A stretch of 64,000 nt of DNA. It comes from an uncultured virus (IMG/VR IMGVR_UViG_3300033121_001188) (taxonomy: Duplodnaviria > Heunggongvirae > Uroviricota > Caudoviricetes). The notes under the pieces were generated by a model. The model was not told where the DNA came from. It saw nothing but the letters and a program-made list of their open reading frames with translations, and searched no databases. Within the stretch, counting starts at the first letter, position 1. The number at the start of each line of letters is the position of its first letter. The position numbers and the translations under genes were made by a program. This document shows, piece after piece, positions 1-64,000 of the stretch. The DNA is taken from IMG/VR virus record IMGVR_UViG_3300033121_001188. The stretch is one strand, 5' to 3'.

Positions 1-960
1 TACTGGCTACTTAATAGGTGTTACCTATATTATTTGCACTAAAAATGAAAATTAGAGCACCATAATATATGGTTATTTATTTTTTTATACTTATACTTCC
101 CACTTCCTTGGGGAAGGGGGTTAGGGGGTTGGGGCTACAGTACACAATGTATACTACATATATATACTACATAATAACTACACACTATAGATAGCAGGTA
201 GTAAGCCATATGTGGTTCGTGGTATATAGTTTTTGGATAGGAGAGTGTGTGGTATAGATGAATGTCTGGTAGTGGATAAGAGAATATAAGTGAGTGGAGG
301 CTATATATATACACTACTCCTATGGGTATCCACCCCCTCCCTCTCACAAGCTACCCGTACACCTATCCAGTATATGCTTACTGCTATTATCTTTTATTGC
401 TGGAGGGTTGCTATTGTTTTGCTGGTGTGGTAGGTATACCATGCAAGGGTTAACGTGTCTCATTGGTTTGGTTTTACTTTGCATAAGGTTTATTGTTGTG
501 CAAGGTAGAGTTGTTGAGCGTGGAAAGTGTAGAGCCTCTATCATCTATACTTTATCTATCATATATCTATCTATCATCCATCTATACTCCAGCATACATC
601 TATCATCTATCTATCGTTTGTTTACTTAGTATACTATAATACACTATCTATCCTATAACTACTACCATTATCTAGTACAGTATGATAACTATTAGTTATA
701 CCATTGTCAAGTATTATTGACTGATTTACTTGCATTTTTTTTCATTATCATTATCATTAGATTGTTGATAGTGATACACTGCTAGTCTTGCCAACTCGCT
801 AGAGCGTACATTACACAAGCGGTACTATTGCTATCAACTACCTATATATAGATATAAGTATCTAATCAATAGATTGATACGCTCTATATATACACTATAC
901 ATATTGCATTACAATATTGCAGTAGTATATTAGTATCAATATTATTTATCCTTTGTCAAT
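1..960. other. Long non-coding, low-complexity region, possibly near the genome terminus or packaging site
   Basis: No convincing ORF. Contains G-runs at 110-134, a G-rich to C-rich switch near 300-345, (TCTA/TCA)n repeats at 537-615 and hairpins. Lies just before the first early genes. Confidence 0.45.
682..710 (-). promoter_or_regulatory. Leftward sigma70-type promoter
   Basis: Minus strand TTGACA-N17-TATCAT; inverted repeat ATAACTA-T-TAGTTAT at 685-699 overlaps it. Confidence 0.6.
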
Positions 961-966
961 TATCTA

Positions 967-1194
967 ATGAAGTCTATTGTTTGCGCTCTTGCGCTTATGG
1001 TTTCCCTATTGCCTGCTTTATCGTTTGCAAGTGTTTCAAAATGTGAGGCGCAAAATAATCTATATAATGTATATATCAGATATATAGCAAAACAAGCGCG
1101 CCAATCTAGCGACTTTGATAGTTTAGCTATGCAACTAAAAATCATCAATACATATAAAAATAAAATTGTCAAGTGTAGTAATTTGACAAAATAA
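967..1194 (+). CDS. Small protein with a signal-peptide-like N-terminus
   Basis: 75 aa, hydrophobic N-terminus ending SFA. Confidence 0.55.
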   Translation: MKSIVCALALMVSLLPALSFASVSKCEAQNNLYNVYIRYIAKQARQSSDFDSLAMQLKIINTYKNKIVKCSNLTK

Positions 1195-1211
1195 CTAGCT
1201 CTAGTTATACT
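1183..1211 (+). promoter_or_regulatory. Early sigma70 promoter
   Basis: TTGACA-N17-TATACT upstream of ardC; palindrome ATAACTAG-CT-CTAGTTAT at 1191-1208. Confidence 0.8.
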
Positions 1212-1247
1212 TGTATTGTTATCATTTTATATTGTTACTATACTATC

Positions 1248-2114
1248 ATGAATGCAAACATTGCAAAAATCGTAGACAAAATTATGGAAGTAATGCAAAA
1301 CCCGCCGCAACGAAAAAGAGTTTGGAAGTACGCAAACTGAAACTATAACCTTGTAAGCGGTAAACAATACCATGGGATTAATGCTTTTGCAACTGGTTTA
1401 TCAAGACTAGAGAATTGATACACTAGCCCCGCACGAGTAACCTACAAACAAGCAACAGAGCTTTGAGGCAATGTAAAAAAAGGCGAAAAAGCTACTATTG
1501 TTATACGGTCAAGCCCTATAGTAAAACTAGAAAATGGTAATCCTGTCACTAATGCAGATGGTGAAAATGAATTGCTACGGACATACAAGGCATACTTTGT
1601 TTTCAACCTAGACCAATGCGACAACATACAGTCACCAGCAATAGTTGAGCCTACAGTACAAATAGAGCCTATAGATTTTTGTGAAAATGTAGTCAATCAA
1701 TACATCTCCAGCGAGTGAATAACACTTGTAGAGTGAAACGATTGACGTTGTTATTATGTACCTAGTCAAGATAAGATAAGCATGACGCCAATAAAACTAT
1801 TTGATAGTGCAGAGGCTTACTATAGGGTACTGTTTCACGAGATGATACATAGTACAGGAGCGCCACAACGTCTAGCCCGCAAATTGGAGGGTCAAATGAA
1901 TACGTTTGGTAGTTATGAATATAGCGTGGAGGAATTAGTGGCAGAGTTTGGGAGCGCTATATTGTCAGAGGTTGTTTGAATTGGTGCAGATGTCAATAAT
2001 AGTGGAGCTTATTTAGGCAATCGAGTACAAAAAATAAAAGAGACTAAAAGACAGCAGGAAGTATATCGAGCTATACAGAGAGCCACAAAGGCAGTTGATT
2101 ATATTACAAAATAA
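1248..2114 (+). CDS. ardC: ArdC-like ssDNA-binding/antirestriction protein with C-terminal zincin (MPTase) domain
   Basis: 288 aa recoded: PQWKRVW..NLVSGKQYHGIN..WVTYKQA..GGNVKKGEK; HEMIHSTG..RLAR..FGS..YSVEELVAEFGSA..AYLGNW. Confidence 0.9.
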
Positions 2115-2637
2115 TATCTTTTATATCGTTACTTACTATCAATGACCAAACTAATAGTATTAGACGCCACAACAGGACTGGCGCACTTATACAATGTAAA
2201 CACCGCAGACAACGACGCTATTTATGAGCGGGTAACGGAAAATTATTGAAGTGATGCAGTGTATATGGTATATACAGAGATTATAAAACACAAAGGTACA
2301 ATAATAATGTAATATTTTATATCCCCTATTATATCATAAAGTATATTCTTTGTTTATTATTATGAGCCTTTTGGATTGCTTGCTATTTATTTGCTTTTAC
2401 CAACTAATCATGCAACTTACACAAAAACAGGTAAACAAAAAGTACAAATGATGGTATATTGAGTTTACTCAATCCTACGATTATGATACTAGACAACGAT
2501 TATATCAAGTGAGTAAAAAAAGTAAAACTATTATAGAAAATATGACATTATGACAAGACGTAGGCACTAATTTGGAGTACACAAGATAACATAACACACT
2601 TACAATTAGTTATATATTTATATTATTCTTACAAGAC

Positions 2638-3348
2638 ATGACAAAAACATTCACAATTACACCGCAAGACGTACAAGAGCTTGAAAAAAACGCCACGTCT
2701 TGCTTAACAAGTGATTGCATGGTAATCTCATTACTTGCCCTATTTTGCGACCAGCGGGATTTTGAAACATGGGAAAACAACAACATTGAGCGGAGACTGG
2801 ACAACGAAAAAGAAATTCTTGACAATCTAGATTATGAAGCCTCATTTTTGCGCGCTCTTAGCAAAGAAAAAAAGCTGTTCTATGTTGATAATGTTGCAAA
2901 GTTTGATGATGACTTAGCAAAATATCAAGAAGCAACGAGGGAAAAATTATGCTCATGAGATACGATTGAGGCATGAATACAAAAGGAGTATGACAATAAT
3001 ATGGAAAAGCTATCCGAAGAAACATATAAGGAGTATTTGAGCGGTGATTACCACAATACGTGAGTAATACAAGGAATAAAAAAAGAACTAGACAAGAAAG
3101 GGTATGGTTTCGAGTACGATATCAAGTCTGATATAGCCACTATTACTCGAGATGATGATGATTTTGTGAATAAACAAAGGTTCTTGAATATGGCACATAA
3201 TCATATTATCGCTAGAAAAGAAGAAGCAAAAGAAAAAAACGCCAAAAGAAAACAAGAACTCATAGAACAAGAAAAAAGAAAACAAGAGCATATAGCGCGG
3301 ACTATGGAAAAACAAAAAGAACGTATATTGAATAGTATCACAGAATAA
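2638..3348 (+). CDS. Hypothetical protein, 236 aa
   Basis: Track ORFs 2638-2958 and 3166-3348 join in frame through TGA codons. Confidence 0.75.
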
Positions 3349-3817
3349 AAAAACCATTATGTTTACACTTTTACTATAAAGACATGACAGTCAAAAACCT
3401 CATAAAAATACTTAGTACAGCAAATCAAAACGCCAAGGTTACCATTGTCGTATGAGATTATGACAATAATATAATTGATACGTCTAGTTTCGAAGTACAC
3501 GGTACAGACAGACAAGAGTATATAGAATTATTTGTATTTTATTAACAAAATAATAGCACACCTATAATATATGATATTTACATTATTATCTATTCTATCA
3601 TGCAAAAACAACTAGACTATAAAGTAAAATCGTTTGATGCTACTAGTACTATTATAAAAGCGTTTGCACACCTTGCAGAGGCAAGAGACTGTTGTAATAT
3701 GCTGAAGTTGCAAAACAATAAAGACTATTTCATAGTAAATTGATATTATCAGATACGAAATACAAGAGAGTGAGATAATGACAATATTCATTTTCTATAA
3801 AATGTAGTATCAAAAAT

Positions 3818-3846
3818 TTGACAAATAGAATACAATTGATTATCAT
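3818..3846 (+). promoter_or_regulatory. Early sigma70 promoter
   Basis: TTGACA-N17-TATCAT. Confidence 0.75.
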
Positions 3847-3886
3847 AGTACAGTCACAACATCTTTTATATTGTTACACTTTTATT

Positions 3887-4255
3887 ATGCATTACAAGAC
3901 ACAGGATTTTGACTTTTCCAAGCGGTGAGCTTTCTTTGCCTTTGGTAACAAGCAATACGACGAGCAGGCTCAAGAGTGAGTAGAATATGTAAACGTTTGA
4001 ATGGGATTGATTGCCCGCAAAGACAACTACAAGGAGATGCTACAAGCGATGGAAAACCATTACCAAGCAGAGAGAGACAAAAGAAAAGAAATTGAGGGTA
4101 TAGACAATATCATATTGTATGAGTATAACAATCACGAATGCGATTATACTGGAGATATATCACCATTAGAATATCTTTGTGACGGTTATAATATAACAAT
4201 GGATTATATAAAAAGCGTATTGAAAAAAAATCATCTTAGAGCATATACATATTAG
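3887..4255 (+). CDS. Conserved phage hypothetical protein
   Basis: GAFFAFGNKQY...ILYEYNNHEC motifs resemble a common phage family. Confidence 0.7.
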
Positions 4256-4280
4256 TCTTTTATATCATAATTACTATCCG

Positions 4281-4922
4281 ATGCACTATACACAAGTACA
4301 GTCACTAGAGCAGATTGCTGATTGAATTAAATTGGAATGATTATGGTTTAATAGCGGTACTGATTATCGTTCTATATTCGACGCTTTCTATGACACAATG
4401 ATTGATAATTATTTTGATGATAGTTACTTGACAGAAAACGATATTGATATAAGCGATAGGCAAAAAATAAACGAGATTATATACGATAAGGCAGTTGCAA
4501 AGATTGATGGGTTTACGTTCGAGCCTGATGATTTTGGTGTACTTGTGGAATTCAAGCGGGCAAATGCTGATAATCCCGCTGGTACGTTTGCACAATCTGA
4601 TGCTTTTGACAGCGATATTATCATTACAAACGCTGATGTATTCAAGAGTTGATTGCAAGAGTTTATAAAGTTTATTGACAGCAAGCCACCATACAGGCAC
4701 GGTTATTCTAACTTCAATACGTACGCAAAGTATAAAGACGTAGAATTTATATATGACCTTGAAAGTGGAGAGCACGAATTATCTGACTATATAAATTGCT
4801 ATATCGAACGAATGGGCAAACGAACGCTAGAAAATCAAGAGCAGGAGATGCAACAGGAAATAGACAGTAGTATATACCTAGATAATATAGATGACGTGCT
4901 TGCATTACTACCAAAAAAATAA
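4281..4922 (+). CDS. Acidic hypothetical protein, 213 aa
   Basis: Track ORFs 4398 and 4653 join through TGA. Confidence 0.7.
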
Positions 4923-6112
4923 TACTTTTATTTTGTTATACTCTTATATCATGGACAAACAAGTTATTATTGCGGTTGCGTACTGGTTATGACAGCATAA
5001 CATATGCTATCAAGACAGCGAGACGCTTGACCTTGTAGTTGATAAAATAATTGAAGTCTATAATCAACAGAATAGATACAATTATATCAATGACCGATTG
5101 AATTTTATTGAGACAAATGTAACCCCGTCCCCTTGAGAGCTAATACTGTTAAACGGAGAGCTTGAAATGGTATATGGTGACTATCCAAATGGTTACTCAT
5201 TATGTTTGTCAGATGGTATATGATGGTTTTACGAGGACGCAGAAGCGGATCGGATAGTGCCTTTTAATTCATAACAATATTATACAATGTATATTTGCAA
5301 ATGCACCAAGTGTGACGCACGGCTAATGGACGAAAATCCAAGGGCAAACAGTACAGTCATAACAAAAAAACCAGCCAAGCTTGTAAGAATGGTACGACTG
5401 ACCGATGCTCAATGATGATTTTATTGATGCCCCAATTGTAAAACAGATGATTATCTAATGGACACTGACACAGTATCATGGGATAACTAGGGCATATCAT
5501 TTATTTATATTATTGATTTGTTATCATGAAAGCACTAAAAGAACTTATCAAAAAAACAGAAACAGAAAATTTGGGTTATATGATGCTTAGGGACACGGCT
5601 CAACTGCGAGATTGAGGCGGTAAAATGACAAAGCTTAAAGCTATCAACATAATGGAAAATTTTACTCCCGAAAGTGACGGCGAAAGCGTAGCTCATGACT
5701 TATGAACGGTTGTTGGTATCGAACGAGCAAATGCAGAAGCAGACAAGCAAATTAAACAATGGGTTTGACAGCTAAAACTGGCGTTGTTATCTAATGATAT
5801 GTCAGGTATAACCAAAGTAATAAAAGAAATGCAAACTATTTAATTAATAAAACCCCTTTTATAATGCAATACGCAATCCAAAACAAACATTGAAACTATT
5901 TGAATTATTGGTTTGATAATGCTTACTGACCAAAAGTAAGTAACATTATATGATTTTCAAAAAAAAATTATATAGTGTTTAGCGACGCAATAGATGCTGA
6001 AATATTTCTGAATGATATGAACTTATCACTAGTGGGAGAGATTAGATTTGATAAAGAAGTGGCTGATGCGCTACAAAACATACTAGATTGATGCAAAATT
6101 GTATCAATAAAT

Positions 6113-6141
6113 TTGACAAATGAATAACAAAAGATTACAAT
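6113..6141 (+). promoter_or_regulatory. Early sigma70 promoter
   Basis: TTGACA-N17-TACAAT. Confidence 0.75.
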
Positions 6142-6765
6142 ATATAAAGTATTTTATCTTATCAAAAACAATATCATGAGAATAAGCCAGCTAATCAAAC
6201 ACCTCGAGATAATAAAGAAAATGCATTGAGACACAGATTTTTCTTTGTCCGTGTTTATAATGCCATGAGTATATGCCGTCAAAAACCACCCAATAGACGA
6301 CGTTAGCCTAGAGACAGACACAAAACCGCTACCATCATTATGTTTTATGGAGTATCCTTTTTAATTCATTATACTTTGCCTATGGAAAAAATTACAATGC
6401 AGGCGCTACAAAGCGCGCTCGACAGTATGCAACAAGCGTATATCGAAAAGATGAGTGACTTCGACACATGAAGTTGAATGAACGAAGTTATATCGTGGAA
6501 TGAGTTATTGACAAAGCTTAAAGTACCAGTCGTCATAACAGAAGACGCAGAAAATTGACTAATGGTGGAATGCTCTGTTACTATCAAATGATTAAATGGG
6601 AGTGATGCGAATTTCCGGTATATTATAGAGCATTATTTTGATTATGAGCGAGACGAAGAAGGCTGATATGATGCTATGCTTGCGATAATAAACCAGCGAA
6701 AAGAGACATCAGAATACATACAAACAAACTTTTGAATATAGTTATTTTTATTTATTATACATACT

Positions 6766-7239
6766 ATGCTATCCGAAAAACGATTTTATAAAGAGATTGC
6801 TAATACGAATAAAAAAATAAATACCATATTAACATTAACACGAATAGACGCGCTGGAACTTTCTGATTATTGATACGCCGACGCTAAACTAATTGCCGAC
6901 CACATGCACCTTATCAAAGACGGTACCAATAATAGGTTTATTTGACGTTATGACGGATTGGCAACGGAACTATTGTGCGAGTGAACTACAATAAGAATTA
7001 CTATGAGAGATCTACGTATTCTGAGTACATTACACCTTCCTACGTGCACAATAAGAATATGTCTCGGCAGACTAGAAGACGAAGAAAAGGCGCAAAGTGT
7101 TATGGACAATGTGGTGTCCGAACAAACATATTTGGCACAGTTGATGAGCGCTATAGATAGATACGATGAATATGTAATGAAAAAACAGGAACGGGAGACG
7201 TACAATGCATCCGCACCATTATTACTTAAACGCATATAA
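6766..7239 (+). CDS. Hypothetical protein
   Basis: 157 aa open frame that includes track ORF 7003-7239. Confidence 0.65.
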
Positions 7240-7553
7240 TGTATCAAGTGAAACCGAGCCAATGTATATCAGCGTTTTGCAATCCTATAGACGTAAACCG
7301 CTTGGAAGAGTACACAGAAATATTGAGAGTAGAAATGCTATCCAACGACTTTCCACCTATACATGGATATTGGACTATTTGCGACGAGCAAGACGTTTGA
7401 AAAACATTGTTTAACGGGGAGGAAGTCACAGAAGAAATGATATGAACAAAGTTGTTCGTCGTAACCGACTGACATCACAGAATGCTTGCTTGTAACAATA
7501 GCTGAACGCCTTATATGTTATGAATAGATTGTCCTTTATATTCCAAAGTATAG
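7239..7553 (+). CDS. ParB/sulfiredoxin-like domain protein
   Basis: FPPI...VVTDGHHRMLA motif. Confidence 0.6.
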
Positions 7554-8178
7554 ATGTTTGTAATACTATGATGACTTATGATTGCGTGTATAGCACGACC
7601 ACCATTGACAATTATTATAATTGTATATTTATTATATAAATTCTTGTAATCATGCAAAGCTACAGATTCAAAATGCAATGGGTATTGAGCCAATCACAAG
7701 CAATTAAACTTGTAGAGCTACTCGGAGCAAAATCTTTTGATTTTATATCGGCACTAAATCTAGACCTTAAAAGGACTGAAAAGTACGACCGCATGTGTCA
7801 ATATCCTTATTGACTGGCAGACGTTGAAGCCGTAAACTGGATAAAAAACAGCAACGCAGTGCTATATGAGTTTGTGCGCTCATAGTTTTATTTATTGTTT
7901 AACTAGCCATGAAACAACGTAATAATATGCGCATGATACAAAGAGCATGTGCAACAGATACAGCCCACAAAATCCACAAAGTCACGGACGCAGATTGAAA
8001 CATATTGGAAATAGTGAAATGACACGTAGCACATAAATTGCAATTCATTTCAGATATGTTAGATATAGGCAGAGAAATATGAAATGGTGTATGAGACCAT
8101 AGACAACTATATTGGCAAGATTTATACAATAAAGTAAAGGCATTGAAATAAGAATTTATCCTATTATATTATATTATT

Positions 8179-8622
8179 ATGTGATACACTACAGACTTCA
8201 GCTGACAACTGATATTCAGCAAACCATTATCAGAAGCACAGATTACATTGTTCGAACAAATCTCTTGAGAGAGGGGAAATACAGTACAGTCTAAACGAGG
8301 AGGAAAGGCGCCAGACTCATATTGCGCTCGGGAAATAACAAAAGATGGTACATGATTAGAACGAGACGGAAGCGAGAAGTTTTACTATTATGAAGAGTGG
8401 CTCAACTACATCGAAACACAGGTACTAAGAAAGCGAGGCATTATAATGGAGGGAGGGCTACAGTTTCAATGAGAAGAGATATGAGATACTTGAGTAATCA
8501 AGAGGAATAAGGACGGGCAGCGAGAAGCAATGCAAATCGAAGCCATTGGACTGGTGTGCTGCCCAGAATGCTGACATAGATTTATGGCAGAAGAATGAGA
8601 GGTTGACGAAGATGAAGAATAA
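8179..8622 (+). CDS. Conserved phage hypothetical protein (MGYTTDF family)
   Basis: MGYTTDFSG..YCAW..LEWDGSEKFYYYEEWL..QGEE; codon 2 is TGA. Confidence 0.8.
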
Positions 8623-10436
8623 TATTTATCATTATATTTTACACATGAAAAGACTATTATTACTACTATCAATTACGCTATCGTTCTGATTTGTGTTTGC
8701 ATTCGAATGCACCAACTGATACCGAAAAGACGGTCAGTGTTATCTGAATGATAACACAGGGTATTACAAATTCTATAAGACACAGCAATGTAAAGAGCAT
8801 GTCTTCCAGCTAGAAGACGAGGCAAACAAAAATAGAATGCGTAAAGCTATCAATGACCTAGACAAAGAAATAGACAGGCTCATAGAAATGAAGGCAAGAC
8901 TGCATGAAGATTTGATGTTTCTTCCAAAGATAACGAGTACAGTCATCAAGTGTACTGAAATAGAGGAGAGTATATTTATACCAACTGCAGTGAAAACAAT
9001 AACCAAAATCAAGTATAGATTGCCTATTACATGAGTAAGCAGATAGACCATGAAAAGATATTTTTGGAACGGTGAGCCAATCACAAGTTATTGGTTTATA
9101 TACCATTCAATAAGATTTCGCTCTACACCAAAAAGATCTGGTACCGTATACTTTGGCAGTAAGTGACATATTCAATGGGATATAAATATCCTAGCTCCGC
9201 CGTGATGGGAACCACCAGCTATTGAAATTGTACAAAGAGATGCTTTTATATCAGTACTACAGACGACATTCCCGAATTGCCAGTGCGTAGAAACTATATG
9301 TGACAATCGGGCAAAAGAACGGGAAAAAAAGAAAGAAAAATTATTATATGACGAGCTACAGTTTATTCCATGATCCTGACAATACAGACAGACGTTGAAA
9401 GCATTAGCAGAGATAGAGAAGTGACCGCGAACGGATGACGTAGAGGTAACAAAGCGCATAGTATCGGCATACATCAGACACAATGAAACAAACTACGACG
9501 ACTTATACAATACGTATAACGAAAAAGAAAAAAACCGCGCAATAGTACATGACAGAGTACAATATATATTCAAGTCTCGAGCTTGAACTTGGAAAGAAAA
9601 AACTATTTAACTCTATAAATTCGCATTGCAAAATGAAAAAGAAAAGCTACACTATCTATAGTTCCCAAAAAGAACTAGACCCGCAAAAGTATCAGAAGTT
9701 CCCTTGAATGTCCGCATTATACTGCCTGTATAAAGACTATCGGGAAGCATATTTGGCGCTCAAAGAAGCAAGCCCACAAGCTAGTGACGAAAGCATTAGA
9801 CAGGCTGCGTTCCAGCACATACTTACATGCTCGCCAGCTTTATCTATTAAAAGAATGACATAATGTATACATTTGACAGCTGGCAAGACGCCATAATATT
9901 TGTTGTTCTATTACTTATCCACCTAGTTCTATAATGACAAAAAAAAGAAAAGAAACGGCTGAACAGCGAATTGATAATAATATGGAGGCACTGCTAGAAA
10001 AGTTCTCCAGTTGATTTTGGGATTTTGCCATGCTCAGTTATCGCACAGTACACAAAAATAAAATATACCACGAGTCGTGGTTCGAAGAAGACAAGAAGAA
10101 AAAAGCAGAGCGATATAAATATGCGTTGAGATACTACGTCTATAAGAAGAGATATGGATTAGACGACCCAAGAACGATAGAAGCTAAAAAATTGATACCT
10201 ATTTATCCAAGAAACAAAGATGATAAATAAACTTTTTACGGACAAGAATTACAAACCAAGCGACGACGAAACTAAAAATCTATTGAAAGAGCTATTTGAT
10301 GAATTGCATTGAGACCATACGTTATCGAAAGAGGAGTCATCAATGTTAGATAAAGCAAGATGACACAAACTATGTCGGTGTGGTCAAAGAGTATCAAACG
10401 AGACAGACAGATGCGCTTTACACTTTAACACATAAT

Positions 10437-11789
10437 ATGGATAAACTAATAGAAAAATGACTACGCCTATGCCAAGAGCTAGGATGAAAAAGCTATATCG
10501 TATGATGAGCTGTAAGGGATATGCTTATGGGCGCAGAAATACACGACGTAGACATTGCTACTAATATCAGTATAGAAGAGATAGAGAGTAAGTTGGACAC
10601 GGTAAATATAGGTAAGAACAAGGATTTCTGAATAGTTGTAGTAAACTTTGAGTGAGATATGTTTGAAGTAGCACACTTTAGAAAGGATGGCAAATACTCA
10701 GATAATAGAAGACCAGACGATGTCGAATTAGTCGATAGTTTGGAGGATGACTTGGCACGTAGAGATTTCACAATCAATGCTATGGCTTACGATTGAACTA
10801 CAGTCATAGATTTGTTTGGAGGGCAGGACGATATTAAAAAATGAATTATTAGATTCGTAGGAAAGGCAGAAGATAGAATAGCGGAGGACGGACTAAGAGT
10901 ACTGAGAGCGTATAGATTCGCAGCAAGATTCAAATTCCAAATCGTAGATGAGCAAGAGATGACCTGATGGAAGCCTGTATGAGTAGCCCAAGAGAGGGTT
11001 ACTGAGGAGTTCAGAAAGGTTGCATCTTATTGACCAAAAGCCCTAGCATTCTATCTCCATAGAACATCATGGAATCAAATTTATAGCTACGGATTTAGTC
11101 GTATGTCTTGAATGCCACACCATATCAAGCATCATCCAGAGGGAGACGTATTTGAGCACACGATATCCTGCCTATCTCATGCAAGTGAGTATAGCGAGCA
11201 AGGATACTTAGCTGCCCTTTGTGTTGCCTTCCACGATATAGGTAAGATTGTAACAGCCGAGTATAAAACAGACGACTTAGACATAGGGTATTGTACATAC
11301 TATGGACACGACATACAGTGAGCTATCCTTATGAATGACATATGACCTAAGCTCAAGTTATCTAGTGATGAGATAAAAGCCATACAATTCGTATGCCAAT
11401 ATCACATGATACGATGGGAGTTCAAAAACCTCAAAGAATCTAAGAAGCTGGAGATAGCAAGAAGCCCATACTATCCTCTACTAGAATACACCACTCACGC
11501 AGATGAGATGAGCAGATTGTATCTAGCAGACTATGAGAGACGGTGCGATATTGCTGCTTATGTACAGTCATGGAAGACAGAGAGAGATTGGCTTGCAAAT
11601 TACGATGAAAAAGTTAAACTACTAATAGATTGAAATATGATTAAGGAGTATATACCAAATATCAAAGACAAAGATATAGGTATACTCAAAAAGGCAGCAC
11701 TAGAGTTCATAAACGATAATTCCATGCTAGTAGACAAAGAGCAAGTAAAACAATTTATCCTTAACCTGACTGGAGATGCCAATTCCTAA
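10437..11789 (+). CDS. cca: CCA-adding tRNA nucleotidyltransferase with HD domain
   Basis: VGGAVRD, DVDIAT, EDDLARRDFTINAMA, EDGLRVLRAYRF, HHPEGDVFEHT, FHDIGK, YGHD. Confidence 0.92.
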
Positions 11790-11977
11790 TTGAGCTCAAG
11801 AAGCAAAATGCCTTGGTTGTTATCAGAATAACGCAGATGTACGGTACAATGGGAGCTGATATTGTGTTAAATGTGCTAAGGAATTAGATGAAGCTACCAC
11901 TAGCATGTTTAAGTGGTTATGAATAGCAGTAGTAGTAATTGTAATAGCATTTACTTATCTTATAATCTTCGAATCAA

Positions 11978-12313
11978 ATGGTTAAAATGTATTGTATGGT
12001 ACTGTATAGCTTAAGCCCTATGCAGAAATGAATCCAATCCTTGCACGCAGTTGCAGAATATATGTCTGAATTCGGACAAGAGGAAGAAACAATTGATTGG
12101 GTGAAGAACCACAAAACAGTGATTGTCTTAGATGGCTGAACTAGTCAAAAGATGGACGAGATAAACAACCTACTTGACAGAATAGCATGATTAAGGTACG
12201 CATATTTTGAGGAAGAAGACTTATGAGGACAGCTAACGGCACTATGCTTCTTAGTAGACGACTCAGATGACCTACTCAAATACTTTATCAATAACTTCAA
12301 ACTCGCATCATAA
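11978..12313 (+). CDS. Pth2-like peptidyl-tRNA hydrolase fold protein
   Basis: LSPMQKGIQSLHA..W....KTVIVLDGG..FEEEDLGGQLTALCF. Confidence 0.6.
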
Positions 12314-12508
12314 TGGCTCTATTTTGAAAAATATATGAATCTATGGAAAAGCAAGTACAGTCATATAAAGAACTGTGCCGTATACAAAACGACTTAATGC
12401 AACTCAAAGATGAAGAATTGAGTGCCGTGAAGCAAAAATTTGCCAGTGCGGTTATAACTTGGGAAAGAGAAAACCCAGAATCATTTAATAAGTGGGACAA
12501 ATGACAAT

Positions 12509-13117
12509 ATGCTTAATAACTTTTATAATTACCCTTGGAGATTCAAGGAAGGCGAATTCTACTTCATTCAAATAATTCGCAGAGCAAAGGATCAGAGTGT
12601 CATAACGGCACAAAAGTGAGACAATAATCAAAGACTGATTAACTCGTATTACATATATACGCAAGAACAACTAGACCTCAGAATGGATGAAATGATAGCT
12701 ATTGCAGACGCAACGGTTTCTAGAGTCATGGTGCACCCAGCCCGCAGAAACAAAATGGAAATAGCAAAACTGACGCAATACCTACTAGCACAGAATATGT
12801 ATAGCAATACGATAGACGGTATCAGCAGGATATACAATACTGCATGTTGAACAAGTCGCGGCGTAGAAAGATTGCGGTTGATAGATGTAGACGGGGAGAA
12901 TGCCTTCGACTTAGCCAAAGATATAATATTTGACATAACAACAACTGGCTTGTATTGAGTGCAGGAGCGGGAAAACTATATCTTACCAACCAAAAACTGA
13001 TGTCATATTATTTGCAAACCATTTAATAGCAAAGTATTTAGCGAAAGATTTCCTTGAGTTGATATACATAAAAATAACCCAACCGTGCTTTATATCCCAG
13101 ACACACCATGAAAATAG
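12509..13117 (+). CDS. Conserved phage protein, possibly AEP (primase-like) fold
   Basis: FYFIQIIRRAKD..WLIDVD..PTKNGCHII..IHKNNPTVLY (DxD and GxH motifs). Confidence 0.55.
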
Positions 13118-13788
13118 TTGCAATATGAGACATACATTGATTAAGTACACGAAAGGACATTCTAGAAAAGGAAAAGGATTTCGACCTTTGTGTTTTTATA
13201 GGAGACTATTTTGATAATAGGGACGGCATATCTGGGGCCGACGAAATAGAAAACTTCAAAGAAATTTGCAAGCTCTCCAAGAACGATAAAAGAGTGGTAC
13301 TGTTATTGGGAAATCATGATCGGCATTATATGCTATGAGCCACACAACGTTTTTCTTGATATAGGTCAGTACAGTCATTACTTGCTTGACCCATACTATC
13401 TGCCATGCGGAATAACTTAGAGATAAGGCCACGATACATAGTTGATGACATTATATTTAGCCACGCATGACTAACAAACACACGAGCAAATAAACACAAT
13501 ATAGACATACAGGAATACACACAAGACGACATGCTGTTTAGTGCATTGGCATTTCAGCATACGGATGAGCACGACGTATCTGGGACAAGTATCAACCAGT
13601 GACCCTTGCGAGTAAGACCGTGATATGTATGATATTATCTATATCACCCCGTCCATTTCAAGCAAGTCGTGGGACATACTAGAACGCCAGAAATATATAC
13701 TAAAGACTGAGTCACGCATATAGACGCACTACGGAACGGTAAATACCTAGTAATAGAGGATTGATTATTTATTCCCAAGACAATATAA
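13108..13788 (+). CDS. Calcineurin-like metallophosphoesterase
   Basis: GDIHG, GDYFD, GNHD, SHAG, GPLWVR, QVVGHT. Confidence 0.9.
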
Positions 13789-13965
13789 ATAGAATTCAGC
13801 TATGACGACCCCATATCTAACGACAGTTTAGAAATCTAAAACTCCAGAATTACAAGATATATTGGGTAAAGGAAAATTATACCGCGACGCACAGTATTAA
13901 AATCTATTGCAAATAGAAAACAAATCAATAATGTATAGTACTATTTTTAGTACTACACATTTTTT

Positions 13966-15213
13966 ATGTATCAGGCAATTATTGGAAGATTAACAAGGGT
14001 TAGACAGCACCCAAATGCTGATAGACTACAACTGGCCACAGTTTTCTGAAGCCAAGTTGTCGTTTCTACAGAGCAGAAAGAAGGCGATCTTTGAATTTAT
14101 TTCCCACCAGACTGAAGGCTTGGCGAGAGACTTTGTCAAATCAATGACCTAGTTAGAAGAAAAGACGAGCACGGAAACAATGTTTGATGAATGTTCGACG
14201 TCAATAGAAAGGTAAGATGCCAAAAGTTTAGGTGAGAAAAATCGGAATGATTTTGGTCTCCAATTGAATCATTAAGCTATCTCTGAGATATAGAGCGAGA
14301 GGAGGGTCAAATGATCGATAAGATTTGAGACGAGGTAATCTGTGAAAAGTTTTTCAATAAAGCAACGTTAGCGGCCGCCAGTGGGAATAAACAACGCAAA
14401 TGATCGTTGCCCACATTCCCAAAGCACGTTGATACAGAAAATATCAAATACTATCGGGACGATATAAAAAAATGAGACATCATAACAATAACGTCCAAGC
14501 TACATTGAACATCTGCCAGAAGCGGAAACACGTTCGTAGAAAAAAAGCAAAATCGATTCATGAGAATGCTCTGATTTAAGGATACTTTTGTTACTGAGTT
14601 TTTGAACTGAAGCAGGAATGTTATTCTTGCCGATGGCAAACAAGATGGATTTTACAACAGTAATTTTAGAGATAAGGCAGCTAAGCTATTTAGGGATTGA
14701 AGAAAGTGAGAGATATTTTTCTACGAAATAGTGTGATATGAGGGAGACTGAACTATCATGCCAAGAGTAGATATAAAATCCCTAGATAAGGACACGCAGA
14801 AAGACTTGAGGGATGCATGAATGCCAGAAGTAATGACATACCACTATTGATGCGCTCCTTGAACGTCCGAAGTCTATGTATATAGGATAGCAATGGTTAA
14901 TGAAGACGGTCATATGATTGAATATCCACGAAACGAAGTAAAGGCAAGATGCAATCAACTTGGCATTAAACACGTACCAGAGCTGTATCAGGACGTATTC
15001 AAGGGGAATGTCGACGTATTGCAAAAGAGAGTCAATAAACTCCACGACGGACCAGACACAATAGGTAAAACGCACCGAAGAGAGTGAGTGGTTATAAGAG
15101 TAGACAGAGCAAACTGATGAACAGAGTTCTATAAAGCTAAGAACTTTATATTCCTGTCATTAGAGTCGGCACAAAAGGATACAGACGCCGTTGATACAGA
15201 AGAAGCCAGTTAG
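13966..15213 (+). CDS. ATP-dependent RNA ligase with N-terminal OB fold (DRB0094/Rnl2-like)
   Basis: HPNADRLQLA, RGEKSEG, FPKHVDT, SKLHGTS (motif I), YEIVG, HVPEL, EGVVIR, YKAKN. Confidence 0.85.
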
Positions 15214-15403
15214 TTTATAATTTTCAAATAGATATGATAACAAAGACGTTCGACGATATAAATACAGAGGAATTAGATGACTATGTCTGATGCTGTGATG
15301 AATGCTGAGAAACTATATATACACGACAAGAGTATGAGGATTATGGTGGCGTCTTGACGTGTCAATATTGCATTAAATAACTGTTTTATTCTATTTCCTG
15401 CAT

Positions 15404-16273
15404 ATGAAATCAATAATTTTACGCTGATTGCCTGGTATAGGTAAGTCTACATGGGCTAGAGCGCAAGAAGGATACAAAATAATAAGTCTTGATAACATTA
15501 GAAAAGAATATCCTTATATGAAAGAGTGGCAGGTCCACGACGAGCAGGCAAATCAAATACGCTTTGAATATAATTCATACAACGATATTATCGTCGACAA
15601 CACCCACATGAGTCAACAGGCTCTAGATAGTATCAAGGCGTTTTGCGAGTCCGTTGGATACGAAGTTTCTGTCAAAGATTTTATGGCAGAAGAATCATCC
15701 CCACGAAACGCGCACGCAAAAGCAACTGTTCAGAATCAGATCAGAGTTGAAAGAGTACCCCAATCCGTGATAGACAGAATGTTTTTATGAGCCTACAATA
15801 CATCGGTGGATGAGTGAAGAGATAAGATATATATATTCGATATAGACGGAACAATAGCAAATATAGACCATAGACTTCACTATGTAGAATGAGATAAAAA
15901 GGATCGGCACTCATTCTTCTGCTGTCTGCACGAAGACAAGCCATACAAGGCCGTTGTGAATGTAATGAATCACTTAGCTAACGACTTGAATGCCACAATT
16001 GTACTAGTAAGTTGAAGACCAGATAAGTATGACCTTGAGACGGAAAGACGATTACAAAGAAATAATATACCATACGATTACATTCTCATGAGGAAGTCAC
16101 GAGATAAAAGACCAGACACAGAAGTAAAAGAAGAAATATATCACAGATGCCTAGAAAAAGAAAAAGAAAAAATAGTTTGTGTATTTGATGATAGGCAACG
16201 TCTTATAGATATGCGAAGAAGTAAATGATTATATGTATTTAACTGTTCACAAAAATTAGATAATAACTTTTAA
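15404..16273 (+). CDS. pnkp: Polynucleotide 5'-kinase/3'-phosphatase (T4 PseT-like)
   Basis: RGLPGIGKSTWA P-loop, IVDNT; HAD domain DIDGT, VSGR, MRK..D.RPD..VK, VFDDR. Confidence 0.92.
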
Positions 16274-16460
16274 CCATGGACGCACTGAAACTGTTAGGGA
16301 AATTGATTGTGGTGATCGCCATTATACGAGTAAGTATAAAACGATCTGTACGAGTAGAACACACTAAGTATGACATAGCTTGCTCTGTTGCAATGTCATG
16401 AGCGCACGCTGTTGTTTTCCCACTAAAATGACAAATGTGTATCAATAGATAAAAAATCTC

Positions 16461-16488
16461 TTGATTTTCGATTTTATTTCATTATACT
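16461..16488 (+). promoter_or_regulatory. Promoter of the replication operon
   Basis: TTGATT-N16-TATACT followed by a structured leader. Confidence 0.55.
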
Positions 16489-16650
16489 CATCCCAGCCAT
16501 AAGGCGACCATAAACGGTATAGGGTCAGAGCTTGCCAATATTAAAAAAGATTAGGTGGGTATACCTATATCGACACTAAGGACACTTGGACTTCTGACCC
16601 CTAAGTGTCTTTTGTTATTGCAAACATATTTACTTATACGCATCAGCACC

Positions 16651-17688
16651 ATGGAGCAACCAAATTACTATGCCGTCATACCAGCCGAAGTGAGGTATGC
16701 CAACATCAAAGCAAATGCAAAACTACTGTATTGAGAGATTACAGCGCTCGCAAACAAAACAGGTGAATGTTTCGCCAGCAACAAGTATTTTGCAGATCTA
16801 TACTGAGTATCTGAAAAGCAAGTATCAATACGAATCAAAGAACTTGTGCAACATGGTTTTTGTATTAGCAGAATAGAACAATGAGAGGGGAACAAAAGGT
16901 TTATAGCTATAAACCAAAAGGTTATGACCTCTACACCAAAAGGTAAAGACCCCTACCCACCAAAAGGTAATAATAATAATACAAGTATTAAAAGTAAAAA
17001 TAATACTACATATAATACACCAGATGAAGCAGAACAACAACCAATAGATGAAAAATTGCAAAAGCACATGGACCTATTTGTCAAGTTTCGTAAAGAGATA
17101 AAACAACCAATGACGGAATACGCTGTTACGCTGGCCTACAAGAAACTTGAAAAACTTGCCCCAAATGATATAGATATGCAGTGTGAGATTATTAACCAGT
17201 CAATATTATCTTGATGGACGTCACTGTATCCTATTAAGGCATCTGTGGGGAAAGAACTTTCCGCGGCGCCGATTGACGACAAAGATTTCACTCAACTGGA
17301 ATCATTCTACCCGCACGCAAGGTGATATGATCGTAATGAAGCATATGCAGAATATCAGAAACTCTTGCAAATGCACGATAAAAAAATATTATTAGAAGAA
17401 GCTTTACTAACAAAACTAGTAGCGCAGGAGACTGGGACCGAATTCATACCGTGATTTACAAAGTGGCTGAGGTCATTCCAACCGCGCTCACAAGAAAAGT
17501 TGCGAGACGATCTGTCAACAATCACTGATATGATAGAGAGACTTGCATTGCAACCCGACACAGAGCAACATAAGAATTTCTGGACGCCGATATGGGATAC
17601 GTTTGGACGAAAAAGACGGGCAGATATGGTGATGCCCATCCGTGAAGCAAAGAGGAAGGCAAGAATGCAAAAAATATTTAGCGATTAA
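16651..17688 (+). CDS. Phage replication initiator (N-terminal winged HTH)
   Basis: MEQPNYYAVIPAEVRY..AKLLYGEITAL..CFASNKYFADLYG; C-terminal INQSILSGW. Confidence 0.85.
16893..17010 (+). repeat. Iteron-like repeats plus AT-rich tract (putative origin)
   Basis: CAAAAGGT at 16893, 16915, 16937 and 16961, then a TAATAATAATAAT tract. Confidence 0.7.
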
Positions 17689-17702
17689 CCTTTGTAATTA
17701 TT

Positions 17703-19508
17703 ATGCAAGAACGCAAACAAACAATTGCATTCGTCAAACATCTTGCCTGATCGTCTCATACAGAGTTCAATAATCTTACACGCGTGCTGAAGTTCTCTGA
17801 GGCATATGGGTCAGAATGATGCTATTTTGTGTGCTGACTTTCCGAGCACAAAGACAGCCGTTGCAATGATAACGACATTTCCACCAAGAAATATTTCTTT
17901 GTTGATATTGACATAAGAGAGACAATTAAAGATAAAACAGGTACAGTCATAAGCGACGAAGAACTGGACCTACAGATTGAAAAGGTTGTTAAGTGTTTAG
18001 AGTGATGCGGTTATGGTGATTATTGTGCAGTAGTTAACAGCTGAAATGGAGTACACATATATTACTCTGGGAACGAGAGACATATTGACGCCGACGTATA
18101 TAGGGACTGACTCACTTACATACATGACGAATTCAACGAATGTCTGCAAGATACATGATTCTATTGCGATCCGTCTTGTGTTAACATATCAAGAATAGCC
18201 CGCTTGCCGTGAAGTATCAACCTCAGAGCCAAAGAGTGATATGTCATCTGACCAGCAGAGGCGAGGATCTTATTTTTTGAGGAAAGGAATAGTGTCCTAT
18301 TTGACGAGCTAGAGACGTTTGCAGAGTTATACGCAGAGACGCATAAAACAGAAGAAAAACAATATAAAGAGGTTAGGAAGCTTGTTGAAACGTATCAAAC
18401 AAGGTGAGACACTAACGACATCTGGAAAAAGATCAATGATATTCCAGCATACGAGGTTGCTGAAGATTTTCTTAGCGCCAGAGTACAGAAGACGCCATGA
18501 AAACATACACGGTCGTTCAAGGATGGTAAAAAAAATATTGGTATCTATTACTATGAGCCGTACAACATCCTAGTATCGAATGGTACTGGTAGAGTATCAG
18601 ACTCAAAGAGGACATATACTACGTATGAGTTTGTCCATGACGAAATGCTCTGAGGAGACACGGTTGCCACAAAGAGATTCTTTGAGGAGAAGTATTGAAT
18701 AGATTTCGGCAACAAAGACACAATCTCACAGATACCAGTCATTGAGCGGCAGAAGAAAAAGAAATGATACTTGTACCCATGAGAAGTATTTGATGATCTC
18801 GATTGTCTTATGAGCTGAGAACTCGTCATTGTGTGCTGAGATGCTAATGTAGGTAAAACAACTTGGGTCATGGATATTCTACAGGCAAACGACGCAAAGA
18901 AAATTGGATTTTATATCAATCTAGAGTTCGACATTAAATCAGTCGCTCAGTCTAAATGGCTATTCGCACACGACAAAAGGAAAAGAGACTTGACTGATAA
19001 CCTATCGTCTTTATCAAAGGACGAACGGAGAGACATGGAAGACTATGTAGAGAAGTATCTCAGTAGATTCAAGTATTACAATAACCACAACTGATGCACA
19101 ATGGAAGAGCTTATTCAAGTGATGTCCGCTAAGGTACTGGAGTGATTCGAAGTCTTCGTTGTTGATACCCTGTCTAAAATAACATGATTTATAGATGACA
19201 GGTGAGTGCAGCAGCAAGCAAAAATCATTGAAACATTTCAATCGTTCGTACAATCAACTGGTGCTGTTGTTATCTTACTGCACCACACGAACAAGAATTG
19301 AGAGTTTGCTGGAAGTAAGGCGATAAAAAATCGATCAAACGTATTTATACTAATGTCAAGAGACGACGCGTCATGAATACCAGTTACATTATTCGAGTTA
19401 ACTAAGGACAAATATGTGTCTAATGTATCTGTATATGCGGTATATGACAAAAAGACTGGTAAATATGGTCCAGTGTGTGAAGCAAAAAACTCTTGCAATT
19501 CAGAATAA
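17703..19508 (+). CDS. AEP primase fused to an SF4 (DnaB-like) helicase
   Basis: VDID, SGNGVHIY, RIARLPGSIN; GELVIVCGDANVGKTT, NLE, VVDTL, LLHH, GS motif. Confidence 0.88.
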
Positions 19509-19544
19509 AAAAAATATACTAGTATTATTAACATTATCAAACAC

Positions 19545-20207
19545 ATGAAAAACCAAAAACAACCAGTTCAAGAAGCCAAGATGACATTGCCACATAAGCT
19601 ATTAAGCATTCAGGCAATGAATATCGTAATACCAAAAACAAAATTCAACAAGTATCTGGGCAACTATTATGCGCCGTTGGATAAAATTTGTTCGGTGTAC
19701 GTTCCAATACTCACGGGCTTGTGAATATGGGTATACCATGAAACCAAAGACGGAGAGATGAAAACTGTTTTGTACGATACGGAGACATGAGAATCTATTG
19801 ACACAGTATTCGCATTAACGCCGTGAAGATCACAAGAAATAGGTAGCCAAATATCTTATGCAAAAAGATACAATCTATGACAGCTCTTGAATATTATTAC
19901 GGATGAAGACGATGATTGAAATACTAGTTCATGAGTTGACGCTCCAAAAAAAGACGTTGCTAAGTCTACCGAGACACCAGTAACAAAGGAACAAAAAGAA
20001 TTTTTGAAAGCAGTAAAAGATGAACTTGGCGATCAATTCATAGAACAATTGAAACAAGACGTTGGTTGCGAGTCTATATCTGAATATGTCAAAACGTTAT
20101 GAAAATCACAATTCAACAAGCTTGCAACTACTAGCATTATTCCAAAGCTAATAGAATATGCTAAGACAAATGAATTAAAAAATGAAGGTTTGAAAAAATA
20201 TTTATAA
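19545..20207 (+). CDS. ERF-family single-strand annealing protein
   Basis: YAPLD..QEIGSQISYAKRYNL..EDDDG. Confidence 0.85.
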
Positions 20208-20222
20208 CCATATTATAGGAAC

Positions 20223-20534
20223 ATGAACTTTGAGGGAAAGATTGTATTTATGTCTGACGTAACAACTGTAGGACAAAACAACACAGAGAAAAGAACAGTG
20301 GTTTTGGAAGAGACTAAGGAAGAGTATCCAAACAGCGTGGTGTTGGACGTTATTGGTAAAGGAGTAAAAGGAACTAGCGGTCTGAAAGTTGGCGATGTTG
20401 TTATTGCAAGCCTTAGCTTCAAAGCCAAAGAATACAACGGCAAGTGGTACAACTCCGTAGGAGCTTGGAGATTTGAAAAGTCTAGTAACGCTGCGTCAAT
20501 TGCCGACGACATTGATGATGATGAATTATTCTAA
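20223..20534 (+). CDS. DUF3127-like OB-fold ssDNA-binding protein
   Basis: EYPNSV..GDVV..EYNGKWYNSVGAWR with acidic tail DDIDDDELF. Confidence 0.8.
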   Translation: MNFEGKIVFMSDVTTVGQNNTEKRTVVLEETKEEYPNSVVLDVIGKGVKGTSGLKVGDVVIASLSFKAKEYNGKWYNSVGAWRFEKSSNAASIADDIDDDELF

Positions 20535-20569
20535 TTGAACTGAATGTATACGCCTATATTGGCGTATGC

Positions 20570-20648
20570 GTAAGTATGCATGTTGATTGAGTACGGATAC
20601 TTCTTTAGGGTAGAAATTCTCCCGTGCCCTGCTTTACTGCGTACTTAC
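20570..20648 (+). ncRNA. Y-RNA-like ncRNA 1 (short, no tRNA-like domain)
   Basis: GTAAGTATGCA/TGCGTACTTAC terminal stem; TGTTGA..GATACTTC..TTTAC motifs shared with units 2 and 3. Confidence 0.65.
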
Positions 20649-20667
20649 ACATACGTTATTATAAGAT

Positions 20668-20799
20668 ATTGGTTGTTGATATAAAGGGTTACTTCGCCTG
20701 TAACGAACGGATATGGGTTCGAATCCCATTGCGCTGCCGCAAGGTGGCATATAGCTTAACGGTAGAGCAGTAAAATACTCTTTATGCCATTACACCAAT
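20668..20799 (+). ncRNA. YrlA-like Y RNA 2 with permuted tRNA-like domain
   Basis: ATTGGT/ACCAAT stem, TGTTGA, GTTACTTC, T arm ATGGG-TTCGAAT-CCCAT, GCAA-capped acceptor-like stem, then D arm GCTT-AACGGTA-GAGC. Confidence 0.8.
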
Positions 20800-20814
20800 T
20801 ATTTTAAACTAACT

Positions 20815-20930
20815 AGAGGCTGTTGACCAAACAGTTACTTCTGCTAAGAATTATTGGTTCGAGTCCAATAGTATACCTCGGTATACTTAGCCTAATTGGT
20901 AAGGCAATCTCTGTTTTACTTTACGCCTCT
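20815..20930 (+). ncRNA. YrlA-like Y RNA 3 with permuted tRNA-like domain
   Basis: AGAGGC/GCCTCT stem, TGTTGA, GTTACTTC, T arm ATTGG-TTCGAGT-CCAAT, AGTATAC-CTCG-GTATACT stem, D arm GCCT-AATTGGTA-AGGC. Confidence 0.8.
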
Positions 20931-20953
20931 TACATATTAAATAATCTGAAAAT

Positions 20954-21178
20954 ATGACAAAATGTATGTTATGTCTATCTTTGACTCCTAACTCCATCCA
21001 TTGTGACAATTGCATACTGAAATATGACAGATGCAATTGTGGCTTGAGACCAGATTTCGTTATAGACGAACATCCATATTGCACAGAGTGTGCCGATGAT
21101 ATAATTGATGTGCGTCAGTTTGCAACAATACTTGTCATAACTTTATTAGTTATTGTATTTATATCATTCTTCTTATAG
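20954..21178 (+). CDS. Small Cys-rich membrane protein
   Basis: Several CxxC/CxC pairs and a C-terminal hydrophobic helix. Confidence 0.6.
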   Translation: MTKCMLCLSLTPNSIHCDNCILKYDRCNCGLRPDFVIDEHPYCTECADDIIDVRQFATILVITLLVIVFISFFL

Positions 21179-21179
21179 C

Positions 21180-22523
21180 ATGAGATTCCAAGCAGAAGCT
21201 TTGGCGAAAACAACAGTTAATCATCAATGATGAACTTCATACGTACTAGAACCAGAACAAGAGCTGGTTAAGCTTGCGTTGACATCCTTTTGGGACAAAT
21301 CGTTTTATGAAACAATGAGCGATAAGTTAGAGTCGCTAAGAGACTATTGCTCAAAAGTACCAACTCAGTTTTTGTTAAAGCTGGCGGTGCGGGCTAGGGG
21401 TAAATGACTAAGGACAGTAAACCAATGTATGCTCATAGAGTGATTAAAGGATAAGGATTTTGTACACGCATCTCAATCGTTAGTTCAAAGACCAGACGAA
21501 CTATTAGACATGGTATGATATTATGCTCTGATAAATCAACAGCATCCAGACAAGTTAGTGTTAGCTAACAAGTTAAAAAAGGCCATCAAAAATAAACTAG
21601 AATCATTTAGTGAGTACCAGCTTTCTAAGTATAAGGGCAAAGGTAACGTAATAAACCTATACGACTTAGTTAATCTTACGCACGCCTTCTCTCCAGCCAT
21701 AGACAAACTGATGAAATGAGAGCTCGCTCCAGCAGATACATGGGAAGTAGAGCTGTCTAAAAATGGAAACACAATAGAGAGTTGGACAAGACTATTGCAG
21801 GAGGACAAGCTATGAGCGCTTGCCTTCATAAGAAACCTGAGGAATATGATACAGGTATGAATATGACACGATGTTCTTGTTTCTTACTTGTCAAAAGTTG
21901 ATTTTACAAAACTCTTTCCGTTCCAGACAATCCAATCTGTAGACGTATGCGTCAGAGAATGCACGCTGTCAACCAAGTCTCCTCTGTACAAAGCTTTGGA
22001 AGAAAAAATATATGAGAGTTTTGTCAACTTCGCAAAACTGTTCAAAGGCAAGGTAGCTGTTGGCGTGGATATTTCGTGATCTATGAGCTATGCGATCAAT
22101 GAGAAATCGCAATTGCGCAGAAAGACATTAGCTGCTTACTACGGTATGGGGCTCGAGCACTACGGAGCAGATTTATATGCATGGTGAACAGAGTGTTTTC
22201 GCGCAGATAACTGTACTATAGATGACTTCAATATGAAATGATGATGATGAACCGATATAAACTGTTTGCTAAATTGAATAAGGGGCGAGTGATACGATAC
22301 CTTATTTGTTATAACTGACGAACAATCATCAACACCTATGTGATCGTCAGATGTGCCAAACATTATCGTATGGAACATAGCGGACTATAGGCACTCACTT
22401 ATACCGAGCTTTGATAAAGGATATACATACATCACTGGGTTTAATGACGCTCAATTCGAGTTAGTTGATGATCTCAGAGATATAAAATGATTAGTAAAAT
22501 CAATAAATTCTTTATCATATTAA
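21180..22523 (+). CDS. rsr: Ro60/TROVE-domain RNA-binding protein with vWA domain
   Basis: TVNHQGGTSY, QRPDEL, FSEYQLSKY, DLVNLTH, TWEVELS, ALAFIRNLRN, FPF, VDISGSM (MIDAS), GGGTD, ITDEQ. Confidence 0.92.
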
Positions 22524-22530
22524 AATAATC

Positions 22531-23382
22531 ATGAATATACTTAGTTTATTTGATGGAATTTCTTGTGGTAAAGTGGCCCTTGAGAGGGCATGAATTAAGG
22601 TCGATAAATACTATGCGTCTGAAATTGATCAATATGCCATACAGATAAGCTCCAAGAATCACCCCAATATTATACAACTATGAGATGTCAACAATTGGAG
22701 AAATTGGGATATAGACTTTTGAAAGATTGATCTGCTGCTTGCTGGGTTCCCCTGTCAGAGTCGGTCTATTGCCTGAAAACAATGATGAATAGAGGACCCA
22801 AGATGATTGCTTATGTATCAAATGTTACACATATTGGAACACATCAGGAAGCAGAATTCAAATATCAAGTTTTTGTTCGAGAATGTTGTAATGAAAAAGG
22901 AGTTTCTGGTATTTATAAATAAGGAGATATGAGTTGAACCTATTTGCATCAACAGTTCGCTCCTAAGTGCTCAAAATCGTAAGAGGATGTACCGAACTAA
23001 TATTGATGGGGTTATACAACCAGAGGATAAATGAATTACATTAAATGATATATTAGGATTCTACACCTACAATGAGGTACTTAGGCAAGAACAATATAAC
23101 AAGGTAAAGTGACTTGGTGCAGAATATGGGTTTGGTGGATATATATTAAAGGACAATGCTGAGAAGTATGGTACATTGACAGCGTCATATTGACAGATCA
23201 CTGGAAACAGTGCAAAGATAAGATGTAAAGAATGATATAGGATATTAACACCAGAAGAGGCGGAACAGCTGCAAACACTTGATATATGATATACAGCTGG
23301 CATCAGCACAAGACAACGCTATAAAACAATAGGCAATGCACGAACGGTGGACATAGTGGCTCATATTCTATCTTTTTTATAA
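22531..23382 (+). CDS. DNA (cytosine-5) methyltransferase
   Basis: LSLFDGISCG, EID, GDV, GFPCQ, FENV, QNRKR, IGNAWTVD. Confidence 0.93.
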
Positions 23383-23398
23383 TGGAAACTACAGTCAT

Positions 23399-23425
23399 AA
23401 GAGCACCAATATTTTGGTGCTTTTT
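23399..23425 (+). terminator. Intrinsic terminator
   Basis: AGAGCACCAA-TATT-TTGGTGCTTT followed by T-run. Confidence 0.75.
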
Positions 23426-23483
23426 GCTATTGCAAATCAATTATAAATGATTACTATCCGATTGTTTTATTTCCATGTTAAAT

Positions 23484-23843
23484 ATGAATATTATACAAGA
23501 GCTTCAAGCAATAGCCAATAAAGATACGTTTGACAGAAATGATTGTATCGCATTGGCGAAGTTAAGGCTGAAATGATCTATATTATATGGGGACTTTTTG
23601 AAACAATCCGCCACCACGAAAAAAAACTTTGAGGCGTATAAAATATCACAGTATAGGGTTAAGAGACGTGACAATAAAACAGCCAAGGATGCTGAGATGG
23701 AGGCGAAAGAAGACGCAATAGAAAACTATGGAGAGTATGATGAGCTACTTGCTGATGCAAAATTCTACAAAGAGATACTATCAAGTATTGATGCTTTGCA
23801 GATAGCCATCGAACAATCAGAAAAGATTAAAGATAGAGTGTAA
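23484..23843 (+). CDS. Helical hypothetical protein
   Basis: Extends track ORF 23598 upstream through a TGA; follows a promoter. Confidence 0.6.
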
Positions 23844-23900
23844 TTTATATCTATATTACTAGTATGAACGAAAGTATTTCATCTATTATCAGCAACCGAA

Positions 23901-24110
23901 GTGGAACAACCCTATCATCAACATCACAACGCCCTGAACAACAAACGATCCAACCTGATTAAGATTTGCCTTAACTGCCACATCGAACAGCACAGATCGG
24001 AGCCGGTGGCACACTTGATGAGGGGAAAGAAGAAACCAGTGCAGAAAGAAGTGGATCGAGGGCCAGCGGTGAGGTTAGTAAAGCGATTGATAAATATTTT
24101 ATTTCAATAA
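23901..24110 (+). CDS. Short HNH-motif protein (start uncertain)
   Basis: HHNALNNKWSNLIKICLNCHIEQH. Confidence 0.45.
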   Translation: MEQPYHQHHNALNNKRSNLIKICLNCHIEQHRSEPVAHLMRGKKKPVQKEVDRGPAVRLVKRLINILFQ

Positions 24111-25731
24111 ATTCTTTTTATGTTTTTAGATGCAATTAGAATAGGAGAACCTGCTGAGGCTCATAAGTGAAGTGGCGCAAGGACGATATATATCAGACTA
24201 GGTACGCTACATTTTACGGATTGGTGAAGAACCACCTTATCTTTTACTTTCCATTTTACTAAGATTGCCCCAGTGGAATCGCTGATATTGTATTGTTTGC
24301 AAGACAAATTAAAAATGACTATGTCTAGCATAAAAAAACTTGGAATTAATATCAACCAGGATGTTAAAAATACAATGGAACAAAACTGAATATCCATCAA
24401 CCCAGATTGCTGGGAGGGGAATATAAACAGTGAAAGCATACTGAGCATGAAGGTGAAAGATGCTTTTATGTTTACTAAGAGCCGAATTAATCAGAATTAG
24501 ATTATTTTACATCTCCCTTAGAAATGCACATAGACCCAACCATTGTAATATCAGTGATAGCATGACTGTGGATATTCTATTTTGTCATGGCTATTGCGAA
24601 TACAATAATTGACTATACGGGCTTGGAAAAGAAAGTAATTAAACAATACATTATCAAAATGTATTGAGAAAGATGCAAATGATACAAAGATAAATGCACA
24701 GTATGTACTGTGTGGAAGTTTTATGATGAATTTATTGATATTTAGTAATCCATATGACAACACTAGACCCAGCACTAGATAAACTACGCAATAAAGAGTT
24801 GAGTTTTGGTTGCATGATGCGCAAAAAAGATAGGCTATGATACTTAATATACGTTCAGAGCAGTTACAAGTCCTTGATACTTTGATGAACATATTGGATA
24901 TGAAATAGTACAGCTCAACTTAATATGGTTGCAGAGGAGTACATTATATGACACCCTCTCACGTGGGGTAGGCTATGTCATCTTGGTTATCCTAAGCTCT
25001 TGAATAACAAGGTCCATAGTCGAGAAGATACAAGGTGTGAGGAAATGTGAAAGCTACTCATCAATATAGAAGACTTATTGTTGGATATGCAGTCATTCGA
25101 CCAAAACGAACTTCAACGGATGCAACACGAAAAACGACCAAAACTAAGGGAGCTACTTATTAAGTTTGCAGAGTATATTTATTTATATAATTGATAATCT
25201 GATGAAATACCGTATAGAAGACATACTTTTGGATATTATCAGGATTATACAGTTGATAATACTGCTAGGTATCCTAGTATTCATATTATTACTGATTTAC
25301 AAAGTATAATGCTACTCTTTGGACTACTTATTTAGTTATATAATTGATAATCTGAAATGAAAGCAATCGCACTGGCTATATATATATTATGATCCTTTGT
25401 GTATCATTGATTGAGAAAACATGCAGATAAAGACTATAAATACCACCCCATAGATGCAATAATAATATTGATAATGTTTATGCTGTTTGTGCTGACTTTA
25501 GCATTTGAATAACCCGATACACCATGCTAACCCTATTCTGACTACTTATTTACTTATATAATTGAGTGTGTTGCCGTGTTCTTGAAAAAAACAACTTGAA
25601 AATGCCATAGAGATTGTTAATATGTAAGAGCTATAAGTTACGCTAACGTAAACGCTCTTACAAAATAGAGACGGTTAGAAACACATCTGTGTAACTTATA
25701 GCCCCGTCTTTATCCTGTAAGAGCTTTTATT

Positions 25732-26439
25732 ATGAATAAATGTGTAGTTACTGAATGTGTGAACCTCGCAAAGATAAAGGGTCTTTGTAATGCTCATTAC
25801 ATTAGAAAACTAAGAAGATGAACAACAGATAGATATATTCACGTTCTTGTTTTTAAGAAATGTTGAGTAGCCAATTGTGAGTTAAAAGTTAAAGCACGTT
25901 GATACTGTACATTGCATTACGAGCGTTTTCTTTACTGAAGGACTATCGACTCTCCGATAAGAACAACTTACCGCCCAGCAACTATTGAATGAGATATAGC
26001 TAAGATACCATTATGAGTTTGAGCGAAAGACTGATATGCTATTGTAGATAAAGAGTTTGCGTGTTTAGATAAATATAAGCGATCTATTTCACAGGGTTAT
26101 GCACAGACCAAAGTAGATTGAGAACCCATAACTATGCACACTATGATAAAAGGCAAGGCGCCCAAGTGACTCGTTACAGACCACATAAATAGAGATAAGT
26201 TAGATAACAGACTGTGCAACTTAAGACATTGTTCGTACTCGTTAAATACAGTTAATAAATGATTGCCATCCAATAACACAACATGATGCAAGGGTGTATA
26301 TTTGCATAAAGCCACCTGACATTATTATGCAGTTATAAGACGTAATTGTGTCTTATATTATATATGAACATTCCTCTCCTTGCAAGAAGCGATAGAAGCT
26401 AGATTAAAAGCAGAAAAGATTTATAATCCCCATTGATAA
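25732..26439 (+). CDS. HNH homing endonuclease with two N-terminal Zn-binding repeats and a C-terminal AP2-like domain
   Basis: CxxxxC..GLCNAHY-type repeat twice; DHINRDKLDNRLCNLR; NNTTGCKGV..IGTF..EAIEARLKAE. Confidence 0.88.
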
Positions 26440-26440
26440 T

Positions 26441-26782
26441 ATGTTAACAATCTTCAGCGGTATTATACTCACAACATGATCCTGACTGATGCCTAGCACA
26501 CAGGCTCAGACTATTCTTGATACTCAAGAATGACTAGTGATACAATCTTGATGTAATACCTATATAGCAGGACATGATTTTAAGCCCCTATGAGATAAGA
26601 TAACCTGATTACATATCGGTGACAGGGTAAGCGTAGGAAGTTGTAAGTACAAGATAGTACGTAGAAGAGTAGTATATAGGGAATTAGTACCAATGTCTTA
26701 CTTCATTCAACACAATAAGTTATTTTTACAAACCTGTTATGGTGATAAGATATTGATTGTAGAGGGTAAGAGGCTGAAGTAA
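26441..26782 (+). CDS. Sortase-like protein
   Basis: NTYIAGH..LHIGDRV..YKIV..LFLQTC..ILIVEG. Confidence 0.55.
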
Positions 26783-26805
26783 TTTATTAAATAACTGCCA
26801 AAACT

Positions 26806-27051
26806 ATGTCAATTGAAACAAACGTGAGTCATGAAGAACTTTTAGCTATATACGGTAAGTATATGAGAGATAAGGTTGAAGAAAAAGTAAAAGAATTAGA
26901 AAAGGAAGCTATAGCTAAAATGACAGCAGACTTAGCATTCTTCACGCAAGAGATAATCGGTCAAATACATGTAGACCCGTTAGATGATGGTAGACATATA
27001 AGTGTGACAATGAGGATGCCAGATTACATCCTGAAATCGCTTGACAGATAG
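26806..27051 (+). CDS. Hypothetical protein
   Basis: 81 aa track ORF. Confidence 0.6.
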   Translation: MSIETNVSHEELLAIYGKYMRDKVEEKVKELEKEAIAKMTADLAFFTQEIIGQIHVDPLDDGRHISVTMRMPDYILKSLDR

Positions 27052-27131
27052 TTATATATTGATTGTAGAACGAAAGAGAGTGAAATAATTTGCCAATAAA
27101 AGCATCAGACTATTTATAATAAATTATACAC

Positions 27132-27431
27132 ATGAAAATACGATTAGATGACGTAAGATTTCCACCAGATGAGCATCGGGAAGAAGCAAGAACGCCAATG
27201 GATTTCTATAGACTAATTACCAAAAATATAGAACTAGTAACACAGGTCTCATTTGATCATGATTTATGAGTAGAACTAACATGATATGATTGCTTGGACT
27301 GGATGCTAAAAACATATAGGTTAGCATGAATAAAACCACCAGCCATAAAACTTCACACAGCTAATCCAGTATGAGAAGACAGGATGAACAGACTGCTGGA
27401 CGAACGATGAGACAAGATTATTAGACTATAA
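27132..27431 (+). CDS. Cyclic-phosphate-processing receiver (cREC)-like domain protein
   Basis: KIWLDDVRFPP..W..SFDHDLG..TGYDCLDW..HTANPVG..RM. Confidence 0.8.
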
Positions 27432-27467
27432 TTATAATAACTAATTTACAAAATAAATCATAAACAC

Positions 27468-27896
27468 ATGACAGGACTATCTGCACAAATGTACGGAGAT
27501 CTAAAAACTATTGCCATAAATCTAAGCGCAATATTCACAGAAAAACTTGCACCAGCAATCAATAGCGGAGCAGTTATAACAAAGGATTATGTACTTGATC
27601 TGTTCGGCAGATATATACAGTATTCTATAACGCTAGATATAATTACGATATTGTGAATTATAGCGCTTTTTGCTTTCTTGCCCTCATGGCGAAAGAAAGT
27701 ACAAGCATTTGATAAAACAAACCCAGAAGACGACGGGTGAGCAATTGTACTTTTTATTATTTTTGCTGTTTTTTCTGTGTTTGTGTGAACGTTTGTTTTA
27801 TGACACACTATTGAACATCTTGCCCAAAGCATATTTATACCAGAGCTAACCATATATGAGAAAATAGTAGAGCTGAAGGAGCAGAAGAGCCAGTAG
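27468..27896 (+). CDS. Membrane protein
   Basis: Two hydrophobic segments after TGA readthrough. Confidence 0.6.
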
Positions 27897-28552
27897 TATT
27901 ATAAATTATATATTAGTAATTCTATACCAACTGCCATGCATAAACTAAACGAAATATTGCAATATATAAGGGAAATAAAAAAAGTTGCTACTGTGCATGG
28001 TCTGAACATGAGCCCAATAATATTGGACTTTTCTGGTTGATTACAGCATACTAAGGTAAAGACATACTGAATAAATGTACTCGTAGACAACGCCATGGCA
28101 AAACAGATAAAAAATATTACAAAGCCCATGCTGTTGCCAATAAGCGCAGAGGAGAGAGTAGACACACTAATTGCCGATATTACAAAGTAATTTAATTATA
28201 ATAATACAACAACACATGAAAGTAAATTGGAAAGAGTTATTTATTGCGGTTGGGGTGTATGGGTTTTTTTATGTTGTTTATAAACTTATCGGCTTCGAGG
28301 CGCTTACTGTCCTTCTTTTAACAAGCATAGTGTGGAAACTATCGTTACCGATCCAAGCTAAAAAACAGGTCGTGTCAAAAGAAAACGAACTGACTGATAT
28401 GCTGCTTGATGTTATTGACCATCCAAACGACTATCCTATGCTTGACCTAGAGTACGATATTCGACCAGACTGAAGCATTACAGAGATTGTGATAAGGGTA
28501 AAAGAAAAATAGGATAACACAAGCGACGATACGGATACAGCACATTAATAAT

Positions 28553-28653
28553 GGTTGATGTAGCTCAGTAGTAGAGCAATGCAAAAAGGTATCGGGGTTT
28601 TCAAACTTCTTCCCATTAGCAAGTGTTGCAGGTTCGAGCCCTGTCATCAACCA
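28553..28653 (+). tRNA. tRNA-like RNA with an enlarged anticodon arm (identity unresolved)
   Basis: GGTTGATG/CATCAACC acceptor, D arm GCTC-AGTAGTA-GAGC, T arm GCAGG-TTCGAGC-CCTGT; about 36 nt between TGC and GCA. Confidence 0.7.
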
Positions 28654-29022
28654 ATAAACTATATTATGTATAAATATTTATTATCAAAAAATACATGCAT
28701 CGATTCTGGGCACTGTTACTATGATTATTTGTTTGAGCATATATTGGCATACTTTCTGCGCTAGGTGCATACTACGACATGAGAATGCAATACTGGGATT
28801 GTCAAATACAGTATAGTAATCGCATAGAATTTCAGTCATGATTTGCAGAACGGCTTTTCCAAAAGTAAACATTTATCCTATACGTAGCTATGGAATATAA
28901 TTATTATAACACAAACTCTTTTGTCAAGCTTATGCAGTATGCAAAGAATCTAATAATTACCTATTGCAAATGGTATTTTTTTGTTTATACTGATAACATA
29001 TATTTATATCTCGAGCAGTCCA

Positions 29023-31080
29023 ATGTTCCATCCTATTCACATCAACACAACTAGTTCAAATCAGCACAACAGCACTCATTATGTATTTGTACTAGATAAC
29101 TCATGATCAATGAGCTGATCAGTCTCTCAAATGAGGACTGACCTCAAAAACAAATTGTCTACACTAGTAAAGCCAAAAGACTTGGTTACAATATTAACAT
29201 TCTCATCTGCATGAGACGTTAGGACAGTTGTTGCTGGTTGGGATATATCTGATGTTAGTAACGATACAAACATACTACATAAAGCAATCGATGAACATGT
29301 ATCAGCAAGAAGTCTCACGTGTTTCGATGAAGCACTCGATCTTGCATGTAAACTAATTAGCTGATATAGTCAATATAATACATCTGTATTGTTTTTGACA
29401 GACGGTTATCATAATAACTGATGATCTAGAAAAACGGTTATAGACATTGTTACAGCACTGTCTAAACTTGCAAATAACTTTACTGTTGCGGAATATGGAA
29501 CATACTGTGACCATTCTTTTTTGTGCGACATGGTTGAGGCAGCTGCGCAACACACTGTGTCTAATCTCATATTCCAAGAGAACGTTAGATATTTTGAACC
29601 AGTATTAGATTCTTTCACAAGCTGAAAGGTATTTTCAAATTTGAGAGTAGAGATCGATGTTCCTAATTCAAATATTCCATTTGTGTTTGCGTGAGAACAG
29701 AGATTTAACGTTGTAAATTGAAAGGCAATAGTCCCAGCAGACATTTGATGCGTATACGGTTTTAATCTTTATGAACCATTGCAAACAGAGGAAGATACAG
29801 ATCGTCTATATGCTTTGTGTTTCCACCTAGCACAAACAAGATCCATTGATCTTCTATACCAAGCCATAGAAAAACTTGGAGATATGTTCTTATGAGAGAT
29901 CGTTTGTAATTCGTTTGGAGTTGAATTCACAAGAGCAACAGAATATATCCGTCAATGCATCACTGACAAGTCGCTAAGACGAAAGAAATGATCTCAACCA
30001 CAATGAGCAGTGCCAGCTCCAGATGCTTTCTGCGTATTAGATCTCTTATCACTGCTGCAGGATGGAGATTGTATGCTTTTCCCATGACATAAAGACTTTT
30101 CATATAATGTTATCAGCAGGAAAAAAGTACAACGTTCTACACTATGAGAAGACGGACAACAGCCATATGAGCTAAAGTTTGTAAACAGCGATCCAGACAA
30201 GGGCTATTCATTAAAAGACTTGGTATGGAAAAAGGACAGAGCAAATATCTCTATATCTATTACTTATAGAGGGTCTGTTGACGTATCACACGTGCCATGA
30301 AATACTTACTGAATATCAGAAGTACCAACATATACTGTTAGAAATTATGCTATCATTGCAGACGGTAGGAAAAATATTACTACTCTACCAGTTTCTGTTG
30401 ACTTCGCTACGTACAAAATACTGTTTGAAGAATGAGTAATATCTGATGTCAATTTTGAGGAATGAAAGATATTCACTATAGACATTTCGAATATTCCAGT
30501 TATAAATAGGCAGATGGTGGCAGAGGTATCGGCAGCCAAATTAGCAGCACTATCTGTTGACGAACTAAAACTGCAAGCAGGTAGTAAGGTCATTAAATAC
30601 TTGCTAAAACAAAGATGAATAGAAAAAGAAAACCCATACGAAAAAATATATAGTGAAGAGGTTACAAGTTGGCTGAAGTCTATTTGATTTGATCATAATG
30701 GATTTAATCCAAAAATGGTTGGTCAAGAATCTACAGACTATTATGTTGCCCAAGTTGTTAATTGTAAAATAGCAAAATTCAGTTCGCTGCCAAAGGTAGA
30801 AGAATGTATTAGTAAGTGATGAACGCCGTCTAAGGATATGATCCATGCGTTGTATAATATGGCATCTGCATTGACCGATGAGGAACTCAAACAAGGCGCA
30901 GAAATCATAGAAGACAGCAGAAAAAAGATACAAAAACAAATAGCGACTATGACGTTCTCTCTTATCGTTGGTCAGAATTGATTCTCGGACTATGCTGAGT
31001 GAGACGCGGTAAGCATTGTTAAAGACGGCGAAACATTCAATGTATCCATAGAGGTTGAGGAAGAAAACATTATTATATAA
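29023..31080 (+). CDS. Large vWA-domain protein, 685 aa
   Basis: FVLDNSGSMS (MIDAS), LTCF, LFLTDGY; upstream TTGCAA-N16-TATACT. Confidence 0.8.
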
Positions 31081-31089
31081 TAAAAACAT

Positions 31090-32091
31090 ATGTCTTATAG
31101 ATTATCGGCAAGCACAATCAAATATATCAATAGCGATATATACAAGTTTATCATAAAGTTTACGGAGTACTATACAGATGTAGAGGAGTTCAGCGAGCAC
31201 CTCGTCCTGTGACATGCTTTACATAAAATAGCAGAGCATTATAACAAGACATGAATAGTGTCAGCAGAAGAATGAGAGAAAGATGCGATGGAGTCTTTGT
31301 CAAAATATGAAGAATGAGTAGACTATACGCAGGCGCACATTGATGCTATCCTGTCTGGCATAAAATACTGAGCAGAGAATATTGCGCTCAATCTTGATAA
31401 TATCACGATATGAATGGCAGAGCTCCTTATCACTCTTGATACGGTTGCAAAAGACGTTCCATTTGTGTGATATATAGACAAGCTAGACAAGATAAACAAC
31501 ATTATAGAAGATTACAAGTTTGTCGGCAAGCCGTATATCTGCGCAAACTGAATGTTTGATCCAGTGCCATGATATATTATCCAGATGCTGTTGTATGGAT
31601 TGTGGTACCACAAAGAGTTCAAGACTTATCCTACTGTTAGAGTTGTAGAGATCCTAAAATGAGACACACTGATCGCGGAAGCATGATACCTTAAAAAGGA
31701 TTTTATTCTTGGGTTATGCCCAAAAGACGCTAATGCCAAACTTACTAGAGAGAAGTTGATCGAAACATACAGCCCACGTCTTTGTTGATGTACAGTCATA
31801 GAGCGAACAATAAACGATGATATGCTTAACTTAGCATCTGATATACTGGACGCATCAGCAAAGGTAGTAGAAAAAATATTACAAAAGGACGTTGCATGAT
31901 TGAAACCATTTGTCAATGACGCCAAGAGGGCCATCAACAAAGCATGTGAATACTTCTGACAAAGATCTATAATACCAGAACGAAATAATAAATCATTTAC
32001 AACCAATAAAATTGAATGAGCTACAAAACAGCCCTTATCTGACCAGCAGATAGATTCCCCCAAAGAATCAATACAGGGAAGTTTGTTCTAA
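31090..32091 (+). CDS. PD-(D/E)XK (RecB/Cas4-like) nuclease
   Basis: LSASTI, LGHALH, GYIDKL, IEDYK, QMLLY. Confidence 0.8.
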
Positions 32092-32304
32092 TACAGGAGG
32101 AAGAAGATATACGCGGACGAAAGTTTGACGAAGTGCTCTATAACTACTGAGGCCTATCACCAGAAGAAACTCGCGCATATTATGACCTGCATACGAAGGT
32201 AGTCAAACTGAATAAAAAATATATACAAAGAAAAAAAGCGCTAAAATCTCTTGCAAATCAATAGTAAATCCATATCATTATGGTGTTTTATTTCATAATA
32301 ATAC

Positions 32305-33573
32305 ATGAATCAAAAAAAATGCTGTGTATGCCAGCAATTCAAAGAAAAAACTCCACAAAACTTCTATTTCTTCAAAGACAAGAGAGACGGAAGAATGTAC
32401 GCGCAGAGTAGATGCAAAAGTTGTGAGTCAGATTATAAAGCCAAGAAAAAGATGGCACCATTGACTGATCAACCAGACACAGAACAACTAACAACAACGG
32501 AAGAGAATGGCGTTTATGAAATAAAGTATCACTGAGAAAATTTGAAGACCAAAGCAGAGTTTCTAGCACACATTAACTTTGACCCGAGCATCTCTGAAGA
32601 GACGTTCTATCAATGCAACGTAAGAGAAGTATTACTTAGGACTGGCAAAAACGAGTCTATGCTCGTTAAAAAGTACGATCACTTGTTCAAAACAAAACCC
32701 AGAACAACCCCATGATTATCACAAGCAGATCTTGAACAAATACTAGTCGACACATGTAAACGCGTAGCCGTAAAACGCCCATTAAAACAACGCAACCAAC
32801 AAATAAACAGCCTTATGATGGAATTTGGATTATATGACTTCCATTTGAATAAATATTGTAGCGAAAGCGAAACTTGACAAAGACGAGATCTAGAAACAGC
32901 TGAAAGAGTTTGGCACGAAGCAACCATGCAATGTATTACATATGCACTTGCACACAATCTAGAGCAGATAGTTTATGTGGTAGGAAACGACTTCTTCCAC
33001 GTAGATTGAATGAATAATGCGACAACAGCATGAACTAGACAAGACGTATCTGGTATGCGAAAAGAAGCATACAAACTATGACTAAAACTACAGAAGCAAA
33101 CGATTGACGCGCTTAGTGACATTGCTCCAGTAAAAGTTATCGTTGTTCCGTGAAACCACGACTCCCAATTAACGCGGACACTTGGAATAGCACTGAATGC
33201 CATATACTGTATGGACGATAATGTAGAGGTTGACGCATGAGATAGTGTACGTAAGTACTACAAGTGGTGAGATAATATGTTTATATATGCTCACTGAGAT
33301 AGAGAGAAGCCAGAAAAACTGCTACCGTTAGCGGCCACAGAGCAGCCAATGATGCGGGCAACAAGCAAATACAGGACCGCGAGACTATGACATTACCACA
33401 GCGGTAAGCAAATTGATGTTTACTGATTAGATGTGGAGTATATGAGAAGTATGACAGCGACAGATAGTTGGCACGCCGCCAATGGATATATAGGAAATAT
33501 TAGATCTGGTAAAGCCGTACTATGGAAAAAGGAATGAGGCAAATATACAGAATTTTATATATATAATCAATAG
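32305..33573 (+). CDS. Metallophosphoesterase with N-terminal Zn ribbon
   Basis: CCVC..RCKSC; DFH, GNDFFH, PGNHD, AHGD, GHYH, DSWH. Confidence 0.85.
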
Positions 33574-33575
33574 GC

Positions 33576-33884
33576 ATGAAAAAAATTGCATATGTTATGA
33601 TAGCGGCATGTATGATTCTATTGCTTGCTTGATGCGGTCAGATAATGACGCATGAGCAACTGATAGCGCAGTGTAAAAATACACCAGTCACAGGAGAAGA
33701 TAATATAAGGAAGTATTACAATGACCTCGCCCAACGTGAAATTGAGCAAGAGAGGCTCAACGCATGTTGAATAGCTCTTTCTTGAGAGGCTAAACAGATT
33801 GACACAAAAACAAAAGCGACTATCAAGGCAATCAAGGATTTTCGCTCGACGGGGACGGTCGCGAAACAACCATCAGTGCAGTAG
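33576..33884 (+). CDS. Lipoprotein (zero-frame product)
   Basis: MKK, hydrophobic core, LLAGC lipobox (Gly encoded by TGA). Confidence 0.7.
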
Positions 33885-34831
33885 AGCAAGAACTACGGAC
33901 AGATGATGACAAAGCAACTGCAACTAGACTAGAAAAAGCAGACGCGCTTACACGGGTAGAGTACTTCAACAGCACTAGTTGAGCCAAGTACCAGCTTTGA
34001 GCAAAAGACCCAATGAAGAAAAAGATAGACTGTAGCGGGCTGATATGATATTATATGCGGAAGAAGGGTAAGCTTAGTATGTATGAAGTCTTGTATAAGG
34101 CTAATGCAAAGTTGTTATTTGATGCACATAACTCTAACCCAACTAGATTTCCGCCGCAAGCAGGAGACATGGTATTCTTCAGAGCGCAAGGAAACTATCC
34201 TAACCATATATGAGTAGTTAGATCAGTTGTAACACAAAAGGATAAGTGACACATGTTATCATTGCGAGACGCATCGGCAAATGCTGGCGCAAAAGAACGC
34301 ACCATTATCATCGAATATAAAAACAAAACCAATTTGTACTGCGTGGAATCGTATTGCTATACTGTGTTCTATAAAAAGTTTTTGTCACCATCCGAGTTGT
34401 GATTGAAGAAGTCATCAACTGCAGCATATGCATACGAAGAACTACCAGATACCATAGCAGTTACGCATTATAATCTATGAGTGACTGGGCAAAACGATCT
34501 ATCGCCGTGCTACTGAGCGCTGGTTTGAGCTAACTTATGCAAACTTGCAATAGATTGATTGACCAGACCAATAGCACTTACAACTGATTATAGGACCAAA
34601 TATGGGATCAAAGCGCGAGACAAGATTGTACTTGTTTGAGATGCTTGATGCGCATGAACATACACAGTTCTGGATAATATGAACAAAAGATATACCGAAT
34701 CGTGCCGCACTAAGTATGGATATTGTATAAAAGCAGACATATGATTACCAGCATGAGTTCATACAAACAATGGAACCAATGCTTGATGAGCTTGTAAAAT
34801 TGTATCAATAATAAAGCACAAATGAAAATAG
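33836..34831 (+). CDS. NlpC/P60 plus 3D-domain cell-wall hydrolase in the -1 frame, probably reached by frameshift
   Basis: YQLGA..IDCSGL..AGDMVFF..HIGVV; THYN..QND..PC..VLDNMNKRY; no start codon before the domain. Confidence 0.75.
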
Positions 34832-35246
34832 GAGTATTCTGAGAAGCAGTGAAGGATTGAGAGACACAGGTGTTCTATGTAGATGCACACGACTACGATT
34901 CTTATATAGCAAGGAAAAGGTTTGATTCTATTATCAAAATAAAGATAGAATTTGTGGTTGACGATTGCTTCGAAATATTGAAAATGCAACACCCATCCAC
35001 TATAGTGAGCACTATATATAAAATATTATCTGAATGATATTTACACACTAATTAGAAATATGATATTAGGCTTTTTTAACATTCTACTGTGAATAATTGC
35101 TATTGTGTGTGCTGGAGCTATTTTGCCGTCAGAAGGTGAAGCAGATCAGATGAGAACAGATCATTTTATTATAATCGTTATTGTGGCTATATTCCTAGCC
35201 TGTATTTGAATATTTTATATTGGTAATACCTTAGCCTCCGCATAAC

Positions 35247-35512
35247 ATGCTATACGAATCACGCTTTAGAGAGTATATCACAACGCTTTTCGATATGTCG
35301 TTAGCAGAAGATGCCATCGATCATCTAGAGGAATGCCGCTTTACGCAAGAAGATATTATAATGGCGAGCATGATACTAGCCACCGTTGCTGGTAACTATG
35401 CATTTTATAACCGCACCAACGATAAAAAAGACGCGCATATGTTTTGAGATGGCCTCAATAAACTTATCCAAGCATTTTGCTGATTTGATACCAAGTTATT
35501 TTATAAATAATA
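35247..35512 (+). CDS. Hypothetical protein
   Basis: Track ORF extended through TGA; end approximate. Confidence 0.5.
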
Positions 35513-35934
35513 AAAAACATGCGTTTAGCATTTATGATTATTTTTGTTGTGTTATGTGCTATAATAGACTGACTGCGTCAGCTTAGTAAAAGAAGTATCA
35601 AATGAGTGCTGATTTTTACCAGCTCTGGTCAATTGATTATATTCGCTCTATTGGTATTGGCATTAGTTTTTGCATGGTTTGATAAATAACATGATAATAT
35701 TCAATAAAGACTTAGTGAGCGTAGATCATAGTCCTAAGGTTACTAAGATATACAACGGCAACCAACAAACGGTAGATGTAACTTTTATTTATAGGCGGAC
35801 GGACACGGAATCCATGGACGACATGTCCTCTGCCCAAGAGATACAATTAGCATCGTGAGAGGGAAGAGAGATATTGCATAGCATTTCTCCAGATGACATA
35901 TACGTGTCATTCAAAAGAACCTATTCACTATTAT

Positions 35935-35958
35935 AAAAAAATAGCTCATGGCTATTTT
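35935..35958. terminator. Bidirectional terminator at the early/late convergence
   Basis: AAAATAGC-TCATG-GCTATTTT between converging gene blocks. Confidence 0.65.
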
Positions 35959-36377
35959 CTAAAGAATCTCAATATAACTCTATCTTTCCAAGTATAATAA
36001 CGAAGTCTTATGGCGTCGTTTTTTGTTCATGTTGAGCTTCCCTTTTCTCCGTTTTGTTCCATAAGCCAATACCCCTCTGCGTCTGCTTTGTGTACCACTC
36101 ACACATGTCAATATTTATTTCATGGAAATGCATCTTGGATAAGTATGTCACCTTGCATAAGGTCTCTTCATGGTCACGGCAAGATTATCTTTGTTCATGG
36201 AAATGTTGATTGGTTAGCGTTCTTTGCGGCTCAATTGAAGCTTCATGGCTTTATCCTCCATACGCTATCGGCATATGCTTTTGCAAGATCCACACATTGC
36301 CAAGGATCTCATCAGTCATATTCTATCCTATCACATAAATATTTAAGCAGGAAAGAATTGTGTGTTAATTTTTTCAT
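35952..36377 (-). CDS. CHAP-domain endolysin
   Basis: DGG..WQCVDL, QGDILI, YGHVGVV, MEQNG. Confidence 0.85.
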
Positions 36378-36916
36378 AGTCTTTTTGTTTTGTAAATAAC
36401 ATATGATTTGTCCGCGAAGAGTTTTATTTTTACTTCCTCTCGTACTTTGAAGCTAAGGGTGAATATATTTGAACCAGATCTTCTCGGATCTGATGCATAA
36501 TTATCTATCACGATGATTACGTCGCCGTCAGAAGTGATAGTTACCGCATGTCATCATCTAGTTTTATCGTTAGAGACACGGTCTCGCACACCGTCTGATA
36601 CAACGTCAGCGAAGATGTCGTCATTGAACCTGAATCATGCGCAGGCATACTTTCACCTGCATATTTCATTTTTTAACAGTTCTGAAGCGGTATCTACAAC
36701 CTTGTATGTGATATTTAGGAATTTTTTATTCCATAATATCTTGACTTTTGGTAATAATGATTTAACTAATATTCCATTATCTTGGAGTCATAGCTCTGAT
36801 ACAAATTCATCGATCTGATCTTGGGTAAGTTTTACTCAGGTCGTGTTCGAAAAAGCTGTCAATATACTGTATAGTCAGCAGAGATTCTTTGTCTGTTGGT
36901 ATTGTATAAATGCCAT
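36365..36916 (-). CDS. Papain-like (C39/C1-like) cysteine peptidase
   Basis: QQTKNLCGLYS..GGHAVTI..IDNY. Confidence 0.6.
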
Positions 36917-37119
36917 GCGTTGTTATAGATAAGATGAAGGATGACGTTTTCATGGAGCTGGAGGATAATCGCTTATTCTATGTCCATTATCGTCATATAA
37001 CGTAAGTATCTTTCTTATTTCCAATACAATTATATTTGGAGACTTCTCTAAGAATCACCAATCGATAATATCCATTAAACTAGATACAAGCTCTTGGCTA
37101 TCTTTTAACTCTTCTGGGG

Positions 37120-38148
37120 TTAGTTGTAATATTCCTTTATCTTTCATGCTGTTTTATCATATAATTTACCAATGAGCTTTCACTTTTTATCTGAGAACTT
37201 ATTTCTTTCCCAATCGGATTGCACTGCCGTACTTGCTATTGTGTCAACTTCCACAGGGCCATACTGTTGCACGCTTCTTTCGTGAAAGTGTCATCTGGTA
37301 TGGTAGTTGTATTTACCAAGTCAGTTCTCGTTAGCAAATACTTTTAATATTTCCTTTTCTCTCTCTCCGTCCCCATGCGAGAATCAAAGATTTGTGTTTC
37401 ACCATTTGTAGTATTTACGTGGTTTATCTGAATTGTCTATCGTGACATTTGGTGTGTTTGCGAAGTATAGATCTACTGCCTCTCACATCTGGCTTAATAT
37501 GTTACGGTCGTGGTTTCATCAGATAATAAATACATCTGTTGGTAGTTCTGAAGACAGCGTTTTTATCAGCTCTAAGTGGAACCTCAATCAGTTTGCGAAC
37601 ATTGTCTTTGCATCAATGCTATTATGTTGAGCGTTCTTCCCGCTTGTTGTATACCCGTTGCTTTCACTATTAAAAAAATCTCACAGCTGGCAAAGCAGGA
37701 GCTTGTCTGGTTTTGATTTCAACAGCAATTCAAATAATTGCAATGTTCTATCTTGTATAGATTGTAGGTACTTAGAATGGTTTTTTTCCTCTACGCGTCA
37801 AAAATGTGTATCAGCGAGACTAATCTGAGCCAATAACGGTCCATTCTTGTACGTTGGTCATGTTAGCGTTGGTATCTTTGAACCGAAAACCTTCTGTAAC
37901 GCCTGTTTATATTCTCCCACAAGAGGACTTATTGGCTTGAATTCCCCTTTTACTTGGTGCAGTTGGTTTATTTCTGTAGTTCAGTCCTTTTTGTTAATAG
38001 CAACTTCCCGTACGTTTGCTGTCATATTGATCAGCTCGTATAGGTCTTTTGAAAGGCCATGTAAACCCATTAAATCATCAATCGTTATAACTCTGTTTCA
38101 CTTTTCACTTACAACGGATATTGTACCGTATTCTTTTTTTACGGGCAT
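37120..38148 (-). CDS. Metallophosphoesterase (same family as 32305-33573)
   Basis: ADTHFG, GDFFN, GGNHD, SHGD, GHFH. Confidence 0.82.
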
Positions 38149-38175
38149 TGTGATATAGATTTAATGGTAAATACG

Positions 38176-38421
38176 TTAGTTTACGTTTCAAGTAGCTCAA
38201 GTCGCTGGTATAGACACATAACCAGTGCTATATCATGTTTCTGTGCATAAGTTCCCAGTTAATACTTCTATTGTTGTTGTTTCGTCTGTAGCTGGCAATG
38301 TAGTATGTATCACTGCAGTAGCAAAACCAAGGGCAAATACTATTGCTTGTGACCATAGCCACTTGAACAATCTTACTCAATCATCAATTACGTTCTCTGT
38401 CAACCAGATTTTGTCTTTCAT
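38176..38421 (-). CDS. Small membrane protein in the lysis cassette
   Basis: 81 aa, one hydrophobic helix. Confidence 0.55.
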
Positions 38422-38891
38422 TTTTGTGGTGAAGCTGGAATAAATTTATCTATAATGGATTTCAATCAGTTATTTAGCCTTACTAGTGTTTCAGTTACCG
38501 CATCGTATTCTGCAATCTCTTTTCATGTTCTTATCGAGATTATATTTTGCATAATAGAATAGAGTTCTGCAACGCAAAGTATAAACATAGAAGACGATAT
38601 CCACGTTGCTACGTCTCAGGTGGACGGGGTGGCTGCTTTTGCTATTAGCGCCAGCAAGAATGGTATCGCCATCATAAGCATCTTGCTAATAACTCACCTC
38701 CGCATTTCATTGCTTGTGGGTTTATGTCATATGTATTTAGCTTTCAATAGTCAAGTTATTGTGTCAAATATAAGTAGTATTGCCAATATAGAATAAACCT
38801 CTGAGTTTAGTCAGAGATACGCAAACAAGCAAGATACTATTGGGTATAATGCTCGTCATCAATTCTTTATGCAAAATGTCAATGTGCTCAT
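38388..38891 (-). CDS. Phage holin
   Basis: Several TM segments; DTITG..S..MWRGVISK..AELYSIMQN pattern of the toxin-secretion/phage-lysis holin family. Confidence 0.78.
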
Positions 38892-39106
38892 ATAGCTATG
38901 CTTCATTTTCTGTTATATTTGGGGCAACTTCTGTTGGGATAGGTATTCCGCAGCAATCATTTCATGCAGTGTATAAGACGTTATCTCAGTCTAATTTTAC
39001 TGATGCTTCTGACGTTCATACGTTTTTTAGCCACGTCTGCAACGATGCTAAGTGTTCTTCTAGTGATATTCCTTCTGGCATGATTTTATTTTATATAGTA
39101 TCTAAA

Positions 39107-40969
39107 TTATAATGCAGAAATTACTCTTGCAACCCCATTATTTAATGTTCATGTCCTTAAATTTCAAGACCAATCAACCGCAGTAAGTCAGGATTCCGTT
39201 TCTCATGGTCTCCAGTGAAGATACTTGGTTATTCAAGCACTGCTAGGCTCTCATCAATTGTAGATGGCTAGAGCATCTGCATCTGTAAAACTTCAGGTGA
39301 ATGTGTATATACGTGGGTCTCGAATGTATCAGGAGTAGTAGGTTGTACTCCTAGCCCCAACATTAAGTTGTGTAACTGTCGTGTTTGTGCCATTGGCAGA
39401 ATATGCTCTTCATGTTCAAGTGGTCTGATATATCCCATTTATATATATCTTCACTGCGAAAGCAGTTCATGTCCGATAATACACACCTAAAACATGCACC
39501 TTATTTCTAAAACCATTTCAAAGAGAATATTGCGCAGTTACAGAAGAAATAGAGTCATCAAATCTGATAATAGCATCATTAGTAGTGTTTCTTATATGTA
39601 GATACAAATATGGGGCATTTATGAGCATTTGAGCTATGGCGGTATTTGTTGCGTCAGCGGTAGGTTTGCATCGACAAGATAAAACCTTCTGGTTTAATGG
39701 TCACACGTATCATAGCATGCTTGTTGACATATCACGTAGCGACTCATTCGTTAAGAACACTCTTACATTTCGTACTTCGAGGGTAGGATTAGTAGCAGTA
39801 GAGTTGTTAATGATGCCTCACGTTATTCACGTGCCAGACGTAGATGAAGTAAATGTCTGAGTGAAAGAAAACTCTTGCCATACAGTAGTGGCAGTTTGAT
39901 TAGATGAAAAGTAATCAGCTACCCCACGGTGCGTCATCTTTAATCTAAACGCTGCGGTTCAAGCAGCTACTTTTACAAATGCCTTTATTATAAATGTTTT
40001 ACTCGCTATTGTACTTCCAGTTATAGTGAGATTACTTTGTTCTACTCATTGTGAGGCTGTTCAGCTAACAGCTACTTGGTCTGCTGTAGTTGTTCAATCT
40101 GGCGCTACGGTAGTATTAGCAGTTACGGCGGTGGCTCATGCTACTGCCCAAGACGACTGGTCTAGTGCTTTGGGATTAGACATATACTGTGTGTTGTACT
40201 GTAGGTTTTCTGGGATATAGTAAGCTACTATCCTTGAGTCTGATTTTGTTGTATTACCTAGTGCTATATCAGCATCTATTTCAGCTTGAGTAAGGGCTAC
40301 ATTTCGGATAGCAGCGTGGTAAAGATATTTATTGCAAGATGTTACATTTCATGCTCAAACGGCGTTATCTCAAACAAACCGGTCATTTGTACTAAAAGTA
40401 GTTGGTCAGGTCGTCCCTCAACTATTCTGTATCACTCAATTTATATAGCAATAGAATTTTGTAACTGTATGGTTGTACACCAGATGAGCCGTGTATGCTG
40501 TTCATGTAGATACGGTTGCTAATGCTCATACTGCTACCGTAGATGAACCCCTCACTACAAAACGCAATGCATTAGTAGTCTGGTCGTAATATATTGCAGC
40601 GTCAAAGTTGCTTCAGACTATTCACGAAGAACTATTTGCTGCGACTGTATTAAATTTTATTTTTGCGCTGATGGTAAATGACGTTGTCTGGTCAAAAAGT
40701 GGTGTTGTTCATCAGTCTAGTTCGGCTCTAGTTCAAGTCACAGCAACTCCATCCCTACTTCAGTTTATCCAAAAATAACTTCCATCTCCATCACTCCCCA
40801 CGCTTACATTTCCTGCTACATTCAAATCATACCCTGTTCTACCTATTACAGTATCTCAGGCTATATAATCATTTACTCAATCGAAAGAATAGGCAACGAC
40901 TCATTTGTTTCGTTTCCTTCATTCTCATCTTATTGATCTTATGGATGATAGTCCTCTTAGATGTCTCAT
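39107..40969 (-). CDS. Fibre/spike protein with LamG (ConA-like) domains, 620 aa
   Basis: YSFDGVNDY, YINGV, IWNVALTQAEI, NTTVAPDGTTTAD, DWSGN. Confidence 0.75.
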
Positions 40970-40970
40970 A

Positions 40971-41699
40971 TTATTTTGCAGTTATTGCTCTAGATGCTCA
41001 GTTTAGTAATTGTCACGATATATAATTTCAGCTCCAATCTATAACCTTTTCTCATGATTCTGTATATCATGGTTTTCGATGCAACCTTTTAGTTCATACG
41101 CTCGGTTCTGATCAGTTCATTATAGCGCCCCAATATACTTGCGACGATGTTACGGTATTGTTTCAAGTGACCGAAGACGATAGCGCCTCCTTTACACCAT
41201 TGATAAATATATCAGCATCTGTTACCACTCTTGCGGATCAACTTGGCAACGTATTGTTTATTCTCATAATGACATTATACTCCTGTCATCTTACTAAGAC
41301 GGTAGAGCCACTTATTCTAAGGCTTCAGGTTCATTGCAGTTCCACTTGTAATGTTCAATCTGCTTTAATGTAAAGTGTCGTAACTGTATAGCTTCATCCC
41401 CGCCATCAAAATAGAATTGACGTGCCAAGGTATTCGTCCACAGTGAATCTTACTTTCACAGTTTGCACAGATCTGCTGTCTAGTCAAGCAACAGTACCAC
41501 AGTCAAATCAAGCATTGTAGCACTGCATATAATCTCCGTTTCCGTCTGATCATCTTACGACAGGTCATCATATTGAACTAGGAAGCTGGGCTATATAGTC
41601 GTTCACTCAATCAAAAGAATAAGCAATGTCGGCTCTATTGCCAACCTGCTTATCTCATGCTATTTGTCTTATTTGTCTTAGTGTTCTAAGGTGTCTCAT
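40971..41699 (-). CDS. LamG-like virion protein, paralog of 39107-40969
   Basis: Shares MRHLR..AYSFDGVNDYIA start and DWSGN..LNG..R end. Confidence 0.7.
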
Positions 41700-42073
41700 T
41701 AAGCCTTTGCTTGTACCTGCAATAGTGTTGCAGTACCAACAGAAAGTTTATATGCTATTTCAACAAAAGTGTCATTTGCTCATAATTGCAAAAATGGATT
41801 TGCATATGTCAAGAACGCATCATACGATGCGCTTGTAGCATTTGCTGCTCATGCAACAGTATTAAACTTCAAGTAAAGCACTGCACTTGCGTCGCTAAAT
41901 ATTGCGCTAATTTGGATGTTCGTTGCATTAGCATTGATTGCAATAACCCCGTCAGTAGTCGTAATGCTAGTAGTTGTCGAAGCCAAAGAGGTCACCATCG
42001 TATTCAATGGGACTACTCAAGCTATCGAACTGCTTGTTGGTGTCTTTACAGCACCAGTTTTATTATATCACAT
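41699..42073 (-). CDS. Putative virion protein
   Basis: 124 aa, beta-rich composition; codon 2 is TGA. Confidence 0.6.
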
Positions 42074-42094
42074 AGTTTATTCCGATGTATTAAA

Positions 42095-42826
42095 TTAGTT
42101 TACTACAAAGAATGCAACTTTAGTTTCCGCAGTAGGCGCTGCATTTGCATGCAAAACGAATGAACCAGAACCAGCGACAACTGCAACTGATTTCATAGTA
42201 GCATCATTAGTCATAACACTAGCAAATATCTTGCTGTTAGCTGTCACAAGGCTGTTTGTTACAGTAAGTGTAGTAGCTAGGGCAGCGAAGTTAACCGTAC
42301 CAGACACTTTATCAATTGTTTGGTTTCCGACAGTCAATGCTGGTGTAATTGTACCATCTGCAGCGAAAGTCAAGAATGTTTTATTTGAAAGGTTATCAGT
42401 TGTATCTGTACCAACTAGTGTAGTTGTAGCAGATGGCAATGTAATTGTGTAGTTAGCACCAAGAGCAGCCGCTGTGGTGAGCGCTACGTAGTTTGTACCA
42501 TTGTCAGTGTCTTCGAACAACTTCACTGCTGCTTGATTACTTGCAGTACCAAAGAAGTCATATGACCCAGTACCTTTCGCTTGGAATCAGAGACTAATAT
42601 TTGTGTCTCCTCCCGTAGCTTTTACTTGTGGAGCGTTTCCAGTTGCAGCGTTTGCAATAGTAATTTCATTTACTGCAGAAGCAATGCTATCGAATATTAA
42701 CAGCTCATTGCCATTTACGTCGTTTATTTCAGAAAGGTCAGGAAGAACTATGTCTCCTATGTTTTCTGCAATCCATGCCTTTAGGGCCTCTAGGTCCTTG
42801 CAAGACCTCAAAAATCTTAATTTCAT
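42095..42826 (-). CDS. Tail-fibre/decoration-like protein
   Basis: Two track ORFs joined through TGA; DVNGNE..NAATGNAP..GGDTN, FEDTDNGTNY, LSNKT. Confidence 0.75.
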
Positions 42827-42870
42827 TAAAATGTATTTAATATAGTAAATATACTAATTGAATAATACAG

Positions 42871-43314
42871 CTACATGACCAACAGGAAGTTTCAACTTCA
42901 TGTATTTGTATCTGTTATAAGTGACTCTCGTGATAATATTTGTGACGTGTTTCAGTTTCACGCACTGACGAAGGTCACATTGGTTCATGCTTGTGGATAT
43001 GCTGGGCTCACGTTTCCATATGCCTCATTACGCGAAGCTCATTCTGCATCACAGACAATATAAAAGTTTCATGCAGGGATTACACATCATGTAAACGTAG
43101 CCACATTTCCAGAAAACATAGCTGTTCATAATAGTGATCATGGTGATGCCTGTGTTCATGTATATACAAGGCATCTAGTTGAGGCACTTGCGGCTCTTTT
43201 TGTAACTTGGTGCAAACGGAGCCCGACTGAGCAACTCAAATCATGTCATTGGGCAAGCGCGGTAGAGAATGTTCATACCCAAGTTCACGCAACTGTATCT
43301 GTAGCAATAGCCAT
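42871..43314 (-). CDS. Putative virion protein
   Basis: 147 aa, open under the recoded table. Confidence 0.6.
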
Positions 43315-43339
43315 ATATTATTATTGTATAGTTAAAAGT

Positions 43340-44677
43340 CTATGCTTCCTGAGCCGCAGCTACGCATCACCGCTTACCAGTAACTGAGTCGTATAAAAAT
43401 CATACTGTTAATACTTTTGATATTACTGTTGTTGTTGGTAGCGCTATTCATTTGGCCTCGAACGAAGATCACCAAGTTATAGCCCTTGCCGTGCCATTGT
43501 CTTTTATTCTGAATATTAGTTTATCGAAATTATTTGGCGTACCAGATAGGTTAGTAGTCATTGATGTTATTGCAACAGCTAGTGCCGTTATTGTTACGCA
43601 ATCACAGTTATCAGTATTGATGGTTGGAGTAGCAGATGAAGTTATTGTTGTTACTCTTGGTACTATCCTCTTATTTGATAATGTTTCCGTACCAGCTAAC
43701 GTAGCAAGTGTACCAGATGTAGGTAGTGTAACATTTGTCGCTCAACTTGTTGTGAGTGTCAAAGCATTTCATGCAGACAGTGTCAAAGAGCTTGATCAAG
43801 AAAACGTTATACTATTTGCTCATATCGTAGCTCAGTTTACAGAAGAAGGAGTTATTGCTCATAACGTAAATGTAAGAGCCGGAGTCGTAGTAGGATTTGT
43901 AATGCTCGCACTTACTCAGTTTGCGTTAACAACAGAGATTGTTGTAACTGTTCATGCCACAATTGCTTGCCATGATAGATTACCAGATCAGTCCGTAGAA
44001 AGTACGTCTCATGACGCTCAATCAGCGTTTGGCAAAATATAAACTATGTTTCCAGCAAGCACAGGCGCTTTGAATCATGTATAGTTGGAACCAGACCCCG
44101 TTATTTCGAATATTCTAATTTCACCGCCCTGTGTCGCGTTACCCCTAATCTGCACTGCTCATGTGCCCTTTGTTTCTATATCGAGTCATACATTTGCATC
44201 TCATCACGTTACAGAGACCTTTGGATTCGCTCATGTTGCAGCGTTAGTGACGTTTAGTTCATTTACAGCGGCCGCGGCCGTATTGAAAATGATCATCTCA
44301 TTTCAGTTTGCATCCGCTATGAATCATCCATTCACAAACTTTGGAGCTGTCAATGTCTTATTGGATATGGTCTCAACACCAGTTGGACTTACGTAGTCTG
44401 TTCACGGGACTGCCTCCGTCACAACTCATAGCACTCACTTCAGCATTCATTCGACGTCTGTTGTGAATGAACTAACACACTCAAGCGTTGTTTGATATAT
44501 GTGTCAGTCAAGTGATGAAGCGATGATCGTATTAGTTGCCTCGTCGTATGAAAACGTACTAGCCTCTACGTTATCGTTAAGGTAGTCTAATATCTCTTGT
44601 ACGTTATCAAATATTTGAGACGTCACTGATGCGTTTGGAACTCAGTCTTGAGTAAAAAACGTAAATATATATTTCAT
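43340..44677 (-). CDS. Tail fibre protein
   Basis: ETISNKTLTAP, LSTDGSGNLSW, TLPTSGTLATLAGTETLSNK, RIKDNGTARAITW. Confidence 0.8.
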
Positions 44678-44757
44678 GTGTTGCAGGTATAATAATCAAT
44701 CTAATAATACAGCTAAAAAACACTTGAAAATGTATACTTGTGCCTTATATATGTGTC

Positions 44758-45447
44758 ATGAAAAGAAAATTTGATATATGTGAGGTGCTGGAACTGTATA
44801 GTGTCGACTTAGATCGTGGTAGGGAGATGCTATATGATAACTTTAGGGCCATTATGCCAAGGCGGTGTTTTGACGTCGATAGAACTATATATATACACGA
44901 CCTAGATGATTTGATTAGCGAGTGTTTCTTCGAGACGGACCAACGAATACAGAGATCGATCGGTGAATGAAAACTGCTCAACGCTTTTACCTGTATGCAG
45001 GTGTTGTCGTTTATAAAGTGGAACATAAGATCATACATCAGAAGACTAGACAAAGAACAATGACCAATAACCTCACCACTCGCGTCAGAATGATGATACG
45101 CCAAAAAGCTAAAGTTTGTTAAATGATATGGGGATATGTCAGTATATTTCTTTGGCGACGTATATCCAGTACTTGACTCTGAAGATTATGTGGAAATTAT
45201 GTCTGATCATGTTGGAATAGATACTAAAAAGCTCGATATAGAGTATACAATGAACGCGCTGAACTGATTGCCATATGAAGACCACAAGCTACTAACAATG
45301 CGACTGTCTTGATGGTCCAGCGAAGACATGATATACAGCATGCAAACAGCTGGTATATGAAAGAATCGGACGCCGTCCAAGGTATCAAAAAGGCTCAAGT
45401 CTATATTTAATGACTTAAAACAAAAACTGAATGAAACTACACGTTAG
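44758..45447 (+). CDS. Phage-encoded RNA polymerase sigma factor (sigma70/ECF-like)
   Basis: Region 2-like DLDDLISECFF..F...LSFIKWNIRSYIRR; region 4-like ALNGLPYEDHKLLTMWLSGWSSEDM..TPSKVSKRLKSIFNDLKQKL. Confidence 0.7.
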
Positions 45448-46090
45448 TGCAAAAAAAGAGAACTTCTCGCAAGGACCAATGAACATTCCTTTTGGCTATT
45501 TCACTATAGCAATGTCAGACATCGTATGATACGTACTTAGGGAATTGGTGGAATGGGAAAGCAAGAATGGTTTTGTCGACCTTTCTTGAGAGAAACAAAA
45601 AACTAAGAAAGCAAAGGAAAGGTTTGCAGAATTTAAGCAACAGTTTGACGACATAGATCTAGTAATCGAGCCAACGGTTCCTAAGATGTGAGTACCGCAT
45701 ATTATGGAACACTTGCGATCTGTTAGCAAAAACGATGCAGAGAATATGAAGAAAAAAATACCCAACTTCTGAGAATTAACAGATATGATTATTAGTAGAT
45801 TTTTTGAGGTTAGTGAGTCATTATCCTTAGCATGACAACCTCCGTTCCAAGCCATGGACGTCAAAAGAAAACAAGGCAATAAGTGAACTAAGGTAGACTT
45901 CACGGCAGAAGAACAAAGAGAAGCATGATCAGAGCCAGAACGGAATCTTACCACTCCGACACTACCAGATCAAAGAATTGGTGCAGACGAAGCAATAGAG
46001 GAATTAGACGCCGTAATAAACAATCATACGCTCGAGGCCATGAATGGTCCAGCGTCATCAAATTGGAATCAATTTAGAAATAAAATATAA
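45431..46090 (+). CDS. Hypothetical protein
   Basis: 219 aa open frame overlapping the end of the sigma gene. Confidence 0.65.
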
Positions 46091-46092
46091 AG

Positions 46093-46374
46093 ATGGTATT
46101 CAAAAAATGACACAAACCAGTTAGAAAGAACAAACCAGTAACAGAACAAGAAAGCACAACGCAAGAGATTAAACCAGTAGAGAAGCAATTAGACAGGTCT
46201 ATTAGCAAGTATGACAAGCGTAATGTATATACATTATATGTCAGCTGAGAGTTCGCAGAGTTATTGATAGATGAACTATCACAATCAGATAGTCAAATAT
46301 CTAACACGTATGCTAAACAAATGCAACAATTGATACAGAAGCTATATGAAGTATGAAAGTATACGCAGAAGTAA
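46093..46374 (+). CDS. Hypothetical protein
   Basis: MVFKKGHKP..., 93 aa. Confidence 0.6.
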
Positions 46375-46375
46375 T

Positions 46376-46403
46376 AAAAAACCCACAGCGATGTGGGTTT
46401 TTT
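46376..46403. terminator. Bidirectional terminator
   Basis: AAAAAACCCACA-GCGA-TGTGGGTTTTTT between converging genes. Confidence 0.8.
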
Positions 46404-46410
46404 GTTTGGT

Positions 46411-46815
46411 TTAATCTTGATCTTGTGCAGGTTCTGCGGCTTCAACCTCTTCTGGTTGCTCTGGTTGCGCGCTTTCTTCATCAGTAGCTTCGACAGATTG
46501 CTTTGTTTGAGATGCTCTCACAAGAGCAGAGTTCAATGTCATAACAAGATAATGGACACTAGACATTGATCTGATCATGTCGTCATTAAACGATAGCACA
46601 AAGGTCTCTCACTCTAAGTCTTTGGACTGGTCCATAATGATGCCCAAATCAAGCAAGAACTTCGTAGCTTTGTTGTAGTGTTCCAAGAATGTTTTCTCGA
46701 GCGTAAGATAATGTGGCAATTTCACCTCTTCTCCATCTTCGACAACATCGGCATCTTGCACTGGACTTTCTACATCAGCAGACTCAACGTCAACAATTTT
46801 TTCTTCTTCTCCCAT
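46411..46815 (-). CDS. Acidic hypothetical protein
   Basis: Two track ORFs joined through TGA. Confidence 0.7.
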
Positions 46816-46835
46816 AGTTAGTATAGTATGATAAA

Positions 46836-48155
46836 TTAGTAGCTATATCTCTCATCGAAATTTGAGTCTCCAAATCGTTCTACAGAGATCCAGCATCTCT
46901 CTCAAGCAGCTCCTCATCAGGCAGCTGGTACTATCGTTGGAACTCATGCACTCGATTCAAATGTAACATATCAGTTTGTTCATGCTGTAACATTGTTGTC
47001 CATCCTTCATCATCCAAAGATAATGTCTCAAGCGGTAAAGTATTTTATTCTGCTTCAGTTGAAAGGCAACCACATCAATCATGCGTAGTCAGAAGCTCAG
47101 TCTGATGTCGCGTGATTATTCAGCGCTACGGTGTTTGGCGCGCCATAGAACACATCTAGTACCTGCGTACAGTTACCTGCTGCAGCAGCTGGGTATGCCC
47201 ACACACTATACTGTATAGAGTGTACTGAATTGTTGATTCACATTCTTCAGCTTGTTTCTACGCGATAGAATCACGTTTTTGGTATAGTAATACCATATGT
47301 CGTTCTACCAGCGAAAGAGAATGACCCCATAGTAAAAGCAGCACTTCATGCAGCGTCTAGCACAGAATATCATACACCAAAGTATCATTGATACGACAAT
47401 AAAGGAGCTGGTCATGCTCATTTTGTAATGGAGTCGTCTCCTCATAGATATATTCTAGCCCATGGTTTAACGAACAAATCATCTTTGAGAGATATGCTGT
47501 ATACACAGCCAGCAGTTGTTGTATTGAATCAATCTCCAAATACAAGTGCATCTTCAAGATACTCTGCATCGCATCCATCCTTGACCGCGACCTTTACGTC
47601 ATTAGCATTTTCTGCTAAACATATTCTAAGCACCCAGTCTCCATCTGGTTTCTGGAATTCTTCAATGGTTATTCTTTCGTCACACGATTCGATCTGATCC
47701 TTCAAATATCATGGTGCATCGTCAGCATTTACCTGCACATATTTGTCTTGACATCATGCACTTGTTTCTATGTTTATATGGTCATAGTTAGTATCGTCTG
47801 GAACGAATATACCATCTACCATCCTTCACTTAGTAACGGTGATGCTATCATCATCTGATATAATCTCTGGCCGCTCACCAGTTATTTTGTATATTCTATC
47901 TCCGCATCAGCCTGTTATTTCGGCTAATGATATGTGTTTTCATGGGAGTATTTTTTGTGTTACTTTAGTGCTGCTTGTACAAGAAGAACACGTACCGCAT
48001 CATGTCGTGCATGAGTTACTACATGTCCCACAAGTTGACGTATCGGAACTAGTGCACGCCCCACTTTCGCAAGACGGTATAAGTATTTCAGATGTGCATC
48101 TTCTCGTGACTACGCATTCTGGTAAGGTTATCTCTGATATTGTGACTTCTGACAT
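46836..48155 (-). CDS. Putative virion protein with Cys-rich N-terminus
   Basis: CGTCSNSCTTGCGTCSSC; DDAPGYLKDQI repeat type. Confidence 0.6.
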
Positions 48156-48162
48156 TTATGTT

Positions 48163-48783
48163 TTATGCAGTGGTAAAGCATACTTCTGCTCCGTAGTATG
48201 TTGTTAATGTGTCTGAATTTATCGCATACGCTCTAAAGCAGTATTCGGTTCAGGTTGTTAATCATGTTATGGTATCGCTATAGTTGGCTCAGTCTGCTCA
48301 TACGCTCGCATGTGCAACCTTTGTGACTCAGGCGTCTCATATTTGTTTTCAGCTGTTTCCAGAGAGGTACCATACAAATCACTTTTCTGATACTGTATTT
48401 CCGTTCCAGTTAATAACGCCGTTTAATTGCGCCTGTGTAGTAAGTATTCCAGCTGGTGTTCATGTTACAGCTATTATCAAGTTGTCGGTTCACGCTATAA
48501 GGTCTATCACTGCCTGTCTTACCTCGTCATTGTTTTGTATACAGTCTAGAACGTCATCACATGTAAACGTATCTCATTCTATACAGTCTATGCTCGCATA
48601 ATATTGGTTAGATATTGGCGAAGCAAACTGCAGGGCGTTGGTCTCTGTGTTGATAGAAAATGTATCTGCTTCAACGTTTGCATTTAGCCAAGAAACCATA
48701 GCAGATATGGTACTGAATCTTTGATTTGTAACGCCAGCAACTGTTAATCAATTTCTGGTAAAAACTGTAAATTTATATTGCAT
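48163..48783 (-). CDS. Virion protein with C-terminal FN3-like domain
   Basis: ITGLTTGTEYCFRAYAIN..YG..FTT; N-terminus resembles that of 43340-44677. Confidence 0.72.
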
Positions 48784-49305
48784 GTTATCAGTTTGGGTAA
48801 TGTATACATGGTTTTCTTCTTCAGCAAAACGTGCAGAATGTGTTTTGTGTTCATCCTGTCTTAACCTTTACGACAGCGATTTGCTGTTTAGCTTGTTCAA
48901 GTATCTCTCATCAAAACGAGTTCTCTTGGACTGCTTGTGTTTTTTTCTTTTTGCATCCACACATATGTATATGTTTATTTGTAAGAATCTTTTACATACC
49001 ACTTTCATCTAGCTTCGTTATATCAGAAGTGATGCTGCGGCCTTTTTGTTTGTTTCATCTTTTTCTCTAGCTCTCTTTCCTTTTCCGTCTGCATAGATTT
49101 CTGTACTCATTGTCATGTCAATGATCACTCGTTAGACATGTATCAAGCCTTTGCAAGTTGGCTTCTTGCTATCTTTTGAGCCTCAGAAAGAGTAAGTGGC
49201 ACCGCTCTCTTTTGACTTAATATTTTTTGGACCGCTATATCGAATATGTTTGTCATTTTATTCAATCTAATAATACAGTAAAAAACCCACTACTGTGGGC
49301 TTATA

Positions 49306-49797
49306 TTACTTGAACTTATATGGTTTAGTTTTGCCTTTCACGTACGGGTGAGCGTGCCGTGGCATTCTTCACTTTTTCTTGGCATCTAGCCATACAGATA
49401 TACCATAATCAACCTGCTTGAACGGATCTAGGAAGTTTTTAGAGTTAATGAAGTCTTTGTGATACTTATAGTGAAGCTGGAATAATCAGTGATCATTCGT
49501 GACACTTACTACAAATGGCCTTCGTCAAGACTCATTGTTTATTGTAGCCATCATATTGGCGCATGAATACATTCACGCTACCTTGGCTCATACTCTGTTT
49601 TGGCACTCTGATAATGCATAATCTTTTACTGTTTGTGGTTTTTTTGGAGGAATGATAATCTCAAATGCTTTAGAGCTTCATGTGACAGAAAGAATTCTTT
49701 TCTTATAGACTTTTGTAGTAGAACCAGTTGATGCTTCTGCAAAAGATACTATACACAGTCCCATAATAAGCACTGCCGCAAGGATAAGTTTTTTCAT
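49306..49797 (-). CDS. Secreted lytic transglycosylase (SLT-like)
   Basis: Signal peptide; NESGWRP..DHGLFQL..LDP..QVDYGI. Confidence 0.75.
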
Positions 49798-50338
49798 TCA
49801 TTTGTTTGGATGTAAAGCGCAAAGTGATGAACAACATTGCGAGTTGCAAAAAGCAACTGGTATAGGGGTTCTAGCCCACAACAGTTGCCTTTTACTACTT
49901 GCGCGCCCTATTTGTTGAGCGGCTTACTATCCTAGTGTTTTTTTTTCAATTACTACCGCCCTTGCTCAGCGGTCTTATGTGATCTACGTCTTTTCATTTA
50001 AGAGCAGACTTGCCATGTTTTTTAATGGCCTCTCTTCTTGCTTTATTTCTTGCTACTCTCTTTCTGACTTCTTCTGGAGTTGCCTGAAGCTTTTTGTCGT
50101 ACTCTGAGTAGATTCTTTTCCTCTTTTTTACTGGCATCTGTTTCTATTTATACCACTTTGGGTGATCCTTTTTAGACTTTTTAATAGCGGCTGGTTTTGT
50201 AGCCTTGTCTCAACTAGATTCCATAGCGTAGTAAATTTCTTTTGCTTTCTTTTTGCCGTATTTCTTGATAAGACTTCTCATCAAGCTCTGATTTATTGGC
50301 ATGATAATAATACATATTATAAAATCATTTGCAAGAGA

Positions 50339-50818
50339 TTAGTCTGTTGCTTCGCTTGCAAGTGTGTAATATGTAGCAGTCAAATGACCGTCTAACAATC
50401 CAATTCACTCAAAGTTTGTCAGCTCTCCTCTAGTCTCTAATACTATTGATTGTCAAGCAAACAGCTTGTGTCCGTTAGAGATGGTAGGAGAAACGTTATC
50501 ATATCTATACCTAGCCTCTCAAGAAGTTAGCTGTATCCTAGCAAAGTTTGCCGTAGCTGGTACGGTTAGATTGAATGTCGTATTTGCTGTCACAGTTATA
50601 TCTTGCTGGCTTATAATAGCTGTTGTCGCAGCGCTGTTGCCTTCGCAATCTCCAGCCGTCCATCCAGTATCATCCAATCCGTCAGAAAACAGATCTGTCT
50701 CCGTAAGAGTTTGGTTTCAAGCATTGAAGATATATATCCTAGTAACTGGTGTTGGTACTCATGCTGTTACCCTGCATCATAATATTGATACTGGGTGTAG
50801 TAACTCTGCACATGTCAT
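50339..50818 (-). CDS. Putative virion protein
   Basis: 159 aa; ARYRYDNVSPTISNGHKL. Confidence 0.6.
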
Positions 50819-50838
50819 GTTTTATATGGTTTTATAAT

Positions 50839-51840
50839 TTAATATTTTCCTCCGTATCCCGCCAATCAAGCATTTAATAATAGATTGGTTGCTTGCGCTA
50901 CGGTGTTACTCTGTTGCGGTACTTGTTGTGTATTTGTTGGTATTCATTGTAATGCTGCGTTTGCTGGGGTTTGTTGAACGTTTGTCGTTGCCGCTCATCA
51001 CTGCGCCGTCTTAGGTGCATACAACTGATTCAATTGTAGCTGTCTTTGTAGCTGTTGGTCGCTCAGCAACATGTTTGTAAGATTCTGTCATAGATTAGAT
51101 CCTATTTGGAAGTTCTGATCTGCGAGAGATTTTACATAGTCGTCTTGTGTGCCTTTGTAATTCTTCAAGTAATCACTTACTCATGCATTGTACAATTGGT
51201 TTATGTTCGATATTTGCTGATTCTGCGCCTCTAGTAGCTTTAACACGTCTGCCTGATTTGCTGATTCTTGTTGCGCGGCCACCTGTGCTACGCCACTTCA
51301 ACTAATTCAATATTTACTTGCCAAAGCAGAGTTTAATAACCTTTGTTGCTGGTCCCTTCTACCAAGATAGTTTCCGTATTGAGAGAAGTAATCGTTAATT
51401 CTTTGTCTCGCCGCTCACTCTGGTCCGTATTCTTTTGTAACAGTTGCTAACTGATCGGCAAGCTTTCCTAATACGTCTTTATTCAGTCATTGATATATAT
51501 CCTCCCTTTGTTTTGACAAATCTTGTACCATCTGTCCAAGAGCTCAGTACTGCTCTGTTATCGTTCCATAATACTGATCTCTTTCGGAAAGGAATTGTCA
51601 TACTTGGCGAAGAGCATCTGCCAATGCAGTATTTCCTTGTTGTTCTGCTTGGTCTGCTTGATTCTTCAGAGCATCTGCGGCACTGCCTCATGTTGGAGTA
51701 TTCTTTGTGGCCTTTATACCGTACTGGTTGTTGCCTATCATTCTTTTCTTTTCGCCAGAACCCGCATCAGTTGTTTTTGTTGCTGACGTTGGTACTGATA
51801 TTCTTTTCTTTCAAGTAACTGGATTTATAATTATAGCCAT
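50839..51840 (-). CDS. Gln/Ala-rich coiled-coil internal virion (ejection-like) protein
   Basis: 333 aa; call rests on composition and position. Confidence 0.55.
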
Positions 51841-51841
51841 G

Positions 51842-52090
51842 TTATATTTGCTTTAGCACATTATCAATAGCCTGTTTCTTGGCTTCTTTTATTGCATTCT
51901 GTTCGTCTTCTTCTGACTTTTTTTGCTGTTTGAAGTCGTGAAACTTCTTTTCTGCTTCCTCGAATCCCAATTTTTCTAGATCACTTTTTGCCATATTGTA
52001 CTCTGATGAACCAACTGGGTTGTTCTCCATTACTTCTTCAAGAAATTGTTTCATAGCTAGTTTGTCTAGATATTCTTCTACTACGCTCAT
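51842..52090 (-). CDS. Small coiled-coil protein
   Basis: MSVVEEYLDK...; preceded by the late motif. Confidence 0.6.
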   Translation of the reverse strand: MSVVEEYLDKLAMKQFLEEVMENNPVGSSEYNMAKSDLEKLGFEEAEKKFHDFKQQKKSEEDEQNAIKEAKKQAIDNVLKQI

Positions 52091-52127
52091 ATTATTAGAT
52101 GATTTAATCAATAAAATAATGCAGTAT

Positions 52128-54416
52128 CTAAGCACATGCCCAATTTCTATGTGGATCACATGGCTTCACATATCACCCCGCCTCTCTTGCCCATCGCTTT
52201 TCGCAATCAATAACGCGGTCGTAGTCTCCTGTCTTATATTGAGTCATTACTCACCCAAACTCTACATTGTCAGTGAATCTAAGCTCAAATATGAACATAT
52301 TTCATTCCATTCAGTTTAGGTTCGTGTGCAGATTGACAAAGTCAGCAAGGAAGTATTTCTTATCTTCTATGCAGATGCAATGTTCTCATACTGGCTGTAT
52401 ATCAGCACATTCGCACGTTTCTGTTTCTGGGTAGACAAATGCTGATCACTCGCATGGGTTATCGAACGTCTCTCAAGCCTTGAGCTTCATTATGGTGCAT
52501 TTAGGAACCGTTATATCTGTTGCTCAAGCCGCTATCTCCGTGACTGATAGAACATAAGGATTCTCCTCGAATCAATTCACTTCGAATAATGGCTTATACA
52601 GGTCTCTGTTTGAATATATTCTTAGCACCGTATTCTCTGTTGACTTTGTATTTCTTCCTATTTGCGTCTTGATTCGATCAAGTTGTTTATGAGAGAAGCT
52701 GTCTATTCTATTTGAGTCTCCTCATGAGATGTCATCACCTAAGTACCATCTTACTAATCACTCAACTAATACACCAGATTCTTCCGATCAATATGTCTTG
52801 CAGTCAACGTCTCAGCACTGCATATATAAAGAGTCTCCATAGTATTCATCTCCGTCTCTTCATGATATTTTGCCACAGCACGTATAGTGCTTAGTCCATA
52901 ATTTGTATCTCTTGTTATATGTTAGTATCTTTGTCTTTGGTCCGTTGCCTGTTTTATGGTTGATGAAAACCTTGAAATCGTCATCATCCGCCTGTAAATA
53001 TACATCGTCTCACGGCCTTAGAGGTCATCACTCTCTATATGTGCATATGTCTCCTATAATATACTTACAGAATCCATCATCAGTTAGGTCGTTTGTGGTG
53101 AATGCTAGTGTTCAGTACTGCGTAGGCTGTATAGATAAGGAATATATATGTCAGTTTGATCACACAAAATATAGGCTGTTTCCGTATTCGGTGTATGCCT
53201 TTCAACTTCCATCTGCATTTTGTCGTATTCAAAGGTTGTCCCTACTCTTATTTCAGTAAAGAGAGAATGTTGTTGATCAATCGGGTAAAACTATATAGAA
53301 AGCTCCAATGAAATCTTTTCCAAAATATACTCAATAGTTTTGAAACGATGTCAATCATATAATATTACTAGCCAAATATCAAAATCAGCTTAGCACTCAC
53401 TTCTGTATTCATGGAAGTGTGTATAGCAACGCTCCAGTTGCTCAGTCGTACCGAGCAAAATGGTTCACGCCGTTCTGTCCAGTATATGAAATTCATCCAG
53501 TATAGCACGATCACGTCAGTGATGGGACTGGCAGTAAGGAAGGGACTCATTCGTCACGCGGATCTGTTGTGGCAGAATCGTCATATGCAAATACTTTTAC
53601 TCAGTCACACGTATTGTATGCTACCGTTTCTCAGTAATCTGGGAAAATACCATACTTCACGTATTGGTACGTTAGATCTGGTGGTGAGATATATGATCAA
53701 GTTGTATCGGTCACTCATGGATACAAATTCCATGGGTCTTCCATTATAAGTTCTTGCGTTGTTGCATCATATGATAAAACCCTATTGACCTGTCATCATG
53801 CAACGTAGTTATTAGCATCGTATATATAAACGTAATCTCATGGCATTACACTATTGAAGTCAGCTCAGTTCCAGTTCCGAGTGTCGGTCCCGTTTGTGAC
53901 ATACCGATTTGCCAGCCTTCATTCTAGCACTGCATAACTTCAACTTATAACTTGTTTATTTTTTAGTATTCATTTTGTATTATTTTCCAATAGTGGAGAT
54001 CATCATATTGTGCTCTGTCTTGGTACTCACTTCACAAAGTCAGTAACGACTAGTCACGTAAATCATGTGCTACAAAGGCAATCTGTCTGCATCTGCCTCA
54101 GTGTACATGGGCTGTCTTCGTCTTTTATTAGCAATGCGGTTTGTCTATGATCAGACCTAACCCGCAGGTAGTATGTAAATCATCACTGTGTGACGGTATC
54201 TACTATACTTCATTTTGTTATGTCAATAGGATCGTGCGCAGTTGTCACATCGAAGTCCTTTTTAACATATCACTTTCTACGCTGTAGGAAAATCCTGTCT
54301 GTTGTCTTGATAGGAGAATATGGTGGTTTAACGACATCAACGTTTACCATATCACTATAGAACTCTGCAGATCATTCGATAAGTGGTCAGTATTGTAGTT
54401 TAGTTTCTTTTGCCAT
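52128..54416 (-). CDS. Putative tail nozzle/tube-like virion protein, about 762 aa
   Basis: Long frame open under the recoded table (ends checked, interior partly checked); podovirus-like position after the adaptor. Confidence 0.55.
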
Positions 54417-54565
54417 TCTGCTGTAGTTGCATTAGTATGTTTCATGTTTTTGTTCAAGAGTATGCATGATTTGCGTCATGCTCTTGCTTTTGTTCTTGTT
54501 CCTTTCTTTTATTATCAAGGAGCTCTTGCCAAAATGGGTGGAGTGTATCTGACATAGTTAGTATA

Positions 54566-55243
54566 TTAGTTAAATTTACGTGGTATATCCTTGTTGATAA
54601 ACTTTAACGATGATGGTGTGTCTGGTGAGTATATGTAGTGAAGCTTTTCTAGACTAGACTCAAAGTCGGCTCTTCGCCTTGCTTCTGTTCAATCTTTTCT
54701 TGTAAAATATTTAACTAACAGACCCAAGACTCCATACAAGTATGGAGGAAGGTCTATAGTTCATTCAACATCAGAAAAGCTTGTAATGTCCTTTCTGTAA
54801 TGGATGTATGCCTTTGATATTCATGGTGGCAACATATATGCTATATCTTTACCGTTTGGGCACAATAGATAGTAGTTTCACGTCCTAAGTTTTCCCATCC
54901 CAAAGGTGTTATTCATTTTTAATTTTCCAAAACCGCTGTCGCATAATCAGCAATTCTCGTCCTCAATGAAACACGTGCTGCACTGGTTACATACGGTCGA
55001 ACACGAACATGCACACGATTTCTCTGCGTAAAATCACATAACGTGGTATATTGGATATTGTGTCTGAAATGCATCTCAGCTCACGTCTATCTCTTCTCGT
55101 ACCTCAAATCATGGCAATGAGTAAAAATACGGCATAGCGAAAGACAAGACCATTCTCATAGCCTCTACTTCCCTTCAGCACTCGACTTCGTCCTTTGCCC
55201 AAAGATTTATAAAATCTTTTATTTTTATTGTTCCGCAATCCAT
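54566..55243 (-). CDS. Putative head-tail adaptor/tail tubular protein with Cys-rich insert
   Basis: 225 aa directly after the capsid gene; YIHYRKD..TIDLPPYLYGVL. Confidence 0.55.
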
Positions 55244-55323
55244 GGTATATAGCCTAATAATCAATCTAATAATGCAGTAAAACAAAAACCCAGCTAGGCT
55301 GAGTCTTTGAGCTACTATAAGGA

Positions 55324-56898
55324 TTAGTCGTCGTTGAGGTCAACATCTCCAGTAAGACCATCACATGTTGCTGGGTCTGTAGTAAGCATTGTAAGTGCAG
55401 TTGCACAAGTAGTTGCGTCACACATAGCTTTTGATTGGAAGTTAGTAACAAATTGATAAGCTCCGCTTCCAACATGTTTCCAGATTGAAGCAAATGTAAA
55501 GTTACCGATCATTTGAGTACAATCTGAGTGTCCAAGCGTTGCTTTGTTTACGTCTGCATTAGAGTAGAGTTCAACAGTTGGCATACCCTTGTTGTAAAGA
55601 GCTTCGATCTTACCGCCAGTTTGTGTAACACCTGCAATAGGCATTTGGTGGATAGAGAACATGCTCTTTGGGAAGAAGAAGAATACGCTATCATTGTCGA
55701 ATACAGCATCTAACAATTGAGAATGAACAAATGTGTATGTCAACCCCATGTAAGTGAAATACTGCCATCCTCTGTTGTTGTAAACAATTCTTTCTGTTTC
55801 GTTAGTGATGTCTCTGTAAAGAAGACCACCGTTTCCGAATTTTTCTCTAATTGCTTCATTCATGTCCCAGATAGCTTGCATAGCTTTGCTAGAGGCCCAA
55901 ACTACTACTTCTTCTCCGTTGTTGTACACACCAGAGTTCTTGATAGGAGTAAGTACTGCTCTTATAAGCTCTTGCAAAATATCTTCATCACATGTTGCAG
56001 ATGCACAGCACGCGTTAAAGTTGTGGAGGAATGTACCACATCCAGCGTCTTGCAATACTTGCATTTCGTTGAAGATACCCATTGTTTCAGCACCGTAATC
56101 AGTTGCAGAAATAGTTCTCTTAGGAATGTTTCTGTCGAAAATGATCTTGTTTGCTAATTGAATGTTGAAGTCAGCGATAACTGGTCATACAATCTCTTGG
56201 ATGTAATCAGAAATTTGGTCGCCGCTTTCGTTGTGGTATCTATGTCTATCGAGGTTAAGATCACAGATAGTGAAGTCGATACATACAGGAATTCTAGTGA
56301 AGTAAGAATTTTTCTTGATACTCTTGTAAGTGTATCTTGAAGTAGAGCAGTAAGTGTTTGTACAGTCACCAATAACACCAGTTTTACCAACCTTAGTAAT
56401 TGTGTCTCCTGCTGCCAAAGTTACAGCGCTGTCAAGAACGATTGTAGTTGGAGCAATTGCATCTGGAGTAAGATTTGATACTACTCTGAAGCTGATTGTT
56501 CCATCTGCTTTCTTGATTCTAACTTTGTCTCCAATGCTTAAACCGTTGAAGTTGTCATAAGAATCGATTTTTGATACTAGTACATTCGCAGTTGCTGAGA
56601 TTGTAGCAGTAACAGTTGCTTTAGAGAACATAGGTGTGTATGGTCTTTCGTACCATGTAAGTGCACAACATTTGTTAACCATCCATTCTGCTTTTGCGTC
56701 AAATGGAAGTCCTCTCATTTTAATTGTAAACATTGTTTCGCCGTTTTCCATAACTTCTGCATACGGATCGAATGCAAGATAGTTAATGTCTGGGAAAAAG
56801 CTTTGTGTAAGCGTAAATAAAGGCAAGCCTTCCTCTTGGAACGAATTCTGTAACTCGGTCCAGTCAAAACTTGCTACGCAGCTTTCGTTTGCTGACAT
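55324..56898 (-). CDS. Major capsid protein, 524 aa
   Basis: Two track ORFs joined by one TGA (56185-56187); follows scaffold and portal; ETMGI motif; biased codon use. Confidence 0.8.
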
Positions 56899-56959
56899 AT
56901 TAGTTTGTATAAATAATTATAAATAAAGATGATTTGCATCTCTCGAGAGATGGTAGCTA

Positions 56960-57658
56960 TTATGCTACGTATGCTTTTTTCTTGATTACGTTGCCGTAAT
57001 ACTTGAATTCTGGTTTTTGTGTTTTATTTGTGTCTTGAATATTAGCACTGAGTTTTTCTTCTGGGGCGATGATTTGCTTTCCGGCGAATAGTTCCAATAC
57101 TTTAGATGCCCTAACTCATAGATTTTCCTCTGCGTATTCTGCTATATATGACAGAAACTTTGTTTTTGTTGCTTCGTCTCTTTCTTTTTCAAAGTTATAG
57201 AGAGCCCTGATAAACAACTTGTGTTCTGGTAATACTTGCACAGATGATGATTTTAGTTCAAGGTTTTCTTGTAATAGCTCGACGTTCTTAGCTGTCAGTA
57301 GTTCTACGGTTTTCTTTAATCAGACATTTTCAACCTGTAGTTGTGCCTTTTCTGCGGCGTGTTGCTTTAGTGCGGGCAATAGGTCTACGTCTGCATTGTC
57401 TAGTTGTTCTTCCAATTCTTTTTGGATCTCTTCTTCAATTTCTTGTTTCGCTTCTTGTACGTGTTCTTCTACCTTCTTTTCAATTTCTTGTTGGATCTCT
57501 TCTTGCGATTCTGTTACGGCTTCTTCCGTAACTGTTGGTTCATCTGTTGTAGTGGTTTCTTCCTGTTGGTCTGGTTGTGTAACCTGTGTTTCTTCTGTTG
57601 TTGCAGTTTGTTCAGCGTTATCGATAACGCCAGCTGCCTCTAAAATGTTTTGTGACAT
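56960..57658 (-). CDS. Scaffolding protein (putative)
   Basis: Acidic E/Q/T-rich coiled coil between portal and capsid genes. Confidence 0.65.
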
Positions 57659-57807
57659 TTAATATAATGTTAATGATAATCTGAGGCATCTATACCTCTT
57701 TCGATTAGATAATACAGCGCCTAACATATATTTGCAAAAAAGTTCGTTATTTGACATTTTTTTGACATTTTTGCGCACAAAAAAAGAGCAAATGCCCTTT
57801 TATGTTA

Positions 57808-59814
57808 TTATATTGCTTGTCAAGATACAAGCGGTTGTGGTAGCTGTTGTTGCTGTGCCTGTTGTTGCGGTTGATACTGTATCCCAACTTTTTCAAATAA
57901 TTGCGCTCTAATATTTTCGTCTCATACGGCCAATATATCCTCTAGCCTCATTGTAAGAGATATATTAACTGGTTTAACCTCTGGTCATTCCACTGGAGGT
58001 ATATACTTATTCCTTATCTCTTCTGATTCTTTTAGATATTTATATCTTTCTTCTTGTTCCGCTTTTTTATCTGCTGGAGTTTGAATAAGCTCTGATATTC
58101 CAGCAAGCTCATATATCTTATCTACAAGAGCTCTATAGTTCGTTGGGTTCTCTCATGTTACTGGATCTGGTGGCAATCCCTGCACGTATTGTATGACGCT
58201 CACGAGCTGCTCTAATTTATCCGCGTTTCCTCCTATAAGGTCATCTGTGCGGAATGTTATGTTATATCAGTTAGATATATCTTTGACAGTAATTGATTGT
58301 ATTTCGTCATCAGACATCGAATCGTCTAGCTCTATGTCTTGACCATGAGCTTTTATAAGCAATACACACTTCTCAGCTGCATTTGAAAGGCTTGAAGATA
58401 TGTTGTTAACCAAGGATACTATCTTGTTGCTGCTTGCCTCGTATTTCAGCGATGCTCACTTTGAACTCCTTTCGATACCTCATGTTCCGCCCTCAGTATA
58501 TGGGTTTAATCACACCTTCGCATTAAACTTCGTTTCAACTCTGTCTAGCTCGCTAGATAGGGCCGCTATTTGACTTGGCTCTATCACTCTGACTGGCGAT
58601 ATTCATGCATTTGATTGTCATGGTGCAGCCTCAATGAATCATCGTGCCTTGTATGAAAATACTTGGCTATTATTCTTATTTCTTCATATCTCTGTTTCCT
58701 TAGAGAACATTGGATTACCAAGCATATTGATCGCTATCATCTTTGTCTCTTGAAGTCTATCGGCCTCTGCCTGATACGATGCTCACATGTCTCATAGTCC
58801 TGATCAGTACACTACTCATGGTATTATCTTGTTCCTAAAGTGGACTATTGGCGATCACTCAAACGCATATTGCGATGGTCACCGATAGATCATCTCTTGG
58901 TTAATAATAACGCAATTATATGTAACATATTTTCCGTTGGTCTCTTTTATGTCAACAAATAAGTCAATAACTTCAAAACTATCATCACTAATAGAATAGA
59001 ACTCTTTTTCACTTTGTATTTGTCACCTTTGTATTGCAGATAGTAGTGAATCTGTAGTGCGCTGCGCGTCACATATTACCTTGTTCTGATATGATTTAAT
59101 GTCCTTGACTCTGTTATAATCGTATAGATAGTATCATTCCTTATCTTTAATGAGATCTCGCTTTGTTGGTTCAATTGTATACAGCTCTCTTATCTGCTTC
59201 TCTGTCATGAAGCATCTGTCTCCTGATATTCTATTTAGTCAATACGGATCTATGATGGCGTCAAATACAGATACATATTTTAATACTGGATAACTCATAG
59301 AAACATCATGAGATACGACTTCCGTAGATCAATCCTTTTTCTTTTTATAGTTATCTACAATAGACAAGTTCTTGTTTTTCCACATGATCTTTAGGAATCC
59401 ATTTCCCGTTAACAGTGCTTCGTCAATAGCTTGGTTGATGGCAAGATTATTGTCCTCTCTTGAAAATATCCACTGGCAAGCCTTTTCGTACATCTTTGCC
59501 CCCTTGTTGTTTTTTTTACCAGCATACGAAGCGGCCCTTACCCTTTTTAGATTGAGCTTACTGAGCATTCAAGAAAATGTATTGTGCGCTCTTTCGATAA
59601 GATCTGTCTTGGAGTCAGGATTATACTGCCGCTCCAATCAAAGCTCCTTCAGCACAAGAAATCTTCTTGCGTTATATCACAACAAGTTTTCATAGTCCCT
59701 TATCCAGCATGGAACGTATTTGCTTTGTATGTACGAAGTACAAGAACTTGCCCGCGCAAGCATTTGGTCTCTTACTTCTTCTGGAGTGAGATTGTCTATT
59801 TTTTCGATATTCAT
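57808..59814 (-). CDS. Portal protein (P22/SU10-like), 668 aa
   Basis: AIDEALLTGNGFLKIMW, VSVFDAIIDP, Q-rich tail; size and synteny. Confidence 0.75.
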
Positions 59815-59833
59815 TTATTGTATAATACAGCTA

Positions 59834-60265
59834 CTAAAAGAATGTTCAGCCATCCGTGTTTGATTTTACTCTAGGTAATTCCCTTTTATCTATAACGACA
59901 GGGTCTTTCCCTCTGCTTATCCTAGTTATATCAGCCAAGGCCTTGAGTCACTTCAGCATTGCTCATTTTTCATCGAACATGTAATCTCTTTCCGTGTAGC
60001 TAACTAGTTTTTCCAGAAGATAGTCTACTACATTAGTAGAGTCTCAATCTGTTTTGTCACTTATTTTTTCAGACGCCTTTTGTCTTATTGCTGCTGTCAG
60101 CTCTTTTTCACTTCGGAATGCTGATTGATCTAATATTACTACTTCATTTTCTTGAGGGAGTATACTGGTCGACTGAGATTGCTGCTGTTGCTCATTTGAT
60201 AACTCCTCTGTAGTAGTTTGTTCTGTTGGTTTCGGCTCTTGTGAGCGCTTTTTCTTTACCGCCAT
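59834..60265 (-). CDS. Hypothetical protein overlapping the upstream gene
   Basis: 143 aa after TGA readthrough; overlaps the large gene by 233 nt. Confidence 0.5.
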
Positions 60266-63200
60266 TTAGTGTCCATGCTGTTGATAAAAGCTCGTAGTTA
60301 CGAGTTACAAATTTTTTCATATCCAATGCATCTTTGAATATATCTATTGGGTCATATTTACCTCATATTTTCTTTCATGACACTCTTCCTGATGTTCATC
60401 ATGACTTTGGAAGCGAATCGTCTTGCACTGTTTTTATTATGTATTCCTTTGCCCGATCGTTTATATAGTTAGATGATGCGAACAACTCTCACAAAGCCCT
60501 GTCTCCAAATTCTCTAAGCTCTGGGTATTTTCATGGGTTATTAGTGTATTCTAACAATGCATCGTAGTTATTTTTGAACATCTCTGTCATCACAACCGCC
60601 TTTGCATCTTCAGATATTGGCATTCATCTCACTGTTGACAATTCATCTCCCATAAATGCAAGCTTGAATCTAGCGGTTAACGAGTCCCTATCTCTCTTCT
60701 CTTTTTCGTTTTTGGGTTTTACGCCATCGTTGATATATATTTTGCTTGCCATAAGAGATAGCTCGGACAGCTCTCATGTTTTTGGAAGCTCTCACTTGGA
60801 AAGTCTTCAAAACATTTCTAGCCTTTTTTGTACATAGGCCTCTTCTCATGGCGTCGGCGTAATTCATACTACTCCTTCTTGGTATTTGTTTACAACTGTC
60901 ATATAAGCTGGATTGTTAGCGGCCTGCACCAATGGTAGAAGCTTTTCCGCAATAGCTAATTTTACATTTCTTCTGTATAGCTCGCTGGACGATTCTGATT
61001 TGTCAATTACGTCTATATACATTGTTCAGTCTGGGTTTAACCCTATTTCATGTTTCTTTTTCAACTGCTTGGCAGACAAACCAAATTCAGACTCTGATAT
61101 AAAGTCTCATTTTTTAACTTCTTTTATTCAGTTGACAGTGGCTATATATCAGTTTGCTGGTACATATACAATGTCTCATTTTGTTGCGCTATCTACTAAT
61201 TGGTTGGCCATATATGTTAACAACGCATAAGATGTTCATGGTCCTCAGTTTTTCAATAGACCAATTGCCTCTCAGTGTGCCTTCATAAGCTTATCTGTTT
61301 GGCTTCCAGCAACCTCCAAGAATTTTGCATACACGTCTCATCATCACATTGATTTCGCAAGAGTGGCTTTATAGAGATCTGTTATCTCGTCGTTTATTAC
61401 TGATCACTCTCCCTCAACTGCGGCCGTATTAAACACAACCTTAAACACAGCATCCTCAAACTTTTTCTCGTCCTTCGTATTACGATAGAGCTGCTGTCGT
61501 TTTTGTATTGCCGATTGGAGTACGTTGTCTCATGCGTAGAATCATCTGATTACAGTATCTGAGTTCAGCTTATCGACCTTCTCGTCTACTTTTTGCGCAA
61601 ATGGTAAAATAGACGCATAATCCTTTGTGTTGGATATAATAGTCTTGAATGCCTTTGTAATTGGGCTGTTTTTCCACAATAAGAATGGATAGTATATTCA
61701 CTTAGTCTCTGCGTTTAGTAATACATTGTTGTAATCCGCCCTTTCTCTTGCATTTGTTCTCATGATCGCTTGTTGTGACTCTAGGTTTAACGCTTCGTTG
61801 AACTCCCAGTTTTTTTCTGAGAATAGCGCATCTCAAAGAGTTCCTTCATCATCAATTGCGATGTTTCTTTTAATTGTATTTACGTTTGCGAAAAAAGTCT
61901 GTGAAATAGCTTCTGTGAAGTAATCTCGTCCTTTGCCGTCTGTGGTCGCAGCGGCTCATACGAGTCCAGTAACTAATCTAGATACGGCTGGTAGCAATCT
62001 AATTTGTCTGCCAAACTCCCTAATAGACTGGTTAAGTCACTTATATAATGCGAACTTTGTTCAAGCGTCTAGGTATCAGTCTATTGTCTCAACCACTACC
62101 CTTCAGTATGAATTCGCCATCACTCAAGCACTCAGTAAAGAAAAGTTCGCTAGATTGGATAATCTATCAATATAGTTCTTGTCTGGCCTTCATTGTATCC
62201 TATTTATTCTCTGCTCTCGTAGCAATCAGTTCAAAAGCATTGCCATTGCAGCTTGAAACTCTAGCGCTCAAAGTCCATCTGTAAATTGTGATAACGCTTC
62301 CTTTACTCAGCCGTTCCTAAATCAGTTCACGGCTCATACGAACGGCGTTGCAAAGTTTCTGGCATGGGCTTTCATGACGGCCAATCACCATCATCCCATA
62401 TACATTCGTAGCCTATTAGCGGTAGCGGCGATAGACTCATTTTGAGCCTCTTGTGCAAACTTAGCAGCGCTGAATCATCTTAGTGTTGGCATAAAAACAT
62501 TTTCTGCCCTATCTGCTATCTTCTGTAATAGATCTGCTTTTCAAAGTGCGTCTGCCTGTCTATATTGTGTCAAAAATGCCTTTACTCATCAGAACTTCTC
62601 GGCTGCGGCTTGGAAGGCAAGCTTCTTTACTTCTGGATCGAACACAGCTTCTGCAATATCTCACGTGTTAGATACGTTTGGCTGAAACTTGCTATTCAAC
62701 AGATTATTTTTATACGATCTTATAACGCTGCCTATTTGCCTCCAAGCCTGTACTCATTTTTGATATGTGTCCTTATTTAGGCCAGTTGTTGTAAACTCGT
62801 CTAACTCTAAGAACGCCGTATTGTTACGTATGTATCCTTCGTTGATCATTAACTCTAGCATCTCAGAAACATCTTGATCGGAGTCAAACAACAGTCTGGA
62901 AAATGTTGCATACTGTGTTTTTGATTGAATGGCTTGTGGTATAAACTGATAATGGCTTAATATGGGACCAAATATTTTCGCAGCCTTACTAATTCGCTTA
63001 ACCCCCCTATAAACCCCCCTTTGCACTGCTCACCACGCTCATGCAAGTTCCTCTAGGCTCTTTCATCATAAGTGCTCTAGTATGCCAGTTAGTTCGTTTA
63101 CCTTTACGTTCCAAAATTCGTTTGTTTGTATATATCTTGCAAGGTCTGGAGATAGTTGCTCGTAGCTTGCGAATATGTCATTTCACGTAAAGAACTTCTC

Positions 63201-64000
63201 CAGCGCCATTGGTTCTTTGCTAGAAGAAAGCACGTCCTTTACTTTTTCTGATGCCTGTATAAACATCTTTTGTACTGCTGGATCGAACTCTGATCTTTTC
63301 GAGTTAACTTGTAAGTACTTTCTTGTATTTCTAAGAGAGCTTTCAATGTCAACTATATACTTGGGATTCGATCTTGCCCATCTGAGATATTCAAGAGACG
63401 TATTGTCTCATATTGACAATCACGACTTAATCCTATCAATATCAAACTCTACTGCGTCTTGTGGTCTTTCAACATAGTCAAATTGTCATACGGATTCTTT
63501 TATAAATGTTCAAACCTTTCATGCCTTACTTTGCTTCTTTGGTTTTTCGTAGAACAATTGTTTAATTGACTGCTCTATGTCTATTTTGCCAATAAACGGC
63601 TGCACAATGCTATTGTATTTGTTTTGCGCCGCTTTTGGTAATTTTTTCAAGAATCATCCAAACAAGGCTTGCGTTTCCTCTGTGATGTCTTTATCTAGTT
63701 GCTTGATGTCGCAGTATGTCATGCTAATTACATGGATTATTGATAGATTGTATCTGTTCGTCTATTTCTTGCACTATTTCGTTAGACTGCTTATACGTTG
63801 GTGTTTTCTTTATCTTCTGTTGATAAAACATACTGTCTGGCGTCTTATCAATTAGTTCTATAGCAGATGGCCTTGACACAATATCCTCTATAGCAGATAA
63901 CTGTTGTTGATTTCATCAAAGCGCAGCTATTACCGTTTCTCATATATTGGCATCCGCAAATTCTCTTCTAAGATTATCTTGTATCAGTTTTATTGCATCT
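60033..64000 (-). CDS. Very large helical protein (internal virion/ejection-like), 5' end outside the window
   Basis: Over 1300 codons apparently open under the recoded table; includes track ORF 62754-63026. Confidence 0.65.

Follow-up and report, generated by a model that had tools for sequence, protein, structure and literature searches.

The genes of this phage probably (a probability of about 0.85) use the genetic code that Codetta predicted for the Absconditabacteria (SR1), in which UGA is read as glycine, CGA and CGG are read as tryptophan, and only UAA and UAG serve as stops. The window, meaning the whole stretch of DNA that was analyzed (positions 1..64000; 64,000 bp), is a phage contig segment that is most of a tailed phage genome. 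The database copies of its genes belong to a single contig of 76,195 bp, and the public protein copies of that contig were table 4 translations. Its phage nature is shown by the presence of portal, holin, endolysin and replication genes. The holin gene (38388..38906, minus strand) matched Pfam Phage_holin_4_1 at 40.4 bits, and the portal gene (57808..59814, minus strand) matched SU10_portal at 37.1 bits together with phrog_332 and phrog_1216. Both the code, predicted in 2021 (Shulgina & Eddy, eLife, PMC8629427), and code-25 phages of SR1, described in 2023 (mBio, PMC10746230), are already known. According to the accessible part of a 2026 paper, arginine reassignments are still without experimental verification. 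The phage mirrors the host-type code at conserved Trp and Gly sites, and so offers independent, virus-side evidence that a predicted sense-codon reassignment is read in this way in cells.

Coding density under tables 11 and 25 was compared, as had been proposed in a first-pass annotation of the same DNA. The cover of the window by stop-to-stop frames of at least 100 aa rose from 0.32 with table 11 to 0.89 when TGA was taken as sense, while treating TAG or TAA as sense gave 0.58 and 0.70, respectively. The number of ORFs of at least 150 aa was 5 with table 11 vs 54 with table 25, and the stops of 45 genes were TAA in 35 cases and TAG in 10. Across 64 ORFs (17,554 codons) there were 703 TGA, 134 TGG, 83 CGA and 50 CGG codons. 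In the window, both amino acids are mostly encoded by reassigned codons, with TGA making up 57% of Gly codons and CGA plus CGG making up 53% of Trp codons. Standard tools mistranslate about one codon in 20. Table 25 shares TGA = Gly with the phage but turns 133 Trp codons of the 64 ORFs into Arg, so it was correct to state, as the first-pass annotation did, that even this table mistranslates the Trp codons. Table 4 reads the same 133 codons as Arg and, in addition, 703 Gly codons as Trp. The assignment of CGA and CGG to Trp is present in none of translation tables 1–6, 9–16 and 21–33.

The identity of the reassigned codons was studied in four alignments of 119–149 homologues each, in which an X stood in for every TGA, CGA and CGG codon. 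This gave 1,164 well-filled columns, with codon 101 of the polynucleotide kinase-phosphatase (PNKP) gene (CGA, a gap column) left out. TGA fell on Gly-top columns in 21 of 37 cases and on Trp-top columns in none (p = 1.9e-16), and its log-odds for Gly reached +57.1 bits. Reading TGA as Trp (table 4) was rejected, as the scores dropped for 11/11 proteins tested; DNA_methylase, for example, fell from 117 to 95.2 bits. In a gene for a CCA-adding or poly(A) polymerase head with an HD domain (10380..11789, plus strand), where two consecutive TGA codons encode the GG of the GGxVRD motif, the PolyA_pol score was 118 with table 25 and 101.1 with table 4. In each of the motifs GDIHG, DISGSM and KLHGTS one Gly is written TGA. 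The predicted reading of TGA as glycine is thus shown at conserved sites, as the first-pass annotation had claimed.

CGA and CGG (CGR) fell on Trp-top columns in 11 of 21 cases and on Trp-, Phe- or Tyr-top columns in 16, with none on an Arg-top column. The hypergeometric probability for the Trp-top placements was 1.1e-14, given 25 Trp-top and 53 Arg-top columns among the 1,164. Of the 10 CGR codons away from Trp-top columns, five lay on columns led by F or Y, and the top residues for the other five were G (twice), P, I and C. Note that the homologues had been retrieved with R at CGR sites, which biases the test against Trp. Over 13 columns, the CGA log-odds for Trp was +54.1 bits and the next best residue, Phe, scored −19.4, so the predicted reading of CGA as Trp is firm. 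In contrast to CGR, the codons CGU, CGC, AGA and AGG remain arginine: the log-odds for AGA, AGG, CGT and CGC gave R. Chance as the source of the coincidence of CGR with Trp and of TGA with Gly is excluded.

The ArdC-like gene (1248..2114, plus strand), which encodes an ArdcN domain and a zincin peptidase, contains four CGA, two CGG and seven TGA codons. Trp was present at CGA22 in 112/118 homologues with a residue there and at CGA259 in 118/119, while CGA63 faced W in 79, F in 26 and Y in 12 of 119; codons 63 and 259 are both W in the alignment with PDB 6i89. In the metallophosphoesterase gene (13108..13788, plus strand; seven CGR codons; 149 representatives), W was found at CGA15 in 143/148, at CGA126 in 135/149 and at CGA168 in 147/149. 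The PNKP gene (15404..16273, plus strand; 119 homologues) had W at CGA216 in 113/119 and at CGA271 in 116/119. An exonuclease-like gene of phrog_704 (32305..33573, plus strand; 119 homologues) was more mixed, with W in 63 and F in 26 at CGA252 and Y in 111 at CGA194. The C5 cytosine DNA methyltransferase gene (22531..23382, plus strand) aligned CGA155 and CGA271 with W of DNMT3B.

The first-pass annotation had cited codons at 11 coordinates, and all of these were present in the context it gave: TGA at 10503 and 10506 (IVggAVRD) and at 8182, as codon 2 of the phrog_38666 gene (8179..8622, plus strand; five CGR codons, including that of LEwDG at 8362); CGA at 1311, 1434, 2022, 8362, 23341 and 27141; and CGG at 1506 and 15905. 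Its claim that CGA encodes Trp agreed with the column data, and the pattern it had named as contrary, with CGR at Arg columns or TGA at Trp columns, was absent (0/21 and 0/37). The use of AGR or CGY at conserved Arg sites also fits, since ArdC CGT208 and CGC211 face R in 118/119 homologues each and exonuclease CGT316 faces R in 116/119.

Profile scores were then compared with CGR read as R or as W. Across 32 Pfam family matches the net change with CGR = W was +69 bits, with 15 scores up by at least 0.5 bits, seven down and 10 unchanged, while a control in which CGY (CGT/CGC) was read as W lost about 40 bits net. The Pfam gains included those for ArdcN (65.6 to 78.9, +13.3; the MPTase match of the same gene rose from 93.8 to 101), HAD_PNKP (89.7 to 101.8, +12.1), cREC_REC (+8.3) and DNA_methylase (117 to 124.2, +7.2). 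The cREC_REC gene (27132..27431, plus strand; PF20274), which contains MKIwLDD, rose from 71.4 with R to 79.7 with W, and table 4 gave it 57.5. Among PHROG top matches, 9/10 rose with CGR = W, including phrog_704 (192 to 211.1, +19.1) and phrog_38666 (45.6 to 56.3, +10.7).

A related phage contig of 64.6 kb (G104:C146) was found inside a MAG of the Absconditabacterales order (G104). It gave blastp hits to 19 window ORFs, its portal was 30% identical to that of the window, and its RNA ligase was 54% identical to the window RNA ligase (13966..15213, plus strand). In the latter gene the codon pairs (window/relative) were CGG164/CGA, CGA322/CGA, CGA371/CGA and TGG97/CGA. Over 11 orthologue pairs, TGG of the window faced TGG seven times and CGA four times, and CGA of the relative faced CGA four times, TGG four times, CGG four times and AGA once. 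There were 29 AGR/AGA pairs and 65 TGA/TGA pairs, with the remaining TGA partners being GGN. CGA, CGG and TGG therefore swap among themselves and almost never with Arg codons. In the closest database relatives, Gly columns showed W and Trp columns showed R, indicating that they have the same double code, mistranslated.

The code of the window is like that of SR1 as given in the accessible text of PMC8629427, with UGA = Gly, CGA/CGG = Trp, AGA as the main Arg codon and a low G+C content. The prediction there concerned bacterial genomes, and the present sequence is a phage. The reassigned codons are commoner in the phage than in most species there, although the counting methods differ: CGA and CGG make up 47 and 28.5 per 10,000 of all ORF codons in the phage, and among Pfam-aligned codons in PMC8629427 they are given as below 37 (all species) and below 7 (all but one species) per 10,000, respectively. 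The same source describes two phage assemblies in which AGG is read as Met; their samples also contained AGG-recoded Bacilli. Like those phages, the present one would follow its host in reassigning an arginine sense codon while lacking the tRNA for it, but the codon, amino acid and host phylum are different and three codons are involved here, one of them a stop. These assemblies fit the first-pass remark that sense-codon reassignment is rarely documented in phages. The code-25 phages of PMC10746230 were predicted to infect Absconditabacteria, with host links made through CRISPR spacers. The accessible text of that paper contains 0 mentions of 'CGA' and of 'arginine', and therefore does not treat the Trp reassignment. 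No phage with CGA/CGG = Trp was found in the literature searched.

Judging by the code and the binned relatives, the phage most likely infects a member of the Absconditabacterales with a fairly high G+C content. The first-pass annotation had named this order, which is consistent with the code, with the tRNAs of the MAG containing the related phage, and with homologues of the capsid-like gene in 2/141 genomes of the order vs 0/204 of the sister order (and 0/50,697 GenBank phage records), a weak contrast. The CRISPR link that it proposed as a check was not obtained, unlike for the phages of PMC10746230: 0/53 inspected short DNA matches had an adjoining CRISPR-like array, and none of the 141 species-representative genomes held a spacer-grade match. 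In the MAGs, the related sequences are entire phage contigs without host flank, so the host link rests on binning. It could be that the host, with the same or a compatible code, lies outside the order, in an unsampled clade or among relatives of BD1-5/Gracilibacteria; CGG = Trp calls are reported for some Gracilibacteria (PMC8629427, accessible text), and CGG was found on a Trp column in one Gracilibacteria-labelled rpoC locus. However, this is unlikely. CGA occurs 83 times in the phage, and that text reports CGA = Trp for no group other than Absconditabacteria, while some TGA = Gly genomes place CGA on 7/26 Arg columns and would misread the phage. The CGA usage of the phage (4.7 per 1,000) is near that of SR1-order loci (a rough 4.1–4.3). 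A promoter-like element (16440..16496, plus strand), consisting of TTGATT, a 16-nt spacer and TATACT with an A-rich upstream region, precedes the replication initiator gene, and a 91-bp query matched 47/141 SR1-order genomes (best E 3.6e-9) vs 22/204 of the sister order (best E 7.6e-6), being both more frequent and stronger in the former.

CGG is the codon with the fewest sites, and one interpretation is that only TGA and CGA are reassigned, with CGG being rare-codon noise, ambiguous or another aromatic residue. Only eight columns were usable, two of them topped by W, three by F or Y and one each by P, I and G, and the log-odds were W +10.3, Y +4.7 and F +4.1, a lead of 5.6 bits over Tyr. CGG72 of the metallophosphoesterase faced F in 56 and Y in 56 of the 149 representatives, and CGG291 of the exonuclease faced F in 76 and W in 25. 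Reading CGG alone as W hardly shifted ArdcN (+0.1), Metallophos (+0.3) and Laminin_G_3 (+0.4) and lowered NLPC_P60 by 2.2. Against this, the two Trp columns were nearly pure (PNKP CGG168, 108/118; exonuclease CGG351, 110/119), no CGG fell on an Arg-top column, and CGG = W alone raised DNA_methylase from 117 to 122.6 (+5.6), DnaB_C by 4.4 and HAD_PNKP by 2.7 bits. In the related phage, window CGG codons faced CGA four times, TGG twice (in contexts such as GNHDW, that of CGG72, and TANxW) and AGR never. It has also been argued that tRNA(UCG) reads both CGA and CGG by wobble (PMC8629427, accessible text). Exempting CGG is thus quite improbable, and the first-pass claim that CGG would be read as Trp has good support, although from fewer sites than for CGA.

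If the host shares the code, its own tRNA-Gly(UCA) and Trp-charged tRNA(UCG) and tRNA(CCG) would translate the phage genes, and working phage proteins would therefore be made only in a cell with both code changes. In MAG G104, tRNA(UCG) and tRNA(CCG) have A1:U72, G73 and no A20, as in its tRNA-Trp(CCA), while tRNA-Arg(GCG) and tRNA-Arg(CCU) have A73 and A20; tRNA(UCA) has G1:C72, C2:G71 and U73. Decoding by tRNA(UCG) and tRNA(CCG) with G73 and no A20 is likewise what the accessible text of PMC8629427 proposes for SR1. No tRNA for TGA, CGA or CGG was found within the 64-kb window, where ARAGORN called no tRNA gene by default. A tRNA-like element (28554..28652, plus strand; Rfam RF00005, 43.1 bits), with about 25–27 extra bases in the anticodon arm, was called as tRNA-Gly(CCC) once introns were allowed, with 25 nt inserted at position 32/33, and this anticodon fits no reassigned codon. 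Some stop-codon-recoded phages are said to impose their own code on the host, and tRNA-Gly(UCA) and a Trp-type tRNA(UCG) could be encoded in the ~12 kb of the contig beyond the window, particularly as the window has the tRNA-like element and the related contig has four tRNA genes. These four (Pro, Cys, Ser and His) read no reassigned codon. Moreover, 836 codons need the changed reading, in nearly every gene including early genes, release factor 2 and Arg-tRNA of a standard-code cell would compete at each of them, and the closest relatives sit in MAGs using the same code, making such imposition very improbable.

Plain table 25, with CGR as Arg and the Trp coincidences due to chance or alignment artefacts, is refuted by the Pfam gains, the CGY control, the log-odds and the column test, despite slightly lower W scores in some profiles (SU10_portal −1.2 and phrog_332 −6.0, both portal; Acid_phosphat_B −3.1; NLPC_P60 −2.5).

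A putative major capsid protein gene (55324..56898, minus strand) was identified by position only, in the order portal, scaffold-like gene, capsid-like gene. Its product was without a match in Pfam, PHROG or PDB, and the mean pLDDT of its model (39.7) was below use for a fold search. This gene is almost without reassigned codons, with TGA at 1/33 Gly codons and CGR at 0/7 Trp codons, the same shares across 45 genes being 641/1,116 and 116/217.

The window (G+C 0.34-0.40) was found to hold only 5 ORFs of at least 150 amino acids under the standard bacterial table 11, versus 54 under table 25, in which TGA encodes glycine. Frames of at least 100 amino acids covered 0.32 of the DNA with all three stops in force and 0.89 when TGA was taken as a sense codon, while the values with TAG or TAA taken as sense were 0.58 and 0.70, respectively. 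The 45 tabulated genes were observed to terminate with TAA (35 genes) or TAG (10 genes). A set of 64 non-overlapping ORFs, comprising 17,554 codons, contained 703 TGA, 134 TGG, 83 CGA and 50 CGG codons, together with the arginine-type codons CGT (52), CGC (46), AGA (369) and AGG (150). Across the 45 named genes, TGA accounted for 641 of the 1,116 glycine codons (57%) and, if read as tryptophan, CGA and CGG together accounted for 116 of the 217 Trp codons (53%).

The encoded gene set is that of a tailed phage (Caudoviricetes) and includes a portal (matching SU10_portal, phrog_332 and phrog_1216), a holin, CHAP and NlpC/P60 lysins, and fibre-like genes of the Laminin_G_3 type. Replication and DNA-handling genes were represented by a replication initiator, a primase/helicase, ERF, a C5 methylase and ArdC, and no terminase was recognised in the window. 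Database copies of four window proteins are carried on a single contig of 76,195 bp, indicating that ~12 kb lies outside the window.

The same genes were then translated in four ways: with table 25; with table 25 plus CGA/CGG as Trp; with table 25 plus CGT/CGC as Trp, as a control; and with table 4, in which TGA encodes Trp. With table 4, scores fell in all 11 proteins tested, and one match, to Laminin_G_3, was lost. The CGT/CGC control led to a net change of about -40 bits over the Pfam matches, including MPTase (-12.1), Laminin_G_3 (-6.0) and DUF2293 (-5.3). Reading CGA/CGG as Trp, by comparison, raised 15 of 32 Pfam family matches by at least 0.5 bits, lowered 7 and left 10 unchanged, which sums to +69 bits net. 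Scores rose most for ArdcN (65.6 to 78.9), HAD_PNKP (89.7 to 101.8) and cREC_REC (71.4 to 79.7), followed by DNA_methylase (117 to 124.2), MPTase (93.8 to 101) and Laminin_G_3 (42.6 to 48.7). The losses were Acid_phosphat_B (-3.1), NLPC_P60 (-2.5), AAA_33 and SU10_portal (-1.2 each), AAA_14 (-1.1), HD (-0.9) and AAA_25 (-0.5). Among the top PHROG matches, 9 of 10 rose with CGA/CGG as Trp, for example phrog_704 (192 to 211.1) and phrog_38666 (45.6 to 56.3), and the portal match fell from 59.7 to 53.7. Reassignment of CGG alone added 5.6 bits to DNA_methylase, 4.4 to DnaB_C and 2.7 to HAD_PNKP, and took 2.2 from NLPC_P60.

The positions of the three codons were further studied in alignments of 119 homologues each for ArdC, the kinase-phosphatase and a phrog_704 exonuclease, and of 149 cluster representatives for the metallophosphoesterase, with TGA, CGA and CGG masked as X. 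The queries used for retrieval carried R at CGA and CGG, so the collection was biased against Trp. The alignments gave 1,164 well-filled columns, of which 25 were dominated by Trp, 53 by Arg and 81 by Gly. Eleven of the 21 CGA/CGG codons fell on Trp-dominated columns and none on Arg-dominated columns (p = 1.1e-14), and 21 of the 37 TGA codons fell on Gly-dominated columns and none on Trp-dominated columns (p = 1.9e-16). For CGA the column was Trp-dominated in 9 of 13 cases; for CGG, with eight columns in all, two were dominated by Trp, three by Phe or Tyr and none by Arg.

Several of these tryptophan columns were close to invariant. In ArdC, CGA22 (W in 112 of 118 sequences) and CGA259 (118 of 119) were joined by the more variable CGA63 (W 79, F 26, Y 12). 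The kinase contributed CGG168 (W 108/118), CGA216 (113/119) and CGA271 (116/119), the phosphoesterase CGA15 (143/148), CGA126 (135/149) and CGA168 (147/149), and the exonuclease CGA252 (W 63, F 26) and CGG351 (110/119). Columns dominated by Phe or Tyr were occupied by ArdC CGG87 and CGA274, phosphoesterase CGG72, and exonuclease CGA194 and CGG291. The remaining codons lay on columns of other residues, namely ArdC CGG111 (P), kinase CGA233 (G), and phosphoesterase CGG101 (I), CGA109 (C) and CGG209 (G); kinase CGA101 was left out as a gap column. ArdC codons 63 and 259 also align with W in the solved structure 6i89, and methylase codons 155 and 271 with W in DNMT3B.

Codetta-like sums of log-odds over the alignments gave W for CGA at +54.1 bits, with F next at -19.4, and G for TGA at +57.1. 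For CGG the best residue was again W (+10.3), followed by Y (+4.7) and F (+4.1). Arg was returned for AGA, AGG, CGT and CGC, and 52 of the 58 other codons were assigned as in table 11, the remaining six being rare codons with weak scores. On the evidence of these scores and alignments, UGA in the window is predicted to encode glycine rather than tryptophan and CGA to encode tryptophan; CGG is likewise predicted to encode tryptophan, though from few sites, and CGU, CGC, AGA and AGG to stay arginine. NCBI table 25 as defined does not fit this DNA, as CGA and CGG behave as Trp codons.

A related phage contig, G104:C146 (L186-L189; 64,642 bp, G+C 0.27), was present in G104, a metagenome-assembled genome (MAG) of the SR1 order. 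Blastp matches to this contig were found for 19 window ORFs, and the structural block corresponds between the two phages. Identities were 54% for the RNA ligase, 47% for an exonuclease, 30% for the portal and 25% for the capsid-like protein. The related contig uses TGA, CGA, TGG and CGG at 56, 4.5, 4.4 and 0.37 per 1,000 codons, respectively. It carries four tRNA genes (Pro, Cys, Ser and His), none for any reassigned codon, and neither a terminal repeat nor host flank was found on it.

Codon pairs between the two phages were taken from masked-codon alignments of 11 orthologue pairs. In the window, CGA codons were paired with CGA (4), CGG (1), TGG (1), TAT (2) and TTT (1), window CGG codons with CGA (4) and TGG (2), and window TGG codons with TGG (7) and CGA (4). 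In the other direction, CGA codons of the related contig were paired with CGA (4), TGG (4), CGG (4), TAT (3) and AGA (1). The pairs for AGA/AGG were AGA (29) and AAA (17), and those for TGA were TGA (65) or otherwise GGN. These exchanges indicate that CGA, CGG and TGG act as mutual synonyms and not as arginine codons. The first-pass annotation, made by a model from the sequence alone, had proposed this three-codon code, and at each of the 11 coordinates it cited the codon was found in the context described. Both its observation and its reading were borne out by the profile scores, the homologue columns and the codon pairs of the related phage.

In the closest database relatives, Gly columns were occupied by W and Trp columns by R, and these are products of the same code mistranslated with table 4. 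Public protein copies of the window contig itself (P0001, P0121, P0241 and P0391; identities 95-98%) were also translated with table 4, so that each TGA appears as W and each CGA or CGG as R. In the public copies of the contig's proteins, 703 Gly codons are thereby rendered as W and 133 Trp codons as R.

UGA as Gly together with CGA/CGG as Trp was predicted for Absconditabacteria by Shulgina & Eddy 2021 (PMC8629427), the accessible part of which also describes two phage assemblies that track the AGG=Met code of their host. Phages of Absconditabacteria using code 25 are described in mBio 2023 (PMC10746230), in the accessible part of which CGA and arginine go unmentioned. A 2026 NAR paper restates the Absconditabacterales code, and a 2026 PeerJ paper, in its accessible part, describes the Arg reassignments as known from computation alone and as yet without experimental verification. 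A full-text literature search covering the main text of openly accessible papers returned no paper on phages with CGA/CGG as Trp. The window phage, which follows all three codon changes of its host clade, is an expected consequence of a known predicted code, and one that is undocumented as far as the search reached.

Only a handful of sense-codon reassignments have been put forward in bacteria, the change of CGA/CGG to Trp among them. A phage supplies a second genome, which evolves independently and must be translated by the same cell. The placement of CGA/CGG in the window phage on invariant tryptophans, and never on conserved arginines, lends independent support to the code being read in this way. 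This carries some weight for the reassignment and practical weight for virome annotation. Pipelines that choose among tables 11, 4, 15 and 25 mistranslate such phages, and both the search for homologues and the prediction of structures suffer from the errors. Fewer hosts are open to a phage locked into a three-codon code, which is useful in assigning hosts to phages of candidate phyla.

The tRNA complement of G104 was found to include tRNA(UCA), tRNA(UCG), tRNA(CCG), tRNA(GCG), tRNA(CCU) and tRNA-Trp(CCA). In an alignment read by eye, tRNA(UCG) and tRNA(CCG) resembled tRNA-Trp in having A1:U72 and G73 and in lacking A20, and the two Arg tRNAs had A73 and A20. The tRNA(UCA) carried G1:C72, C2:G71 and U73, as in Gly tRNAs. 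The marks seen are those used in the Codetta paper (PMC8629427), in its accessible part. We infer from them that host tRNAs would read the phage codons.

The first-pass annotation had further proposed an Absconditabacterales host. In the accessible part of the Codetta paper, CGA as Trp is reported for Absconditabacteria only (PMC8629427), and CGA use in the window is close to the rough 4.1-4.3 per 1,000 counted in loci of the SR1 order. Homologues of the capsid-like protein were detected in 2 of the 141 genomes of the order containing the Absconditabacterales-labelled MAGs versus 0 of the 204 genomes of a sister order, a contrast that favours such a host but is weak. The relatives in MAGs are free phage contigs, so this host link rests on binning. 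The phages described in PMC10746230 are defined, in the accessible part of the paper, by a CRISPR spacer match from an Absconditabacteria genome; the window, queried in four pieces, had no spacer-grade match in the 141 species-representative genomes of the order. Matches at 100% identity were only 20-25 nt, short enough to arise by chance in AT-rich DNA, and no repeat array adjoined any of the 53 short matches inspected.

The RNA polymerase motif NADFDGDQM, its glycine written as TGA, was sought in species-representative genomes, and the 81 stretches found (80 loci taken) were all in SR1, Gracilibacteria or similarly labelled MAGs. Among the conserved Arg columns of rpoC, CGA occupied 7 of 26 in two TGA=Gly genomes of higher G+C and 1 of 19 in a third (L129, L150 and L082), indicating that some members of the TGA=Gly clade still read CGA as Arg. 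Genomes with CGA at Arg columns would misread the window phage. As a survey of the code, the rpoC loci were set aside since the region has only two conserved Trp columns, which is too few.

The reassigned codons were nearly absent from the putative major capsid gene (55324-56898, minus strand), which is named by position only. Here TGA supplied 1 of 33 Gly codons, versus 57% genome-wide (binomial 2.6e-11), and CGA/CGG supplied 0 of 7 Trp codons, versus 53% (binomial 0.005). In a second structural gene (42095-42826, minus strand), one Gly codon out of 17 was TGA. Homologues of the capsid gene on three further recoded contigs (L188:8226-9785, L190:4-1509 and L164:34-1188) were also TGA-poor, at 6/35, 14/32 and 14/37, and in their neighbour genes TGA stood at 73-91%. 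CGG use in the window was 2.85 per 1,000, versus roughly 0.4-1.8 per 1,000 in SR1-order loci. One tentative reading, which as a whole we consider rather doubtful, is that decoding of the reassigned codons still carries a cost or a risk of error, and that the heavy CGG use points to an unsampled SR1 lineage in which CGA/CGG have overtaken UGG as the main Trp codon. If true, phage capsid genes would serve as a natural gauge of how faithfully a code still in the course of settling is decoded.

The capsid-like protein was modelled from a four-row alignment with a mean pLDDT of 39.7, a value too low for a fold search. A profile search of PDB sequences gave a chance-level match only (E 0.86), and no match was found in an IMG/VR pattern scan or by tblastn against 50,697 GenBank phage records.

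Relatives were also sought with other proteins. The VWA protein matched 505 standard phages, all below 60% identity, and was uninformative as a probe of the code. A metagenome scan with a relative of ArdC (P0002) returned nothing, and one with a relative of the PNKP protein (P0127) returned a single 1.1-kb fragment. An IMG/VR scan with the PNKP alignment yielded 80 loci which, with the metagenome locus L001, made 81 loci examined. When TGA was taken as a sense codon, coding cover rose by more than 0.15 in six of them, in every case far short of the gain of 0.57 in the window.

No tRNA gene was found in the window by ARAGORN with default settings. A tRNA-like element at 28554-28652 (plus strand) scored 43.1 bits against the Rfam tRNA model, with intact acceptor, D and T arms and ~25-27 additional bases in the anticodon arm. 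ARAGORN called it only when introns were allowed, as Gly(CCC) with the insert at the odd position 32/33, and no similar tRNA was found in the SR1 order. Its origin as an attachment site copied from a host tRNA was not supported, as the matches to a short query, seen in 19 of 141 genomes, were confined to the AT-rich flank and did not extend to the tRNA body. The element sits 6 kb from a gene for a Ro60/TROVE protein (21153-22523, plus strand). Bacterial Y RNAs mimic tRNAs, and a Y RNA near the Ro60-like gene was considered, but neither YrlA nor any Y RNA was matched in Rfam over 20000-29000, with E values allowed up to 1.

The replication initiator gene is preceded by a promoter-like stretch at 16440-16496 (plus strand). 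In four SR1-order genomes (L171, L173, L174 and L175), the DNA immediately upstream of the tRNA(UCA) gene is 86% identical to this stretch over 44 bp, and a third of the order contains weaker look-alikes. Searched as a 91-bp stretch, it matched 47 of 141 SR1-order genomes (best E 3.6e-9) versus 22 of 204 in the sister order (best E 7.6e-6). The difference speaks for an Absconditabacterales host, although AT-rich composition may inflate the numbers.

An RNA-repair set at 10380-16273 (plus strand) encodes a CCA-adding enzyme, a metallophosphoesterase, an RNA ligase with an OB domain and a polynucleotide kinase-phosphatase, and the Ro60/TROVE protein is counted with it. The set looks like a tRNA-repair counter-defence module, a notable possession for a phage whose translation would rely on unusual tRNAs of its host. 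Two paralogous pairs were also observed on the minus strand, one of fibre-like genes with a common N terminus (MRHLR...; 39107-40969 and 40971-41699) and one sharing a different N-terminal module (43340-44677 and 48163-48783), as well as two phrog_704 exonuclease-like genes, at 32305-33573 (plus strand) and 37120-38148 (minus strand).

Follow-up and report, generated by a model that had tools for sequence, protein, structure and literature searches.

A tRNA-like gene without a canonical anticodon arm in a phage predicted to read TGA as glycine

What does a phage encode when one of its genes has the acceptor, D and T arms of a tRNA and, in place of the anticodon loop, about 36 nt that do not make a canonical anticodon arm? 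The question is raised by positions 28553 to 28653 (101 nt, + strand) of a 64,000-nt stretch of DNA from an uncultured virus of the Caudoviricetes (IMG/VR record IMGVR_UViG_3300033121_001188), the whole of which was analysed and is called the window here. A first-pass annotation of this DNA offered three answers: an intron-containing tRNA healed by the phage Pnkp and RNA ligase, a decoy or mimic, and a degenerate decoder of the recoded UGA. We find that the gene is, judged from its sequence, real and derived from a tRNA, and that it encodes an irregular tRNA-shaped RNA, one that would be incapable of ordinary decoding. Since it has no usable anticodon arm, a tRNA mimic or a decaying tRNA is more likely than a spliced tRNA or a reader of UGA. 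Of the three answers we therefore retain the decoy or mimic, which is compatible with everything seen and which we favour, and set aside the intron and the UGA decoder.

The Rfam tRNA model RF00005 matches 28554-28652 on the + strand; the score is 43.1 bits, where the gathering score is 29, and the E value over the 64-kb window is 7.8e-6. No other Rfam family reaches its own gathering score in the window. The alignment spans model positions 1-71, that is, the whole model, and bears out the three arms and the replacement as they were first described: 36 nt stand in place of nine model positions, namely the last anticodon-stem pair and the loop. All 17 stem pairs (eight in the acceptor, four in the D and five in the T stem) are intact, each of them standard or G-U, and the T loop UUCGAGC fits the UUCRANY type. 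Perfect T-arm hairpins occur only three times on both strands of the 64 kb, all in non-coding DNA. The departures from a tRNA are equally plain. The 27:43 pair is marked non-standard in the alignment, in the D loop the conserved GG has its first G replaced by A, and the acceptor/T branch counts 8 + 5 = 13 bp rather than the canonical 7 + 5 = 12. CCA is not encoded; the acceptor stem is followed by A28653 and then by ATAAAC. ARAGORN in its default mode reports no tRNA in the window. The parts of the element and the genes that bear on its interpretation are collected in Table 1. An open reading frame of 61 aa (28579-28764) that starts inside the element was considered and rejected, because the related allele X2, described below, has its start deleted.

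Table 1. The tRNA-like element, its parts, and RNA-related genes of the window (window positions; hairpins and stems are predicted)
Feature	Position	Strand	Remarks
CCA-adding enzyme	10380-11789
Metallophosphoesterase	13108-13788
RNA ligase	13966-15213
T4-type Pnkp, kinase and HAD phosphatase domains	15404-16273
Permuted tRNA-like module 1	~20664-20792	same as Ro60	local YrlA match, 18.9 bits against a gathering score of 69
Permuted tRNA-like module 2	~20815-20930	same as Ro60	fold z -2.74
Ro60/TROVE protein	21153-22523	+ (same as element)	Pfam TROVE, E 3.5e-19
cREC domain protein	27132-27431
Upstream motif AGCACATTAAT, 11 nt	28539..28549	+	common to window and L015
Acceptor stem, 5' strand GGTTGATG	28553..28560	+	pairs 8/8 with 28645-28652; same in X2 and L015
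U8-A9 linker (28561-62) and D arm	28561..28577	+	RF00005 alignment
D arm GCTC / AGTAGTA / GAGC	28563-28577	+	4-bp stem, 7-nt loop
Inner region in place of anticodon arm and variable loop, 50 nt	28578..28627	+	non-canonical, unconserved
Hairpin GGGG-TTTTCAAA-CTTC	28594-28609	+	TCA at 28601-28603
The same hairpin as RNA, GGGG-UUUUCAAA-CUUC	28594..28609	+	alternative: 6-bp stem GGGGUU/AACUUC with UUCA loop
Possible variable-arm hairpin CAUU-AGCA-AGUG	28614..28625	+	unconstrained minimum-energy fold and architecture B
T arm GCAGG-TTCGAGC-CCTGT	28628..28644	+	RF00005 alignment, T-arm scan
Acceptor stem, 3' strand CATCAACC (28645-28652), then unpaired A28653	28645..28653	+

Does the inner region form a domain of its own? 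The whole 101 nt fold better than their shuffles (z -2.52), which is due to the outer helices. Folded alone, 28578-28627 reaches -6.1 kcal/mol (z +0.15), a value equalled or bettered by 107 of 200 shuffles; the "oversized arm" seen at first is therefore not demonstrably a structured domain. When the outer three helices are held fixed, the best fold is a single long broken arm of -26.8 kcal/mol, in which helices of 3, 2 and 2 bp, separated by 1x1 and 2x2 loops, lead over a 4x2 loop to the 6-bp stem GGGGUU/AACUUC and its UUCA loop. A second arrangement, which we call architecture B, is within 0.3 kcal/mol of it (-26.5 kcal/mol) and consists of three hairpins: a small one at 28579-92, the one at 28594-28609 and, at 28614-25, one that resembles a variable arm. 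The middle one is the hairpin with TCA in its loop to which the first-pass annotation had drawn attention, and it is present just as stated. The element lacks a canonical anticodon arm, by which we mean a stem of 5 bp that starts one nucleotide after the D stem and closes a 7-nt loop in which 33 is U and 37 a purine. The inner region was also compared with the window for antisense guides and repeats; the longest matches were 10-mers, no better than those of shuffles.

The comparison of alleles covers three, that of the window and two others, X2 and L015. Among public sequencing runs one, probably the source, contains the stretch in full and two more contain part of it; none of the three is an RNA run. 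X2 was located via its flanks and not via the tRNA, and it is therefore an unbiased sample. It is a 472-nt contig (depth 4.2) matching 28551-28925 with 15 substitutions and 26 deleted letters. The deletions all fall inside 28570-28624, leaving an inner region that is 26 nt shorter than the window's and unalignable with it. Both acceptor strands and the D stem are the same as in the window. In the T arm, G28628>A turns the 49:65 pair from G-U to A-U, by which pairing is kept, and C28639>T changes a base of the loop. Downstream only 3 changes are met in 272 nt; the flanks have diverged by 1-4% and the VWA gene differs by 2-4%. Upstream of 28551 the two sequences do not resemble each other, and the contig is without the AGCACATTAAT motif. 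As rebuilt, the allele measures 75 nt, and its D loop has 9 nt, GG among them; ARAGORN calls it 'tRNA-???(aacg)' with an 8-nt loop, and its minimum-energy fold puts a 4-bp stem with a 4-nt loop at the anticodon-arm position. The close relative X2 thus carries a tRNA-sized, equally non-canonical allele with an unrelated inner sequence.

The L015 allele comes from a complete 90,425-bp phage contig and was recovered again as L021 and L149. The pattern that retrieved it required a matching T loop, T-stem 3' strand and acceptor 3' strand; the independent observations are only the 5' acceptor strand, the T-stem 5' strand, the D stem and the upstream motif. The allele has the same 8-bp acceptor as the window, 27 of 28 bases are equal over the T arm and the 3' acceptor strand, and the upstream motif is identical save for a 3-nt indel before the acceptor stem. 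With the window's inner region that of L015 shares only a CCATTA...TT stretch, located before the T stem. Its D arm is quite different from the window's, has the GG, and resembles the D arm of a long-variable-arm tRNA such as tRNA-Leu. Its anticodon stem has four pairs and a C-C mismatch and carries the loop CUAAAUC, with an AAA anticodon, which is not known to be in normal use in bacteria; ARAGORN labels the allele, at 86 nt, 'tRNA-Phe(aaa)'. In one possible alignment the window hairpin at 28594-28609 may match this anticodon arm, CGGG-CUAAAUC-CCCG, and the window hairpin at 28614-28625 sits at the position of the long variable arm of L015, CCAUUA starting both. After the 8-bp acceptor stem of L015 comes one unpaired C and then CCA, which is thus encoded; the seven neighbouring tRNAs likewise end in CCA. 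Given the unpaired C before CCA, the first G:C is the eighth pair of the stem, next to a separate discriminator. Thus the 8-bp acceptor that had been proposed for the window holds, and the alternative proposed with it, 7 bp and a His-like G-1:C73 pair, falls, as L015 has the same eight nucleotides. A tRNA-His identity was rejected for this extra C and for the lack of GTG in 28578-28627.

Beyond this gene, the 6-kb L015 locus has no other detectable similarity to the window. The L015 phage carries a second irregular tRNA at 924-1001, which can be drawn, as the X2 allele can, with an 8-nt loop. The same phage gives no TROVE match and none to the RNA_ligase family, and therefore a link with RNA repair is not a property of the family; its PolyA_pol match is only 14.3 bits.

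Taken side by side, the three alleles have the same acceptor stem and T arm and three unrelated, non-canonical inner regions. A conserved insert, which the first-pass annotation had suggested looking for among homologs, is not what these relatives have. The 13-bp branch with a separate discriminator is common to all three, and the irregularity is therefore a family trait and not a recent accident. The window allele is the most worn, having lost the first G of its D loop and carrying G15-U48 where X2 has G-C and G49-U65 where X2 has A-U. The alignments as a whole would fit with selection on the top half of the molecule and a free or swappable bottom half. Similarity breaks at the edges of the gene, in X2 leftwards of 28551 and again in that the motif of L015 is missing from X2, which points to a recombination junction; from the break at 28551, tRNA-like genes could simply be recombination junctions.

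How widespread is the family? Viral contigs searched via the neighbouring VWA protein gave no relatives, and 27500-29500 had no blastn match among cultured phages, where the element alone obtained 20 marginal matches (E 0.03 or worse), none covering 80% of it. The pattern scan returned five loci from metagenome contigs, one real (the L015 contig) and four due to chance, and from genome contigs a single locus, again by chance. The upstream motif joined to the 5' acceptor strand occurs at 31 loci in viral contigs, with a tRNA-like gene only in the L015 contig. The T arm was tried as a marker of the family and rejected, being generic among phage tRNAs of many specificities: its sequence was met at 80 phage loci, 55 of them ordinary tRNAs under 20 ARAGORN labels and 25 without a call. 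Phage tRNA genes with 45-65 nt between the D arm and the T loop do exist (13 loci, real and heterogeneous); none is homologous to the element, and they have no common neighbouring gene. The VWA homologs of the cultured phages SFP10 and Miro have no tRNA upstream. No protein partner, target or consistent neighbour gene of the element was found in these searches.

The UGA reading depends on the genetic code of the phage and its host. Long open reading frames appear in the window only with TGA read through. When the CCA-adding enzyme is set against a solved homolog, five of eight TGA positions are glycine, including the GG of IVGGAVRD, and none is tryptophan. TGA accounts for 228 of the 408 glycine codons in + strand genes (56%) and for 340 of 567 in - strand genes (60%). 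The phage is thereby predicted to use code 25 throughout. Because TGA is used in the genes of both strands, the host must be able to read UGA as glycine when infection begins, and a phage-borne reader of UGA is therefore unneeded for a code switch. Hosts with this code are Gracilibacteria or Absconditabacteria, according to the part of PMC10746230 that concerns us here. The window also encodes an RNA-repair set of the kind described for large phages in passages of PMC7824862; the Pnkp and RNA ligase genes on which the first proposals leaned are real members of it.

If spliced, the element would be a tRNA-Gly(CCC) whose 25-nt intron, 28585-28609, is removed by an endonuclease and whose halves are resealed by Pnkp and RNA ligase. 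ARAGORN run with -i does return Gly(CCC) with this intron, and cREC is encoded in the window as well as Pnkp and the ligase. When only the inner 50 nt are shuffled, 192 of 300 sequences still receive an intron-tRNA call from the program, so that its call, suggested earlier as a check, is uninformative. Position 26 would be filled by 2 nt in the 'spliced' arm, which would also have an A-A mismatch and a variable loop of 6 nt; the intron would lie at 32/33 and not at 37/38, and the constrained fold is without a bulge-helix-bulge, having internal loops of 1x1, 2x2 and 4x2 and no 3-nt bulges 4 bp apart. A search through contiguous deletions for a 5-bp stem with a 7-nt loop and U33 yielded 0 solutions. 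An insert of 25-36 nt is far too short for a group I intron, no intron family of Rfam matched at the element at E up to 10, and the tRNA-sized X2 allele differs in its 'exon' sequence. Likewise, the discriminator and the 2:71 and 3:70 pairs are presumably not those of bacterial tRNA-Gly. We hold a spliced tRNA to be very improbable. An odd decoder, reading UGA or a four-base UGAN with 28594-28609 as its anticodon arm in architecture B, draws on the small energy gap between B and the single long arm, on the variable-arm hairpin that follows the common CCAUUA at the position of L015's, on the 8-nt loops with which both the X2 allele and L015 924-1001 can be drawn, and on UUUCAAA in the loop, the heptamer expected of an anticodon loop with UCA. 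However, two of the 4 bp in the stem are G-U, and 8 nt make up the loop; with 14 nt inserted at position 26, the D stem would no longer stack on the anticodon stem; even with lowered thresholds ARAGORN gives no intron-less call; and the sequences of the three alleles at the anticodon position are nothing alike. With TGA used equally in + and - strand genes, moreover, the host already supplies a UGA reader, and the need for a degenerate decoder, as first put forward, disappears. Decoding of UGA is thus improbable as a present role; descent of the element from a UGA decoder, as opposed to a need for one, is possible.

Could the element instead be the Y RNA of the phage Ro60, whose gene lies on the same strand? 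Bacterial Y RNAs mimic tRNA, and Yrn1 of D. radiodurans has the order D then T, as set out by Chen et al. 2014 (PMC4201824). Better candidates are found directly upstream of the Ro60 gene, where each of two modules has a T arm, a closed acceptor-like hairpin and a D arm, matching the permuted modules near a Ro60 gene that are reported for YrlA in the same sections (PMC4201824). These two are the likely partners of Ro60, by their predicted arms and position, and with two YrlA-like RNAs beside that gene the element is therefore probably not its partner. The element lies 6.0 kb past the end of the TROVE gene, against <=4 kb reported for YrlA in those sections (PMC4201824). The GNCGAAN0-1G motif is found neither in it nor next to it (nearest on the + strand at 27688 and 29978), RF02553, the YrlA model, has no match in 28400-28800 at E up to 10, and the L015 phage has a homolog of the element and no TROVE gene. 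Of all the readings this is the one we consider least probable. A decaying gene has a much stronger case. The element would be a former phage tRNA that lost its anticodon arm through insertion or recombination and is now functionless, its intact stems reflecting recency or exchange. In accordance with this, the inner region is unconserved and no more structured than shuffles, the first G of the D loop is lost and tertiary and stem pairs are weaker than in X2, the element has no terminator and no promoter-like site directly before it, and irregular tRNA-like genes are common in phage contigs, as the 25 uncalled loci among the 80 with the generic T arm indicate. On the other hand, three alleles, one of them in a phage that is unrelated in other respects, have lost no pair of the acceptor or T stem and yet differ wholly in the inner region, and neutral decay should strike the larger top half at least as often. 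The non-canonical 8-bp acceptor is shared by all alleles, and the upstream motif by window and L015. A functionless gene is, on balance, somewhat unlikely.

To which described RNAs does the element come closest? It recalls tRNA-Sec (RF01852) in its 8/5 branch, in the UCA of a hairpin loop and possibly in a long variable arm, and its T stem GCAGG/CCUGU is that of E. coli selC. It differs from tRNA-Sec in having a D arm of 4 bp with a 7-nt loop, against 6 bp and a 4-nt loop, in placing UCA in an 8-nt loop on 4 bp, against a 7-nt loop on a 6-bp anticodon stem, and in its discriminator, which is A. A tRNA-Sec identity was rejected: on the RF01852 model the L015 allele obtains 24.5 bits where the gathering score is 47, and is outscored there by ordinary tRNAs from its own cluster, and the T arm is generic. 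Phage T4 makes small stable RNAs, 'species 1 and 2', of unknown function, from tRNA-type transcripts, and these are like the element by description only. An 8-bp acceptor and occurrence in phages are shared with the irregular long-acceptor tRNAs, comprising allo-tRNAs, phage 8/4 tRNA-Ser/tRNA-His and irregular polycistrons, as described by Mukai et al. 2017 (PMC5389517) and in the review PMC7609411. According to PMC5389517, these tRNAs also have unusual anticodon regions, as the element has, and extra loops with possible five-stem junctions that resemble architecture B; some are inactive in translation, and a regulatory or non-coding role has been proposed for them. By that same account, these tRNAs keep a 12-bp branch (8/4 or 9/3) where the element has 13 bp (8/5), and they have recognisable 7-nt anticodon loops, of which the window allele has none (PMC5389517). 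The element was accordingly not placed in the allo-tRNA class, which is marked by a shortened T stem and a long variable arm: its own T stem has five pairs, with 49:65 paired in X2, and a variable arm is seen in architecture B only. YrlA (RF02553), as far as the sections of PMC4201824 describe it, is likewise non-decoding, has D and T arms and an acceptor-like stem, and is found in phages; it is circularly permuted, the ends of the RNA lying in the anticodon-side stem, and it has a GNCGAA motif, whereas the element is colinear with open acceptor ends and is without the motif. Thus the element is a member of neither the irregular long-acceptor tRNAs nor the YrlA mimics, the nearest described kinds.

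What, then, would such an RNA do? The reading to which we give most credence, somewhat short of an even chance, is that of a tRNA-shaped, non-decoding RNA that works through its acceptor/T-arm half. A conserved top and a varied bottom favour this over a tRNA that broke only recently. The RNA would be released from a longer transcript through cleavage by RNase P and a 3' nuclease, CCA would be added by the CCA-adding enzyme of the host or by the phage's own, and the RNA would then persist as a stable tRNA mimic by virtue of its acceptor/T-arm half. As for its role, a little more than half of the credence given to a non-decoding RNA goes to a decoy or competitor that would engage tRNA-binding or tRNA-attacking host factors; we prefer this role because the phage has a tRNA-repair kit of Pnkp, RNA ligase, CCA-adding enzyme, cREC and Ro60 with its putative Y RNAs. 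The rest goes to a simpler variant, in which the top half merely serves as a cutting signal for RNase P/Z between two transcription units. The discriminator and CCA encoded in L015 argue that the RNA ends as a mature tRNA does and is more than a place to cut. A more elaborate version would have a family of cassettes. A constant handle for processing, CCA-tailing and stability would be made up of the T arm and the acceptor stem with its 8 bp, joined in two alleles by the 11-nt leader, and the module on the anticodon side, swapped by phage recombination, would be bait for host nucleases that cut particular anticodon loops. In the window the bait loop UUUCAAA would be the loop expected of the UGA-reading tRNA-Gly, which is needed for 56-60% of the phage's glycine codons, so that the decoy would shield the host tRNA least dispensable to the phage, alongside Pnkp, the ligase and the CCA-adding enzyme. 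That handle, bait and protected tRNA-Gly should all prove right together is quite unlikely.

Phage tRNAs are usually thought to serve decoding. One that does not decode would direct attention to other uses of the tRNA shape, as decoys, as processing signals or as partners of repair proteins, and this in phages of the TGA=glycine code, which have been little studied so far. Here the element coexists with a very full RNA-repair set, comprising Ro60 with two Y-RNA-like genes, Pnkp, the ligase, the CCA-adding enzyme and cREC. Even if it is a decaying tRNA, it teaches that tRNA finders in intron mode over-call (64% of shuffles) and that finding UCA in a loop gives no ground for assuming that UGA is decoded. 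Were a constant handle with a variable bait to prove true, the family would represent a new kind of RNA-based counter-defence.

Directly upstream of the Ro60 gene, and on the same strand, we find two permuted tRNA-like modules arranged in tandem. In both modules the order of elements is T arm, closed acceptor-like hairpin and D arm, and a long terminal stem closes each of them. The acceptor-like hairpin reads GCUGCC-GCAA-GGUGGC in module 1 and GUAUAC-CUCG-GUAUAC in module 2. The Rfam YrlA model gives a local match of only 18.9 bits at module 1, as compared with its gathering score of 69. Both modules are probably diverged Y RNAs of the YrlA type in a phage using code 25, in which TGA is read as glycine.

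Genes of RNA repair are densely present in the window, all on the plus strand, and together with the modules and two further genes they are compiled in the table. The VWA protein, encoded just downstream of the tRNA-shaped RNA gene, belongs to phrog_2426 over its full length (E 1.3e-112), and homologs of about 29% identity are found in 505 cultured phage records, Kuttervirus, Slopekvirus and others among them. Elsewhere in the window, the ORF at 1248-2114 (+) encodes an ArdC-like anti-restriction protein, in which the N-terminal domain of ArdC is accompanied by a zincin-like metallopeptidase domain.

Features of the window discussed in the text
Feature	Position	Strand	Remark
CCA-adding enzyme with HD domain	within 10380-16273	+	
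Metallophosphoesterase	within 10380-16273	+	
RNA ligase	within 10380-16273	+	
Pnkp (kinase + HAD phosphatase)	within 10380-16273	+	
Permuted tRNA-like module 1	20664-20792	+	T arm 20713-29
Permuted tRNA-like module 2	20815-20930	+	T arm 20853-69
Ro60/TROVE	21153-22523	+	
cREC (cyclic-phosphate-processing receiver) protein	27132-27431	+	
VWA protein	29023-31080	+	
524-aa ORF	55324-56898	-	structural arm

The 524-aa ORF of the structural arm specifies glycine by TGA once and by GGN 32 times, unlike most other minus-strand ORFs counted, in which TGA outnumbers GGN. Searches of Pfam and PHROG returned no match to it. This ORF may code for a capsid protein, avoiding TGA because it is strongly expressed, or it may have been acquired recently from a phage with the standard code.

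Irregular tRNA-like genes were also encountered in other phage contigs. Pattern scans for long spacing between D arm and T loop yielded tRNA-model matches of 92-111 nt with oversized D-to-T-arm regions in L001/L004, L002/L013, L003/L007, L005, L006, L009 and L011/L012. This set is heterogeneous: in L001 a C(UUCG)G tetraloop caps a 6-bp stem, in L005 a 22-nt loop sits on an 8-bp stem, and in L009 a 5-bp stem is separated by an internal loop from a 7-bp stem with UCAU at its tip. No neighbouring gene common to these loci was found. The tRNA cluster of L015, a complete phage contig carrying a homolog of the tRNA-shaped gene, holds a second irregular tRNA (924-1001, +), whose 8-bp acceptor stem is followed by C and CCA; ARAGORN assigns it a 2-base anticodon, and its anticodon loop can also be drawn with 8 nt. 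Among 80 phage loci with the T arm TGCAGGTTCGAGYCCTGTC, generic among phage tRNAs, 25 receive no ARAGORN call, several of which resemble tRNA-like genes that have been truncated or rearranged.
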